Below are positions 1 to 64,000 of a stretch of DNA of 64,000 nucleotides, in pieces. How positions within the stretch are numbered: position 1 is the first letter of the stretch; each line of letters opens with the position of its first letter. The notes below the pieces were generated by a model, which saw nothing but the letters and a program-made list of their open reading frames with translations, was not told where the DNA came from and did not search any database. The stretch lies in contig NC_092374.1 in assembly GCF_030028105.1 (NCBI RefSeq), forward strand, positions 194,055,345 through 194,119,344, in the 5' to 3' direction. Source of the stretch: Mobula birostris (taxonomy: Eukaryota). Position numbers and translations under genes: made by a program.

Positions 1-115
1 GAAGTTTGGTATGGGCCCCCAATTCCTAAGAACATTCTACAGAGGCACAATTGAGAGCATCCTAACTGGCTGCTTCACTGCCTGGTATGGGAACTGTAAC
101 TCCCTTAATCACAGG
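1..115 (+). mobile_element. Rex1/Babar-type LINE, RT C-terminal fragment, cut by the LTR at 116
   Basis: The frame from base 2 reads KFGMGPQFLRTFYRGTIESILTGCFTAWYGNCNSLNHR, homologous to ORF 36393..36584 (KFGTDTQTLKTFYRSTIESILTGCITAWYGSC). Confidence 0.8.
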
Positions 116-796
116 TGTTATCTGTCCACAGTATCGATTCCCGTGAATGCCCCATGACCTTGTTAACTGTGAGCCTCACATGATGGCATATCTCACTGGT
201 ATAAAAAGGGGGGCCGCCGATAGTTGGGAGTCGCTTTGCTGGGGAATCGCAGTGGTAGAAGGAGAGAGAGTGAAAATTGGAGGCTCCGAACGAACCGAAA
301 GGATTGGGGTTAATCAACGGCATGCAGTGCATTTCAGGTGTGACTGACACTGGGTATAATCCATACGTGGCACGGCCTTTTGTTAACCCTTACATGGTTT
401 GGGTGTTGTGTGCTGACCACTTCGGCGAAAGGTCAGTTACTTTGAGAAAACTCACTCTTCGTAGACTGTCCTTCTCGGCTGGGATCAGCGTCAACGGTTT
501 CTTCGTTTTTTCAAGAATCGCCTCATCGCTGCTTCGTGAACTCTCTCCTCTCACTTATTTCATGAATCACTTGGACCTCTTAGACTACCACTTTAAAACT
601 GTGCTTGAGTAAGATCTGTTAAAAATTGTCTCTAAGTTCGACTGTTTGATAGCTATACACGCATAACACTGTTAACTTCCGTTTAAGTTAGTCGTTTGTT
701 TACTTTTCTATGTTTTTGAGTAAAGGTTAATAAATATCTTTGTTTATCTATAAAAACCCGACTTAATTTCATATCTATTGCTGCTGGTACGTAAGA
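116..796 (+). mobile_element. 5' LTR of Gmr1-like Gypsy element 1
   Basis: Starts TGTTA and ends GGTACGTAAGA (degenerate ...CGTAACA). TATA-like TATAAAAA near 200 and AATAAA near 730. The last ~100 bp resemble the end of the LTR at 9903-10767. Followed by a PBS and gag. Confidence 0.75.
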
Positions 797-803
797 TAAA
801 AAT

Positions 804-820
804 TGAGGGCTCGTCCGGAT
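804..820 (+). promoter_or_regulatory. Primer-binding site, tRNA-Pro type (degenerate)
   Basis: TGAGGGCTCGTCCGGAT versus the canonical tRNA-Pro PBS TGGGGGCTCGTCCGGGAT, 7 nt after the LTR end. Confidence 0.8.
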
Positions 821-927
821 ATGAACAAATTCAGAGCTTATTGATTGTTTAATTATCGATCTGATTGGGAAAAGGGAAATACCCAATTCTTTTTGTTTGA
901 TTGGTTTGTGTGTGGTGATCAGCAGCA

Positions 928-2971
928 ATGGATGTTGGGGACTTTCTGGAATCACAACCCCTGAGGGATTAGAGAAAGTGAAAAAGGGTGAGGTGCTGGA
1001 GATTGCTAAAGAACTGAAGCTTACAGGGATAACGACGACTACAACAAAGCCAGTGATTCAGAGGAAAATAGCTGAGTATTATATAGCTACGAAATTGTTT
1101 GATGAAGAGATGTTAGAGAAGTTTGCTACAAGTAAACTTGAGATGCAGCTACAACTGGAACAAATTAAGTTAGAGAGATTTAACGTATAGGTGGCGGAAA
1201 GGGACAGAGATAAAGAGAGAGAAGCTGCAGAAAAACAAAGGCAATTTCAGCTAGTGATAGAGAAGTTAAGGCTGGAGAAGCAAGCTGGTTCGAGGAAACT
1301 GGTTGTACCGTTTGTTGCTAGTCAGGAAATTAAATTGGTTCCTCTAGTTAATGAGGCAGAAGTTGATAACTACTTCCAGCATTTTGAAAAAGTTGCTCGG
1401 AGTTCACAGTGGCCGAAAGAGGGCTGGCTCGTCCTTTTACAAAGTGTAATGAAAGGTAAAACACAACAGGTTTATACGGCCTTAACCAGTGAACAGGCTG
1501 CTGATTACGATACTGTGAAGCAGGTTATATTTAAAGGTTATGAACTAGTTCCGGAAGCTTATAGACAAAGATTTAGGAGTCTGAAGACATCTGTGAACCA
1601 GACTTATGTGGAATTTGCCTATGACAATTCTGTGTGTTTTGAGCGCTGGTGCATCTCTAAAAATGTGAATGGAGGTTAAGACAAGTTGAAAGAGTTGGTT
1701 TTAATTGAGGAATTTAAAAGGTGCGTCCCTAATGACATAAAGGCATATTTGGATGAGAAAGACACTGCCACATTGCAACAGTCTGCTAAATTAGCAGATG
1801 AGTTTGCTCAAACCCACAAGGGTAAGTTTACTCCGAGTCAAATTTTCCAAAAGAATAGCATGGATAGTCAGGGTAAACCAGAAATTAAGTCGGAAGCTAG
1901 TGATAAAGGAAAAACATTTTGGTCCTATTTGTCTCTATTGTAGGAAATCTGGTCATGTTATGGCTAACTGCTTCTGTCTGAAGAAGAAGCAAAAGGAAGC
2001 AGTTCCAGATGCCTGTGTGCAACACTTTGAAACAGCAAGAAACCCGCAGGGTTCGGGACATTCATAGGAGGCTCTGTCAAGGTCTGACCGAGTTCGGAAG
2101 GAATTTGATCATTTTATGTCAGAGGGATTTGTTTCAGTGAAAGAAGGGTCCTCCCAAGTACTGGTAAAAATTCTTTGGGATACTGGGGCTTCTCAGTCAC
2201 TTATGTTAGATAGTGTTTTGTGATGAGACTGCCACTGGTGAGGTAAATCTTATACGAGGTATTGGGGACCACCTGCACAAAGAGACAGGGTTAGTTTCAG
2301 GACCTGTTAAAATAGGACTACGTACCAGTTTACCGGTGGATGGTGTTTCTTTATTGTTAGGGAATAACATAGCAAGGGGAAAAGTTGTTCCTGCAGTGCT
2401 GCTGACAACTAAGCCAATCAGTGATGATCCAAAGATGGATTCTAGCATGTACCCCTCCTGTGCAGTAACCCGAGCTATGGCCAAAAAGTCCGCCAAGGCA
2501 GATAGTTCTGTGCAGCTTGTGTCTGCTGCACATGACAGTTCAAATCGGGATTCAGATTTTGATGATTTGTCAGTAACTTTTATACCTTCATTGTTTGATC
2601 AAGATCCTTGTAGTAAGTCTGACCATAAAGACTTGTCTCTTCTGTCTAGGAAGGAGATTATAGCGGAGCAGTACAGAGACCCTGAGATTCCCACCTTAAG
2701 AGGAAAAGTTGTCCCAGATAATGAGATTGAGAAGGTGCCAGTAGGGTCGTATTTCAAGAGTGGGGTGTTAATGAGGAAGTGAAGACCACCAGAGATTCGT
2801 GCAAGTGAGAATTGGGCTGATATCCACCAGGTAGTAGTCCTTAAAGTCTATAGAAATCAGATTTTAACTTTGGCTGATAGTATGCCCTTGGGTAGCCGTC
2901 TTGGTGTGAATAAAACCATGAACAAGGTTTTTAAACGCTTTTTCTGGCCTGCTTTGAGGAAAGATGTGGCG
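928..2971 (+). pseudogene. gag-pol: Gmr1-like Gypsy element 1 internal region: gag, protease and integrase N-terminus; disrupted and 3'-truncated
   Basis: ORF pieces 897..1190, 1191..1679, 1686..1943, 1798..2067 (zinc knuckle CLYCRKSGHVMANC) and 2213..2782. Protease motif ILWDTGASQS near 2170. Integrase Zn-finger start LGVNKTMNKVFKRFFWPALRKDVA. Colinear with element 2. Confidence 0.9.
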
Positions 2972-3891
2972 ACAGAGGAAGAGGTTGTCCCTCTTGGAAG
3001 CTGTCGAAACAGAAGACTGTGCCAGTCTGAGAGGCGGACGGGTCTGCGAGTCAACAATCGGCGCTGAGGCAAAGCCGAGGAGACAGACGTCAGGCAGAGT
3101 CGTGGTAGTAGGGAACTCCATAGTGAGAAGTACAGAAAGGAGTTTCTGTGGCAGCAGGCGAGATTTAAGGATGGTGTGTTGCCTCCCTGGTGCCAGGATC
3201 CAGGATGTCACAGACCGATTGCAGGGAATCCTCAAGAGTGAAGGTGAACATCTGGAAGTGGTGGTGCATGTCGGCACAAATGACGTGGGGCAGAAGAGGG
3301 AAGATATTCTGCAGCGTGACTTCAGAGAACTCGGAAGAAGGCTGAAAAGCAGGACCTCCAGGGTGGTTATCTCCAGTTCGCCGTGTTGGAGTGGTCAAGA
3401 AAAGGGAGATAATGGATCTGAATGTGTGGCTGAGGAACTGGTGCAGGAAGCAAGGATTTACATTCTTGGACCACTGGGGTATGTTTCGGAATAAGGATGA
3501 ATTGTACAAAAGGGACGGGTTGCACCTTAATAAGTGGGGCACCAACATTCTGGCAGGCAGGTTTGCCTCTGCAATATGGATGTGTTTAAACTAAGTAGTT
3601 GGGGGGGGCAAGGGGACGAACTGCAAACATAAGGATGGAGATAAAGGGAAAGTGAGAATAAGAAAAGTTAAGAAAGACAGCAGAATCAACAGAGCAGAAA
3701 GCTCAAGAAAGGATCGTACAGTGTGGCCAAGTGAAATAGGAATTGATATGGGAGGTGAGGGGAGTAATGAATTAAAAGTATTGTATATGAATGCACGGAG
3801 TATAAGAAATAAAGTGGATGAGCTTGAGGCACAGTTGGAAATTGGTAAGTATGATGTTGTGGGAATAACAGAGGCATGGCTTCAAGTGGAC
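2972..3891 (+). mobile_element. CR1 LINE A, 5' part: SGNH-esterase ORF1 (5'-truncated) and start of ORF2 endonuclease
   Basis: ORFs 2964..3494 and 3391..3594 carry VVGNSIVR, HVGTND and DGLHLN (SGNH blocks). ORF 3652..3900 carries LYMNARSIRNK..YDVVGITEAWL (APE endonuclease N-terminus). Confidence 0.9.
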
Positions 3892-6800
3892 ATAGAATAG
3901 TACAGCACAGTACAGGCCCTTTGGCCCACAATGTTGTGCTGACCCTCAAACCCTGCCTCCCATATAAGCCCCCACCTTAGATTCCTCCATATGCCTGTCT
4001 AGTAGTCTCTTAAACTTCACTAGTGTATCTGCCTCCACCACTGACTCAGGCAGTGCATTCCACACACCAACCACTCTCTGAGTAAAAAACCTTCCTCTAA
4101 TATCCCCCTTGAACTTCCCACCCCTTACCTTAAAGCCATGTCCTCTTGTATTGAGCAGTGGTGCCCTGGGGAAGAGGCGCTGGCTATCCACTCTATCTAT
4201 TCCTCTTATTATCTTGTACACCTCTATCATGTCTCCTCTCATCCTCCTGCTCTCCAAAGAGTAAAACCCTAGCTCCCTTAATCTCTGATCATAATGCATA
4301 CTTTCTAAACCAGGCAGCATCCTGGTAAATCTCCTCTGTACCCTTTCCAATGCTTCCACATCCTTCCTATAGTCAGCTGGACACAATACTCCAAGTGTGG
4401 CCGAACCAGAGTTTTATAGAGCTGCATCATTACATCACGACTCTTAAACTCTGTCCCTTGACTTATGAAAGCTAACACCCCATAAGCTTTCTTAACTACC
4501 CTATCCACCTGTGAGGCAACTTTCAGGGATCTGTGGACATGTACCCCAAGATCCCTCTGCTCCTCCACACTACCAAGTATCCTGCCATTTACTTTGTACT
4601 CTGCCTTGGAGTTTGTCCTTCCAAAGTGTACCACCTCACACTTCTCCGGGTTGAACTCCATCTGCCACTTCTCAACCCATTTCTGCATCCTATCAATGTC
4701 TCTCTGCAAACTTTGACAATCCTCTACACTATCTGCAACACCACCAACCTTTGTGTCGTCTTCAAACTTGCCAACCCACCCTTCTACTCCCACATCCAGG
4801 TTGTTAATAAAAATCACAAAAAGTAGAGGTCCCAGAACAGATCCCTGTGGGACATCACTAGTCACAATCCTCCAATCTGAATGTACTCCCTCCACCACCA
4901 CCCTCTGCCTTCTGCAGGCAAGCCAATTCTGAATCCGCCTGGCCAAACTTCCCTGGATCCCATGCCTTCTAACTTTCTGAATAAGCCTACCGTGTGGAAC
5001 CTTGTCAAATGCCTTACTAAAATCCATATAGATCACATCCACTGCACTACCCTCATCTATATGCCTGGTCACCTCCTCAAGGAACTCTATCAGGCCTGTT
5101 AGACACGATCTGCCCTTCACAAAGCCATGCTGACTGTCCCTGATCAGACCATGATTCTCTAAATGCCTATAGATCCTATCTCTAAGAATCTTTTCCAACA
5201 GCTTTCCCACCACAGACGTAAGGCTCACTGGTCTATAATTACCCGGACTATCCCTACTACCTTTTTTGAACAAGGGAACAACATTCGCCTCCCTCCAATC
5301 CTCCAGTACCATTCCCGTGGACAACGAGGACATAAAGATCCTAGCCAGAGGCTCAGCAATCTCTTCTCTCGCCTCGTGGAGCAGCCTGGGGAATATTCTG
5401 TCAGGCCCCGGGGACTTATCTGTCCTAATGTATTTTAATAACTCCAACACCTCCTCTCCCTTAATATCAGCATGCTCCAGAACATCAACCTCACTCATAT
5501 TGTCCTCACCATCATCAAGTTCCCTCTCATTGGTGAATACTGAAGAGAAGTATTCATTGAGGACCTCGCTCACTTCCACAGCCTCCAGGCACATCTTCCC
5601 ACCTTTATCTCTAATCGGTCCTACCTTCACTCCTGTCATCATTTTTTCCTTCACATAATTGAAGAATGCCTTGGGGTTTTCCTTTACCCTACTCGCCAGG
5701 GCCTTCTCATGCGCCCTTCTTGCTCTTCTCAGTCCCGTTTTAAGCTCCTTTCTTGCTTCCCTATATTCCTCAATAGACCCATCTGATCCTTGCTTCCTAA
5801 ACCTCATGTATGCTGCCTTCTTCCTCCTGACTAGATTTTCCACCTCATGGTTCCTTCACCCTACCATTCTTTATCTTCCTCACCGGGACAAATTTATCCC
5901 TTACATCCCGCAAGAGATCTCTAAACATCGACCACATGTCCATAGTACATTTCCCTGCAAAAACATCATCCCAATTGACACCCGCAAGTTCTAGCCTTAT
6001 AGTCTCATAATTTGCCTTTCCCCAATTAAAAATTTTCCTGTCCTCTTTGATTCTATCCTTTTCCATGATAATTCTAAAGGCCAGGAAGCGGTGGTCACTG
6101 TCCCCCAGATGCTCACCCACTGAGAGATCTGTGACCTGACCCGGTTCATTACCTAGTACTAGATCTAGTATGGCATTCCCCCTGGTCGGCCTGTCCACAT
6201 ACTGTGACAGGAATCCATCCTGGACACACTTAACAAATTCTGCCCCATCTAAACCCTTGGAACTAATCAGGTGCCAATCAATATTAGGGAAGTTAAAGTT
6301 ACCCATGATAACAACCCTGTTAATTTTGCACCTTTCCAAAATCTGCCTCCCAATCTGCTCCTCTGTATCTCTGCTGCTACCAGGGTGCCTATAGAATACC
6401 CCCAGTAGAATAACTGCTTCCTTCCTGTTTCTGACTTCCACCCATATTGACTCAAAAGAGGATCCTGCTACATTACCCACCCTTTCTGTAGCTGTAATAT
6501 TATCCCTGACCAGTAATGCCACCCCTCCTCCCCCTTTTCCACCCTCTCTACCCCTTTCAAAGCACTGAAATCCAGGAATATTGAGAATCTATTCCTGCCC
6601 TGGTGCCAGCCAAGTCTCTGCAATGGCCACTACATCATAATTCCATGTATGTATCCAAGCTCTCAGTTCATCACCTTTGTTCCTGATGCTTCTTGCATTG
6701 AGGTACACACATTTCAGCCCTTCTACCTTACTGTCTTTACACCGTTTATTCTGCTTCTCTTTCCTCAAAGCCTCTCTGTATGTTAGATCTGGCTTTACTC

Positions 6801-7729
6801 CATGCACTTCTTTCACTGCTCTATTGCTCTGGGTCCCACCCCCTTGCAAATTAGTTTAAACCCTCCTGAACCATGCTAGCAAACCTACCTGCAAGGATAT
6901 TGCTCCCCCTCGAGTTCAGGTGCAACCCATCCAATCTGTACAGGTCCCACCTTCCCCAGAAGAGATCCCAATGATCTAAAAATCTAAAACCCTGCTCCCT
7001 GCACCAACTCCTCAGCGACGCGTTCAACTGCCATCTCCTCCAATTCTTACCATCTCTGTCACATAGCACTGGCAGCAATCCTGAGAATGTCACCCTTGAG
7101 GTCCTGTTCTTCAGCCTTCTGCCTAATTCCCGAAACTCACACTTCAGGACCTCATCCCTCTTCCTGCCTGTGTCGTTGGTCCCAACATGTATCACGACTT
7201 CTGGTTGCTTTCCCTCTCGTACCAGGATGTCGTGCACCCGGTCAGAGACATCCCAGACCCTGGCACCCGGGAGGCAACAAACCATGCGGGTGTCCTTCTC
7301 ACATCCACAAAATCTCCTGTCTGCTCCCCTGACTATAGAGTCTCCAATGACGACAGCTCTCCTCTTCTCCGTCCCACCCTTCTGCACCACAGGGTCAGAC
7401 TCAGTGCCGGAGGCCCTGCCACCGTGGCTCACACCTGGTCGGTCGTCCCAGCCAACAGTATCCAGGACGGTAAACTTATTATTCAGGGGAATGGCTACAG
7501 GGGTGCTCTGCACTATCTGTCTGCTCACCTTCGCTTTCCCTCCTCTGACTGTCACCCAACGACCTGCTTCTGACAGCCTAGGTGTGACTACCTCCCTGTA
7601 GCTCTCATCTATGACTGCCTCATTCTCCCTTATGAGTCGAAGGTCATCCAGCTGCTGCTCCAGATTCCTTACACGATCTTCCAGATCGCCCAGCCGTATG
7701 CACTTCTGGCAGATGTGATTCTGCGGGAG
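3892..7729 (-). mobile_element. CR1 LINE B, near full length (ORF1 5'-truncated, ORF2 EN-RT with a few stops/frameshifts, 3' UTR), nested in CR1 A
   Basis: ORF1 6851..7753 (CQKC, coiled coil, GDS/GTND/DGLH). ORF2 pieces 6589..6849, 5845..6522 (EN), 4305..5843 (RT: [23 protein letters not shown]) and 3946..4386. Confidence 0.95.
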
Positions 7730-9902
7730 AGGGCCTGGGAAATGAATATTCAAGGGTATACGTCCTATCGAAAGGACAGACAGGTTGGCAGAGGGGGTGG
7801 GGTGGCTCTGTTGGTGAGGAATGATATTCAGTCCCTTGCGAGGGGGGACATAGAATCAGGAGACGAAGAGTCAGTATGGATAGAACTGAGGAATTCTAAG
7901 GGTAGGAAGACCCTAATGGGAGTTATTTACAGGCTCCCAAACAGTAGTCTGGATGTAGAGTGTAAGTTAAATCAAGAGTTAAAATTGGCATGTCACAAAG
8001 GTAATGCTACAGTTCTTATGGGGGACTTCAACATGCAGGTAGACTGGAGGAATCAGGTTGGTACTGGACCCCAAGAAAGGGAGTTTGTGGAGTCCCTCCG
8101 AGCTGGATTCTTAGAACAGCTTGTACTGGAGCCTACCAGAGAGAACGGAGTTCTAGATTTAGTGCTGTGCAATGAACCGGATTTGATCAGGGACCTCGAG
8201 GTAAAGGAGCCATTAGGAGGTAGTGACCATAATATGATAAGTTTTAATCTACAATTTGAGAGGGAGAAGGGAAAATCGAAAGTGTCACTATTACAGTGGA
8301 ACAAAGGGAACTGTGGTGCTATGAGGGAGGAGCTGGCCAAAGTTCAATGGAACAATACCCTAGCAGGGATGACAGTGGAACAGCAATGGCAAGTGTTTCT
8401 GGGAATAATGCAGAAGGTGCAGGATCAGTTCATTCTAAAGAGGAAGAAAGATCCTAAGGGGAGTAAGGGGAGGCTCAGGCTGACAAGGGAATTAATGGAC
8501 AGTATAAAAATAATAGAGAATAAGTATAACATGGCAAAGATGAGTGGGAAGCCGGAGGATTGGGAAACTTTTAAAGAGCAACAGAAGGTAACCAAAAAAG
8601 GCAATACACAGAGAAAAAATGAGATACGAAGGTAAACTAGCCAAGAATATAAAGGAGGATAGTAAAAGCTTCTTTAGGTATGTGAAAAGGGAAAAAAATA
8701 GTTAAGACCAAAATTGGGCCCTTGAAGACAGAAGCGGGTGAATTTATTATGGGGAACAAGGAAATAGCAGACGAGTTGAACAGGTACTTTGGATCTGTCT
8801 CCACTAGGGAAGACACAAACAATCTCCCAGATGTAATAGTGGCCAAAGGACCTAGGGTAACGGATGAATTGAAGGAAATTTATATTAGGCAGGAAATGGT
8901 GTTGGATAGGCTGTTGGGTCTGAAGGCTGATAAGTCCCCGGGACCTGATGGTCTGCATCCCAGGGTACTTAATGAGGTGGCTTTAGAAAGCGTGGACACA
9001 TTGGTAATCATTTTCCAATGTTCTATAGATTCAGGATCAGTTACTTTGGAGTGGAGGGTGGCTAATGTTGTCCCTCTCTTCAAGAAGGGAGGAAGAGAGA
9101 AAAGAGGGAATTATAGACCAGTTAGCCTGACGTCGGTGGTGGGAAAGATGCTGGAGTCAATTATAAAAAATGAAATTACGACACAACTGGATAGCAGTAA
9201 CAGGATTGGTCCGAGTCAGCATGGATTTCCAAAGGGGAAATCGTGCTTGACTAATCTTCTGGAATTTTCTGAGGATGTAATTATGAAAATGGATAACGGA
9301 GAGCCAGTGGATGTAGTGTACCTGGACTTTCAGAAAGCCTTTGATAAAGTCCCACATAGGAGATTAATGGGCAAAATTAGGGCACATAGTATTGTGGGCA
9401 GAGTACTGACATGGATTGAAAATTGGCTGGCTGACAGAAAACAAAGAGTAGCGATTAACAGGTCCCTTTCGGAATGGCAGTCAGTGACCAGTGGGGTACC
9501 ACAGGGTTCAGTGCTGGGACCACAGCTGTTTACAATAAATATTAATGATTTAGATGAGGGAATTAAAAGTAACATTAGCAAATTTGCTGATGACACAAAG
9601 CTGAGTGGCAGTGTGAAATGTGAGGAGGATGTTATGAGAATGCAGGGTGACTTGGACAGGCTGGGTGAGTGGGCAGATGCATGGCAGATGCAGTTTAATG
9701 TGGATAAATATGAGGTTATCCACTTTGGTGGTAAGAACGGGAAGGCAGATTATTATCTAAATGGAGTCAAGTTAGGAAAAGAGGAAGCACAATGAGATCT
9801 AGGTGTTCTTGTACATCAGTCACTGAAAGCAAGCATGCAAGTACAGCAGGCAGTGAAGAAAGCTAATGGCATGCTGGCCTTCATAGCAAGGGGAATTCAG
9901 TA
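7730..9902 (+). mobile_element. CR1 LINE A, continuation: ORF2 endonuclease and RT, cut by the Gypsy LTR at 9903
   Basis: ORF 7715..8635 (WEMNIQGY..GGGVALLV..GDFN..LDLVL..SDHN) and ORF 8722..9795 ([23 protein letters not shown]). Rejoins 3891 in frame as WLQVD|RAWEMN. Confidence 0.93.
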
Positions 9903-10767
9903 TGTTACATGCTCAAGGAGATGTGATTTTTTTGTGAGAATGATATAATAGTCTTTTGGAGGTCACCTGATGTGATTTTCCCGCCGATGTGAGGTCATGT
10001 GATGATATGTGACTCATGACTATATAAGGCTCGACCCAGGTGAAGCAGGGTTTTTTTTAGTTTGTAGATTTCCCGGTAGAACGTGCTGTATCTCCGTTTC
10101 TGTTGCGTGTTTGTGTTTCGTGAGGCAGTTTAATTTTTAAAACGGTTGTGTGGACTGGAAATTTTTGCTAGATGTGGTGATTTACCCAATTCCAACATTA
10201 GAAGGGAGAGTGAAGAACTTATCGAAGTACACGATCGAGTGATCAAGAGAAGTCGGTATCGTTTGGCAGTTTAATAAAGGACCGACCTTATTGAGTTTTC
10301 GTTGGAGTAGCAACCTGCATCGCGGATAACTCTTGCCAAACAGAGCAAGGAGTTCATGCAAAAAGGTGCTCTCTCTCTCTCTCTCTAAAGGAATTTAAAG
10401 TCAGTTGATTTAAACTGTTTATTTTCGGCATCGTGAATCCTGTGGACAGAACCAGCGGTAAAGGTGCGTCCGTGAAGAAATCCTTCTCCAGAGAAGTCTC
10501 TCTCAATTGAAAGTGTAAATCTGTTGGACTTTCCAAGTTATTGCTTGAAGAACTATATCTGACTTTATCGCTTTAAGAACTGTTTTCGCATTTAACGCTT
10601 TAAGAACCAGAGCCGAGTGGCGAGTTGGTGAACGGCTGCAGACCTGTTAACATCTGGTTAAAGTTCGTTTGTTTTTTTTTCCTCATTGTTTATCCGTGTT
10701 TAATAAATGTTTTGTTGTTTTTATATAACCTGTCTCGATTAATATTCATTGTTGCTGATACGTAACA
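9903..10767 (+). mobile_element. 5' LTR of Gmr1-like Gypsy element 2
   Basis: TGTTACA...CGTAACA termini, TATATAA near 10021, AATAAA near 10701, homologous to 15706..17025, followed by a PBS. Confidence 0.9.
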
Positions 10768-10774
10768 TAAACTG

Positions 10775-10792
10775 TGGGGGCTTGGCCAGGAA
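10775..10792 (+). promoter_or_regulatory. Primer-binding site, tRNA-Pro type (degenerate)
   Basis: TGGGGGCTTGGCCAGGAA versus TGGGGGCTCGTCCGGGAT, 7 nt after the LTR. Confidence 0.7.
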
Positions 10793-10900
10793 ATGTTCCG
10801 ATTTTGAGTTTTAAGTGCTGGTAATTGGCATTTTGATTTGGATAAGGGGAATACCCGATTTTTTTTGGTTTGATTGGTGTGTGTGTTGTATTCAGCAACA

Positions 10901-12024
10901 ATGGATATTGACGGGTTTTTGAAGACGCCTGACTCGGGATCTTTAGAGAATGCGAGAAAACCTGAGGTATTAGAGATTGCTAGGAAGTTGGATATTAAAG
11001 GAATTACGAAGAATTCCACCAAGGCTTTCATACAAAGAAAAATTGCTGAATATTATATTAATTTGGAATTGTTTGATGCTGAGGTGTTAGATAAGTTTCC
11101 AATGAGTAATCTGGAAATGCAGTTGCATCTTGAACAGTTAAAGTTTGAAAGATTTAAAGTGGAAACGGTCGAAAGAGAGGCTAATAAAATAAAGGAATTC
11201 GAAGAAAGAGAGGCCCTTAAAAAAAGGGAATTTGCAGAAAGAGAAGCTGAAAACCAGAGGAAATTCGAGCTGGAGATGCAGAAACTAAAGTCCAGGAGTC
11301 AGTCTTCTGGTTCTACGAAACAGTTTATTGCTAGTCGTGAGGTTATTTTGGCTCCTCCATTTAATGAAGCTGAAGTGGACGCATATTTCCAACATTTCAA
11401 AACAGTTGCTCTGAGTTTAAAATGGCCGAAGGACCAATGGCCAGTGATGTTACAAAGTGTAATTAAAGGCAAGGCACAAGAAGTTTATACTGTACAGCTT
11501 TAAATGCTGAGCAAGCACTGGATTATGATATTGTTAAGCAGCAAATATTGAAGTCATACGAGATGGTTCCGGAAGCGTATAGAGAAAGATTTAGAAATTT
11601 GAAGAAATCGGTGGAAAAAACTTATGTGGAATTTAACTATGAGAAATCTCTGTGTTTTGAGAGATGGGTTTCCTCTAAAAATGTGAATGGGGAGTATAAT
11701 AAATTGAAAGAGCTGATTTTGCAGGAGGAATTTAAAAGAAGCATTCCTGTTGAAGTGAGAACATACTTAAATGAACAGGACACTGCTAAATCACAGGAGA
11801 TTGCTAAATTGGCTGATGAGTATGTTTTAATTCACAAGAATCAATTTTCTCCAGGTAAAAATTTTAAAAGGAAAACTAGCACAGAGAGTCAAGGTAAATC
11901 AGGCATTAAATCTGAAGTTAGTGAGAAAAGTAAGGATGAAGGGAGACATGTGAAGGAAAGATATTTTGGTATTATTTGTAATTATTGTAAGAAATCTGGG
12001 CATGTAATAGCTAATTGCTTCTGA
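10901..12024 (+). pseudogene. gag: Gmr1-like gag (frameshifted near 11500)
   Basis: ATG at 10901. ORFs 10874..11503 and 11548..12024, with capsid/SCAN-like region YEMVPEAYRERFR..LILQEEFKRSIP and CCHC knuckle CNYCKKSGHVIANC. Confidence 0.9.
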
Positions 12025-12718
12025 TTGAAACGGAAAGAGAAAGAAGTGGCTCCAGATGCTTGTATGCAGCATATTGAAAAACCTGTAAAGCCACAGGGTT
12101 CAGAAAATACTAATGAAGGTGTGTTAGAGTCTGACCAAGTTAAGAAAGGATATGAAACTTTTATAACAGAAGGTTTCGTATCCTTGAAAGAAGGATCCAA
12201 TTCAGTACCAATAAGAATACTTAGAGATACTGGAGCTTCTCCATCACTAATATTAGACTGTGTGCTAAAGTTTAGTGATGAGTCTGACATTGCTTAGGTA
12301 AATTATATAAGAGGAGTTGGGAGTGCCCTTATGCCAGTACATTTACATAGAGTAAAATTAAGGTCAGAATTAGTTACAGGAGTTGTTTAAGTAGGACTTC
12401 AATCCAGTTTACCTGTGAATGATGTTTCTCTTTTGTTAGGGAATGATTTAGCAGGTGGACAAGTTTTTCCTGAAGTGTATTTGACAATAAATTCAAATTC
12501 TGAGGAACCACAGAGGGATTCTAACACAGATTCTTCCTGTGTTGTAACAAGAGCTATGGCTAAAAAAGACTGATGCAAAGGATGAGGTTGTTACCCGTGA
12601 CAGTTCAAATCAAGTTTCGAATTTTGAGGATGTATCAGAAACGTTCTTACCTGCATTATTTGATCAGTATTGTGGTGGTAAGTCTGACCAGGAAGATTTA
12701 TCTTTATCTCAGAAGGAG
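12025..12718 (+). pseudogene. pol: Gmr1-like aspartic protease region (stops/frameshifts)
   Basis: ORF 12025..12297 contains IRILRDTGASPSLIL (DTG catalytic motif). Confidence 0.85.
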
Positions 12719-14117
12719 ATGGTAGCAGAGCAGGGTAGAGATCCTGAGATAGTTAAATTAAAAGAACAACCTCTTCCAGATAGTGAAATTGGAAAAGTAC
12801 CAGTAGGATATTATTTTGAAAAAGAGGTATTAATGAGAAAGTGGAGATCACCTACAATTCCTGCTAGTGAGGAATGGGAAGTTAATAATCAGGTAGTAGT
12901 TCCTAACTTTTATCGAAATGAGATTTTAACTATGGCTCATAGTATTCCTTTGGGTGGTCATTTAGGGGTAAACAAAACTATGAACAAAGTTTCTAAACAT
13001 TTTTATTGGCCTAGTTTAAGACAAGATGTGGCGACATTTTGTAGAACGTGTCATACATGTCAAATTGTGGGTAAACCTAATCAGGTTACTCCAGTGGCCC
13101 CACTGCAACCAATTCCAGTATTTGGCAAGCCGTTCTCAAAACTCATTGTCAACTGTGTAGGCCCTTTGACAAAAACTAAAACTGTACATCAATATTTATT
13201 AACTATTATGTGCACAGCGTCTAGGTTTCCAGAAGCAGTACGTCTTAGGAATATAATAGCCAAGACTGTGCCAAAGGCCCTTATAAAATCCTGTACTTAT
13301 TTCGGGTTGCCTAAGGAAATACAATCCAATCGGATCAAGGTAGTAATTTTATGTCTGGGTTGTTTCAGCAGATAGTTTATAAACTGGGAGCAAAACAGAT
13401 TATTCCCTCAGCCTATCATCCAGAATCACAAGTCACCTTGGAGAGATTTCATTCTACACTAAAAACTATGATTAGGACATATTGTGTGGAAAATGAAAAG
13501 GACTGGGATGAAGGTATACATTTACTACTTTTTGCAGTAAGAGAGGCAGTGCAGGAATCATTAGGTTTTAGTCCTTTTGAACTTGTGGGCATAGAGTTCG
13601 AGGACCTTTGGCCTTGTTGAAGGAACAGTGGATTAATAAAGAGGTACACACTAATTTGCTGGATTAGGTTTTAGAATTTAAGGGAAGATTGTATAAAGCT
13701 TGTAGCTTAGCCCAGGAAAATTTACAATTAGCTCAAGAGAAGATGAAGACTTGGTATGATAAGGAAGCTAGGATGAGGTCATTTAAGCCTGGAGATAAAG
13801 TGTTGGTTCTTTTCCCAGTGCAAACGAATCCATTACAAGCTAAATTTCATGGTCCTTATGAGATTAAATCTGAGGTAAGTGATGTAGATTACGTGGTAAA
13901 AACCCCAGATCGGAGAAAGACAACACAGCTGTATCATATAAATATGATAAATCCGTATTATGAGAGAGAAGTTGCTACTATGACTGTTGTGATCAATAAT
14001 GAGTCTGATCTTGATAAAAACTTAATAGAGGATTCATCTGAAACTCATTTTAAACCCAACATTATTTCAGCCAGGTTACTAAATTCAAAAATTCTAGAAA
14101 ATATTGATGGAAAATGA
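12719..14117 (+). pseudogene. pol: Gmr1-like integrase (upstream of RT), disrupted
   Basis: HSIPLGGHLG..CRTCHTCQ (HHCC Zn finger). The rve core PFSKLIVNCVGPL..YLLTIMC..RFPEA..AYHPESQ..LERFH and GPY/F-type KFHGPYEI lie in ORFs 12719..13375, 13351..13620 and 13689..14117. Confidence 0.92.
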
Positions 14118-14147
14118 GCTCATTTACAGCCAGAGCAGAGAGAGCAG

Positions 14148-15497
14148 ATGAAACAGTTAATTTTTAAATATAGAGATTTATTTCCAGACGACCCTAGAAA
14201 AACCACTGTAGCTACACATGATGTAGATGTTAGAGATGCAAAACCCATAAAACAATATCCGTATCGAATGAACAGGGGAAAATGTGAACTTGCTGAACAA
14301 GAAATTAAGTATATGTTAGAGAATGATAATATTAGACATTCTAATTCGAATTTGAGTTCACTGTGTGTTATGGTGCCTAAGCCAGACAATAGTATTAGGT
14401 TTTGTACCGATTACAGAAAGGTGAATGCTGTGACAAAAACTGATGCATATCCAATCCCTAGAGTAGATGATTGTGTGGATAAAGTTGGACAGGCCAAATT
14501 CCTTACAAAAATTGATTTGCTAAAAGGTTATTGGTGTGTTCCATTGACGGATAGAGGTAGAGAGATTTCAGCATTTGTAACCCCATCTGGGTTATATGAA
14601 TGTAATGTTCTTCCATTTGGGATGAAGAATGCACCAGGTACTTTTCAGAGGATGATTAATAGCGTGATTCAGGGATTAAATGATACAAATGCCTATATTG
14701 ATGATTTAGTTACGGGAAATAATACATGGAAAGCACGTATTACTGTGGTGGAGAAACTATTTGAAAGACTCTCAAAAGCCAACTTAACTATTAACTTAGC
14801 TAAAAGTAAATTTGATCATGCCACAGTGACTTACCTTGGTTATATTGTGGGTCAGGGGAAATTGGCACCTGTTCAAGCGAAAGTTCAGGGAATTTTAGAA
14901 GTACCCACTCCAACTAGTAGAAAAGCTCCCAGAAGATTCTTTGGTATGGTAGGATATTACAGAAAATTTTGTAAGGATTTTGCAAACATTGCTCTTCCAT
15001 TAACTAATCTCTTCAAGAAAAATGAAAAGTTTGTTTGGACAGAGTTTTGTCAGGAGGCATTTGATAAATTGAAAACTATAATATGTAGTCAACCTGTACT
15101 TAACTCTCCTGACTTTGAAAAAATATTTTCGTTAGCTGTAGATGCTACTGATGAAGCTGCAGGAACAGTGTTACTTCAAAGAGATGATGGTGATGAAGTT
15201 GATCGTCCGGTAGCTTATTTTTCTAAGAAATTTAATGCGCATCAAAGAAATTAGTCAACAATAGAAAAAGAATTGTTATCTCTTGCTTTGGCTTTACAAC
15301 ATTTTGAAGTGTATGTTGGTACTACTCCTAAACCACTCACAGTTTATACCGATCACAATCCGTTACTGTTTTTGAGTAAGATGAAAAACAAAAATAGATT
15401 ATTAAATTGGAGTCTAATGTTACAGGAGTACAATATTTTGATCACTCATATTAAGGGTAAAGATAATGTGATCGCTGATTGTTTATCTAGATGTTAA
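14148..15497 (+). pseudogene. pol: Gypsy reverse transcriptase-RNase H (one internal stop at ~15252)
   Basis: ORF 14148..15254: RFCTDYRKVN, KIDLLKGYW, LPFGMKNAP, AYIDDL, LAVDATDEAAG. ORF 15273..15497: VYTDHNPL..KGKDNVIADCLSR. Confidence 0.95.
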
Positions 15498-15696
15498 ATG
15501 TACAATGAAAATCTGTTTTTTTATGGAGTGGTATTCTAATATTGGTAACACTCCTACTGTATATTAGTTTGTAAAGTGCTGAAAGATAAGACTGTATATA
15601 TTGTGTATGTTGTAAATTTTATACCTTTGTATTTTTTTTTGTAAATTGTTAATTGTTAAAATTTTGTTCTTTAAGAGACCAAAAATTCATTTTTTT

Positions 15697-15705
15697 GGAG
15701 GGAGG
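15697..15705 (+). promoter_or_regulatory. Polypurine tract
   Basis: GGAGGGAGG immediately before TGTTACA of the 3' LTR. Confidence 0.8.
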
Positions 15706-17025
15706 TGTTACATACCTCAAGGAGATTTGTGTGTTTTTTTGTGAGAATGATGTAATGGTCTTTTGGAGGTCACCTGATGTAATTTTCCCACTGATGTGAG
15801 GTCACGTGATGACATGTGCACCACGGGTATGCAAGGGAAGACCCCAGATGACGCAGTTAGTTTTGAGTTTTTAGATTTCCAGCTAGAACGTACTGTGTCT
15901 CCGTTTCTGTTGCGTATTTGTTTTTATGACGCAGTTTCATTTTTAAAATGGTTATTATGTTCTGTTGCAAGGTACAATATTGCTGGACCGAAGTTTTTGC
16001 TAGATGTGTTGATGTACCCTATTCCAGCAGTAGTAGTGGGGAGTGAAGACTTTACCGAAGTACAGGAGCCAAAGGATTGAGAGGAGTCGGCATCGTTCGG
16101 CAGTTTAACAAGGAATCGACCTTATTGAGTCTTCTTTGGAGGAGTAGTGACCTGGATCAAAGATAACTCTTGCCAAAAGAGAAAAGAGTTCATGCAAGGT
16201 TTGCTCTCTCTAGAATTTAAGGTCAGATGTTTTAAACTGTTTATTTACTGCATCATGAATCCTTTGGACAGAACCAGCAAGAAAGTCGCGTCTATGAAGA
16301 AATCCTTCTCCGGAGAAGGCTCTCCCAATTGAATGTATAAATCTGTTGGACTTTCAAATTTACCATTTTAAGAACTATATCTGACTTTACCGCTTTAAGA
16401 ACTGTTTTCAATAGACAATACGTGCAGGAGTAGGCCATTCGGCCCTTCAAGCCAGCACAGCCATTCACTGTGATCATGGATGATCATCCAGTTCCTGCCT
16501 TGTACAACTGCATAAGGACCTCTTTGCTCCTATACTCAATTCCCCTTGTTATGAAGGCCAGCATGCCATTAGCTTTCTTCACTGCCTGCTGTACTTGCAT
16601 GTTTGCTTTCAGTGACTGATGTACAAGAACACCTAGATCTCGTTGTGTTTCCCCTTTTCCTAATTTGACTCCATTTAGATAATAATTTGCCTTCCCGTTC
16701 TTACTACCAAAGTGGATAACCTCACATTTATCCACATTAAACTGCATCTGCCATGCATCTGCCCACTCACCCAGCCTGTCCAAGTCACCCTGCATTCTCA
16801 TAACATCCTCCTCACATTGCACACTGCTACCCAGCTTTGTGTCATCGGATTTAACGCTTTAAGAACCATTGCCTAGTGACAATTTGTTGAACGGCAGCAT
16901 AGCGGTTAACTTCCGGTTAAGGGTTTCATTTGTTTTTTTTAATCATTTATCCGTGTTTAATAAATGTTTGGTTGTTTTTATGTAACTTGTCTCGACTGAT
17001 ATCCATTGTTGCCGGTTACATAACA
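15706..17025 (+). mobile_element. 3' LTR of Gmr1-like element 2, interrupted by a CR1 fragment
   Basis: TGTTACA...ATAACA termini. Colinear with 9903..10767 once 16410..16848 is removed (ACTGTTTTC|ATTTAACGCTTTAAGAACC). Confidence 0.88.
16410..16848 (-). mobile_element. CR1 fragment (RT C-terminal part joined to the 3' UTR tip) inside the LTR
   Basis: ORF 16484..16822 is nearly identical in protein to the end of ORF 8722..9795. A CR1-type 3' tail lies at 16410-16488. Confidence 0.9.
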
Positions 17026-17059
17026 CCCCGCAGTGAACTATAGAAGTTTTCAAGCGTTT

Positions 17060-17390
17060 TAGTTCACAAACCAAATCTTTTCAAACTCCTAATGAAATAT
17101 ATCCGTTGTGTTGCCTTCCTTATAGCTGCATCGATATGTCTGGACTAAGTTAGATCTTCTGACATCTTCACACATTGGAACTTGAAATTGCTCACTCTCC
17201 CCACTTACGATCCCTCTATGAGGATTGGTTTGTGATCCCTCACTTTACCCTTCCTGAAGTCCACAATCAGCTCTTCTGTCTTACTGAAGCTTGAGTGCCA
17301 GGTTGTTGGTATGACACTACGCAACTAGCTGCTGTATCTATCTCCTGTGCACTGTACCATCTGTAGCATTTATGCGGTATCATGAAGGAT
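17060..17390 (-). mobile_element. Rex1/Babar-like LINE RT fragment, decayed
   Basis: The reverse strand encodes ELIVDFRK (gagctgattgtggacttcaggaag) preceded by an NNLALK-like segment. Confidence 0.65.
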
Positions 17391-17518
17391 TCAGCAGAAT
17401 GGACTCTCAGGAATGCAGGTACGATTGCAGCAGCCATGGCTGGAGCAGACTTCAGGCCCAAGAGCGAAAAAAAACATTATTTAGCCGATTTAAGCTCCAA
17501 ACCTGATTAAAAAGATTA

Positions 17519-17970
17519 TGTCACGGTCCTGATTGTTTATTCCCTAGTTTCCTGTAATTTCCTTCGATTGTGCCACAGTTCCGACCATTAATTTCCCAAT
17601 GGCTTCTAATTTTCTTTGATGACGGCACACTTAGTCTCCATCAAGACCTACAGTATAAGAACCTCGGCATTACAAACCCTAGTTTCCAGATCGTTGGTCT
17701 TTTTTCTGTGTGATAACTAACGTTTCCCATCCGCTTAGAACTGTTTGTTCTAAGTTTATCTCCAGTTTCAAGGTTTACCTATGAGACTCCATGTCAAGTC
17801 TCTGAATCAAGGCTCCGTATCAAGACCCCATGTCAAGGCTCCATATCAGGGCTCCGTGTCAAGATCCCTCCTGTTCGCTGTTCGGCGTTTATGCCAGTGT
17901 AAGCATCCTCAATCTCCATGCCTGTGTCCAGCACTTGGGTTCGCCTCATTCGCCACGTTGCATTGCAACA
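17519..17970. mobile_element. Solo-LTR-like element
   Basis: TGTCACG...GCAACA termini, internal TCAAG-based short repeats and a 3' end resembling 31628..32965. No clean TSD (GATTA vs GGTTT). Confidence 0.45.
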
Positions 17971-18539
17971 GGTTTAAGGTGTCGAGGCCGAGGGTAAAGA
18001 ACAAACCAGTGTTCAGCTCACTACTCCATGAGGTTCTCAGCACACAACTGGCTCTGTGGCCGTGGACTCACTTTCGGGGACCCTGCGGTTCATGTTCTAT
18101 CTGTTACTTGTTTACTTTTAATTGTTTGCACAATTTGTTCTTTTTTCACACATTGGATATTTGAATGTCTTGGTTGTGTGGGTTCTTTTTAAAATCGTGT
18201 ATTCTACTGTGATTTTCTTATTTTGCGGCTATCTGCAACAATCTCCATCTCAGGGTTGCATATGGTATATATACTGTGATAATAATAATGTACTTTGGAC
18301 TGTTATACCTTGAAAAGAGACAAAGTGAGAAGTGCTTTTCTTCCCTCTGGTCCGTCAGTGGAGGACAGAGCTGCAGTGAAAGGGTGCCGGCCAGCAGGGG
18401 TCAGTGTTGCGCTATGCTCAGGAAAACCCAACAGCACACAAAGCTGCTGAAGGACCTCTCACTGGGTCAGGTTGAACCTGTGGAGGGAAATGGGCAGTCA
18501 GCGTCTCAGATGGAGACCCTTCCTCGGGTCTGAAGTGCC

Positions 18540-19030
18540 CAAATGTCCATCTGCATGAGAGGAAATCTTCCCCTCTGCATCCCCCTTTGGGATGGACTTT
18601 GAGTTGTGTTGAGGCCTCCGTCGGACAAAATTTGTCATGGATATTGCATCTAGATCAGCAAGCCAGGGCAGTATGATGTGGAGAGCAAGTTCCCCCTCTC
18701 CATGCATCTGTTGAACCCAAAGGAACGGTAGATACCGATACCAGAAGCGTCGCCAGATCTACCAGTCAGCATTGAACTCAGTTTGGCACCAGAAATCTGT
18801 CAGCTCGATGGAGGACTGCCTTAGGGAATCCAACTCAGGATCTTCCCCCTGGGTTTACGCCCGAAGCCTTCCCCATGAGTGGGTAGAGCTGCAAGGCAGC
18901 GGAGGTTTCAGATCAGAGTTTTACTTTTTCCTGGATGAGCTGCGAACCATGGCTGGCGAGCCCCATTCGCCCGAAGCAACAGGTTTTAAAGTGCCAATAA
19001 CCCGCCTTTATCCTTTTCCTGTCAGTAGGG
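18540..19030. repeat. Interspersed repeat, possibly an RTE-like LINE/SINE 5' region
   Basis: Resembles from memory a common batoid repeat (GATGAGCTGC..GAGCCCCAT..CCCGAAGC..GGTTTTAA). No coding evidence; class uncertain. Confidence 0.3.
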
Positions 19031-19157
19031 AGCAACGGTGCAAATAATATATATGATATTATATATACATATTATTCTTATATTCATTAATATTATAATG
19101 CGATAGGATACTGCATTATATTATGTGTCTGTGTGCACATGTCTCTGTGTTCTTCTA

Positions 19158-19160
<3 letters not shown>

Positions 19161-19196
<36 letters not shown>
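19161..19196. repeat. (GT)n microsatellite running into GCGCGCG
   Basis: Directly visible. Confidence 0.97.
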
Positions 19197-19204
<8 letters not shown>

Positions 19205-20094
19205 CAGTGACTATCTCTGTGACTCGGTTCTGTGTGGTTCCACATGCGAGGCTCTTTTACATACGAGTGGCTCAGCAGACATTTTAACAAAGCGACAGGT
19301 ATTTTTGGTAGCGTGAATACATCTATATTAATAGCACCACGTATTATACGTGCGATGCCTGTCTGTGTGAACATACTACAATATTTATGCAATTATCTTG
19401 GGGGAGGGGAAAGGGGGGGACCATGTGTCTATTTGTCAGTACCTATGTATCCCTGTTCACAAACACGCACCAACTTACTCATATCTGGCACATGCTATAC
19501 CATCCATGAAAGAGTGAGCGGTTCACACTTTGGGCTCATTCTCCACCACAGAAACGGAAAACCTGAAGGTGAAGCAAATTATCCTCGGAGTGAGGGAGAG
19601 TGGGAGCGGGGGAGAGAGAGAGGAGAGGAGACAGAGGAGAGAGAGGGAGAGGGGAGAGAGATAGTTTGTGAAAGACGGAGACAGATTGAGATGGTAATCA
19701 GGGAGAGTCAAGAGTGAATGTGTGTGCGTGTGAGTGTGTGTATGAATGCGAGTTCTGTTTATGAATGTGTGTGAGAGAGAGAGAGAATCGTTAAGGAGGA
19801 GATGGTTCTGTGGATAATCTGTATGTATGTGTGTACCTGTAGCAGAGAGATATGCATGTGTATATGTGAGGGAGAGAATGTTACCAGGTCCAGGAAGGAC
19901 ACTCTCTGTGGATCTGTGTAGCAGGGGACACCGGGATTGCTCTGAAGGGGTGGAAAATTAGCGAGGCACTTTTGTTCGCTCCTTTCTGAACTTCTGTCGC
20001 CTGGAAGTCTCAGGTTAGGTACCATCCAGGGCTACTTGGATCCGTTTCAAGCTACCCGGACTACAAGCTGCAGACCGCAGTGAACTACAGTGTT

Positions 20095-20480
20095 ACCGAG
20101 TCATACAACAAATAATCAGGCCCTTCAGCCCAGCTGGTCCATACCGACGAAAATGTTCATGTAAACTAATCATGTTTGCCCATGTTTGGGCCATATGCCT
20201 CTAACCCTTTCCTATCCAAGGCTCTTTTAAAATTTGCGTTTGTACGTGTCTCATTCCATATTCTTCCTATTGCCCTCTCACTTTAAACCTCGGGTCTCTA
20301 GATTTTGGTTCCCTTTCCATTGGACAAAAGACTGTTGGCGTTCACCCTATCTATGCACTCGTGATTCTATACATCTCTTTAACATCACCCTTCAATCTCC
20401 TAAATTCCAAGGAATAAAGTTCTAACCTGTCCAACCTCTCCCTATATAACAGCCTCTGTAGTTCTGGCAAATAGTCTTTT
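20095..20480 (-). mobile_element. Old CR1 3' fragment
   Basis: CR1-type 3' UTR start (ggcccttcagcccagctggtccat) and decayed RT C-terminal sequence on the reverse strand. Confidence 0.6.
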
Positions 20481-20645
20481 CATTTCTTTTTCTGCTTAAA
20501 GACGTCTTTCCTGGGGAATAATCATCATTATGCGCCGTTTTGTATAAAGTGGGCGGTCGTGGCCTTTCCATGACCATGATTGTTCTTGGTAAATATTTCT
20601 ACAGAAGTGGTTTGCCATTGACTTCTTTGATGCCGAGTCTATATA

Positions 20646-21608
20646 AGACCATAAGACCATGAGACAGAGGAGCATAATTAGGCCAGTTGGCCCATCGAGT
20701 CTGCTCCGCCATTAATCATGGCTGATCCTTTGTTCCCTTCCTCAACCCCACTCCCCGGCTTTCTCCCAGTAACCTTTGATTCCATGTCCAATCAAGAACC
20801 TATTAAGCTCTGCTTCAAACATATCCAAAAACCTGGCCTCAACAACTGCCTGTGGAAACAAATTCCACAAATTCCCCACCCGCTGACTAAAGAGATTTCG
20901 AACAGAAATCTCCTTTTTAAATGGACGACCCTTCATCCTGAGGCTGTGTCCTCTTGTCCTAGCCGCCCCCACCATGGGAAACACCCTTTTAACATCTCGT
21001 ATGCCTGGATCGTTCAACATTCGAAAGGTTTCAATGAGATTCTCATCCTTCTAAATCCTAGCGAGTACAAACCCAGAGCCATCAAATGTTCCCCGTACGG
21101 TAACCCTTTCATTCCCGAAATCATCCTTCTGAACATTCTCTGGACCCTCTGCAAAGCCCACGCATATTTTCTTACATGAGGAGACCCAAACCGTTCACAA
21201 TACGCGAGGTGAAGCCTCACCAGTGCCTTATAAAGCCTCAGCATCACATCCTTGCTCTTGTATTCCAGACCTCCTGAAATGAATGCTAACATTGCATTTG
21301 CCATCCTCACCACCGGTTGAACCTGCAAGTTACCCTTTAGGGTGTTCTGCACAAGGACTCCCACGTCCTTTTGTGCCTTGGATTTTCTCCCCATTTAGAA
21401 AATACTCTGCACATTTATTTCTACTACAGATGCATGACCATGCATTTTCCAACATTGTATTTCATTTGCCACTTTCTTGCCCATTCTCATAATCTGTCTA
21501 AATCCTTCTGAAGCCTACCTGTTTCCTCAACACTACTAGCCCCTCCGCCAATCTTCGTATCATCTATAACCTTGGCAACAAAGCCATCTATTCCATCAGC
21601 ATAAAATG
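20646..21608 (-). mobile_element. CR1 3' fragment inserted into a SINE-like repeat (host halves ~20522-20645 and ~21609-21830)
   Basis: ORFs 21014..21394 and 20742..21020 (YKALVRLHLAYC, FFSQRV.NLWN). (TAAGACCA)n tail at 20646. Confidence 0.8.
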
Positions 21609-21834
21609 GGTGACTCCAGTCTCTTCAGAGATGGTTTGTCTGGCGTCAGTGGGCGCATTGCCAGGACTTGTGATATGTACCAGCTGCCCATATGACCATT
21701 CACCACCTGCTCCCATGGCTTCACTGGACCCTGATTCAGGGGACGGTGAGAATGGGGGTGGGGGGGGGGTTGCTACACCTTGTCCAGGGCGACTGGCAGA
21801 TGTACGTCCTTCCCACCACCTGATAGCTTATCCT

Positions 21835-22590
21835 AGAGCAGGGTGACCAAAAGAGGTGCGGCCTCATCAATATCTTGTACAACTGCAAGATGACATTCCA
21901 ACTCTGATTCTGTGTGCCAACTACCTTCTTCACCTCCTTGTCTACCGGTGACGTTACTTACAGGGAACTGTGTATTTGTATTCCTCGGTCCCTCTGTTCT
22001 ACAGCACTCGCCAGTGACCAGCCACTAACTGTGAAAGTTCGACCTTGGTTAAAATGCAAAACAGCACGCAAAATTGAATTCAACGCTATTCGCCAATATA
22101 ATTTTTCTACTTAGTCAGCCGATCAAGAACCCCTGTAGTTGTTCATAACCTTCTGCACTGCCTATGGTAACAGCTATTTTGGTGTCAACTGCAAACTAAC
22201 CATTCTCAACCGAGTTGTTGATGTAAATTATGATCAACAATGGGCGCACCAGTCCCTGTGGGACATCACTAGTCACAGACCTCCAGTCCGGAAAGCAACC
22301 TTCCACCATTAGCTTCTGCTTCCTATCAATGATGAATCCACTTAGCTCTCTCACCCCGGATCCCAAGCCTTCCACAGGGGACCTCGTCAAAGGTCTTGCT
22401 AAAGTTCATATAGACCACATCCACCATTTTGCCCTCATCAGTCGTCGTGTTTACCTCTTCTAAAATTTCGAATAGAGTTGTGAGATGTCATTTCCTACAC
22501 ACAAAGCTAATCAGTCCTGTCTATCTAAATGCTGGTAGATCCCGTCCCTCAGATTTAATTCCAGTATTTTATCACCACTGATGTCAGGCT
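21835..22590 (-). mobile_element. Decayed CR1 RT fragments
   Basis: ORFs 21736..21933 (LQLYKILMRPHL) and 22196..22390 (DWRSVTSDVPQG). Confidence 0.7.
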
Positions 22591-22599
22591 CACCTTGAA

Positions 22600-22862
22600 G
22601 AATAACGTAATGATTGGCTGTCAGATCGGAGTTCGATTCAAACCGCTGTCAGTAAGGAAACCATGTGGGTTTCCTACGGGCACGCCGATTTCCTCCGGCA
22701 TTCCAAAGGCGTGCAGTTATTGCTCGGGTTACTGAGTTATTGGCATGCTAAACTAGCCCCGGAAACGTGGGGACAATCCTCGCTGATATGAATTGACGCA
22801 AGCGACGCATTTCGCTGTACGTTTCGATGTCCATGTGATAGGTAAAACTAATCTTTAATCTT
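22600..22862 (+). mobile_element. tRNA-derived SINE
   Basis: B-box-like GGAGTTCGATTC near 22630, V-SINE-like core and a short-repeat tail (AATCTTTAATCTT). Confidence 0.6.
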
Positions 22863-24299
22863 TTGTCTTTTCTGCCCCTTTGAATGAACATTAGCCATCC
22901 TCCAGTCCTCTGGAACTTCTCCTGTAGGTATGGAGGTTCCAAGAATCTTTGCAAGTGCCTCTGCAATTTCGTCCCTAGCTTCACATGAGATCCAAGAATG
23001 AATTTTATCAGGAACAGGGTATTTATCCACCTTAATGTGCTTTCAGGGTGCCGATACCTCCTATATAAACGCTGGTTACTGTTTTTGCAACTATCCCATG
23101 AACTCCGGAGCAGGACCTTTACAGTTGCATATTTAAGTTAACGGCGGAACTGCTCGCAGCTCACACAGCAGCACACAGGCACCGAATCTCCTCACTGCAC
23201 AAAGCTTTACCTCACTCGGGTATACACAGCGCATGCGGGGTGGAGAGACTGGGGTCATATAGATCAGACAGAGCATGGGAACGATAGAAATTTTAGATCG
23301 GGGAGCATTCGTCCCGGGAGGACTGACTCTCCCATTGACGTCTGGTTAAACTAAAATAAATTTGTTCTGGACTCCATGTGAATAATTATTTCCATCAGCA
23401 AAATCAGTGTGTCTGTGTAAGAACGTATATGTTTGTATATTGAGTGTGCTTCTGTTGTGAATGGGTGTGTGCATGTATGTTTACACGTGTGAGTGTGTAT
23501 GTTTATGTGTATGTATGTTTGAGTATGAGTGTGTATGCTTCTGTGTCTGTGTGTCTGTGTTTGATGCATGAGTGTGCATGTTTGTGTGTATGTGTGTTTG
23601 TGTGTATGACTGTGTACATGATTGTTACCCACAGATCACACAGCACAGAGCTCCTTTGTCCCATCATATCTATACTAGCCATCAAGTAGCTTTCTGTACT
23701 GGGCCTATTTACCAGCACGTGGTCTGTAACCTTCTCTCCCTTTATCGTTCACGCTCATCCAAATGCTTCTTCAATGCAGCGAGAGTTTCTGTCTCCACCA
23801 CCCCCACAGGCACTGTGTCCCAGATTCCAAGCATCCTCTGATGCAAAAAAAAAATTCTCACTCAGATCCTTTCTTACTCCTCTCCTTAAACCCGGAAGAC
23901 ACCTCTGCCATTGTGAAGTTTATTAATATCTACTCTATCAATACCTTCGGCAATTTAGTGCATTTTCTATCGTACACCCTCGAATTATCTCGTCTGTCCT
24001 CATAATATAACACAAACCATATGAAGCCCTCTAAACCAGCCAGAATCCCGGTAAACCTATTTTGCACCCTCTCCTCATCCTTCCTATAATCCTATAATGA
24101 GGTGGGGGAAGGGGGCAGAATTAAAACCTTCTATTCCAGGCAAAATCAGGCGATCTCCACAGCACCTTGTGTGTGTGTGTGTGTGTGTGTGTGTACAGAT
24201 ATTTTACTAAATCCTTCCTCTGCTGACCACCATCCACACTGTAATTTCGAACTGCAAACTGCCTCATCATCCTCTGCGGTAATAAAAACAACCAGTTTA

Positions 24300-24520
24300 C
24301 TTGCTGACCTCTGAGCTCGGTGGGGCGGTGAGTCAACGACTGCTCACGGCTTCTCACGGCTTCTCACTGGGCTGAGAACGGAGCGGGCGGTTTGTATGCA
24401 TCAGTTCTTCACACCCCCTACCGCAGCTGCCGAACGCTGAGCGACTAGTTTTACACGCGGCCGGAAACCGGACGCTGTGAGACAGGCAAGGGCGGGAGCC
24501 GGGTAAAGATCTAGTGCAAA
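24300..24520. promoter_or_regulatory. CpG-rich putative promoter/enhancer, present only in duplication unit 1
   Basis: GC box GGGGCGG at 24322-24328 abutting AP-1 TGAGTCA at 24329-24335, ETS-like CCGGAAA at 24461, and a local CpG excess. Motif-based only. Confidence 0.35.
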
Positions 24521-25749
24521 GTTAGTTGACATCTGAAAGCTAGCCGGATTTATCCGCAGGGAGTTGTCATCTCGGACGCATGTGGACTTTCGGATAATTT
24601 ACCTGATAAAGAACAAAGGTAGAATTAGAATTACACCTTTATTAATTATTAGATCTTCCGGGAGGGATCTGTGGAGAATCTGCCTTCGACTATATAAAAC
24701 TTCTGTAATTTCCATTCCCTTACGGATTGTGAACTGAACCGAATTGTGGAACCTTTCCTAATTCCCAATAAAACAGGAAATAATGGGAGTCCATGGAATG
24801 GGAAACAGAGTTAATGTTTACAGTTTTGAGATCCTTCAGGAGAAACCGAAACGTTAACGTCTGGTTCTGACTCAGGATAGAAATATTAATTGTTTCTCTC
24901 TCCGCAGATGGTGCCTAACTTGCACAGTTTTTTTAAAGCACTTTCTGTTTTTATTTCAGATTTCCAAAATCTCTGAACTATCTTAACTATTTCATCTATT
25001 CGGTCAAGAGGTGTGAACGACGTGATTCGTTTGTTGGCGGTTGTCCGGCGTACCAACAATCACAGGAGACCTGAGCGGGGTTTTAACGTGGGAGAGTTAA
25101 CTGGGTCAGTTCCACACTCTTACCCTCGGATGTCCGGGTGCAGTGGTACGAGTAGTCGTCACAAACTGGGGTCCTCCTTGGTTGTAGTGGGTGACCATGA
25201 CATCTTCCGTGCCTGGTCATGCCGTGCGCTGTCCACGGAGAGTTGCAGAACCGCCTTCCTGGCTGTTAGATCTCACTGTTGATCACATCTGTCCAGTCCG
25301 CCGGATGAGATCAACATTAATTCTGTTTTCCATTCCATAGATTTCCATTAGTTTCCTTCGTATGATAGGACGGGGATTTCCCGATCTCACTCGAGTATGA
25401 GGTCCATTGGCTGTCTTCACCCGGTTTAGCCCGTCTGTCGAAGCGGTCTACCCGAGTGTGGCCGCTTTCGCATGCAGACAGGTACTTGGAGCTGAGCGTC
25501 TGGTGGAACCCAAAGGTAAATGAGTTGTCCCAGAATGGAGAGGACAAGCCGCTTCAGCAGAGGTGCTCTCCCTCCCTGGACAGCCCATTTCACCAACTAT
25601 TACCAATTGATATGTTACCAATTATTTAACCTCTTCCGTTAAAGTGACACGTTGTTGTGGGGATTGAAGTCAAATGCGAAATAATTTATATGAACTGAGA
25701 TATGACAGTTTTGTAAGCTTACGTTGACCATTTCGGTTTTCTACATTGA

Positions 25750-26030
25750 ACCTTTGCCGCAATTGTTAGCGCTGTTTTCTCGCAGCTCCTGCGACCACGG
25801 GTTCGACCTGGATCTTTGGTGCATTTTGTATGGGTCAAGTTTGCATATTCCGCCTGATTCCCTGCGGGTGCACCAGCCGTGTGGGCTCCCCCCACACCGC
25901 CAGGTGCTACGATTCATTCCGCGTCCCTACGACTTGTGGATTGCATATGGGAATTGTCTCAAGCGTGGGAGCGAATTACGGGAGGAGTGGAAGGGTAGTT
26001 GGGGAGAAAGTGTAGCCCAGTCAGCACTGG
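25750..26030 (+). mobile_element. HE1/V-SINE-like tRNA-derived SINE (duplicated copy at ~28750-29030)
   Basis: GTTAGCGCTG..GGGTTCGA B box, then the GTTTGCATATTC..GTGGG..CC core. Confidence 0.65.
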
Positions 26031-26253
26031 AGTAGAGCCGGCGATCGGCGTGGGCTGAATTGCCTTCTTCGCGCGCTGCGCGGTGAGGGATTTGAACGTG
26101 AAACTGTGTTTGGAATCTGTCAGTCCAATAGGGCATCTTACCAAGAATTGGCCGTGGCTCATCGCTGAACGTCCCTAACGTCATTGAACCGTTTACTGTC
26201 ACGCTTCCCCCGCTTCTAATCACTTTGTAACTCTCCTGGTGGTTTATCCAGCT

Positions 26254-29251
26254 CGACGCATTTCACCGTATGTTTCGATGTACATGTGATAGATAAAACT
26301 AATCTTTAATCTTTTGACTTTGCTGCCACTATAAATGAACATTAGCCATCCTCCAGTCCTCTGGAACTTCTCCTGTGGGTAAAGAGAATCCAAGAATCTT
26401 TACAAGTGCCTCTGCCATTTCGTCCCTGGCTTCACATGAGATCCCAAGAATGCATTTGATCAGGAACACGGTATTTATCCACCTAAATGTGATTTAAGGG
26501 TTCCTATACCTCCTATAATAAACTCGGGCTTACTGGTTTTGCAACTATCCCATAAACTCCAGGGCAGGGCCTTTCCATTGTATATTTAAGTTAAAGACGG
26601 AACTGCTCGCACCTCACGCGGCAGCATGCAGGCACCGAAGTTCCTCAATGCAAAAAGTTTTACCTCACTCGGGGTGCAGAGAGTTGGGGATGTGTTGATC
26701 AGACAGAGCATGGGAACGATAGAAACTTTAGATCGGGGAGCATTCATCCCAGGAGGACTGACTCTCCGATCGACGTCTGGTTAAAGTAAAGTAAATTTGT
26801 TCTGTAGGTAAACGCCGGACTCCATGCGAATTCCTTCCAACAGCATCCCAACAGCAAAATCAGTGTGTGTGTGTGTGTGTGTGTAAAAACGTATAGAATT
26901 GGAAATTAAGTATGCTTCTGTTGTGAATGACTGTCTGCATGTATGTTTATATGTGTATGTATGTTTATGTGTATTTATGTGTGTTTTTGTATGAGTGTGT
27001 GTTTGTTAGTATGTCTGTATGTTTGAGTATGAGTGGTATCTTTGTGTGTCTGTGTGTTTGTATATGAGTGTTTATGTTTGTGTCTATGTGTGTTTGTGTG
27101 TATGACTGTGTGCATGATTGTGACCCACAGAATCACACAGCACAGAGCTCCTTTGTCCCATCATATCTATACTAGCCATCAAGTAGCATTCTGTGATCAG
27201 CCCATTTACCAACACGTGGTCTGCAACCTTCTCTCCCCTTAATGTGCACGCTCATCCGAATGCTTCTTCAATGCAGGGAGAGTTTCTGTCTCCACGACCC
27301 CCACAGGCACTGTGTCCCAGATTACAAGCATCCTCTGAGGCAAAAAAAATTCTCACTCATATCCTTTCTTACTCCTCTCCTTAAACCCATAAGACACCTC
27401 TGCCATTGTGAAGTTTATTAATATCTATTCTATCAATACCTTTGATAATTTAGTGCATTTCCTATCGTATACCCTCGACTGGTCTAGTCCTCAAAATGTA
27501 ACATAAACCATATGAAGCCCTCTACTCCAGCCAGACTGGTCTAGTCCTCAAAATGTAACATAAACCATATGAAGCCCTCTACTCCAGCCAGAATCCCGGT
27601 AAACTTATTTTGCACCCTCTCCTCATCCTTCCTATAATCCCATAATGGGGAAGGGGGCAGAATTAAAACCTTCTATTCCAGAAAAAATCAGGCGAGTTTC
27701 TACAGCACCTTGTGTGTGTGTGTGTGTGTGTGTGTGTGTCTGTGTGTGTGTGCGCGCGCGCTTGTGTGTATACAGCTATTTTACTAAATCCTTCCTGTGC
27801 TGACAGTTCTGAGTTTACAGTGTTTACAGCTCTGAGATCCTTCAGGAGAAACCGAAACGTTAACATCTCGCTCTGACTCAGGATAGAAATATATATTATT
27901 TCTCTCTCCGCAGATGGTGCTTGACCTGCTGAGTTTTTTAAGCACTTTCTGTTTCTATATCCAATTTCCAAAATCTACAATATACTATCTTAATTGTTTT
28001 ATCTCTTCGGTCAAGAGGTTCGTGGTTTGTTGTTGGTTGTCCGGCGTACCAACAATCACAGAAGACCCATGCGGAAAAGTTTTTAAAGTGGAAAAGCCAT
28101 TGCACTGGGACAGTTCCACACTCTCGCCCTCGGATGTCCGGGTGTACGAGTAGTCGTCACAGACTGGGGTCTTCCTTTGTTGTAGTGGGTGACCATGGCA
28201 TCTTCCGTGCCTTGTCATGCCGTGCGCTCTCCACAGAGTGTTGCAGAACCGCCTTGCTGGCCGTTGGATCTCATTGTTGATCACATCTGTCCAGTCCGGC
28301 TGATGAGATGGACATTAACCCGGTTTCTCATTCCATAGTTTTCCATTAGCTTCCTTCGCATACTAGGACTGGCACGTCCGTATCTCACCCGGGTGTGAGG
28401 TCGGCCGGCTTCCTTCACCTGGTTTAGCCCGCCTGTCGTAGCGGAGTACCGGGGAGTGCCCGCTGTCACAGGTGCTTGGAGCCACGATTGAGAGCTGAGC
28501 ATCCGGTAGGACCCAAAGATAAGTGAGCTGTCCCAGAATGGACACAAACCCCTCCAGCAGAGGTGCTACCCCTCCTCGGACAGCCGGTTCACCAATTATT
28601 ACCAAGTGGTGTGTTACCAATTATTTAACCTCTTCCGTAAAGTGACACGTTGTTGTGGGGATTGGAGTCAAATATGAAATAATTTACATAAACAGATAAC
28701 GACAGTTTCATAAACTAACATTAAACATTTCGCTTTGATACGTAGAACGATTGCCGCAACTGTTAGCGCTGTTTTCTCGCAGCTCCTGCGACCACGGATT
28801 CGACCCTGACCTTTGGTGCAGTTTGTAAGTGGAATTTGCATATTCCGCCTGTTTCCCTGCGGGTGCAGCAGCCGTGTGGGTTCCTCTCCACACCGCCGGG
28901 TGCTCCGGTTTCATCCCGCGTCCCTGCGACTTGTGGATTGGATCTGGGAACTGTCTCAAGTGTGCGTGCGAATTACGGGAGGAGTGGAAGGGTAGATAGG
29001 GAGAATGTGTAGCCCAGTCAGCACAGAAGGTGTAGGTGATCAGCAAGAGCTGAATGGCTCGTATCTGCGCCGCGCGGTAAGGGAATTGAACGTGCAACTC
29101 CGAGACTAGAATCCGCCAGGCCAGACGGGCGACCTCACCACGAAGTGGCCGTGGCTCATCGCCGAATGACCCTAGCGTCAATGAAGCGCTTACTGTCACG
29201 GTTCCCCCAGTTCCTAATCTCTTTGTAACCCTCCCGGTGGTTTATCTATCT
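26254..29251 (+). repeat. Tandem segmental duplication, unit 2 (~3.0 kb), lacking ~580 bp of unit 1
   Basis: Jumps from TGCTGAC directly to the sequence matching ~24810 of unit 1. Ends ~150 bp before the receptor ATG. Confidence 0.93.
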
Positions 29252-29400
29252 CGTTCCAGTGATTTGGAAATCAATTGGAAAAATCCAGTGGACAGTACTT
29301 AAACCCTCCCAATTTTCCAACAGGTTGCACGAGGAGGCTCGGCTGTAAGAAGGGAGAAGTAGCGAACACTAAATATCTCCTCTGTTTTAGTGGAGTAACG

Positions 29401-29443
29401 ATGGAGGTGGGCGCCATTCTGTGCCTGCTGACCGTCTCCTCCG
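29401..29443 (+). CDS. NKp30-like receptor exon 1: signal peptide (MEVGAILCLLTVSS+G)
   Basis: Kozak-like ACGATGG, hydrophobic 14 aa, 43 nt ending in phase 1 at G|GTAAGT. Joins V1 to give ...VSSGIGA/EKF. Confidence 0.85.
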
Positions 29444-30744
29444 GTAAGTAGCTTTCTGTTCCTTTACAGCTACAGCTTGGGGGAGAAGGCAATAGGCAGC
29501 GCGGGAAAAGCGGGAAGGTTCGTCTGCTTCATTTGCGTTCACAACCAACACAACTACGGAGGCACTGTGGGCAGCCCGCGAGGGTCGCCACACATTCCGG
29601 CGCCAACATTAATGTCCACAATGTCGGCAGAACAACACAGAGCACAACAAAACGCAAAAAAAAGGAAGCCCTTTCCTTCGCTCCCACGCGCACACACGGA
29701 CTGCACTCCAATTCCAAGAACGACGCCCCGGCTTCTAGCCTCCAGGCTTCAAACATCGACCCCCGAACTGGCACACGGGGGAAAGGGAGACTCTGAATTC
29801 CAGGTCGAACACTGAGCACGCCGACTTCTCCCTTCTCCCTCTTTCCTTTCCAATCCTGATGAAGGGTCTCAGCCCGAAACGTCCACAGTTTATTCCCCTC
29901 CATGCCGTGCACTGCGACCGTGTTGCCCAGCGAAGTTGTCCCATCTGCCCCCGTTTGGCCCACTGCCCCTTAAACCTCCCCTTTTCATGTACTTATCGGG
30001 AAGGCTTTAAAATATTGGTAATTTATTCACCGCAAACGCCGTTTCTCTCAGCTCATTTCAAACACGTAACACAATTTGTGTGAAGAAATTGTCCTAAACT
30101 CGATGTTAAAACTCTCCTATGTCCTCTTGTTTTTAGCAACCCCGCCACCCCCCCCCCCCGTGGAAAAATGGTGCTTTCAGACTATCTATGTCCCTTATTG
30201 TGTTACATTAGGTCACCCCGCAATCTCCTACATTCCAGAGAATAAGGTCCCGGTCTATGTAACCTCTCCTTGTAACTCAGACCCCCAGATTCAGACGATA
30301 TCCAGGTGATTTTTTTTCCCCTGCATGCTTTCTAATTAGTAACATCTATAATAGGATGGCCAATTCTCTACAAAATATTCCACGTGCAACCTCACCAACG
30401 ACTTGTACAACAGAAACATAACTTCTAGACTCCTATCCGGAAAGCTCTGACTGAGCGATCAGCGTACTAAACATCTTTTTCACTACCTGTATGCCGGTTT
30501 CAATGAACTATGCTCTGATTCTCTCCTTTGTTCACCCTTTCCAGGCTCCGATCCGCACTTTCTCTGTAACTGTAACACTTTATTCTGCATTTTGCTATTG
30601 TTCCTCCTTCGCACTAACTCACGAATCGATGTGATGAAATGATCTGTATGGATGGCAGACAAAACGTAGTTTTTCACTGCACGTCAGTACATGTGACCAT
30701 AATAAACCAATTTACCAATTTTAAAGTTTGCTCCCTGCTTTCAG

Positions 30745-31083
30745 GCATTGGTGCTGAGAAGTTTGTGGTGATTCAGGACAAGTCCAGCATTGTTGCCACA
30801 GAAGGGGAGACGGTGGTTATTCCATGCAGACACAATTCCACGAGTAAGATATGGTCGTACCACTGGGTCAAGGGTGCCAGAAATGGAATAGAAGTGACCA
30901 ATGAAACAGCAGAGTACAGAGGCCGGTTCCTCAGATTTGAAGGAGGTGAACCCTCCATTAACAGCATAGACGTTTCTCTGCAACTGAAGTACGGGCGGCT
31001 GAGTGATTCTGGGATGTACTTCTGCAAGTTGAAGACAATGGAATTGGAAATGTATGGGGCGGGGACGTATCTCACAGTGAGAG
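30745..31083 (+). CDS. NKp30-like receptor exon 2: Ig V-set domain 1
   Basis: Acceptor CTCCCTGCTTTCAG|, donor G|GTAAGT, 339 nt, phase 1-1. Motifs IPC..YHW..EVTNETAEYRGRF..DSGMYFC..YGAGTYLTV; compare human NKp30 EVRNGTPEFRGRL. Confidence 0.93.
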
Positions 31084-31559
31084 GTAAGTCAACCATCAAG
31101 TATCTCCTTGTCCGTGCGAATCAGACCCACCACCCAAACAGAATTTGGCCAAGGCAGGAGAATGATGGAAACACTCAGCAGGTCAGTCAGCCACTGCAGA
31201 GAGAGAAGCAGTTAAATGTTTAAGTCAGTGACCCATCCTCAGAGCAGGGAAGCAAAAAAAAAAAAAAGAATCTTGTAAACAACCTTTTTTTTACCCAGTT
31301 CTGAGGAATGATCTTCCACTTCAAGCATTCATTCTGCTTCTCATCCTGCAGATGCTGCCTGACCTGCTGAGTGTTTCCAGCATTCCCAGTTTTTACCGCA
31401 GATTTCAGCATCTGCAGGCTTTTAATTTTTATTGTTAGTATTTCACCAACAGGAGAATAACAAAAGAGATTCAGCACAGAAAAAGGGGAGGGTGTGGTCC
31501 CAATTCAAACCTTTCTTCCATGGACTCTGTCTACTGACTTTTTCAGGCCTCAGTAAAAC

Positions 31560-33250
31560 AGCAGTATAATCAAAGACCCCACCCACCTGGGACATTCTCT
31601 CTTCTTCCTTCTCCTAATGGGCAGAAGTGTCATGGTCCAATCCGTGAAGTCCCCATTCGGGTTAGCGGTCCGGCCCGTGGACTCCCGACTCCTGGTCTTT
31701 CTGCTGTCCCTTGTTTCAGTTGGGCTTAATCATAGGCACCTGATGCTCGTCTTGCAGCTGGGACTGTAAGTGGCCCTGGCATCGAGTGTGGGGACTGGTT
31801 CGTCTCGTCAGTATCCCCTTGGAGCAACCCACCAGAGGACGGCTAGAGCAGTCATTCGTGATCTCCAGGGCTGGTTGGAGGACCAGCGCTTCATGGAGCC
31901 TTGTTGTCTCTAGTCGGAGCAGTCACCGTGGTATGGATTCGGCCGTTTCCGGGGCCAGCTGATTGGACGTCTGCCACTCCGAACTGGATATAGATTCAGC
32001 TGTTTCCATAGCCAGCCAAGGTTGCTGGCCGCCCCGAGACTCGGAGCCACCCCGGACTGAGCTCCCTTTCTGGCCTTGCCTCCGTGGGGTAAGTCAGGCT
32101 GTCCTTGCCGTTACCCTATGGGTTGGATCTGTCCCTTCCTGTCCTCGCCTCCGTTGGGTAAGTCAGGCCGTCTTTGCCGTTACCCTAAGGCTGGTGTGTT
32201 CCCTTCCCCTCTGCATCTGGATCCCTGACTGTTTCCTCGGTGGTTTACCTCAGCAGTCATCCAAGTCCCGCATCCTAGTAAGAATCCCGGATCGGCGTCC
32301 AAGGAAGGGACCGGCCCTGCGTTACAAGAAGGAGCTCCTCATCCTGCCCAGGAGCTCATCGTCCTGCCGGGGAGCACCTCGAAGAATTCAAGCTTCGTCC
32401 AGTCCTGTAGCTACGTCATATATTTGCCTAGTTCAGGAGTCCGAGCCCGAGTCGAGACCCAGGTTCTGAGTCCTTGCCCGGTCTCTGGCTCGGAGACCAT
32501 ACCCAAGCCTCGTCTAGTCCTGTAGCCAGGCCTGGAAGAACCAAAGCCTCGTCTAGTCCTGTAGCCAAGACTCGAGGAACCCAAGCCTCATCTAGTCCTG
32601 TAGCTAAGCCTCGAGGAACAAGAGCCTCGTCTGTTCCTGTAGCCAAGCCTCGAAGGACCCAAGCCATGTCCAGGTCTATAGCCACGTCATGTCCTCGACT
32701 AGTTCCGGGGGTCCGAGCCCGAGTCAAGACCCAGGTTCGGGGTCCTTGTCCAGTCTCTGGTTCGGAGTCCAAACCCAGACTCCAAGTTCCCAGTTCCTTG
32801 TCCTGGTCCCGCTTTCCCAGCCAAAGTCCTAGCCCACGTCTGTGTTCCTATCCCAGCTCCTAATCTGTGTCCAGTCGCGTCCTTAACTGTAGTCCAGTCC
32901 AGTTCCCAATACTTCAGTGTCCGTGTCTTGCATTTGAGTCCGCCATTAACGCCCACATTATGACAAGAAGATACAAAAGCCTGGAAGCACGAACCGCCAG
33001 GCACAAGGACAGCTTCTATTCCACTGTGATAAGACTATTAACTGGTTCCCTGGTATGATCAGATGGGCTCCTGACCTCACAACCTACCTCGTTATGACAC
33101 CCGTCTACCTACATTGTTCTTCTCTGTCACTGGTGCACTTCATTCTGCTATTGTTTCACCTAGTACTACCTCATTGTGCCGAGTAGTGAGTTGATCTGAA
33201 TGAGCAGTATGCAAGACAAGTTTTTCACTGAACGTCACTATATGGGACAA
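31560..33250 (+). mobile_element. Rex1/L2-type LINE 3' end, split by a solo LTR
   Basis: IIKDPTHLGHSLF..MGR|RYKSLEARTARHKDSFYSTVIRLL reads through when 31628..32970 is removed. Confidence 0.75.
31628..32965. mobile_element. Solo LTR (1338 bp) with 5-bp TSD AGAAG
   Basis: TGTCA...TGACA inverted termini, AGAAG at 31623-31627 and 32966-32970, and an internal 39-bp tandem array at ~32503-32680. Confidence 0.85.
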
Positions 33251-36027
33251 TAATAAACTGAAACCAATTCCAAAGAGGCTGCAGATGCTGGAACCTGGAG
33301 GAAAGGAAGCAAAATGCTGGAGGAACACGGCAGGTTAGGCAGCATCTGGGCAGGGAGATTAGCAGCTGTCCTTTCAAAAGGGGCCATTCAGTCCATTCTG
33401 TCCATGCAACAGCAATTCTATTCTCCAGATTTTCTCCAGAGCTTCGCAAACCCTTCCAAGTCCGATGCTGCCCAGTTCCCTCTTGAACACTAACATTATT
33501 CAAATGTATACACACAGTGAGCCGTTAGTGGCAAGATCCTGAACAGAATCAATAAGCAGAAGGATCTTGGGGTCCAGGTTCAAAGCTCCCTGAAAGTGGC
33601 CACGTATGTTGATAAGGTCGAAAGAAGACACAAGGCACATTTGTCTTCATTATTCAAAGAAATGAGATCAAGAGTTGGGAAGCAGCATTGCAGCTTTATA
33701 TAATTATGTAGTTTGCAGGCAGTTCTGGTCATCCCAATTTAGGAAGGATGATAAGGTTGTGGAGAAGGTGCAGAAGATATCTGCCAGGATTCTGACGGGA
33801 TTAGAGGGCAGGTGTTATTAGGAAAGGGTGGACGACGTGGGTTGTTTTCACTGGAGAAGGAGAAACTGAAAAGAGACATGGAGCATAGAAACCTACAGCT
33901 TGTTACAGGCCCTTCGACCCACAATGTTGTGCCGACCATGTATTCTACTCTAGAAGCTGCCTAGATTTGCCCTACCACATAGCCCTCTATTTTTCTGAGC
34001 TTCCATATACCTATCTAAAAGTCTCTTAAAAGACCCTGTTGTATCCTCCTCTACCACAGTCGCTCAAGAGCATTCCATGCACCCACCGCTCTCTGTGTGG
34101 AAAACTTACATCTGACATCCCCGCGTACCTACTTCAAAGCACCTTAAAACTATGCCCCCTTGTGTTAGCCATTTCAGCCCTGGGATAAAGCCTCTGGCTA
34201 TCCACATGATAAATGCCCCTCATCATCTTATATACCTCTATCAGGTCACCTCTCATCCTCCATTGCTCCAAGGAGAAAAGGCTTTCACTCTACTTATACT
34301 CATAAGGTACGCTCTCCAATCCAGGCAACATCTTTGTAATTCTCCTCTGCACTCTCTCAACAGTATCTGAACACAGTATTCCAAGTGGGGTCTAACCAAT
34401 GTTTTATATACCTGTAACATTACCTCACAGCTCTTGAACTTAATTCCATGGTCAATGAAGGCCAACACACCATACGCCTTCTTAACAACACCGTCAACCT
34501 GCACAGCGGCTTTGAGTGTCCTATGGACTCGGACCCCAATATCTCTCAGATCCTCCACACTGCCAAGAGTCTTCCCGTTAATATTTTATTCTGTCTTCAA
34601 TTTTGACCTACCAAAATGAACCACTTCACACTTACCTGGGTTCAACTCCAGCTGCCATTTCTCAACCATTTCTGCATCCTATCGATGTCCCGCTGTAACC
34701 TCTGACAAACCTCCAGACTATCCACAACACCCCAAGCTTTTGTGTCATCAGCAAACTTACTAACCCACATTTCCACTTCCTCATCCAGGTCATTTATTAA
34801 AATCATAAAGATGAGGGGTCCCATAACAGATCCCTGCGGAACACCACTGGCACCGACCTCCATGTAGAATATGAACCATCTACAACCACCTTTACCTTCT
34901 CTGGGCAAACCAACTCTAGATTCACAAAGCAAGGTCTCCTTGGGTCCCATGTCTCCTTACTTTCTGAAGAAGCCTTGCATGTGGAACCTTATCAAATGCC
35001 TTACTGAAATCGATATACACTACACCCACTGCTCTATCTTCATCAACGTGTTTTGTTACATCTTCAAAGAATTCAGTCAGGCTTGTAAAACATGACCCGC
35101 CCTTGACAAAGCCATGCTGACTATCCCTAATCAGATTATGTCTCTCAAAATGCTCATAAATCTTGCCTCTCAGGATCTTCTCCAACAACTTTCCCACCAC
35201 TGAAGTAAGACTCACTGGTCTATATTTTCTTGGGTCATCTCTATTCCCTTTCTTGAAAAGGGGAGCAACATTTGTGACGGTCTAATCTTTTATTACTTTT
35301 CCCATTCTGTTTGATGATGAGGCTCAGAAATCTCCTCCCTTACTTTCCACAGTTGCCTGGGGTATATTTCGTCTGGTCGTGGCAACTTAAATAAATTAAT
35401 ACGTATCAAGAACTCCAGCACATCCTCTTTCTTTATGTCTATATGCTCAAGCATTTCTGGCAGCTGTAAGTCATCCCCATAATTGCCAAGGTTCATTTCA
35501 CTGGTGAATACTGAAGAAAAGTATTCATTAAGCACCACTATTTCCTCTTTCAACTCCATGCACACGTTTCCACTATTGCAGTTGATTGGTCCTATTCTCA
35601 GACAGTTCGTCCTCTTGCCCTTCACACACTTGTACAATGCCTTGGGGTTTTCCTTAACGCTACTCACCAAGTCCTTTTCATTGCCCCTTCTCACTCTCAT
35701 AATTGTATTCTTCAGCTCCTTTCTGGCAACCTTGTTATTTTCCAGAGTTCTAGCAGTACCTAGTTTCTTGAACCTTTTGTAACCTCTTTTTTTATTCTTA
35801 TCTTGACCTTCAACATCCTTTGAACAACATGATTTTTTAACCCCACCATCCTTTCCCTACCTCAATGGAACATACCTATGCAGAATGCCATGCAAAATTT
35901 CCCTGAACATTTGCCACATTTCTGCTCCCAATTTATGTTCCCAAGTTTCTGCCTAATAGCCACATATTTCCCCTTACCCCAATTAAATGTTTTTACAAAT
36001 TGTCTGCTCTTATCCATCCCTCTCCAG

Positions 36028-37800
36028 TGAATTGAATTGACTTTATTTCTTACATCCTTCAGATACATGAGGAGTAACAATCGTTATGTTACGTCTCCAT
36101 AAAATGTGCAATCATTGTAATTTATAATAAATAGAACAGTCAGTGTAATATAGAGTACACTCAAATCATCGGTCTGATGGCCCCGTGAAAGAAGCTGTTC
36201 CGGAGTCTGTTGGTCCTGACTTTTATGCTGCGGTCCCACTTCCTGGATGGTAGCAGCTGGAATAGATGGTGGTTGGGATGACATGGGTCCCCAATGATCC
36301 TACGGGCCCTTTTATACATACCTGACCTTGTAAATGTCCTGAATCATGGGAAGTTCACAAATACTGATGCACTGGGCTGTCTTCACCACTCTCTACAGAG
36401 TCCTGCGATTAAGGGAGGTACAGCTCCCATACCAGGCAGTGATGCAGCCAGTCAGGATGCTCTCAATTGTGCTCCTGTAGAAAGTTTTAAGGGTTTGGGT
36501 GTCCGTACCAAACTTCCTCAACCGTCTGAGGTGAAAGAGGCGCTGTTGTGCCTTTTCACCACACAGCTGGTATGTACAGACCACGTGAGGTCCTCGGTGA
36601 TGTGGATGCCGAGGAACTTGAAGCTGTTTACCCTCTCAACCCCAGATCCATTGATGTCAATAGGGGTTAGCCCATCTCCATTCCTCCTGTAATCCACAAC
36701 CAGCTCCTTTGTTTATGCAACATTGAGGGAGAGGTTGTTTTCTTGACACCACTGTGTCAGAGAGATGACTTCTTCCCTGTAGGCCACCTCATTATTGTTT
36801 GAGATAAGGCCAATCAGTGTAATGTCGTCGGCAAAATTAATTAGCAGGTTGAAGCTATGTGTGGCGATACAGACATGGGTATACAGGGAGTAAAGGAGGT
36901 GGCTAAGGACACAGCCCAGAGGGGCTCCTGTATTGAGAGTCAGAGGGTTGGAGGTGAAGGAGCCCACTATTACAACCTGCTGGCGATCTGACAGGAAGTC
37001 CAGGATCCAGCTGCACAAGGCAGGGACAAGGCCGAGGTCTCTAAGCTTCTTGTCGAGCCTGGATGGAACTATGGTGTTGAATGCTGAACTGTAGTCCAAG
37101 AACAGCATTCACACTTAAGAATCCATCTTCTTCAGATGTGTAAGGACGCCATGTAGAGCTGTGGCTATTGCGTCATCTGTCGATTGGTTGTGTCAGTAAG
37201 CGTATCGTAGGCAGTCTAGTGTGGGTGGTAGAATGCTGCAGATATAATCCTTGACCAGCCTCTCAAAGCATTTGCTTACTATTGAGGTGAGTGTGACAGG
37301 ACGCTAGTCATTCAGGTATGTTACCTTGGTCTTTTTTGGTACAGGGAGAATGGTAGGTAATTTGAAGCAGGAGGGCACTCTACACTGGGAGAGGAAGAGA
37401 TTAAAAATATCAGTAAACACACCTGTCTCGGCCTGAAACATCGACTGCACCTCTTCCTACAGATGCTGCCTGGCCTGCTGCGTTCACCAGCAACTTTGAT
37501 GTGTGTTGGTTGAGTAAACACACCTGCCAGTTGTTCAGCGCACATACTAAGTACTCGCCCTGGGTTGCCTTCCAGTCCCGCAGCCTTGCGACTGTCAACT
37601 CGTTGGAAACGTCTGCGTACCTCAGCCTCAGAGATGACCAGGTTGCAGGTTGTAGCGGTGGCTTTCCTCGGAACTCAGAGTTAGTGACATCGAACCGAGC
37701 ATAAAGGCAACTGAGCTCTTCTGGGAGAGAGTCCGCGATGTTGGCGGTACCACAACGTTTGGCTTTGAAGTCTGCGATGGTATGCAGCACTCGCCACTGA
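36028..37800 (-). mobile_element. Rex1/Babar LINE, 5'-truncated, nested in CR1
   Basis: ORF 36713..37108 (MLFLDYSSAFNTIVP..GAPLGCVLS..FADD), 36393..36584 and 37410..37790. (AATTG)n tail at ~36028. Confidence 0.9.
37426..37512 (+). mobile_element. 87-bp Penelope-like 3' terminal fragment with 14-bp TSD
   Basis: AGTAAACACACCTG at 37412-37425 and 37513-37526. The insert has the GGCCTGAAACATCGAC..GATGCTGCCTGGCCTGCTG terminal sequence seen at the ends of the PLE copies. Confidence 0.8.
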
Positions 37801-40335
37801 TGGTATTCCCCTCAGCAGTGTTATGGTACAGGAGATAGAGTTGCGATTACTACCTCCGAAATGTTCTCCCTCCGAGAGTTCTGTCACCTGACCAGGTTCG
37901 TTTCCCAATACCAGATCAAGTACAGCCTCTCCTCTGGTTGATGTGTCTACATATTGCATCAGGAAACCTTCCTGAACATACCTAACAAACTACCGCATCC
38001 AAATCCCTTGCTCTAAGGAGATGCCAGTCAATGTTAGGATGTTAAGATCACCCATCACAACAACCCTAATATCATTATTCCATTCCACAATCTGCCTCCC
38101 TATCTGCTCCTCCATGTCTCTGTTACTACTGGGGATCTATAAAAACACCCAGCAGAGCTATTGCCCACTTTCCGTTTCTGACTTGCACCACACTGACTCA
38201 GGAGAGAATACCTCTACTACTTCATCCATTTCTGCAGCCGTGACAATATCCCTAATTAGCAATGCCACACCGACACCTCTCCGTTCGTTTTGAATCATCT
38301 AAAGCCCGACACGCTCAGTAGTCATTCCTGCCCTTGAGACAATCAAATTTCTTTGTAATGTACACAACGTTATAGTTCCATTATTGATCCACTCCCTAAG
38401 TTTATCCGCCTTATTTATGATATTCTTTGCATTTCAAAACATCTGACTGAGTGCATCTTTGCTCTATCATCTGCCTGTCCTTCCTCACAAACTCCCTACA
38501 AGCTGTCTCTACCTGTGCACCAACCGCCTCATCCCCTGCCTTTTCACTTCAGTTCCACCCCCTTCAAGTCTCGTTTAAACCCTCACCAACAGCACTTGCA
38601 AACCTTCTCCCAGAATATTAGTTGCCCTGCAGTTCAGGTGCAATCCGTCCTACTTGTACAGGTCACCCCTTCCCCAGAAAGATTCCAATGATCTAAGAAC
38701 TGGAACCTCTACTCCCTGTACCATCTCCTCAGCCATTCATTCTTCTGCACTTTCTTCCTGGCCCTCCCTAGCTTGTTGCATACAGAGTAATCCAGAGGAT
38801 GTTGGAAGTCCTGCTCTTCAGCCTTCTTCCTAACTTCTTAATCTTACTGCACATGACCGCTACCACTCTCCTGCCTATGTCATTGATCCAACATGTACCA
38901 TGACCTCCAGCTGCTCACCAACCGCTTCAAGAATATTCTGCAGCCGCTCAGAGCCATCCTGCACTCTAGCACCTGGAAGACAACACACTGTCCTGGCGTC
39001 TCTTTTGCTGCCGCCAAGTCTCCTATTTGCCCCCTAACTATCAAGTCCCCTATGATTATTGCTTCACCTGACTTCACCCTACTCTTCTGAGGCTCAGAGC
39101 CGATTACAGGGCTTTTGGTCTGGCTGCTGCTGCCTTACCCAGGGAGGTCAGCCCCCTCAGTAGTATCGAAAGGGGTATACCTGTTGCTGAGCGGAATGGC
39201 CACAGGGGGGCGCTGCAATGACATCTTTCTCCCTTTATTTTTTCAGTGTTCACCCATCTACTCCCTGAATTATGCACTCTGGATGTAAAGATCTGCTCAA
39301 AACTTTTACCTATCAGCTTACCTCCCTCCCAGATGATCCTTAGTTTATCCAACTCCAGTTCCTGCTCTTTAATGTGGACTTTCAGGAGCTGGAGTTGGCT
39401 GCACTTCCCACAGGTGTAGTCATCAGTGAGACCATCAGGTTCCATGAATCCCCCTCTTACAGGAGCAGCATTCCACAACCATTCTCTGCCATCCTGCCTG
39501 CACTGTACTATGGGCCGCCAAGACCAAATCCGCAATAACGAAAGGGAAAAACCTACCCTTCCTCCCTGTTTCTTTGGCCTCAGCCTCTTCTCGTCCCACT
39601 CTGCCGATGACCACTCCTCTGGACCCGATCTCTCTTTTATGGCTTAAAAATTAAGAAAAATTCTCCACACAAGGAGAAGGAACTCATCACGTTTGGTGGT
39701 GCTCCGCCTGCCTTCTGCTGCCGCTGATGCCTCTGAGCTGATAGAGGTTTATAGTTTATTAGAGACACAGACAGAGAAGACAATTGTCACAGGGGAAAAA
39801 TGTCCAATTCCAGAGGGCATGAATTTAAAGTAAGACGGGGTATGTTCAAAGGAGAAGTGTGGGCAAGTGTTTTTCACAGACAGATACAATCAGGCATTCA
39901 ACAGGCTCTTAAACAGGCACATGGATGTGCAGGAAATGAGGGATACAGACATTATGTTGGGAAGGGTTAGTTTAATTGGACATCTGATCACCAACTAGTT
40001 TGGCACAACATTGTTTACTGAAGGGCCAGTTCCTGTACAGTACTGTATAATGTATTTAAAATAGTAACTACCCAACTGTCCTGTCCATACACCAATCACA
40101 CTCTTTGTTAAAATATTTCTGCTCACGTTTTACCACCTCAATCTTTCTAAGATTCTATCCCCAATTTGAACTCCTACTGATGACAGGATCAGGACCAGAA
40201 ACAGGTTTAAAATCACCGGCATATATCGTGAAATTTGTTCACTTAAGCAGCAATACAATGCAATAAGTACATGATTGTATAGAAAAAAATAATAAATAAA
40301 TAGGTCAATTACAGTAAGTATAAGTCTGAGTGTGC

Positions 40336-40373
<38 letters not shown>

Positions 40374-41355
40374 GTATGTGTGTGTGTATTTATTTATATG
40401 TATATTAAATAGTTAAATTTTAAAATCGTGCAAAAACAGAAATAATTATTTTATAAAAAATGAACAATGATTTCATCCTCCTTTAAACTCTTGTACTGAC
40501 GATTGACAACAAACAATTTTGAATGTTGAATGCATCTGATCTTTAACACTGGGCCTTAATTCTCACCCCAATGGCCAACTTCCAAACGGAAATCATTGAC
40601 ATAAACACTTGGCCTCCACAGCTGTCTGTGACAACAAATCCCAGAGATTAACCACTCAATGGCTAAAGAAACTGCTCCTCATCTCCATTCTAAAAGGACA
40701 CCCCTCTATTCTGAGGCTGTGTCCTCTGGTCTTAGACTCGTCCTCCATAGGAAGCATCCTCCCCACATCCACTCTATCAAGGCCTTTCACTATTCGATAG
40801 GTTTCAATGAGGTCACCCCTTGTTCTGAATTCCAGCGAATACAGACCCAGAGTCATCAAACACTCTTCATATGACAAGCCAATGAAGAGCTTGTCATATG
40901 AGCCCTTCAAAATGCAGAACCCAACCTCGGTATTGGCATATCCACCATCATGGACCAGACTCAAAAACAGACACTTCACCCAATTGTATCAGGTTGACCA
41001 ACACCTCCACCATTAACCCACCCAACCACCACTACATCCACATCAGCCACTCCTCTCCACAGCCCTCAGCACCCTTCCCATGCACTGTCACTTTACAGTT
41101 ACTTGTACATTGTGTTTTATAGAATGGGTGTGTATTTATATATGTCTTTTGTTTTTATGTTTATTGTCTCTTTTTAATGCTGCGTCAGAACTGAAGAAAC
41201 TCTGATTTCATCCTCCTTCAAGCTGTTGTATTGACGATTGACAACAAACAATCTCAAATGTTGAATGTGTCCAGTCTTTAACACTGGGCCTTAATTCTCA
41301 CCCCGATGGCCAATTTCTAAATGGGAAGCATTGACTTTCTCCCTTCCCATTGCAG

Positions 41356-41685
41356 GAAAAAGCAAGAGCTTCACGGTTACGCAAGGTCAGTCCAGTATAT
41401 TTGTAGGTGAGGGTGAAACGGTCCTCATGGTCTGTAGCCATAATGCCAATCACTCTGGAGACACCGTGTTCTACAGCTGGTACAGGAACACATCCGAAGT
41501 CTCCAACGGGACGGCAGAGTTTGCAGGGCGCGTCCTTGGGCCTGACCAGGTGGATTCCTTCAAAGCTTCCATAAAGCTGGTGGATGTGAGAGAGAGCGAT
41601 TCCGGAATGTACTACTGCAAAGTACGGATAGACGGGATTGGCGAGGAAATCGGAGAAGGAGTACGGCTGACCGTCAGTCACACAC
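41356..41685 (+). CDS. NKp30-like receptor exon 3: Ig V-set domain 2
   Basis: Acceptor TTCTCCCTTCCCATTGCAG|, donor C|GTGAGT, 330 nt, phase 1-1. Motifs MVC..YSWYR..EVSNGTAEFAGRV..ASIKLVDVRESDSGMYYCKVRIDGIGEEIGEGVRLTV align closely with NKp30 (EVRNGTPEFRGRL..CRVEVLGLGVGTGNGTRLVV). Confidence 0.95.
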
Positions 41686-42635
41686 GTGAGTGGTTCCCCA
41701 GCCCGAAACAATACTGAGCTCATTACCACCCACTAATACCCACCCTCCCCCATCAACTTTCTATTCGTGGAGCCCTGTCCGGTTTCCTGCCTTCACTTCC
41801 AGTGTCATCACCAGCAGGACCGGCTGACCATTGCTGAATGTAGATGGGAGACTACAGATAACAAGAATTACATTAGGGTGACTGGCTGGAGATCACACAC
41901 TTATCAACCCATCAACAATGATTGGCTCAGTGTGCAGATTATAGAACAGTGGCAATGGGTCATACACAATACTCCCTCACGCTGATATCCGGTGCGGCAG
42001 TGGGCATACACTGTCCTCTTCCCTCTGGGACTGGGCGGGGCAGTGAGTTACAAGGTCTCTCCCCATCTGGGTCGAGGTGAAGCAGTCAATCACACACTAC
42101 CCTCTTCCCTCTCTGGCGCTAGGTGAAGCAATGGGTCACACACTGTCCTATCCTATTCTCAATGGATCCTTCCTGTGATGGTGTGGCCAACCCCCACCTC
42201 CGTTTGCTCTGGTTTTCTCCCACATGCCAAGTATGTGTGGGTCACTGGTTTAGTTGGTTGCTGTAAATTGCCCCCCGTTTGTTGTGAAATGGTAGAAGTT
42301 GGAAGGATTTGAAGAGAAGGTGGGGAGGATCGGTTATCAGTAAAATTAATAGGAAAATAAATGGGATTAGTGTAGGATGTTTAAATGTTAGACAAAGATC
42401 AACGTTCGATGTAACTTTATCACCTTTTGGTCATAATATACAATTATTGGAAGAGCAACTTCCCTGTGCTTCCTGCCCTGGAATTGGCAGGAGGGGCTGT
42501 GGCAGGAATAGGAATTTCACCAGTGGGGTTAAATACTTTCAGGTCAGCTGCCATATCATTGCGTGCTTCATCAGTCTCGAAGGGCCATATGGCCCATTTG
42601 TGCTCGTGTGTTCTGAGATGTTTTCCCCCCCACAG

Positions 42636-42749
42636 GCAAAATGAGATTTGTCACGATTCTCCTGGTGATCCTGTTAACGGTCTTTGGAATATCAGGGAGC
42701 ATCCTGCTCATCAGCATCCTGTTTTGGAGAAAAGTACGCAGCGAAGAAA
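42636..42749 (+). CDS. NKp30-like receptor exon 4: transmembrane
   Basis: Acceptor TTTTCCCCCCCACAG|, donor A|GTAAGG, 114 nt, phase 1-1. Reads (R)KMR-FVTILLVILLTVFGISGSILLISILFW-RKVRSEE, a hydrophobic span followed by a basic stop-transfer. Confidence 0.9.
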
Positions 42750-42779
42750 GTAAGGAGACTGAATCATTTACCTCTATGG

Positions 42780-43330
42780 CCAGTATAGGATCATCAGACA
42801 TAGAAGGATTTGGCCATTCGGCCCAGCAAGTTTACTCCACTATTCCCTATTGAGGGAATTTTTTCCCTCTCAACACCATTCTCCTGCATTCCTCCATAAA
42901 GTTAGAAACCAATACTCAACCTATCATCTTGTGCTTTAAATTTACCCAATCATTTGGCCTCCACAGTCATCTGTGGCAATGAATCTTCTGGGTAATGAAA
43001 CTCCTGCTTATATCCTATTCTGAGCAGTGCCCTCAGGTCCAAGACTCTCCCAATATTGGAAATATCCTCTCCACATACACTCTGTTTAGGCATTTCAGTA
43101 TTTGATAGATGTCAGTAAGATCCCTCCCCACCATCCCTCTAAACTCCAGCGAGTACGGCCCAGAGCCAACAATCCTCATACATTAACTCTTTCATTCCCA
43201 GATCAGTTTTGTCATTCTCCTCTGGATCCTCTCCAATGCCAGCACATTGTTTCTTAGATATGAAGCCCAAAACTGCACACAACACTGCCAATGTTCTTTG
43301 ACTAATGCTTTATATCCTTAAAGGTGAGGA
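42780..43330 (-). mobile_element. CR1 3' fragment
   Basis: CR1-type 3' UTR (ggccattcggcccag) and RT C-terminal sequence on the reverse strand. Confidence 0.65.
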
Positions 43331-44159
43331 ACATTTGGAAAGCCCAAGGGGTTCACTAGCATGTGCAGATAAGCAGGGAGATTGAGGTAGTAGGATTGTG
43401 AGTCAGCAGCACAAACACAGGCCCTTCAGCCCAACTCATCTCTGCTGACTGAGATGTCTGTTCCCATTAACCAGCATTTGTCCCAAAAATCTTTGGTCAT
43501 GATGATGTGAGCTGTGGTCTCTCTTAAGATCATGGCCCAGACTAAGTTGTGCTTTTAAGTTTGTAGGGATGGTTTTCAGGACAGTGAATGGAGTTAGGGG
43601 TCAGATTAGGGTGTATAGACATAGACAGGGATGTGAAGGAGGTAGAGGTCAGGACTCCACTCTGCGCCCAGTGATGTGGATAGTTGAGAAGGTGCACTCC
43701 GAGTCCAGGACTCTGCTCCACGCTCGAAATCCAGCGATACTGTCATGGCGACGAAGTACATTCAGAGTTTAGGGCTCTGCTCTGTGCACAAAGGTTAGTA
43801 ATGTGGGTGTAAATGTCCATGAAGGACACCCATGAATTCCGGACTGTCTCGAGTTGGTGGGTCCCAGTATTGAACATCAGTGCGATCAAGAGGCACGAGG
43901 CCCAGTCAGTCGGCATCTAATTGTAATTGTGCCCAATTCTGCAGCTTTCTCTGATGACTGGGCTGGATAAATTTATTGTCAAACGCTCCAAGATGCGATG
44001 AAATCCCTTCCCTGTTTGAAGCTCACTGGTGTACGTGGTAATATTAAATACAACAACAGATACAGCCATGAGGACAAGACAACAGACTGGTGCAAGGAGA
44101 GCAGTGCAACGCATCGTAGTGCAAAAAGAAATGCTCACCAGGGACAGGGAGGGCAGAAT

Positions 44160-44410
44160 AGTGGGGTGGCACGGTGACATTGTGGTTCCTGGAACACTGT
44201 CACAGTGCCAGCGAAGGGGCGGCACAATTCCTCCCACTGTCTGTAAGGAATTTGTGTGTTCTCCCCGTGAATGCGTAGGTTTCCACTGGGTGCACATCCT
44301 AAAGACTTACAAATTGTCAGGTTAATTGGTGACATGGGTGTAACTGCACAGAGCAGTCTCGTTGGGCTGGAAGGGTCTGTTACTGCCCTGTGTCCCTAAA
44401 TAAAAATAAC
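44160..44410 (+). mobile_element. V-SINE-like element
   Basis: GGTGGCACGGTG head, TTCTCCCCGTG..GCGTAGGTTTCC core and an A-rich tail. Confidence 0.6.
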
Positions 44411-44689
44411 ATAAACAAGAATGAAGAGACCAAGAACAATTATCTCTCTGTGAGTGGCAGTGGGTCACATCCCCGTAAATTGTCTATGCACCCTCTCCAG
44501 TGCAATCACATCCTTCCTTCAGAGTGGTACCTGAATTGTGAACAGTCCTCCAGCTGTGACCTGACCAATACCTTATAAAGCCGTATCATTAACTTTTATA
44601 CTCCCTGTGCTGCCCAATGGAAGCAAGTATCCATATGATTTGTCCATACAACTGACTCGGTTATGAGTGCTAAGTGGGAAACCAATGCA

Positions 44690-45345
44690 TTCTGAAGCCA
44701 CCTTTCCCTCCTGGGTGGAACTGAGAACAAACGCACTCCTGGTGACCACTCATTTCAATTTGACTTCCTATTCCCATTCTGACATGACTGTCCATGGCTT
44801 CCTCTACCGCCACAACGAGGCCAAACTTAGGATGGAGGAGCAACACCTCATATTCCATGTAGGTAGCCTCCAACCTGGTGGCATTAACATTGGTTTCTCT
44901 CCGCTTCTGTCCTCTCTTTTTCCATTCCTCATTCTGGTTACCCTCTCAGCCCCTTTCCTTCTCCTTACCCAACCACCCCCTTCCTCAGATGCCCCTTGTC
45001 CTTCCCTTCAATTGTCCTCTGTCCTCTTCTGTCAGATTTCTTCATCTTCAGCCCTTCACCTTTTCTACCTATCACTCTCCCCTCAGCTTCTTATTTCATT
45101 CGCCCTCCATCACCTGCCAACCTTCCCCCTCACCTGGTCTCACCTATCACTTGGCAATTTGTACTCCACTCACTTCCCCTCACATTATCTTCTTGTTCTG
45201 GCTTCTACCCCCTTCCTTTCCAGTCCTGTTTCAGGCTCTTGATCAGAAGCATTGATCGTTTATTGCTTTCCATAAATGCTGCCTGACCTGCTGAGTTCAT
45301 CCAGCATTTTGTGTGTGGTTCGCTGGACTTCCAGCATCTGCAGAA
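44690..45345 (+). mobile_element. Penelope-like element 3' part (GIY-YIG C-terminus plus pyrimidine-rich terminal region)
   Basis: ORF 44667..45242: HFN..SHSDMTVHGFL..EAKLRMEEQHLIFHVGSLQPGGINIGF. Confidence 0.75.
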
Positions 45346-45398
45346 TCACTTGTGTTTATTGATTAATCGGCATCTTTCTTCTCTCCTTCCCTTCACAG

Positions 45399-45417
45399 AT
45401 TCTCTCCGGGTTCAAAG
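45399..45417 (+). CDS. Receptor cytoplasmic micro-exon 5 (19 nt; N-SLRVQ-R)
   Basis: Long polypyrimidine tract ending CTTCACAG|, donor AG|GTGAGT, phase 1 to 2. Confidence 0.8.
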
Positions 45418-45514
45418 GTGAGTGCTTGTTACACACTTTTGTTTTACAGAATGTGTTCCATTGCAATGTAAAGCGACACACATGGAGTAAACATTTTCCA
45501 ATTTTTCTCTTCAG

Positions 45515-45552
45515 ACAGCAGCTATCAACTCTGAACGACAGCATCACAGCGG
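45515..45552 (+). CDS. Receptor cytoplasmic exon 6 (38 nt; QQLSTLNDSITA)
   Basis: ATTTTTCTCTTCAG|, donor GG|GTAAGT, phase 2 to 1, open. Confidence 0.8.
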
Positions 45553-45863
45553 GTAAGTAAAAGCCCCCAGAGCCAATCCGCGTGAGTGTATTATGCTGAC
45601 TTGTCTGTGATGTTAGTTAGAGTGTCATACAGCATAGAACCTTCCATTCGGTCCTTCTTCTCCAAGCTGACCTGTGGGTACCGATCAGAATTAACCCTGC
45701 TTTCCACCACTTTGCTTCGTGCCCTTGGCAATTCGAGTGTCGATTCAGAATTGCCTTGCCCACAGAGGGGATTCAGAATTTTCTTCCATGAAGAAGGCAG
45801 AGGGTAGTTGTAGATGGAGCCTATTCTGCCTGGAGGATGGGAAACTGTGGTGCTCTGAAGTTA

Positions 45864-46284
45864 TAGAACATAGAACATAGAACAGTGCAGCACAGTACAG
45901 GCCCTTCGGCCCACAATGTTGTGCCGACCTTAAACCCTGCCTCCCATAAAACCTTAAATTCCTCCATTTACCTGTCTAGTAGTCTCTTAAATTTCAGTAA
46001 TGTATCTGCCTCCACCACTGACTCAGGCAGTGCATTCCACGCACCAACCACTCTCTGAGTAAAAGACCTTCCTCTAATATCCCCCTTGAACTTCCCACCC
46101 CTTACCTTAAGGCTATGTCCTCTTGTATTGAGCAGTGGTGCCCTGGGGAAGAGGCGCTGGCTATCCACTCTATCTATTCCTCTTAATATCTTGTACACCT
46201 CTATCATGTCTCCTTTCATCCTCCTTCTCTCCAAAGAGTAGAGCCCTAGTTCCCTTAATCTCTGATCATAATGCATACTCTCTC
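45864..46284 (-). mobile_element. Young CR1 3' fragment, same subfamily as CR1 B
   Basis: ORF 45968..46276 is almost identical to 3946..4386. (ATAGAAC)n tail. Confidence 0.92.
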
Positions 46285-47308
46285 TGTTCTGGGACCATTG
46301 CTCTTTGTGATTTTTATAAATTATTCAGATGAAGAAGTGGGAGGGTGTGTTAGTAAGCTTGTAGATAACATGAAGTTTGTGGAGTTGTGGATAGTGTGAA
46401 ATGGTGGCAAGGATTACAACAGGAAATTGATGGGATGCAGATCTGGGTTGAGAATGGCACGTGGAATTCTATCCTGAAAAGTGGGAATTGATTCACTTAT
46501 GAAGCTTAATTTGAAGGCAGAATACAGGGTGAATGGCAGATCTCCTAGCAATATGGAGAAATAGAGGGATCTTGGAGTCCATGTCCATAGATCCCTCAAC
46601 GTTGCCGTGCAGGTTGGTTGAGCCGTGAAAAAGGCATATGGTGTGTTGGTCTTCATTAATTGCGTGATTGAGTTCAAGAACTGTGAAGTAATGTTGCAGC
46701 TCTGTAAAACCCTTTGTGTATTGTGTTGAGTTGAGCAGAGATGTTAGGAATAAGTTTTTTATTCAGAGAGTGGTGAGTGCGTGGAATGGGCTGCCGGCAA
46801 CGATGGTGGAGGCGGATACGGTAAGGTCTTATTAGAGACTCCTGGATAGGTACACGGAGCTGAGATATGGATGGATATGGGTAACTCTGGGTGATTTCTA
46901 AAGTAAGTACATGTTCGGCACAGCATTGTGGGTTGAAGGGCCTGTACTATGCTGTAGGTTTTCTATGTTTCCATTGAGTGCTCATCGCATGATTATTTAC
47001 CACAATGCTGCCTGGATTGGAGAAGATAGGCTGAGTGTGGCAGGGCCTTTCTCTTCAGAGCGGAGGATAGAGGTGAATTGATAGAGGAGTACAAAATGAT
47101 AAGAGGCATAGATCAATTGGATTCTTTCCCAAGGCTGAACTTGCTAATACTGTATGAGGGGCCATAATTTTATTGTGTTCGGAGGAAAGTATAGGGGGAA
47201 TATCAGAGGTAAGTTCTTTACACAGTGAGTGTGGGTGCCTGTAGGAAGCAGAGAACAATTGTAGACCTGCCAGTGTTTGCATTAATATGCACATAATTAA
47301 TTTTACAG

Positions 47309-47349
47309 ATGATTTAACTGCACTCCAATTGGATGATGGACCTGGGACG
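47309..47349 (+). CDS. Receptor cytoplasmic exon 7 (41 nt; DDLTALQLDDGPGT)
   Basis: AATTTTACAG|, donor CG|GTAAGT, phase 1 to 0, open. Confidence 0.78.
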
Positions 47350-48694
47350 GTAAGTCGTAAAGCAAAATAAAAGCCCGCAGATGCTGGAAATCTGAAATAA
47401 AATCAGAGAATGCTGGGATATTCAGCAGGTTAAACAGCATCTGCAGAGAATCAAGCAGAGTTAAAGTACTGGAATAGTGGGTTTTCAACAGAACTGGGCA
47501 AAATTGAAAATATAGTTTAGAGGAAGGGATGGGTAGAGAGAATAAAAGCGTGGAGAGCGGGAGAGACTGGATGTCATAAGTGGGGATTGCACGCGATGAG
47601 GGAGGACGTGGATAACTAGTTCATTTTGCACAGAAAAGGTTCAAGTGCTCATCTCTGTGTTTTCTCTCTTTTGCGAAAGTCTCTGCTTCACCTTATTTAC
47701 AAGGAGCACTGCCACAAGAAAGGAGCATCCATTATCAAGGATCCCACCATCCAAGCCATGCTGTCTTCTCACTACTAATATAAAGCATGAAGTACCAGAG
47801 CCTTAGGTCCCATGCTGCCAGTTCAGGAACAGTTATTACCTCACAACACGGGTTCCCAGTCTTTTTTTATGCCATTAACCAATACCATTAGGCAAGGGGT
47901 CCGTGGATCCCAGGTTTCAAACCCTGCCCTATAACCATCAAGCTCCTGAACCAGTGTGAATAATCTCACTCACCTCAGCGCTAAACTGACTCCACAACCA
48001 ATAGACTCGCTTTCAAGAACTTTCAAATTCAATATAATTTATTTATTTTTGTTTATTCTAAGTCTTCTTTTGCACTCTGGTTGTTTGTCAGCTTTGTTCG
48101 TCATAGTTTGTCATAAATTCTATTGTATTTCTTCACTTTCCTGTAAATCCTCGCAAGAAAATTTTTCTCAAGGGGAGATACAGTATATGTTCTTCAATAA
48201 TAAATGTATTTGTACTCTGAAGGTTCGGGAAGTGGCAGCACCACCGGGACAAGTACGTGAAAGAGGGGTGTCGTTCAAAACTCTGACAGCAATGGGGAAG
48301 AAGCTGTTCTGGGAACAAAGGGCATAGGACATAGAATGTCAAGCAGTAGAGCACAGGAACAGGATTTCAGCCCACAATTAATGCTGAACTAATTAAAGGG
48401 TTTCTAATTATGCGCATCTCTTCCACTTGTACATGGTTCACTTCCCTCCATTCAGTCCAATGTCACGTGAGTATCTACGATCCTCTTAACCATCTCTATT
48501 GTATCTGCCTTCTCCACCACTACCCCTGGCAGCACATTCCCAGCACCATCACTCGGTGTGGAAAGAAAAACTTACTCTGTACACCTCCTTTAATCTTGCC
48601 CTGTCTCAGCCTAAATGTTGAGTCTGGACACCCAGGCTCTCGAGCTCCTGTAGACCAATAGAAATGCTCATTGTAATATCTTATTTCACAACAG

Positions 48695-48724
48695 GCTCAA
48701 GATGGGAATGCCCCTGCATGCCCG
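48695..48724 (+). CDS. Receptor cytoplasmic exon 8 (30 nt; AQDGNAPACP)
   Basis: TTATTTCACAACAG|, donor CG|GTAAGA, phase 0-0, open. Confidence 0.72.
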
Positions 48725-49579
48725 GTAAGATGGTGTCCTTTTCACTCAGATTGTTCATAAGAAGAAAACTGATTTGTAACAAAATGTCACCAGTTTGATG
48801 TTCTCTTCTTCTCGGTTCAACGTCAGTTCTTGATCCAATCTGCCCAACCCTATTCACTGCCACAGTATGACAACATTTTGCATCAATAGATGAACTCTTT
48901 TTGGTCTAAGTGTGTTCTCTATTGCAAAAATTGTGTGTAATTGATGCTTCATTGATGTTTTCCTTGTGAATGTTATGTAACTGATGCTGTGTGCCTATGA
49001 TGCTTCTGCAAGTCAGTTTTTCATTGCACTTGTGTATACATATGATGATGTTATTGACCCAGGAGAGCTCCTAATCACCGTTATTGACCTAAAGTGACCT
49101 CTGCCTCCTCTGTTGACCCAGGGAGATCCTATTAACTCCACACAAGATCCCAGACTCCTTTCCTAATAAAATCCATGGATATTATTCCATATCTGATCAC
49201 TAAACATTTGGTTCTTTATCCAACCTGCACAACCCTAATCACCACCTCAGTAGAGCAACATTACACTACAATAGACTTTGTATTTGTTCTAATTGGGTTT
49301 TCTCTTAAGTAATTGGAGCCATCGAGATCTGCAACACAAAAACAGGTTCTTCTAATAACGACAATGGCCTTTGAGTGTTATGGACTCGCAAAGTCACTTA
49401 TTGCATGTAAATATTGTTTTTTTTTAAATTAAGCTGTACTACATGCACTGTAAATATGTTTTGCACAGACTGGAGTAACATCACAATCTCCTTGTCTTGA
49501 ACAATGACAATAAAGTTCAATTCCATTCTATTCTTTGACTAATCTAGTCCATGCCAACCCAACACCTGTCCTTACACCT

Positions 49580-50265
49580 CCTCCCTCACCTCCATTCAGG
49601 GCTACAAACAGTCCTTCCAGGTGATGCAACACTTCACGTGCGAACCTGCATGGGTGAGACACGTTGTAAATTGGGGGACTGCTTCGTCGAGCACCTCCTC
49701 ACCATCCGCAAGAAGCGGCACTCCCCTGGTGGCCAAACAGGTTAATTCCAAAATCCCATTCTTATTCTGACGTGTTGATTTATGGCCTCCTCTTGTGCCA
49801 AGGTGAGGCCAACCTCAGGGTGGAGGAGTAACAAATTATAGTCTGTCTGGGTACCCTCGAATCTGATGGCATGAATATTGATTTCTCCTTCTGGGAAGCA
49901 ATTCCCCCCCCTACAAACTTCCTCTATTCTCCATTCTGACCTTTCACTTCTTCTCATCTGTCTATTCCTTCCCTCTGGGTTCCTTTCCTCCTATGGTACA
50001 CTCTTCTTTTCTATCTGGTTCTTTCTTCTCTAGTCCTTGACCTTTCAAATCCACCTGGCTTCACATAACACCTGCCAACTAGACTCTTTTTCTCCCCACA
50101 CCTCACCTTTTAATTCTGGCATCTTCCCCCTTCCTTCTGAGTCCTGAAGAAGGACCTCGGTCTGAATCGTCGACAGTTTATTCTTTTCCATAGATGCTGC
50201 CTGACCTGCTGAGTTCTTCCAGCACTTTGTGTGTGTCACTTTGGATTTCCATCATCTGCAGATTT
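49580..50265 (+). mobile_element. Penelope-like element 3' part (GIY-YIG endonuclease fragment)
   Basis: ORF 49551..49745: GETRCKLGDCFVEHLLTIRKK, then a decayed ..RVEE..GTLESDGMNIDF segment and a terminal GGACCTCGGTCTGAATCGTCGAC..GATGCTGCCTGACCTGCTG. Confidence 0.75.
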
Positions 50266-50499
50266 TCCCATGTTTACATGTTGTGTATGCTTTATGTCTA
50301 ATACATATTTTTCTGTGAATGTTGTGTACCTGATGCTGAATGCCTGTGATGTTGCTGCAAGTAAGCTTTTCATTGCACCTGTACATGCACATACTGTACT
50401 TGTGGATCAAACAATAAACTTGACCTTGGAATTTTAAAAATCTCTTGATGTCATAGAATCAAACATGCATTGGGCGTTCTCTTTCAAGAATCACTTGAT

Positions 50500-51930
50500 T
50501 CTGGCATGGTTGCAGAGGATTAGAAGATTGCAAATGTCACTCCACTCTCTAAGAAGAGAGGAAGGTAAAAGAATGGAAATTGTAGGCCAGTTAGCCTAAC
50601 CCCAGTGGTTGAGAAACTGTTGGAATCCATAAGTCAAAGTCAGCATGGTTTCTGTGAAGGGAAATCTTGCCTGAGAAATCTTTTGGAGTTCTTCAAGGAA
50701 GTTACAAGCAGGGTGGACAAAGGAGAGGCAGTGGATGTTACTTACTTGGATTTTCAGAAGGCGATTGATAAGGTGCCACACATGATGCTGCTTAACAAGA
50801 TAAAATCCAATGACATTAAAGGAAAGAGATATGGATGGATAGAAGAATAGCTGACAGGCAGGAGACAGTGAGTGGGAATGAAGGGGGTCTTTTCCAGTTG
50901 GCTGCCAATGACTACTTGTGTTCCTCAGGGGTCAGTATTGGGACCGCTGCTTTTCACATTGTTTGTCAATGATTTGGATAGTTGAATTGATGGTTTTGTG
51001 GAAAAGTAGGTGAAGGGGTAGGTAGTGCTGAGGAAGCATTGCGATTTCAGCAGGGCTTTGACAAATTGGAAGAATGGGCAAAAATGTGGCAGATGGGATA
51101 TAATGTTGGGAAATGAATGATAATGCATTTTGGTAAAAGGAACAATCGTGCAGACTATTATTTAAATGGAGAGAAAATTCAAACATCAGAGGTGCAGAGG
51201 GAGCTAGGGATCCTTGTGCAAGACTCCAGAAGTTTAAGTTACAGGTTAAGTCTGTGGTAAAGAAGGCAAATGCAATGTGGCATTCATTTCAAGGAGAATC
51301 GAATATAAAAACACTGAGATTATTCTGAGCCTTTATAAGACACTAGTCAGGCCGCACTTGGAGTATTGTCAACAGTTTTGAGCTCCGTACCCCAGAAAGG
51401 ATTTGTTGTCGTTGGAGAGCTTCCAGAGGAGGTTCACAAGGATGATTACAGGAATGAAAGAGTTAACATTTGGCAGCTTTGGGCCTGTACTCACTGGAAT
51501 TTAGCAGCATGCGGATGTGGGAGAATCTCATTGAAACCTACCAAATGTTGGAAAGACCAGATAGGGTTCAAGTGGAGAGCATGTTTCCTTGGGTGGGTGT
51601 ATCCAGAACTAGAGAGCACAGCCTCAGAATTGAGGGGTGACCCTTTAGAACAGTGTAATGAATTTTTTTAGGCAGAGAGTAGTGAATCTGTGGAATTCTC
51701 TGCCACAGACTGCAGTAGAGGCCAAGTCCATGGGTATATTTAAGGCAGAAGTTGATCGTTTCCTGATTGCTCAGGGCATCAAAGGATATGGCGAGAAGAC
51801 AGTGTGTGGGGTTGAGTGGGATCTGGGATCAGCCAGATTGGAATGGCAGAGCAGAATTGATGGGCTGAATAGCCCAATTCCGTTTCTATGTCTATGGTCT
51901 TATACTCCTTTCTCTTATGGTCTTATGATC
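50500..51930 (+). mobile_element. CR1 RT to 3' UTR fragment
   Basis: ORF 50605..50850 (QHGFCEGKSCL..YLDFQKAIDKV) and 51658..51933 (FFRQRVVNLWN). Confidence 0.85.
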
Positions 51931-51961
51931 TGAGACATGGCTTAATTTTCATTCTTTCCAG

Positions 51962-51996
51962 CGACAAGACCAATTGATCTACACACCAATGAAAAA
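51962..51996 (+). CDS. Receptor cytoplasmic exon 9 (35 nt; RQDQLIYTPMK), YxxM/ITIM-like motif
   Basis: TTTTCATTCTTTCCAG|, donor AA|GTGAGT, phase 0 to 2, open. Confidence 0.8.
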
Positions 51997-53199
51997 GTGA
52001 GTATGGATCCAGCCACCGCTAGATTAGTTGGCTTGCTACAAATGGAGCGTTACCCAGGGTCCAGTGTTACACTTCTGTCTGCGTGCTCTATTCAGCAGGG
52101 AAGCAGTGAGATGGATCACCATCCCAAAATGACCCTCTGCTGAGGAGAGTTCATTATCAGGTAATGGTACAATTTTTTGGCTGTCCAGTGAGCAGACTGG
52201 ACCCGCAGGATGGAGCGGTGAAGCCTGGTGCCCTGACAGCATGGTAGGAGTAGTTGGTATTCAAGTTGATGCATTGTATAGTGAGGTTAAGTAGATGATA
52301 GAGCAAAATTGTAGTCAGTGGGATGGGCTGAAGTGTAACATGGGGTCAAGGTCAAAAAGGGTGATGAATACAGGACTGAGATGTTATATTTCAATAGGTT
52401 CAATGGGTACATTTAATGTCAGAGAAATGTACACAATATACATCCTGAACTTCTTTTTCTTCGCAAACATCCAGGAAAACAGAGCAGTGCCCCAAAGAAT
52501 GATTGACAGTTAAACATTTGAACCCCAAAGACCCCCTACCAGCTCCCCCTCCCACGCACAAGCAGCAGCAGGGCAGCGAGTCCCCCCTTCCCCACCAGTG
52601 AAAAGCATTGGCGCCCATCACCAAGCAGTCAAACGTACAGCAAATTATCAATAAAGACACAGACTTGCAGTACTCCAAAGACTACTCATTTACCCGGTAA
52701 CTCGCATGCAACAGGCTCTCTCTTGCCCTAATAAGGGAAGAAAGGTGTCCCTGTTTCACAATGACAGAGGAGGCATAACAAACAACTCACTGATAATAGG
52801 GTTTTAAAAGTCTGTTGTGTCATTTTTTAACCAAGCTCTCTGCCCAAAGAACGTACGCCTCTGGGCACACAGCCAGCAGCTAGCCCACTGCTCCCGATGC
52901 TCCGTGTTTTTCTGCGACGCCTCAGTCAGACACTGACCTTGAATCAACCCATCTCCAGAGCCACGAAAATCTAGCAGCCTGAAGGCGCGCTAGCCTTCCA
53001 GGCCGCGTCCTGGGATATCAAAAAGCAGCTGGTCGTGAGGCCCTGAGAGCGGGTCCCATCCCCACAAAGAACCAAAGTCAGTATGTAACTCCAGGTCAGG
53101 GTCTTCAGAAGAACCTTTAAAGGGAAAAAGATAGAAATAGAGCTGTTTCCGAGGATGCAAGCAAAGGAATCGCCATTTATTGTACATTATACAGAATAA

Positions 53200-55690
53200 A
53201 TTAGATTATCTTTGGCACAATTAGAGATTGGCAGACGTGATATTATGGGCATCACGTTGCTGAAAAATCATAATTGGGAGCTTAAGGATACACCTTGTAC
53301 CAATAGGGCAGGCAGGTGGGGGCAGTAAAAAATGAAATGAAATCCTTAGAAAGCAGTGCCATAGGGTTGGAAGATGTAGAGTTATTATGGGTACAGTTAA
53401 GAAACTGCAAGGCTGAAAAGACCCTGGTGCAAGTTATGTACAGGCTCCCGAACCGAAGCTAGCATGTGAGATACAGATTTCAACAGGAACAAGAAAAGAC
53501 ATTTAACAAGGGCAATGTTATGATAGTCGTGGTGGAATTCCATGTGCAGGTAGATTGGGAAAATCAGATTGGTGCTGGATCCCAAGAGGGAATTCGTAGA
53601 ATGCTTGCAAGATGACATTTTAGATCAGCTTGTGGTTGAACCCAGTGGGGGACAGGTGATTCTGGATTGGGTGTTGTGTAGTGAACCAAATTTGATAACA
53701 GACCTTACAGCAAAGACACTTTGGAAGGCGGTGACTTTAATATGATAAAATTCACCCTGCATTTTGAGAGGGAGAAAAAGTATTACAGTGGCGTAAAGGG
53801 AGTTATGGAGACATGAGTGTGCAGCTGGCCAAAGCTGATTGTAAGGGGCCACTATCAGCGATGATAGCAGAGCAGCAATGGCTGGAGCTTCTAGGGACAA
53901 TGTGGGAAGAACAAGATAGATACATCCCAAAGATGAAGAAGTATCCTAAAGGGAAGACAAATCAACCGGGGCTGACAAGGAAAGTCAAGGAAAGCATAAA
54001 GGCAAAAGAGAGGGCATATGATATAGCAAAACAATGAGATATTAGGGGATTGGGAAGCTTTTAAAAACCAACAGAAGGCATCTAAAATCCATAAGGAGAG
54101 AAAAGATGAAATATGAAGGTAAGCTAGTTCATTCTTCTGGAAAGGAAGGAGGCAGAAGGCGGAAATTATAGGATAGTTAGCCTGACTTCAGTGTTGCAAA
54201 GATGTTGGAGTACATTATTAATAATGAGGTTTCAGAGTACATGATAAAGTAGGCTAAATTCAGAATTGATTCCTTAAGGAGAAATATTGCCTGACAAATT
54301 TGTTGGAATTCTTTAAGGAAATAATAAAGGAGAGTCGGTAGATGTTGCTTACTTCGATTTTCAGAAGGCCTTTGACAAGGTGCCACACATGGAGGTGATT
54401 AACAAGATAAGACACCACGTAATTACAGGAAAGATACTAGCATGGATAAAAAATTGCCAGGAGTGTTGGAAGGTTAGAATAAAGTGGACCAATCCTATTT
54501 GACTGCTGATGTCTAGTCCTGTTCCTCAGGGGTCAGTATTAGGACCGCTTCGTTTCACATTTTATGTCAACAATTTGAACAGCAGAATTTATGGGGTTGT
54601 GGCCAAGTTTGCAGATGATACAATGATAGATGGAGAGAGAGGTAATGTTGAGGAAGCAGGGGCTCTGACAGAATGGGTAAAGTGGCAGGTGGAATATAGT
54701 GTAAAGAAGTGTGTGGTCATGAACTTTGGTAGAAGGAATAAAGGCATAGACTGTTTTCTAAATGGAGATAAAATTCAAACTTTGGAGGTGCAACTTGTGC
54801 AGGATTCCCAAAGGTGGATTATCAGATTGAGTCAGTGGTACGGAAGGCAAATGTAATGTTAGCATTCATTTCAAGAGGATTAGAATATAAAAGCAAGGTT
54901 GTGATGCTAAGGCTTTATAAGGCATTGGTCAGACTGCACTTGGAATATTGGGCCCCATATCTAAGAAAAGATACTTTAGCACTGGATAGAGGAGTTTCAA
55001 GAGAATGATCCAGAATGAAAAGCTTATGGTATGTGGAACATTTGATGGCTCTGGCCCTGTACTCCCTGGAACTTAGAACAAAGAAGGGGAATCTCATTGA
55101 AACCTATAGAATTATGAGGGATATTGATAGGATGATAGCAAGCAGGCTTTCTTCCATTGAGGTTGGGTGGGATTGTAACCGTTTGTCATGGCTTAAGGGT
55201 GAAAGATGAGAAGTTTAAGGGGAACATGGGGTGAAACTTCTTCACTCAGAGGGTCATGAGAGTGTGGAATGAGCTGCCCGTGCAAGTGCTCCACACGAGA
55301 TCGACTTCAAAGTTTAAGAGAAGTTTGGACATGAATAGTAGGAATCTGTAGGGCTGTAGACCTGGTGCAGGTTGTTGGGAGTAGGCAGTTTAAATGGTTT
55401 TGGGCATGAACTACATGGCCAAAGGGTTATTTTCTCTGCTGTACTTCTTTATAGCCCTATGAATATTGAAAGGCCTAGGCAGAGAGGATTGCTCCTATAG
55501 TGGTGGAATCTAGGACCAAAGAGCACAGCCTCACAATAGAGGGATGTATATTTAGAACAGAGATGAGTAGAAATTTCTTCAGCCAGAGGGTGATGAGTCT
55601 ATGGAATTCATTGCTATGGATGGTTGCAGAGGCCAATTCATTGGGTATATTTAAAGCAGGGGTTGATAGTTTCTTGGTTAGTCAGGCTGT
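53200..55690 (+). mobile_element. Old fragmented CR1 ORF2 pieces (EN to RT C-terminus)
   Basis: ORFs 53813..54037, 54509..54856 ([12 protein letters not shown]), 54814..55008 and 55500..55925. Confidence 0.8.
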
Positions 55691-55952
55691 CAGACACCTG
55701 ACCCAAGGCTGCTGCACAAAGATTACACTGGGCCTGTGTACATATCTGACTCCAGGTCCCTCTCTTTGCCCTGATGCATTATCCCATTGTCTTTTGGTAT
55801 TTTGGCTACTCCTGTCTGGGTCATCTCCTGCCCCAGTACTGGCCACAGCGACACAGGTTTATGAAGCAACACATGAGCAGGACAATTCCCCCAACCACCC
55901 CCCTTTGCACTTTATCAATGAGTGACCTCCTTCCCCCTCTTTCTCCTCACAG

Positions 55953-55990
55953 CCTGAAGACTTTCAAAATCTCAACGGACAATGGCATGG
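55953..55990 (+). CDS. Receptor cytoplasmic exon 10 (38 nt; N-LKTFKISTDNGM)
   Basis: CCTTCCCCCTCTTTCTCCTCACAG|, donor GG|GTAAGT, phase 2 to 1, open. Confidence 0.82.
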
Positions 55991-56079
55991 GTAAGTAAAT
56001 CCCCTTGAGTGTGGCTGATGCAAAAAAGGGTGCATCCTCCGAACTCCCTGACACCCCAGTCACTCCTCACCTCAGCAGG

Positions 56080-56650
56080 CCATCTGTCCCATCGGTCCTA
56101 GTTGTCAGCATTACCAACAGCCTGTCCTGGTCCGTCCACATTGATGCTACAGCCAGGAAAGTTCACCAACACCTCTACTTCCTAAGGAAGTATCACGGCT
56201 TGGTAGGGCAACTGCTGTGCCCATGACCACAATGAATTGCACAGCTCAGCACAGCATGGAAACTGGCCTCACCTCCATGCACTCTGTATCTCTCGCTGAC
56301 TTGGCAAAGCAGCCAGCATAATCAAAGATCCTGTCCACCCCGGTCATTGTCACTCGATCCCATCCCATTAGGCAGTAGATACAAAAGTCTGAAAGCACGT
56401 ACCACCAGGATTCAGGACAGCTTCTACCCCACTGTTATCAGAGTATTGAATCGTTTGCTTGTACGATCAGGTGGAGTCCTGACCTCACAATCCACCTCCT
56501 CATGTCCTTGCACCACACTTTCTCTGTAAATATAACACTACATTCAGCATTCTGTTAGTGCTTTTCCCTTGTACTATCTCGATGCACTGACGTAATGGTA
56601 TGGTCTGTATGATGTCTGTACTTCAGTGCAATAATAAACAACTTACCAAT
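56080..56650 (+). mobile_element. Rex1/L2-type LINE 3' fragments
   Basis: ITNSLSWSVHIDATARKVHQHLYFLRK (ORF 56005..56226) and GSRYKSLKARTTRIQDSFYPTVIR (ORF 56347..56529). Confidence 0.7.
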
Positions 56651-56906
56651 CTAATAAGCAGACCAGGGTTTAGAATTGTCTTTGGACGAGAGGGCACTTT
56701 CAACCAGTGAAATCCACCATTTATTCCCAATGCAGAAACCAATCTCTGCACAGGAGTAACCCACAAGGAGACAACAAAAGGAATTAGGAACAAGAATTGT
56801 GTCCTGTGGCACTGTTCACTCCTCCTCACCTGCGCTCTCCATGTTCCTGCCCGTTGCTTTCACCTGTGGCAAAGGTTCACTGACATTCTCGTATTCACTC
56901 TCACAG

Positions 56907-56956
56907 ATGTGATCACCCAGTGTCGACCAGACAACTCGCCGCTCTCCGATGGAGAG
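56907..56956 (+). CDS. Receptor cytoplasmic exon 11 (50 nt; DVITQCRPDNSPLSDGE)
   Basis: ATTCACTCTCACAG|, donor AG|GTAAGT, phase 1 to 0, open. Confidence 0.8.
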
Positions 56957-57120
56957 GTAAGTACATATATAGTAGCTCATATCCTTGACAAATTGAAGAC
57001 CATTCAGCCTGTTCATGTCTGTCCACCCTAATTCTTCCACTTGAACCCCTGCAACCTGTTCTGCCCACTTTCCCACTGGGCTGCTCCTTGTTGGATATTC
57101 GCCTAGTGCTTTCCTTATAG

Positions 57121-57180
57121 GTTTACTTTCCTATGCTTGCTTACATTTTTATGAAATCACCTATATGGGAAAATTGTTCA
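57121..57180 (+). CDS. Candidate optional exon (60 nt; VYFPMLAYIFMKSPIWENCS)
   Basis: GTGCTTTCCTTATAG|, donor CA|GTAAGT, phase 0-0, open. Not needed for frame continuity. Confidence 0.35.
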
Positions 57181-57478
57181 GTAAGTTTTCTAGTAATTTG
57201 AGTACAGCTGATTCTGTATTTTTCTAAAAGCTTCTAAGTCTCTCTGCAGCAGGTATCATGCTACATGAGTTTGTCTATTTTATAGGTTCATTGCTGTCAC
57301 TGGGATGTTGTTATCTCGAGTCTGAATCTGAGGCAATCACCATTTCTTTTTCTTTGTCTTTTCCTTGTGAGTTCATTTTTCTTGTAAATCTTAACAAAAC
57401 GATTGTAGCCACCTACTTTTATGTCTCATTCTTGCCTTTCAAAGAACCTCGATTCTAAATGACCAGACCCAACACCCT

Positions 57479-57951
57479 CAGACAAGAGAAAATCTGCAGA
57501 TGCTAGAAATCCGAGCAACACATCCAAAAGGTTGGAGGAACAGCACTTTAAATTCTGATTGGGCAGCCCCCAACCTGATGGCATCAACATCATTTTCTTG
57601 AACTTCTGGTAATGCTCCCCACACCCCTCTCCTTCACTATTCCCCATTCCCATTTCCCTCTCTCATCTTATCTCTTTGCCTGCCCATGGCCTCCCTCTGG
57701 AGCTCCCCCTTTTCTTTCTTCCATGACCTTCTGTCTCTTTCACCGAGTTACTTCCCAGCTCTTTACTTCATCCCCTCCCCATTCAGGTTTCACCCATCAC
57801 CTGGTGTTTCTCTCTCCACTCCCCCACCTTTTAAATCTACTCCTCAGCTTTTTTCTCCAGTCATGCTGAAGGGTCTCGACTCAAAACGTCGACTGTACTC
57901 TTTTCCTAGATGCTGCCTGGCCTGCTGAGTTCCTCCAGCGTTTTGTGTGTG
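57479..57951 (+). mobile_element. Penelope-like 3' fragment with inverted 5' segment and 14-bp TSD
   Basis: AGACCCAACACCCT at 57465-57478 and 57952-57965. The first ~60 bp are the reverse complement of the PLE terminal sequence. Confidence 0.8.
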
Positions 57952-58548
57952 AGACCCAACACCCTGTACCAAGAGTAGAAGTTGATGTAATTTATTGTGG
58001 ATTAGGGGAATGTTCTGGAAAATTTGTGGCTGGAACTGAGAGCCGTTGCCAAAAAGTTCCGGAGACCGAATTTCAATTTGACTTCTTCTCTCAGCGGGTT
58101 ATGTGAATGCGGAACGAGCTGCCAGTGCAAGTGGTGCATGGGAGTTCAATTTCAATGCTTAAGAGAAGTTTGGATAGGTACTTGGATAGCAGTGGCATCT
58201 GGCATGGATGGCTTTGGTCCGGATAATGGTCAATGGGACGAGGCAGTTTGAATGGTCAAGTAGAATTGGCCCCCTTTATTCAAACCTTCCAACCCACTTG
58301 CCAATCAGCTAATCTTCTACTATGTTAGTATCTCTCCTGTTATACCATGGGGTCTTATCTTGTTAATCAGTCTCATGTGCTGTACTTTTCCTCCCACATC
58401 CCGAAACTGAGCAGCCTGATAACTTGATAGTCCGCTGTAAGTTGCAAAGGTGGGCAGTGGAATCTGGGTCTAGGAATGTGGGAGAGAATATTGCAGGCTA
58501 GCATTGATCTGGTGGGCTGAGTTTCATTCTGTGACACGATGTGGGTGA

Positions 58549-59303
58549 TATTACGTACCCCGGAACGAGTTAAAAGAAACAGCAGTAATGGAACACACCT
58601 GGAGTCTGGTTTTGCTGTTAACTAGCACTATTTTATTAGTAACTACGTAATAAAGTAACATGAAACCAGATAAATCAAACAGGTTAGCAGAGTTTTTGCA
58701 TATATAGGTGTGTAAATACAAAACCCAAACTTCTTCAAAATTAAGTGGTAACTGATACAGTTTTACGATGGTATGTAAACGAAGTCAGTTCAGTTCGTGA
58801 TATTCAGCTGAGTAGAATTGAGGAGAGAAAGAGCTGATTTGTTATCCAAGTAAGTCGATGCCGTCGATCGTTCCGTAGCCCTCCGAATCCTTTAAGGTCA
58901 CCGAATGTGACCATACTAAAGGTACCGTCTTCACGTGGTAAAACTATAAACCCAGGCAAGGGTTAAACACACTGAGAGCTTTCCACCGGTCACTCCTTTT
59001 CCCGCACTGAGAGAGCCACTGGTCGATTCTCCCGATCGATCCACAAAACCCACACGTTTTGGGGCACTCAAAGCTCATCAAGTTTCCGTTTCTTCTGTGT
59101 CTCTGTATGTCTACAAGAAAGCCAGCTGACCTTGTATATATATCCAAACATGCTGAACACCAGCTGTCCAGAATATAGCTCCACCCTTCTATCACCATGG
59201 CGACTCACGAGATGCTCGGTGCCTCTCTCTCTGAACCAGCGGCACACTCTCTCTCTTTTTAAAGGTACAGTCCGTAATGAATAACACTTAGGATTACGTC
59301 ATA
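58549..59303 (-). mobile_element. Solo LTR, Gmr1-type terminus
   Basis: The reverse strand ends AATAAA....GGGGTACGTAATA, like the LTR ends at 796 and 10767. Flanks GTGA/CTGA suggest a decayed 4-bp TSD. Confidence 0.6.
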
Positions 59304-59848
59304 CTGAACGATCTGTAAATAACTAACTGGAGACACAAGAGAAGGCAAATGCTAGAATCTGGAATGTCAAAAAATCTGCTGGAGGAGTCAATCGGGTTGA
59401 GCAGCCTCTGTAGCAGGGAGTGGTGGTGTGGGACATTTCCATTCAAAACCCTAAACCCTGCACCAGGGCTTGGAAGTCGAGATGGCCTGTACAAAGAGAT
59501 GAGGGTGTGTTGGAGGTAACTGGTAGTGGCTGCTGGATAACAGGCTCTGCAGATAACAGAAAGGGGTGGAATTTGGAGGCAAGGGTGGATGGCAGACAGC
59601 TCTGGGAAGGATGGGATATTTGGAAGTTTGGTTGATCGGCAAGCTTGGCAAGATTTTACGAGACGTTTCGGCTACAATCATGTGGGATGTGATTGGTTGT
59701 CGTATCCCTTGGCTCTGGATCTGGCACTTCGGGGAACATCAGGGCAGACATGGACCTGGTCTGATCTAATCCTTCACTGTATTGCCCTGCTTAGATTTCC
59801 ATGCCGATTGTAATAAGATGATTCTAATATAATCCTTTTCTCCACAAG

Positions 59849-59946
59849 GTACCCACTGTAGAGGACATCCAGTATGCAGAGATATATCCAAGTTACTCCA
59901 AAAACCGAACTCCTGCCAAGACATCGGTGGAAGATGGCGATTTGAA
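59849..59946 (+). CDS. Receptor cytoplasmic exon 12 (98 nt; VPTVEDIQYAEIYPSYSKNRTPAKTSVEDGDL), canonical ITIM
   Basis: ATCCTTTTCTCCACAAG|, donor AA|GTGAGT, phase 0 to 2. IQYAEI fits (I/V/L/S)xYxx(I/V/L). Confidence 0.85.
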
Positions 59947-60266
59947 GTGAGTTACTTATGAGTGGCTGGATACATAGGATGACTGAGCATGGAGAATCAC
60001 AGCACAGAAACAGGCCCTTCAGCACAGCATAATCCTCGGACTATGTTGTTCGAGGACGCAAACAACTCATTTCACTGCACAGGGTTCGATATGCACGTGT
60101 CAGGTAAAGATCACCTTTAACTCTGGCGCCAAATCAGAGGTGGAAGGATTGGAGAGAAGATTGGGAGCAACATTTTCACAAGAGTGGAGCGGGAGTCCAG
60201 AACTCCTTTGTGAAAGGGCAGGAGACACAGAAATCTTCAGCACCTTAAACTGAGTGATGTGTGTGT

Positions 60267-60420
60267 NNNNNNNNNNNNNNNNNNNNNNNNNNNNNNNNNN
60301 NNNNNNNNNNNNNNNNNNNNNNNNNNNNNNNNNNNNNNNNNNNNNNNNNNNNNNNNNNNNNNNNNNNNNNNNNNNNNNNNNNNNNNNNNNNNNNNNNNNN
60401 NNNNNNNNNNNNNNNNNNNN
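60267..60420. other. Assembly gap (154 N) flanked by simple repeats
   Basis: N run between (GT)n and a TCTG-rich sequence. Confidence 1.
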
Positions 60421-60689
60421 GTATCTCTCTGTCTGTCTGCCTGTGTGATCTAACAGCCTCTCAAATGTACTTCTACATCAATTTGCACCATTCCAGGCAG
60501 CTACCACTCTCTGTGTGTTTTTAAAAAAAGCACTTACTCCACAATCTCCTCTGAAATTTCTCCCTCTAACCTTAAATGCATTTCCTCTAGAAAGAGGAAG
60601 AAATTGCCTTTAAACTCACGAGAGAACATAGGCCATCAAACTTTTTTGCTGTTGATGTTTCTGTAGCAGGCAATTTCCTTTTTACAAGG

Positions 60690-60813
60690 TTGAGTTACTA
60701 GCTCGACTCTCAACCCAGCACGGGTGGAAAGCTGCCTGAGGAGCCAACTGGGTTCGAACTCGGGAACCTTCGCTCCGAAGTCCAGCGCTGATGCCACTGC
60801 GCCACCAGCTGGC
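60690..60813 (-). mobile_element. tRNA-derived SINE head with A and B boxes
   Basis: The reverse strand has TGGCGCAGTGG (A box, 60794-60804) and GAGTTCGAACC (B box, 60751-60761), followed by non-tRNA body sequence. Confidence 0.75.
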
Positions 60814-61722
60814 TACATTTCCTCTAATATTCAATGTTTATTATAATTATTCAATTTCAATATTAATGAAATAATCAAATTATTAAAGTAATGATAAAAT
60901 GCATTAATATATAACCAAAAAGAACACCAAATGGTCATGTTAGACATGGTTGAATTCTGTGAGTAAAAGTCACGCTGGAGTTTATTGTCATATGCATGGA
61001 TGCAATGAAACACTTAATTGCAGCAGCATCACATAGCATCATTTAAACAGAGTTACACACAAAATGCTGGAGGAACTCAGCAGGTCAGGCAGCATCTATG
61101 GAGAGGAATAAACACTCACTGTTTCAGGCTGAGACCTTTCAGCATGACTGAAAAGGAAGTGGGGTGGGGTCGGGGGGGAGAAGTAAAGAAGCTGGAAAGA
61201 GAAGGGAATAGTGGTGGGGGTAAGGAATACAAGCTGGCAGGTGATAGGTGAGACCAGGTGAGAGGGAGGCTGGGTGGCATTTGTCTGTGATGCGTTGGAT
61301 TTATAGCATCTGCAGAATCTCCTGTGTTTATCGTACTAATGTTATTCTCAAGCAAAGCATACATATATATATTTTTTTCATGACTTTACTCACCTCTTGA
61401 ATGAGTTGAGTAGTTTTGCCCCTTTTCCTGCAGAACAGTGGGTCAGAAACACAGTACTGGGGGAGAGAGCACTGCATGGATGCCTGTTACAAAATGCACC
61501 TAAGGTCTGGCCCCAGTGCAACCAGTGTCACTGTGCACCGGGTGCAGAATGTAATGGTGGGAGTAGGCAGATACACTTGGGCTGCCCCAATGCACACACT
61601 ACAAGAGGTAGATGCTGAATTTCGTAAAATAAAAATTTGACACTATCGCCACAGAAACGAAAAATGCCACCAGCACAGAGTCTGGGTCTCATTAACCCCA
61701 TCCTCCCCACTTCCTTTGGCAG

Positions 61723-61757
61723 GCAGGACTACGGCTACGACGAGCTGAACGTGATAG
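61723..61757 (+). CDS. Receptor cytoplasmic exon 13 (35 nt; K-QDYGYDELNVI), YxxL motif
   Basis: CCCCACTTCCTTTGGCAG|, donor AG|GTGAGT, phase 2 to 1, open. Confidence 0.82.
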
Positions 61758-61789
61758 GTGAGTATCAAAGGTAGCAAAGCATGGTGGAG

Positions 61790-62765
61790 AGACTGGGGCA
61801 AAGGGGATTCTGGGGCTGCATGGGAACTGCGGTAAAATAGTGGGGTTAAAATAGGGACTGGGGTAAGATATTGAGGTTAAAATAGGGACTAGGTTAAATA
61901 GTCAGTGGGGTTAAAGTGGAGACTGAGGGGTTAAAATGGATACAGTCATTAAAATGGAGACTCAGAGGTAAAATGTGAATGGGGTTCGGGGAACTGGGGT
62001 AAATAGTGGGATTAAGGTGGGGACTGGAGTAAAATACTGGGGATAAGTGGGGAATGGGGTAAAATAATGGGGTTGAAATAGGGACTGGGGTAAAATCGTG
62101 GGGTTAAATAGGAATGGGGTAAACTAGTCAGTAGGGTTAAAATGGCAACGTTTAAAATGGAGACTGGAATAACATGGGGATGGGGTAAATATATCAGTGG
62201 GGTTAAAATGAGGATGGAGTGGTTAAAATGGATACAGTCATTAGAGTGGGGATTGAGGTGTAAAATGAGAATACGAGTTCTATGGGATTTGGGTAAAATA
62301 GGCAGAGATGTTAAAATGGTGACAGGAAGCAGGCTAAGTAGGGATTGAGGGGATTGAACAAGAATAGGGATAAATGGGAACTGAGGAGATTAAACAGATA
62401 TGGGGCTAACTGGAGACTTGGGGTTAAATTGGAATGGTGCTAAATGGGGACTGAGGGGGTTAAACAGGAATGGGACTAAATGGAGACTGAAAGGTTAAAC
62501 AGGAATTGGGCTAAATGGAGACTGGGGTTAAACAGAAATGGGGCTAAATGGGGACTGAGGATTAAACAAGATAGGCTTAAATGGGGACTGGGGATTAAAA
62601 CAATGGGATAAAGTGGGGTCTGATGATTGAACAGGAATGGGGCTTAATGGGGATTGAAGATTAAACAGGATGGGGTTAATTGGGGACTAGGGATTAAAAC
62701 AATGGGGTAAATGGGAATGAAGTTTAAAACAGGAATGGGGTAAATGGTGACTGGAATAAATGGGC
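61790..62765 (+). repeat. Degenerate G-rich tandem array (~19-20 bp and ~35 bp units)
   Basis: Repeated GGGGTTAAAATAGGGACTG-like then GGGATTAAACAGGAATGGGGCTAAATGGGGACTGA-like units; C-poor on the + strand. Confidence 0.9.
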
Positions 62766-62934
62766 AGTGGGGGTAAAACATCAAAGGATATAGTGTTGGT
62801 TCCAGAAAATGGCACCAGGTTAGCAGATCATCATCAGTTATCTTAAATGATCGAGCAGGTGTCCTACTCTGAATCTGTCAGTAACATTTACTGATGCTTT
62901 AGATGCCTCATTTGCTTCTTTCTCTAATTCACAG

Positions 62935-62972
62935 CAAAACGTAGCCTCCAGCCTGAAGAAACCACAAACCAG
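62935..62972 (+). CDS. Receptor cytoplasmic exon 14 (38 nt; A-KRSLQPEETTNQ)
   Basis: TTTGCTTCTTTCTCTAATTCACAG|, donor AG|GTAAGA, phase 1 to 0, open. Confidence 0.78.
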
Positions 62973-63848
62973 GTAAGAAAGCAAGCATTTGCTGAGGTCA
63001 GGGCAAGTGGGGAGATCCCGGAGAGATTTGAAAATGTAGCCGAGAAATGTTAAATTGAGCTGTGTTTGGCCCTTAGCTTCAGAAATCAAATGAAGTGGTG
63101 ATTGGGTTAAAATCCATCAGAACATTTTTCATTTCCTGTCCATGTGGCTGGATTATTTCCAATAAGTCCCTGAACTGGAGATGTGAGAGGGGAGATTGAG
63201 TAGATGAGGGGTGTATTCCCTTGAGTCCAGAATAACTAGACGTTCCAGACCATGAGTGTTCACACAACTGTGGGAACTAAAACTGCTCTCAACTGGGAGA
63301 GTGTACATCAGAGGCCACTTGACACAAGTGATTCAGAAACTGCTCACCTTATTGATAAGGACAATGATTTGTGCCTCCCAGCCCCCAGCATGTGCGGGCT
63401 GTGGTAGTAGGATAATCGGCCATTGTAAGTTATCCAATTGCGTAGATGAGTGGCTGAGTCTGGTGGGGGAGGAGCTGACAGGCATGTAAAGAGGGTAAAA
63501 TGTGTGAGAGTAGGATCAGATTGATCATTGGCACGGACACGATGGGCCACAAAACTTTTTCTCTGACCTCATGAGACAAGAGGGACTTTTTTCACTCAGT
63601 GAATTATTGGAACCTGGGGTTAGATTCCACCACAGTGAGCAGAAGGGAGCTGGAAGAGCATCTGAAGGTTGATGGGCTGAGAGTGGAGCAGTGGAAAAAG
63701 CTGGATTGCTTTAGTAAGAGCCAGTGCAGCCTAGATAGGCTGAATATCCTCCTCCTCTGGCTTGCCACTACAGAGGAGTTGTTTTTATCCTCCCAACGGT
63801 TGGGCCACACCACTTAACAGAATTAAATTGGCTCCTCTGTGTTTTCAG

Positions 63849-63974
63849 TAGGAAGATGGGTCCATGAACCAACAGGTCGTGAGGAAGATTGGGAGAGAAG
63901 CACGTCCTCAACTGTGCTGTCAGCAGCTGGGTGATGAATATGGCAAAGATTCCAGATCCTGTTCCTTTGATTGA
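63849..63974 (+). CDS. Probable terminal exon with NAGNAG acceptor: immediate TAG stop, or a 40-aa extension (EDGSMNQQ...SCSFD*)
   Basis: CTCCTCTGTGTTTTCAG|TAG|GAA. The first AG gives a stop in phase 0; the second gives an open frame to TGA at 63972-63974. Confidence 0.5.
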
Positions 63975-64000
63975 ACCTTGAACCCCTGATGGCGTCAGAT

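Follow-up and report, generated by a model that had tools for sequence, protein, structure and literature searches.

An intact NKp30-family receptor gene with two V domains and a micro-exon tail in the ray Mobula birostris

Positions 29401–63974 (~34 kb) of a 64,000-nucleotide stretch of Mobula birostris DNA (hereafter the window) contain a genuine and intact gene of 15 exons that encodes an immune-cell surface receptor in the elasmobranch NKp30 (NCR3) family. The best explanation of the locus as a whole, and one we consider likely, is that this intact family member encodes a 416-aa type I membrane receptor whose tail probably signals by itself. The architectural variant is new; the family is already known. 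NKp30 is among the few NK-cell receptors with a history traceable from sharks to humans, and ideas on the origin of antigen receptors near the MHC give it a central place. No MHC gene lies within the window. By combining V domains with inhibitory and PI3K-type motifs of its own, the receptor provides a concrete candidate for how NKp30 signalled before it depended on ITAM adaptors.

Exon chain

The gene spans 34.5 kb of the forward strand and comprises a leader exon, two V-set Ig exons (V1, membrane-distal, and V2, membrane-proximal), a transmembrane (TM) exon, ten tail micro-exons of 19–98 nt (c1–c10) and a stop-bearing exon 15. A preliminary description of this DNA had proposed the leader, V1, V2, TM and ten small exons with GT-AG signals, and rebuilding the 14 coding exons from sequence reproduced that chain exactly, with a sum of 1248 nt or 416 stop-free codons. 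Every exon is bordered by an AG that follows a pyrimidine tract and by a GT, and the splice sites are canonical in 28 of 28 cases. Each V exon, like the TM exon, is a phase 1-1 cassette.

Exon 1 (29401–29443; 43 nt) encodes the signal peptide, running from an ATG through 14 codons plus 1 nt to a GT donor in phase 1. It is the sole leader-like match within the window, and the sequence flanking it shows 95% identity to the leader exon of M. hypostoma. V1 (exon 2; 30745–31083; 339 nt) and V2 (exon 3; 41356–41685; 330 nt) both match the Pfam V-set profile, at 1.8e-10 and 1.2e-13, respectively. The TM exon (exon 4; 42636–42749; 114 nt) was placed by its translation and by an RNA contig from a related species that joins 41685 directly to 42636, giving the exact V2–TM junction.

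The tail of an M. hypostoma protein, LOC134346462 (P0002), maps colinearly onto the micro-exons. Used as a tblastn query, it located c2 (45515–45552; 38 nt), c6 (55953–55990; 38 nt) and c9 (61723–61757; 35 nt), each equal in size to its counterpart in three other species, and c3 (47309–47349; 41 nt), c4 (48695–48724; 30 nt) and c7 (56907–56956; 50 nt; 80% identity, E 5e-5), each equal in size to both ray models. The same search found c8 (59849–59946; 98 nt) at 88% identity (E 1e-13), an exon also present in relatives' RNA contigs, and c10 (62935–62972; 38 nt), which encodes the last coding residues, at 92% identity with flanks 97% identical to M. hypostoma. For c1 (45399–45417; 19 nt), the AG/GT signals and the frame fit, and its size is that of the M. 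hypostoma, H. sabinus and catshark models. Four-species DNA alignment, exon sizes and motif conservation defined c5 (51962–51996; 35 nt). Exact spliced mapping showed 13 of the 14 coding exons to be equal in size to those of the M. hypostoma and Hypanus sabinus NCBI models. The colinearity of an independent protein tail, together with these equal exon sizes, means that the exon chain is not due to chance. The frame has stayed open over 416 codons although the introns have diverged by ~10% from M. hypostoma.

The 3' end differs from the preliminary description, which placed it at 63974. The best-supported model stops at a TAG (63849–63851) that is the first codon of exon 15, behind an acceptor orthologous to the one used at the end of the model in M. 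hypostoma. In H. sabinus, the exon orthologous to exon 15 adds seven residues, and an alternative acceptor at 63956 could add four here. The 3' UTR of exon 15 probably extends past the window end. One assembly gap, a run of N at 60267–60420, lies inside intron 12, outside the coding sequence, and breaks no exon: it begins 320 nt past the c8 donor and ends 1.3 kb ahead of the c9 acceptor. Its flanks align to points only ~41 nt from each other in the M. hypostoma intron, in a stretch with no modelled exon, and the residues encoded on its two sides adjoin directly in homologues. Introns of the gene also hold LINE-type reverse-transcriptase fragments.

V domains and family assignment

Each V exon encodes a non-rearranging VJ-type V-set domain with the canonical Cys-Trp-Cys and a J-like G strand. 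V1 ends in YGAGTYLTV and V2 in IGEGVRLTV, where the J consensus is G-x-G-T-x-L-x-V as quoted in PMC11599192. In sequence searches of the PDB, human NCR3 was the top match to V2 (1.2e-9, 31% identity) and the best single-domain match to a V1-type profile (1.1e-14), while V1 as a lone query gave an ambiguous nearest relative. An AF2 model of V2 (pLDDT 91.7) had human NKp30 as its top four Foldseek matches (TM 0.76–0.81). Among 1.84 billion proteins, matches to V2 include possum and guinea-pig NCR3 as well as the nurse-shark NCR3 proteins QTT61904 (P0096; E 2.2e-9) and QTT61898 (P0143; E 7.6e-8), with 38–39% identity to the latter two. In a tree of 41 V domains, composed of NCR3-family sequences only, the V1 and V2 clades of rays are placed among those of the elasmobranch NCR3 family; the two nurse-shark proteins fall within this set of clades as well, apart from tetrapod NCR3. 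These sequence and model comparisons support NKp30 as the nearest known relative of both V domains. The NKp30-like character first ascribed to the domains is thereby borne out, by sequence and fold for V2 and by profile for V1. V2 is the most conserved part of the gene, with dN/dS of 0.32–0.64.

Other immunoglobulin families fit less well. For the pIgR/CD300/MDIR type, pIgR reached 48 bits only when summed over several domains, versus 57 bits for single-domain NCR3. SIRPs combine a single V domain with two C1 domains. SIRP-alpha/beta, with a VJ-type distal V, ranked next after NKp30 in both fold and sequence, but scored below it, and no C-type Ig exon lies between V2 and TM. SIRP-alpha does signal through ITIMs, as predicted for the window receptor.

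CD28, CTLA4 and ICOS have a single V domain and a dimerising stalk cysteine. The window gene has two V domains and no stalk cysteine, sharing with that family only a membrane-proximal YxxM, to which its tail adds further motifs. When the V domains were compared by sequence, and V2 also by structure, as the preliminary description had suggested, NKp30 came out best and CD28-family chains were absent from both the 60 PDB sequence matches and the 50 Foldseek matches listed. The original assignment to an NKp30/CD28 superfamily thus keeps its NKp30 side, and its CD28 side comes down to the YxxM, which CD28-type co-receptors carry in the membrane-proximal tail (PMC11599192).

Within the NCR3 family, the window gene combines shared domains with a different architecture. 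Mammalian NKp30 (NCR3; 3NOI, 3PV6, 6YJP) likewise has a single-exon V-set domain with a J-like G-x-G. It consists of one V domain, a stalk, a TM arginine for pairing with CD3-zeta or FcR-gamma, plus a short motif-free tail. The window gene instead has two V domains and hardly any stalk, the core of its TM helix is uncharged, and its tail of 141 aa bears three tyrosine motifs, an arrangement unlike mammalian NKp30, just as first described. The elasmobranch nurse-shark NCR3 family, of which Kinlein et al. reportedly recognised eight subtypes in 2021, also uses non-rearranging VJ-type V domains. QTT61898 and QTT61904, however, have one V domain each versus two here; in one of the pair the tail is short and carries a single YxxM, and in the other the TM helix has a lysine.

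Transmembrane exon and tail motifs

Exon 4 encodes a very short stalk, a TM helix and a basic stop-transfer stretch. In its translation, the hydrophobic core of the helix contains no charged residue, and Lys and Arg occur only at both core borders. The ten micro-exons that follow encode a YxxM (IYTPM in c5; Y325), an ITIM (IQYAEI in c8; Y368) and an acidic YxxL (DYGYDELN in c9; Y397). All three motifs are invariant columns across six aligned ray and shark proteins, spanning rays to four shark orders. Further members with the tail were found beyond this six-species alignment, and a search with the tail alone matched only this receptor family.

Since the three motifs are invariant across these six proteins, the receptor probably signals by itself. 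It would rely on phosphorylation of its own tail rather than, like mammalian NKp30, on a borrowed ITAM adaptor. SHP-1/2 would be recruited by the ITIM together with the YxxL that lies ~29 residues further downstream, and PI3K p85 by the membrane-proximal YxxM; such dual recruitment would make the protein an inhibitory or dual-signal lymphocyte co-receptor. V1, which is fast-evolving, is probably the contact for a B7H6-type self ligand, and the better conserved V2 may serve as a spacer or second contact. Ligand, cell type and signalling partners are all features that we infer. The gene model and junction list make the signalling question testable by ordinary RNA-seq, binding and pull-down experiments.

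The preliminary description took the receptor to be lineage-specific, which does not hold: rays and four shark orders have the tail in common, joined to one to several V domains. The range among relatives, from one to five V domains, would be accounted for by duplication and skipping of cassettes. We raise, as a tentative and rather doubtful extension, an unnamed NCR3 subfamily across elasmobranchs that pairs NKp30-type V domains with a self-signalling tail of about ten micro-exons. Duplication and skipping of phase-1 cassettes would tune its number of V domains (one to five), and it may represent an ancestral adaptor-independent signalling mode of NKp30, which tetrapods later exchanged for a charged TM helix and ITAM adaptors.

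Alternative readings, transcription and relatives

Could the model join pieces that belong apart, or extend past the true end of the protein? V1 and V2 lie 10 kb apart with just 41% identity, and sharks have single-V family members, so the two exons might belong to separate transcription units or to mis-assembled, collapsed paralogues. We regard this as very improbable. Just a single leader exon is present, V1 has no TM exon of its own, its donor agrees in phase with the V2 acceptor (phase 1 for both), and the sole assembly gap is far downstream. Moreover, V1-V2-TM models occur in M. hypostoma, H. sabinus and catshark, and the genomic alignment is colinear. A short-tailed receptor, with the TM donor unused and the micro-exons outside the main product, is more improbable still. 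The open frame does run past the exon 4 donor, for 34 codons to a stop at 42851–42853, but its length by species is 34, 47 and 14 codons; because it differs in each, this extension is not conserved as coding. The ten micro-exons, in contrast, are conserved in size, phase and motifs, and c8 is spliced to its neighbours in relatives' RNA.

The intact long-tailed gene is also favoured over a paralogue that has recently lost, or is losing, its function through skipping or mis-splicing of c5 and neutral drift in a birth-and-death cluster, a reading we judge unlikely. Four-species DNA alignment shows that a 7-nt deletion (~51955), just upstream of c5, removed the ancestral acceptor, leaving an exon of 35 nt here versus 44 nt in relatives. 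With that acceptor deleted, an in-frame cryptic c5 acceptor must be used; if it is not, the frame breaks ahead of all three motifs. The replacement, a CAG preceded by a good pyrimidine tract, keeps the frame. dN/dS is 0.78–0.92 against the two ray models and about 1 on this branch, where 43 changes are nonsynonymous and 11 synonymous (20 versus 3 in the tail), counts too small to tell a ratio of 1 from about 0.5. High ratios are, moreover, usual in NK-type receptors. In LOC134346461, a paralogue next door in M. hypostoma, the tail is visibly decayed, and no source-species RNA was found for the gene. The window copy, however, carries no stop or frameshift in 416 codons, its splice sites are canonical throughout, and all three motif tyrosines are retained with their key flanking residues.

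Transcript evidence comes from relatives. The preliminary description pointed to spliced RNA across the predicted junctions, and such RNA exists in related species, at the V2–TM junction and on the flanks of c8. In two related species, RNA contigs match over exactly the c8 exon, with the neighbouring letters lying elsewhere, and contigs of 198, 393 and 2749 nt carry c8 with spliced-on flanks. For one of these RNA contigs, X9, a mismatch at 59880 and the mismatch count fit M. hypostoma. Source-species RNA gave no support: the sampled c8 words were absent from its own RNA runs, and contigs near V2 differ by about 2–8%.

The NCBI models LOC134346462 (M. hypostoma) and LOC132393824 (H. sabinus) match the window gene in architecture, tail motifs and micro-exon sizes, with full-length identities of 82% and 79%, respectively. 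The window copy is three residues shorter at c5 than relatives' models owing to the acceptor deletion. We are unsure of strict orthology to LOC134346462, since V2 and TM resemble LOC134346461 more closely. LOC119975535 (Scyliorhinus canicula) and LOC121291130 (Carcharodon carcharias) share the architecture and tail motifs; the catshark model LOC119975535 has a similar micro-exon layout and lacks the TM exon that the window gene has. All four are unnamed predictions called "uncharacterized protein". The gene had been presented as hidden and possibly uncharacterised; it is hidden only in part, as relatives' models already contain these exons. Automatic annotation scatters this one receptor family over at least four mutually unrelated labels: pIgR-like, SIRP-like (applied to several members), turtle homolog B-like and uncharacterized.

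Exon structure of the receptor gene

The receptor gene opens on the plus strand with a start codon and hydrophobic leader (29401-29443), whose strong GT signal leads to two V-type exons, V1 (30745-31083) and V2 (41356-41685), and a transmembrane (TM) exon (42636-42749). The latter three are also on the plus strand and carry strong AG and GT signals, and all four exons end in phase 1. V1 shares 41% identity with V2, and the 64-kb window has no further V exon or leader. The upstream part of the window (1-29300) contains no cellular gene. Instead, Pfam identifies ORFs for a reverse transcriptase (4305-5843, minus strand), a GDSL esterase-like protein (6851-7753, minus), an endonuclease (7715-8635, plus), a second reverse transcriptase (8722-9795, plus), an integrase zinc-binding domain (12719-13375, plus) and a reverse transcriptase with RNase H (14148-15254, plus).

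Searching 1.84 billion representative proteins with V2 retrieved a 419-aa protein in which two V domains are followed by a TM helix and a long tail; it is the NCBI model LOC134346462 of Mobula hypostoma. Eight pieces of its tail are colinear with the window between 45.5 and 63 kb by tblastn. Base-by-base reading at each tail site yielded ten micro-exons (c1 to c10) that range in length from 19 to 98 nt, each with a pyrimidine tract and AG acceptor, a GT donor and a fitting phase. Together with the four large exons they form 1248 nt, or 416 stop-free codons, so the rebuilt exons arrive at the same figure as the preliminary description of this sequence.

After c10 (62935-62972) the frame reaches a GT donor. 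The M. hypostoma model has a TAG stop as the first codon of its last exon, and alignment to that model locates an orthologous acceptor with an immediate TAG at 63849-63851. We adopted this site, conserved in M. hypostoma, as the predicted start of the terminal exon, and keep as an alternative the acceptor at 63956, which would add four residues. A 49-nt piece of relatives' RNA contigs in 63801-64000 had suggested the alternative exon (63956-63970), but this RNA piece is compatible with either start. Upstream of these sites, a run of N (60267-60420) sits in intron 12, between c8 (ending at 59946) and c9 (starting at 61723). In M. hypostoma the sequences flanking the gap align to intron points separated by about 41 nt, a place without a modelled exon, and the residues encoded by c8 and c9 adjoin directly in all homologues. 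The gap therefore leaves the reading frame untouched.

An open frame also runs 34 codons beyond the TM exon donor (42750-42853), and read-through there would give a short-tailed receptor. We rejected this reading: the equivalent extension spans 47 codons in M. hypostoma but 14 in Hypanus sabinus, and so shows no conservation as coding sequence.

Close relatives of the M. hypostoma protein are LOC132393824 of H. sabinus and LOC119975535 of the catshark Scyliorhinus canicula. Spliced mapping of each of the three proteins onto its own locus DNA reproduced the database sequence exactly. Both ray models have exons of 43, 339, 330, 114, 19, 38, 41, 30, 44, 38, 50, 98, 35 and 38 nt, and the window exons share these sizes except for c5 (51962-51996), which measures 35 rather than 44 nt. 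Full-length identity of the window product is 82% with the M. hypostoma protein and 79% with that of H. sabinus. No protein of the source species matching the gene model was found in a collection of 5.8 billion proteins. The catshark model has a similar layout, with several exons of other size and no equivalent of c4; it also omits the TM exon and joins V2 straight to the tail. Either the model is in error or the protein is a soluble isoform, an option that the phase 1-1 TM cassette allows.

Family of the V domains

Pfam assigns the V domains to V-set only. Against solved structures, human NCR3 (NKp30) is the top match of V2 (1.2e-9). V1 alone is ambiguous, with immunoglobulin light chain and SIRP first and NCR3 at 2e-4, and in a profile search with eight V1-type domains NCR3 is the best-scoring single domain (1.1e-14; 57 bits vs 45 for SIRP). 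When an AlphaFold model of V2 (pLDDT 91.7) was compared by Foldseek, the four best matches were all human NKp30 (E 1e-10, TM up to 0.81, 31% identity), followed by SIRP-alpha, an outcome that bears out the NKp30 kinship first suggested for this gene. ESM Atlas returned only generic V-set and antigen-receptor-like clusters.

Named sequence matches of V2 include the nurse-shark NCR3 proteins QTT61904 and QTT61898, presumably members of the published nurse-shark NCR3 family, as well as NCR3-like proteins of several sharks and NCR3 of possum and guinea pig. A tree of 41 V domains places the V1 and V2 clades of rays among elasmobranch NCR3-family clades and apart from tetrapod NCR3; the tree covers the NCR3 family only and supports no particular order of the deeper branches. 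By its V domains, the gene belongs to the NCR3 family.

Mammalian NKp30 has one V domain, a TM helix that carries a charge and only a short tail, whereas the window gene shows none of these three features. Its two V domains, uncharged TM core and 141-aa tail agree with the earlier claim of an architecture unlike the mammalian gene. We rate this architecture as new within the known NCR3 family, in a comparison that did not extend to the published paper on shark NCR3 diversity; a search for the subtype name NS344823 returned no match. The suggestion that the gene may be uncharacterised holds in part: RefSeq labels its relatives uncharacterized, pIgR-like, SIRP-like or turtle homolog B-like, but these relatives are already predicted there.

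In M. hypostoma the V1-V2 intron of the gene holds an extra V1-like exon (29257-29569 and 30548-30674 of that locus) that is interrupted by an insertion of about 1 kb. The NCBI model does not use this exon, which probably represents a dead third V cassette, and the window contains no remnant of it. The neighbouring three-V paralogue, LOC134346461, has a decayed tail, with cysteine for the YxxM tyrosine, ITIM exons missing from the model and the YxxL motif gone, which suggests birth-and-death turnover in the receptor cluster. M. hypostoma also has a five-V gene.

A conserved tail with putative signalling motifs

The TM core carries no charged residue and is preceded by a stalk of only a few residues. 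The acidic tail contains YTPM (YxxM; c5), IQYAEI (ITIM; c8, 59849-59946) and DYGYDELN (acidic YxxL; c9, 61723-61757). Alignment of six proteins from Heterodontus, Chiloscyllium, Scyliorhinus, Mobula and Hypanus revealed invariant columns at I-Y-x-P-M, the ITIM tyrosine and D-x-x-Y-x-E-L-N, and a profile search with this alignment added a Carcharodon protein (96% of the query covered). In Heterodontus and Chiloscyllium the same tail follows a single V domain, in other sharks several; searching with the tail alone retrieved no match outside this family. Judging from motif knowledge, the receptor probably signals by itself; the ITIM and distal YxxL would recruit SHP-1/2, and the YxxM would recruit PI3K.

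Selection, possible decay and RNA evidence

Several features are caveats to the reading of a working receptor in the source species, with decay the less likely reading. Compared with M. hypostoma and H. sabinus, the window lacks 7 nt in 51940-51962, a deletion that removes the ancestral 3' splice site of c5. A CAG lying 9 nt downstream could serve instead: the frame is kept, three residues are lost and the exon measures 35 nt instead of 44. The two ray models give dN/dS values of 0.92 and 0.78 with the window gene, compared with 0.66 between them, and with Hypanus as outgroup the source-species branch carries 43 nonsynonymous and 11 synonymous changes. Against decay, all 416 codons are free of stops, splice sites are canonical throughout and every motif tyrosine is retained. 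Constraint is strongest in V2 (0.32-0.64). Intron divergence from M. hypostoma is about 10%, and V2 and TM resemble LOC134346461 more closely; orthology to LOC134346462 may therefore not be strict, as judged from these alignments.

Spliced RNA contigs come only from relatives, so the junctions are confirmed in the family and not in the source animal. In relatives' runs, a 212-nt contig passes straight from 41685 to 42636; its 13 mismatches mark it as the product of a paralogue or of a different species. Three contigs from two other species, 198, 393 and 2749 nt long, match precisely the extent of c8, while their adjoining letters map elsewhere. The 198-nt contig has two mismatches to the window's c8; the reported one, 59880, is among the three c8 differences between M. 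hypostoma and the window. Sampled words of c8 were absent from source-species runs, one of which looks like DNA. The proposed junctions thus find RNA support at the V2-TM join and at c8 in relatives, but none at c8 in the source species. Contig placement is mostly repeat-derived and omits micro-exons below about 40 nt, so most tail junctions are not directly visible. Intronic repeats at 45100-45500, 45900-46300, 46700-47100 and 61000-61400 show many internal joints, and the contigs placed on them reach summed depths between ten thousand and several hundred thousand; they are abundant, transcribed interspersed repeats.

Follow-up and report, generated by a model that had tools for sequence, protein, structure and literature searches.

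An elasmobranch NKp30-like receptor gene with a micro-exon tail and three conserved tyrosine motifs

The gene described here, located in a window of 64,000 nucleotides of Mobula birostris contig NC_092374.1, adds a new member to the NKp30 (NCR3)-like receptor family of elasmobranchs and is very probably an intact plus-strand gene for an NKp30-like type I receptor with a conserved micro-exon tail. It spans positions 29401 to ~63974 of the window, the stretch under study holding its 3' two-thirds, and all exons given below lie on the plus strand. The leader exon, two V exons, a transmembrane exon and ten tail exons form an open frame of 416 codons without stop or frameshift. The leader exon (29401-29443, MEVGAILCLLTVSS) was located by tblastn with the N-termini of the Mobula hypostoma protein XP_062903900 (P0002) and the Hypanus sabinus protein P0153, showed 93% identity and ends in phase 1 at a GTAAGT donor. 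The V1 exon (30745-31083, phase 1-1) codes for a V-set domain (Pfam E 1.8e-10) with 81-83% identity to ray homologues and the J-like segment YGAGTYLTV, and the V2 exon (41356-41685, phase 1-1) for a second one (Pfam E 1.2e-13) with the J-like segment GEGVRLTV. In both, the J-like G-x-G-T/V-x-L-x-V strand is found within the same exon as the V-set domain, as in non-rearranging, germline-joined domains. Compared with solved structures, V2 gave human NKp30 as its top four PDB matches (E 1.2e-9 to 1.6e-9), followed by MDGA1 (6.5e-8), and V1 matched an antibody light chain (2.6e-7), SIRP-alpha (1.2e-5) and NKp30 at just 2e-4. The transmembrane exon (42636-42749), with 76% identity to P0002, codes for a membrane helix, FVTILLVILLTVFGISGSILLISILF, that is uncharged inside and has K/R solely at its outer edge. 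Its donor is GTAAGG at 42750; the GTACGC donor at 42734, put forward in the initial annotation as an alternative that would contradict the tail, was rejected because the relatives retain the residues coded between the two sites (RRKLRSVA-NS...). By this gene model the receptor is of type I, its Ig V domains being followed by a tail at the C-terminus.

The tail exons were searched as AG...GT intervals of the sizes and phases annotated initially and were then checked against homologues, which led to one chain. Exons c1 to c10 (19, 38, 41, 30, 35, 38, 50, 98, 35 and 38 nt) run from 45399 to 62972 through phases 1-2-1-0-0-2-1-0-2-1-0; all ten donors are GT[AG]AG (GTAAGT, GTGAGT or GTAAGA) and all acceptors are AG behind a pyrimidine tract, so that the sizes, phases and open chain claimed before were confirmed by the splice-site scan and the homologue alignment. 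Exon c1 (45399-45417) enters in phase 1 and leaves in phase 2, with 5 of its 7 residues common to P0002 and likewise to P0153, and is followed by c2 (45515-45552, RQQLSTLNDSITA, with a homologue match), c3 (47309-47349, 77% identity to Hypanus) and c4 (48695-48724, AQDGNAPACP, 90% identity to Hypanus). A rival candidate for c4 at 48223-48252 had no homologue match. Exon c5 (51962-51996), also matched in homologues, carries the YxxM motif LIYTPM (from 51974, Tyr325), and its acceptor is set 9 nt further in than the exon start deduced from the relatives' proteins. It is followed by c6 (55953-55990, LKTFKISTDNGM), with a conserved LKTF..S block immediately behind the YxxM motif, by c7 (56907-56956, 80% identity to P0002) and by c8 (59849-59946, 88% identity to P0002, E 1e-13), which carries the ITIM IQYAEI (from 59867, Tyr368). 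Exon c9 (61723-61757) carries DYGYDELN (DYGYDEL from 61727, Tyr397) and is the best-conserved segment of the tail, with 9-10/12 residues found in four shark proteins. Exon c10 (62935-62972, AKRSLQPEETTNQ), with 92% identity to P0002, ends without a stop in phase 0 at a GTAAGA donor. The spliced ten-exon product is 141 aa long, and the tail counted from the end of the membrane helix is ~148 aa, in agreement with the earlier estimate. The stop codon of the tail would be supplied by a candidate terminal exon at 63849-63974 with a tandem CAG/TAG acceptor: by the first AG the exon starts with the stop TAG (63849-63851), and by the second (63852) it reads EDGSMNQQ... up to TGA at 63972-63974. Among the relatives, P0002 stops at ...NQ and the Hypanus protein at ...NQ-EDGTVNQ.

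A stop-free chain of this kind had been considered improbable for randomly chosen splice sites, and ~140 random codons of this composition would indeed stay open with p ~4e-4 (an estimate from base counts). However, for exons of 30, 38, 41 and 50 nt the introns contain 10-24 open AG...GT candidates, so that an open chain could be picked by a reader and the open frame alone is weak evidence. We consider homology to be the decisive evidence that the exon chain is real. The spliced tail aligned end-to-end with P0002 (78% identity, E 3e-72) and with P0153 (72% identity, E 2e-65) and more weakly with Carcharodon, Scyliorhinus and Stegostoma proteins (E 2e-13 to 2e-7), all E-values being computed with dbsize 1e8. 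By tblastn every micro-exon was found in the same order as in the relatives, and co-linearity of the chain extends to predicted proteins from two further rays and five sharks, which bears out the cytoplasmic tail of ten micro-exons, with an agreement not fully independent of splice-site logic since the relatives' proteins are computer-predicted. The nearest protein from Mobula hypostoma shows 76-85% identity in the ectodomain and transmembrane exons, and given this modest identity and that of the tail it may be a paralogue rather than an orthologue. Identity to sharks is 7-10/12 residues in c9 (full-tail sequences), 6-9/13 in c6, about half in c5 and 0-3/13 in c2 and c3. The relatives with multiple V domains and three motifs are labelled 'uncharacterized protein', 'turtle-like', 'SIRP beta-like' or 'pIgR-like'; single-V relatives in sharks, to which NCBI gives the name 'natural cytotoxicity triggering receptor 3-like', share contigs with tail-bearing genes, and VQY[ASC][TA]L ITIMs occur in some of these single-V proteins.

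The c8-c9 intron contains an unfilled assembly gap of 154 N (60267-60420) flanked by TG- and TC-rich simple sequence. The frame across it reads ...EDGDL-K-QDYGYDEL, and both ray proteins have the same stretch with zero extra residues, which places the two flanks in a single gene, correctly ordered and in frame, and leaves no coding exon to be expected within the gap.

The YxxM, canonical ITIM and acidic YxxL motifs claimed initially, one exon each, were found on c5, c8 and c9, and the alignment of elasmobranch homologues recommended at that time showed all three conserved in sharks and rays. In a table of motifs and spacings for ten sequences, this gene included, the conserved elements are IY[TALI]PM, the ITIM [IV][QH]Y[AT]x[ILV] and GY[DE]ELN, and the sequence between them drifts. 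The YxxM motif, YTPM here, is YTPM, YAPM, YLPM or YIPM in 7 of the 9 relatives, the tyrosine being lost in the other two (IDTPM, ICPPM). IQYAEI fits the ITIM consensus [S/I/V/L]-x-Y-x-x-[I/V/L], and the relatives' ITIMs are IQYAVI, IHYAVI, VQYATI, IQYASI, VQYATL, IHYATL and IQYTEI. A membrane helix free of charge, as seen here, is a further trait of inhibitory Ig receptors with ITIMs. YDEL/YEEL is invariant where the motif is kept, with G or E at -1 and D at -3; the -2 position is Y, D, F or E, outside the ITIM rule, and the acidic residues around the YxxL are scattered (KQDYGYDEL here, DDLEHDYGYDEL in four shark proteins). The distance from the ITIM tyrosine to the Y[DE]EL tyrosine is 28-30 residues in the family and 29 here. 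A paralogue, P0154, has decayed motifs (LICPPM, DYDDNEM).

The sign of signalling, the kinases and the SH2 partners are assigned from consensus motifs. Upon ligand binding, Src-family kinases would phosphorylate the tail tyrosines, and the ITIM, probably in concert with the Y[DE]EL 29 residues downstream, would dock a tandem-SH2 phosphatase (SHP-1/SHP-2) or SHIP. We therefore lean slightly towards a net output that would be inhibitory by this docking, and the YxxM site could perhaps, with somewhat less confidence, add recruitment of PI3K p85. The 28-30-residue spacing would fit two-site docking of a tandem-SH2 phosphatase no less well than it would an activating hemITAM; with the -2 residue of Y[DE]EL outside the ITIM rule, such bidentate docking is a guess from spacing alone. 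Alternatively, Y[DE]EL might dock Src-family, Syk or Nck-type SH2 domains.

The initial annotation proposed a dual-output receptor, in which the ITIM would be inhibitory, the YxxM and the hemITAM-like DYGYDEL activating, and the signalling could be tuned by exon skipping, taken here as skipping of single motif exons. All three motifs do occur, are conserved and have an exon each, and GY[DE]ELN is similar to the G-Y-x-x-L-N core of CLEC-2's hemITAM, which has N at +4. However, skipping c5, c8 or c9 singly shifts the frame and truncates everything downstream, so that the motifs are not independent cassettes. The only frame-neutral units are c4, the sole such single exon, c1+c2 (57 nt), c6+c7+c8 (186 nt) and a few larger blocks, and the loss of c6-c8 removes the ITIM only among the motifs with the frame kept. 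This block is missing from the predicted Heterodontus gene A isoform X1 and the predicted protein of a Mobula hypostoma gene with three V domains (3V). Heterodontus predicted isoforms vary further in the tail, X3 ending after c2 and X2 after c5; the predicted isoforms X5 and X6 of Heterodontus gene B differ by a c4-like cassette of 14 residues, and the c1+c2 unit occurs three times in that predicted gene. The relatives' tails thus appear to differ by whole units that would preserve the frame by the exon sizes of this gene, and tuning by exon skipping as claimed was not supported, unit differences being seen only in the relatives' predicted proteins. Three small same-species runs, searched for transcript evidence, gave repeat-derived contigs only, with no exon-border joint, no c8 words and no read speaking for or against splice variants of this tail. 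Unlike in hemITAMs, the acidic residues ahead of the tyrosine do not form a contiguous DED/DEE, known hemITAMs belong to type II C-type lectin receptors, and the ITIM-to-YxxL spacing suggests that the two sites act jointly. Dual output, which would be read from motif consensus only, is on balance unlikely. The recurring 35- and 38-nt sizes had also been taken as a hint of internal exon duplication, and this idea found no support: c5 and c9 have 8/35 bases equal and the 38-nt exons pairwise 11-12/38, which is the chance level. The relatives' c5 has three more residues (~44 nt), which makes the 35/35 match peculiar to this gene.

An extended reading, which we hold to be similarly improbable, would make the three-motif tail an ancient module of multi-V NKp30-like receptors predating the shark-ray split, with c6-c8 as an ITIM cassette dropped by splicing or exon loss, changing the receptor from inhibitory to non-inhibitory, and GY[DE]ELN as a hemITAM-type dock for Syk or Src-family kinases in a type I Ig receptor. 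If it were true, the primordial NKp30 lineage would have signalled via its own tail and not CD3-zeta.

The conserved tyrosines might also be mainly trafficking signals (YxxΦ, read by AP-2-type adaptors) governing how much receptor is at the surface and its endocytosis, as YTPM, YAEI and YDEL each match YxxΦ and YDEL lies within an acidic stretch like some sorting signals; we judge this unlikely, because the conserved ITIM -2 residue, the glycine at -1 and asparagine at +4 of GY[DE]ELN and the inter-tyrosine spacing are unneeded for sorting. That the chain arose by chance or has decayed, being a pseudogene tail or a set of exons not spliced together, as could be argued from the RNA runs, the many same-size open intervals in the introns and a c5 acceptor unlike that inferred for the relatives, is extremely improbable and, as far as a chance structure is concerned, already largely refuted; against it stand the matches to the two ray proteins, the 416 codons without stop or frameshift, the ten consensus tail donors and the three motifs kept intact here as against their decay in P0154.

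The intact NKp30-like receptor gene thus belongs to a shark-and-ray subgroup with at least two binding domains and its own long tail, in which three tyrosine motifs and one spacing are common to sharks and rays. Tyr325, Tyr368 and Tyr397 are concrete sites for asking how early NKp30-type receptors signalled, and the frame-neutral exon units give a defined set for comparison of tail isoforms. Otherwise it is an ordinary genome feature, with relatives already in RefSeq as unnamed predictions.

Among known systems, CD28, ICOS and DAP10 have a Y-x-x-M in short acidic context, as found in 8 of the 10 sequences of our table; their tails are unrelated, and the CD28 family is without the [LV]K[TE][FL]..S block that in these receptors always comes right after the YxxM where the c6 exon is present. 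The hemITAMs of CLEC-2 and Dectin-1 likewise have a single YxxL with glycine at -1 and acidic residues upstream, but belong to type II C-type lectin-like receptors whose N-terminal tail has an unbroken DED/DEE triplet, whereas here a type I Ig receptor has scattered acidic residues and an ITIM 29 residues upstream. PECAM-1 (CD31), CEACAM1, FCRL and CD22 resemble this gene in a tail divided among many short exons, different ones of which carry the tyrosine motifs. In PECAM-1-type receptors a tyrosine pair ~23-30 residues apart docks SHP-2, and tail splice variants alter signalling; there is no sequence kinship with them, their Ig domains are of another type, and their splice variants are documented, while here variants are just predicted in relatives. 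The abstract of a 2021 study by Kinlein and colleagues reportedly singles out NKp30 among NK-cell receptors as the only one whose orthologues can be recognised all the way from sharks to humans. The elasmobranch NCR3-like genes (shark NCR3 family, Kinlein et al. 2021, cited in PMC12272517 and PMC12227049) have the same V-domain type as here, and the present subgroup differs by its three-motif tail and by having at least two V domains. Mammalian NKp30 signals through a borrowed adaptor, an arginine at the edge of the membrane helix of the human receptor pairing with CD3-zeta. Human NKp30 shares with this receptor a V-set domain with a germline-joined J-like strand. MHC linkage and the ligand B7H6 are further traits of the NKp30 family. 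The tail of human NKp30 isoforms a, b and c varies by alternative last-exon use, and the signalling outcome varies too (PMC12272517). Unlike the mammalian form, with one V domain, a short motif-free tail and a helix charge for pairing with CD3-zeta/FcR-gamma, the receptor described here has two V domains, a helix uncharged inside and a ~148-residue tail of ten micro-exons with three conserved tyrosine motifs.

An exon search of the window placed, on the plus strand, a leader exon at 29401-29443, two V-set exons, V1 at 30745-31083 and V2 at 41356-41685, and a transmembrane exon at 42636-42749. The initial annotation had proposed a cytoplasmic tail of ten micro-exons, and these were sought as AG...GT intervals matching the proposed sizes and phases. 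Most exons gave one high-scoring candidate, the 30-nt exon giving two. The resulting tail exons, also on the plus strand, are c1 (45399-45417, 19 nt), c2 (45515-45552), c3 (47309-47349), c4 (48695-48724), c5 (51962-51996), c6 (55953-55990), c7 (56907-56956), c8 (59849-59946), c9 (61723-61757) and c10 (62935-62972). For the 30-nt exon c4, homology selected this interval over 48223-48252, whose splice sites score just as well but which no homologue matches. All ten tail-exon donors are GTAAGT, GTGAGT or GTAAGA, and the final c1-c10 chain reproduces exactly the ten proposed sizes and phases. The three quoted peptides LIYTPM, IQYAEI and DYGYDEL were located on the plus strand at 51974, 59867 and 61727, and the joined leader, V1, V2, transmembrane and c1-c10 exons encode 416 codons without a stop.

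The probability that about 140 random codons of the base composition of the window stay open was estimated at about 4e-4, but the open frame by itself is weak proof because the introns hold many open intervals of equal sizes. Relatives were gathered by searching the whole library with the V2 domain, which matched predicted proteins from other cartilaginous fish, and by searches with the tails of those matches. The 141-aa spliced tail of the window gene aligned end to end with the ray proteins of Mobula hypostoma (XP_062903900; 78% identity, E 3e-72) and Hypanus sabinus (P0153; 72%, E 2e-65), and matched the shark proteins of Carcharodon (P0155; 42%, E 2e-13), Scyliorhinus (P0006; 43%, E 1e-9) and Stegostoma (P0157; 38%, E 2e-7). 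By tblastn, exons c2 to c10 are in the same order and frame as in the proteins of the relatives; the 19-nt c1, below the detection length of tblastn, is backed by the fact that the spliced tail aligns over its full length. On these alignments, the ten-micro-exon tail is confirmed as real. Sequencing reads of Mobula birostris (X1-X3, small runs of guessed type) over 55900-61800 produced thousands of repeat-derived contigs of 90-99% likeness, with no joint at an exon border, zero depth over c7 and c9 and none of the short words sampled from c8, and give no verdict on transcription. A run of a sister species (X8, type guessed as RNA) contained four of the seven c8 words, a share equal to that of the DNA runs of that species.

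The initial annotation had also considered a short product from an alternative, weak GTACGC donor at 42734. The relatives contradict this: they retain the residues from GTACGC to the GTAAGG donor (RRKLRSVA-NS...), so it is the long form that is conserved. Exon c5 is three residues shorter in the window (FQ/RQDQLIY) than in the relatives (EFQPEDELIY) because the window acceptor is 9 nt downstream of the start of the exon deduced from their proteins (51953-51996), the upstream ancestral acceptor being lost. The window is vertebrate DNA rich in repeats with a single run of 154 N at 60267-60420, located between c8 and c9 within simple TG- and TC-rich sequence. The c8/c9 junction is in frame (...EDGDL-K-QDYGYDEL) and the two ray proteins have the same stretch with no intervening residue, which argues that the flanks of the gap belong to one gene in the correct order and frame; no coding exon is expected in the gap and the uncertainty is confined to the length of the intron. 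At the 3' end, c10 finishes in phase 0 with GTAAGA as its donor, followed by a tandem CAG/TAG at 63846-63851 as the next good acceptor. With the first AG the exon begins with TAG and the protein ends in ...TTNQ, like the Mobula hypostoma protein; with the second, a 40-residue extension beginning EDGSMNQQ... runs to a TGA at 63972-63974, to be compared with the end of the Hypanus protein, ...NQ-EDGTVNQ. We infer both C-terminal ends.

The 10-kb intron between V1 and V2 (31084-41355) is full of retroelement fragments, and tblastn with the proteins of the relatives found no further V exon in it. Domain matches to retroelement remains were obtained at 10.8-15.5 kb, 4308-5855 (minus strand), 8686-9792 (plus strand), 50569-50847 and 54503-54853; they include a Gypsy-like element with reverse transcriptase, RNase H and integrase zinc-finger domains, together with several fragments of LINE-type reverse transcriptase, of which two lie within tail introns. 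A tandem direct duplication spanning about 3.0 kb (24815-26255 and 27821-29253, 84-89% identical) ends about 150 nt upstream of the leader exon, which lies outside it.

The tyrosine motifs were compared in ten sequences: the window gene, two other full-tail ray genes, five full-tail shark genes and two shortened-tail genes. The YxxM of c5 is IY[TALI]PM in 8 of the 10 and has lost its tyrosine in the other two (IDTPM, ICPPM). Every one of the eight sequences possessing the c8 segment has the ITIM, and nine of ten have the c9 motif GY[DE]ELN (as EY[DE]ELN in the two Heterodontus genes), the last being decayed to DYDDNEMN. The first tyrosine of DYGYDEL is variable (Y, D or F) and the second is invariant. 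The distance from the ITIM tyrosine to the Y[DE]EL tyrosine is 28-30 residues in 8/8 sequences, and exactly 29 in six, while rays and sharks show little conservation in the stretch that separates the two tyrosines. Per exon, as protein-level identity, c9, c6 and c5 are the highest between the window tail and sharks, and c2, c3 and c7 are near background. The conservation of motifs and spacing while the intervening sequence and other exons diverge indicates, at the protein level, a constraint on both. The motifs read in the initial annotation are therefore conserved in other elasmobranchs, the trio being common to rays and sharks.

Exon c4 is the sole single exon that can be skipped without a change of frame; the single loss of c5, c8 or c9 shifts the frame and cuts the tail short. 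Among the blocks whose loss keeps the frame are c1+c2 (57 nt) and c6+c7+c8 (186 nt), the latter removing the ITIM as sole motif. Among predicted proteins, isoform X1 of Heterodontus gene A is without c6-c8. A paralogue with three V domains from Mobula hypostoma (LOC134346461, P0154) exhibits a tail without c4 and c6-c8, both of its remaining motifs being decayed (LICPPM, DYDDNEMN). In Heterodontus francisci gene B (P0159/P0030), a c4-like piece of 14 residues sets predicted isoforms X5 and X6 apart, and the c1+c2 unit (19 residues) occurs three times in tandem. Since the varying units correspond to the neutral blocks of the window gene, the predicted tails of the relatives vary in frame-preserving units. 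The suggestion that the recurring 35- and 38-nt exons are internal duplicates found no support, same-size exons being no more alike than shuffles; the single low p-value among the seven pairs compared (0.008, for c2/c6 including flanks) is most likely due to the splice-site consensus common to the flanks.

We searched V2 against solved structures, and human NKp30 gave the best matches (E 1e-9), V1 being a general V-set domain. NCBI names as NCR3-like the single-V relatives that share shark contigs with the tail-bearing genes, and some of these bear ITIMs. Together with the V2 matches, this makes the window gene, on sequence grounds, a multi-V member of the elasmobranch NKp30-like family; its helix is uncharged and its tail putatively self-signalling. 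By descent it groups with the shark NCR3-like genes, an already published family. Its RefSeq relatives are only unnamed or misnamed predictions. When named NCR3 proteins of the nurse shark with the three-motif tail were sought, unnamed predictions alone were found, and the accessible literature on NKp30 with sharks, ITIM or XMIV gave no account of such tails. The membrane helix of the window gene (42636-42660) bears a lysine and an arginine at its outer edge (RKMRF), recalling the edge arginine of human NKp30. A lysine occupies a similar place in the other compared rays and sharks, except in the Scyliorhinus canicula model (P0006, XP_038671255), where the second V domain is followed directly by the tail, a membrane segment being absent; this is either a soluble isoform or an exon skipped in the model.

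From established motif rules, the ITIM is predicted to recruit SHP-1, SHP-2 or SHIP, and the YxxM may add PI3K recruitment. The Y[DE]EL could instead be a docking site for Src-family, Syk or Nck-type SH2 domains, or a sorting signal. The tail is most likely mainly inhibitory, because the conserved 29-residue ITIM-Y[DE]EL distance is similar to that in the paired-tyrosine docking units of KIR, PECAM-1, SIRP-alpha and PD-1. The conserved motif trio and its spacing offer a useful lead for comparative immunology. In layout, the tail is like PECAM-1-type tails and like those of the FCRL family, which mix ITAM-like and ITIM motifs.
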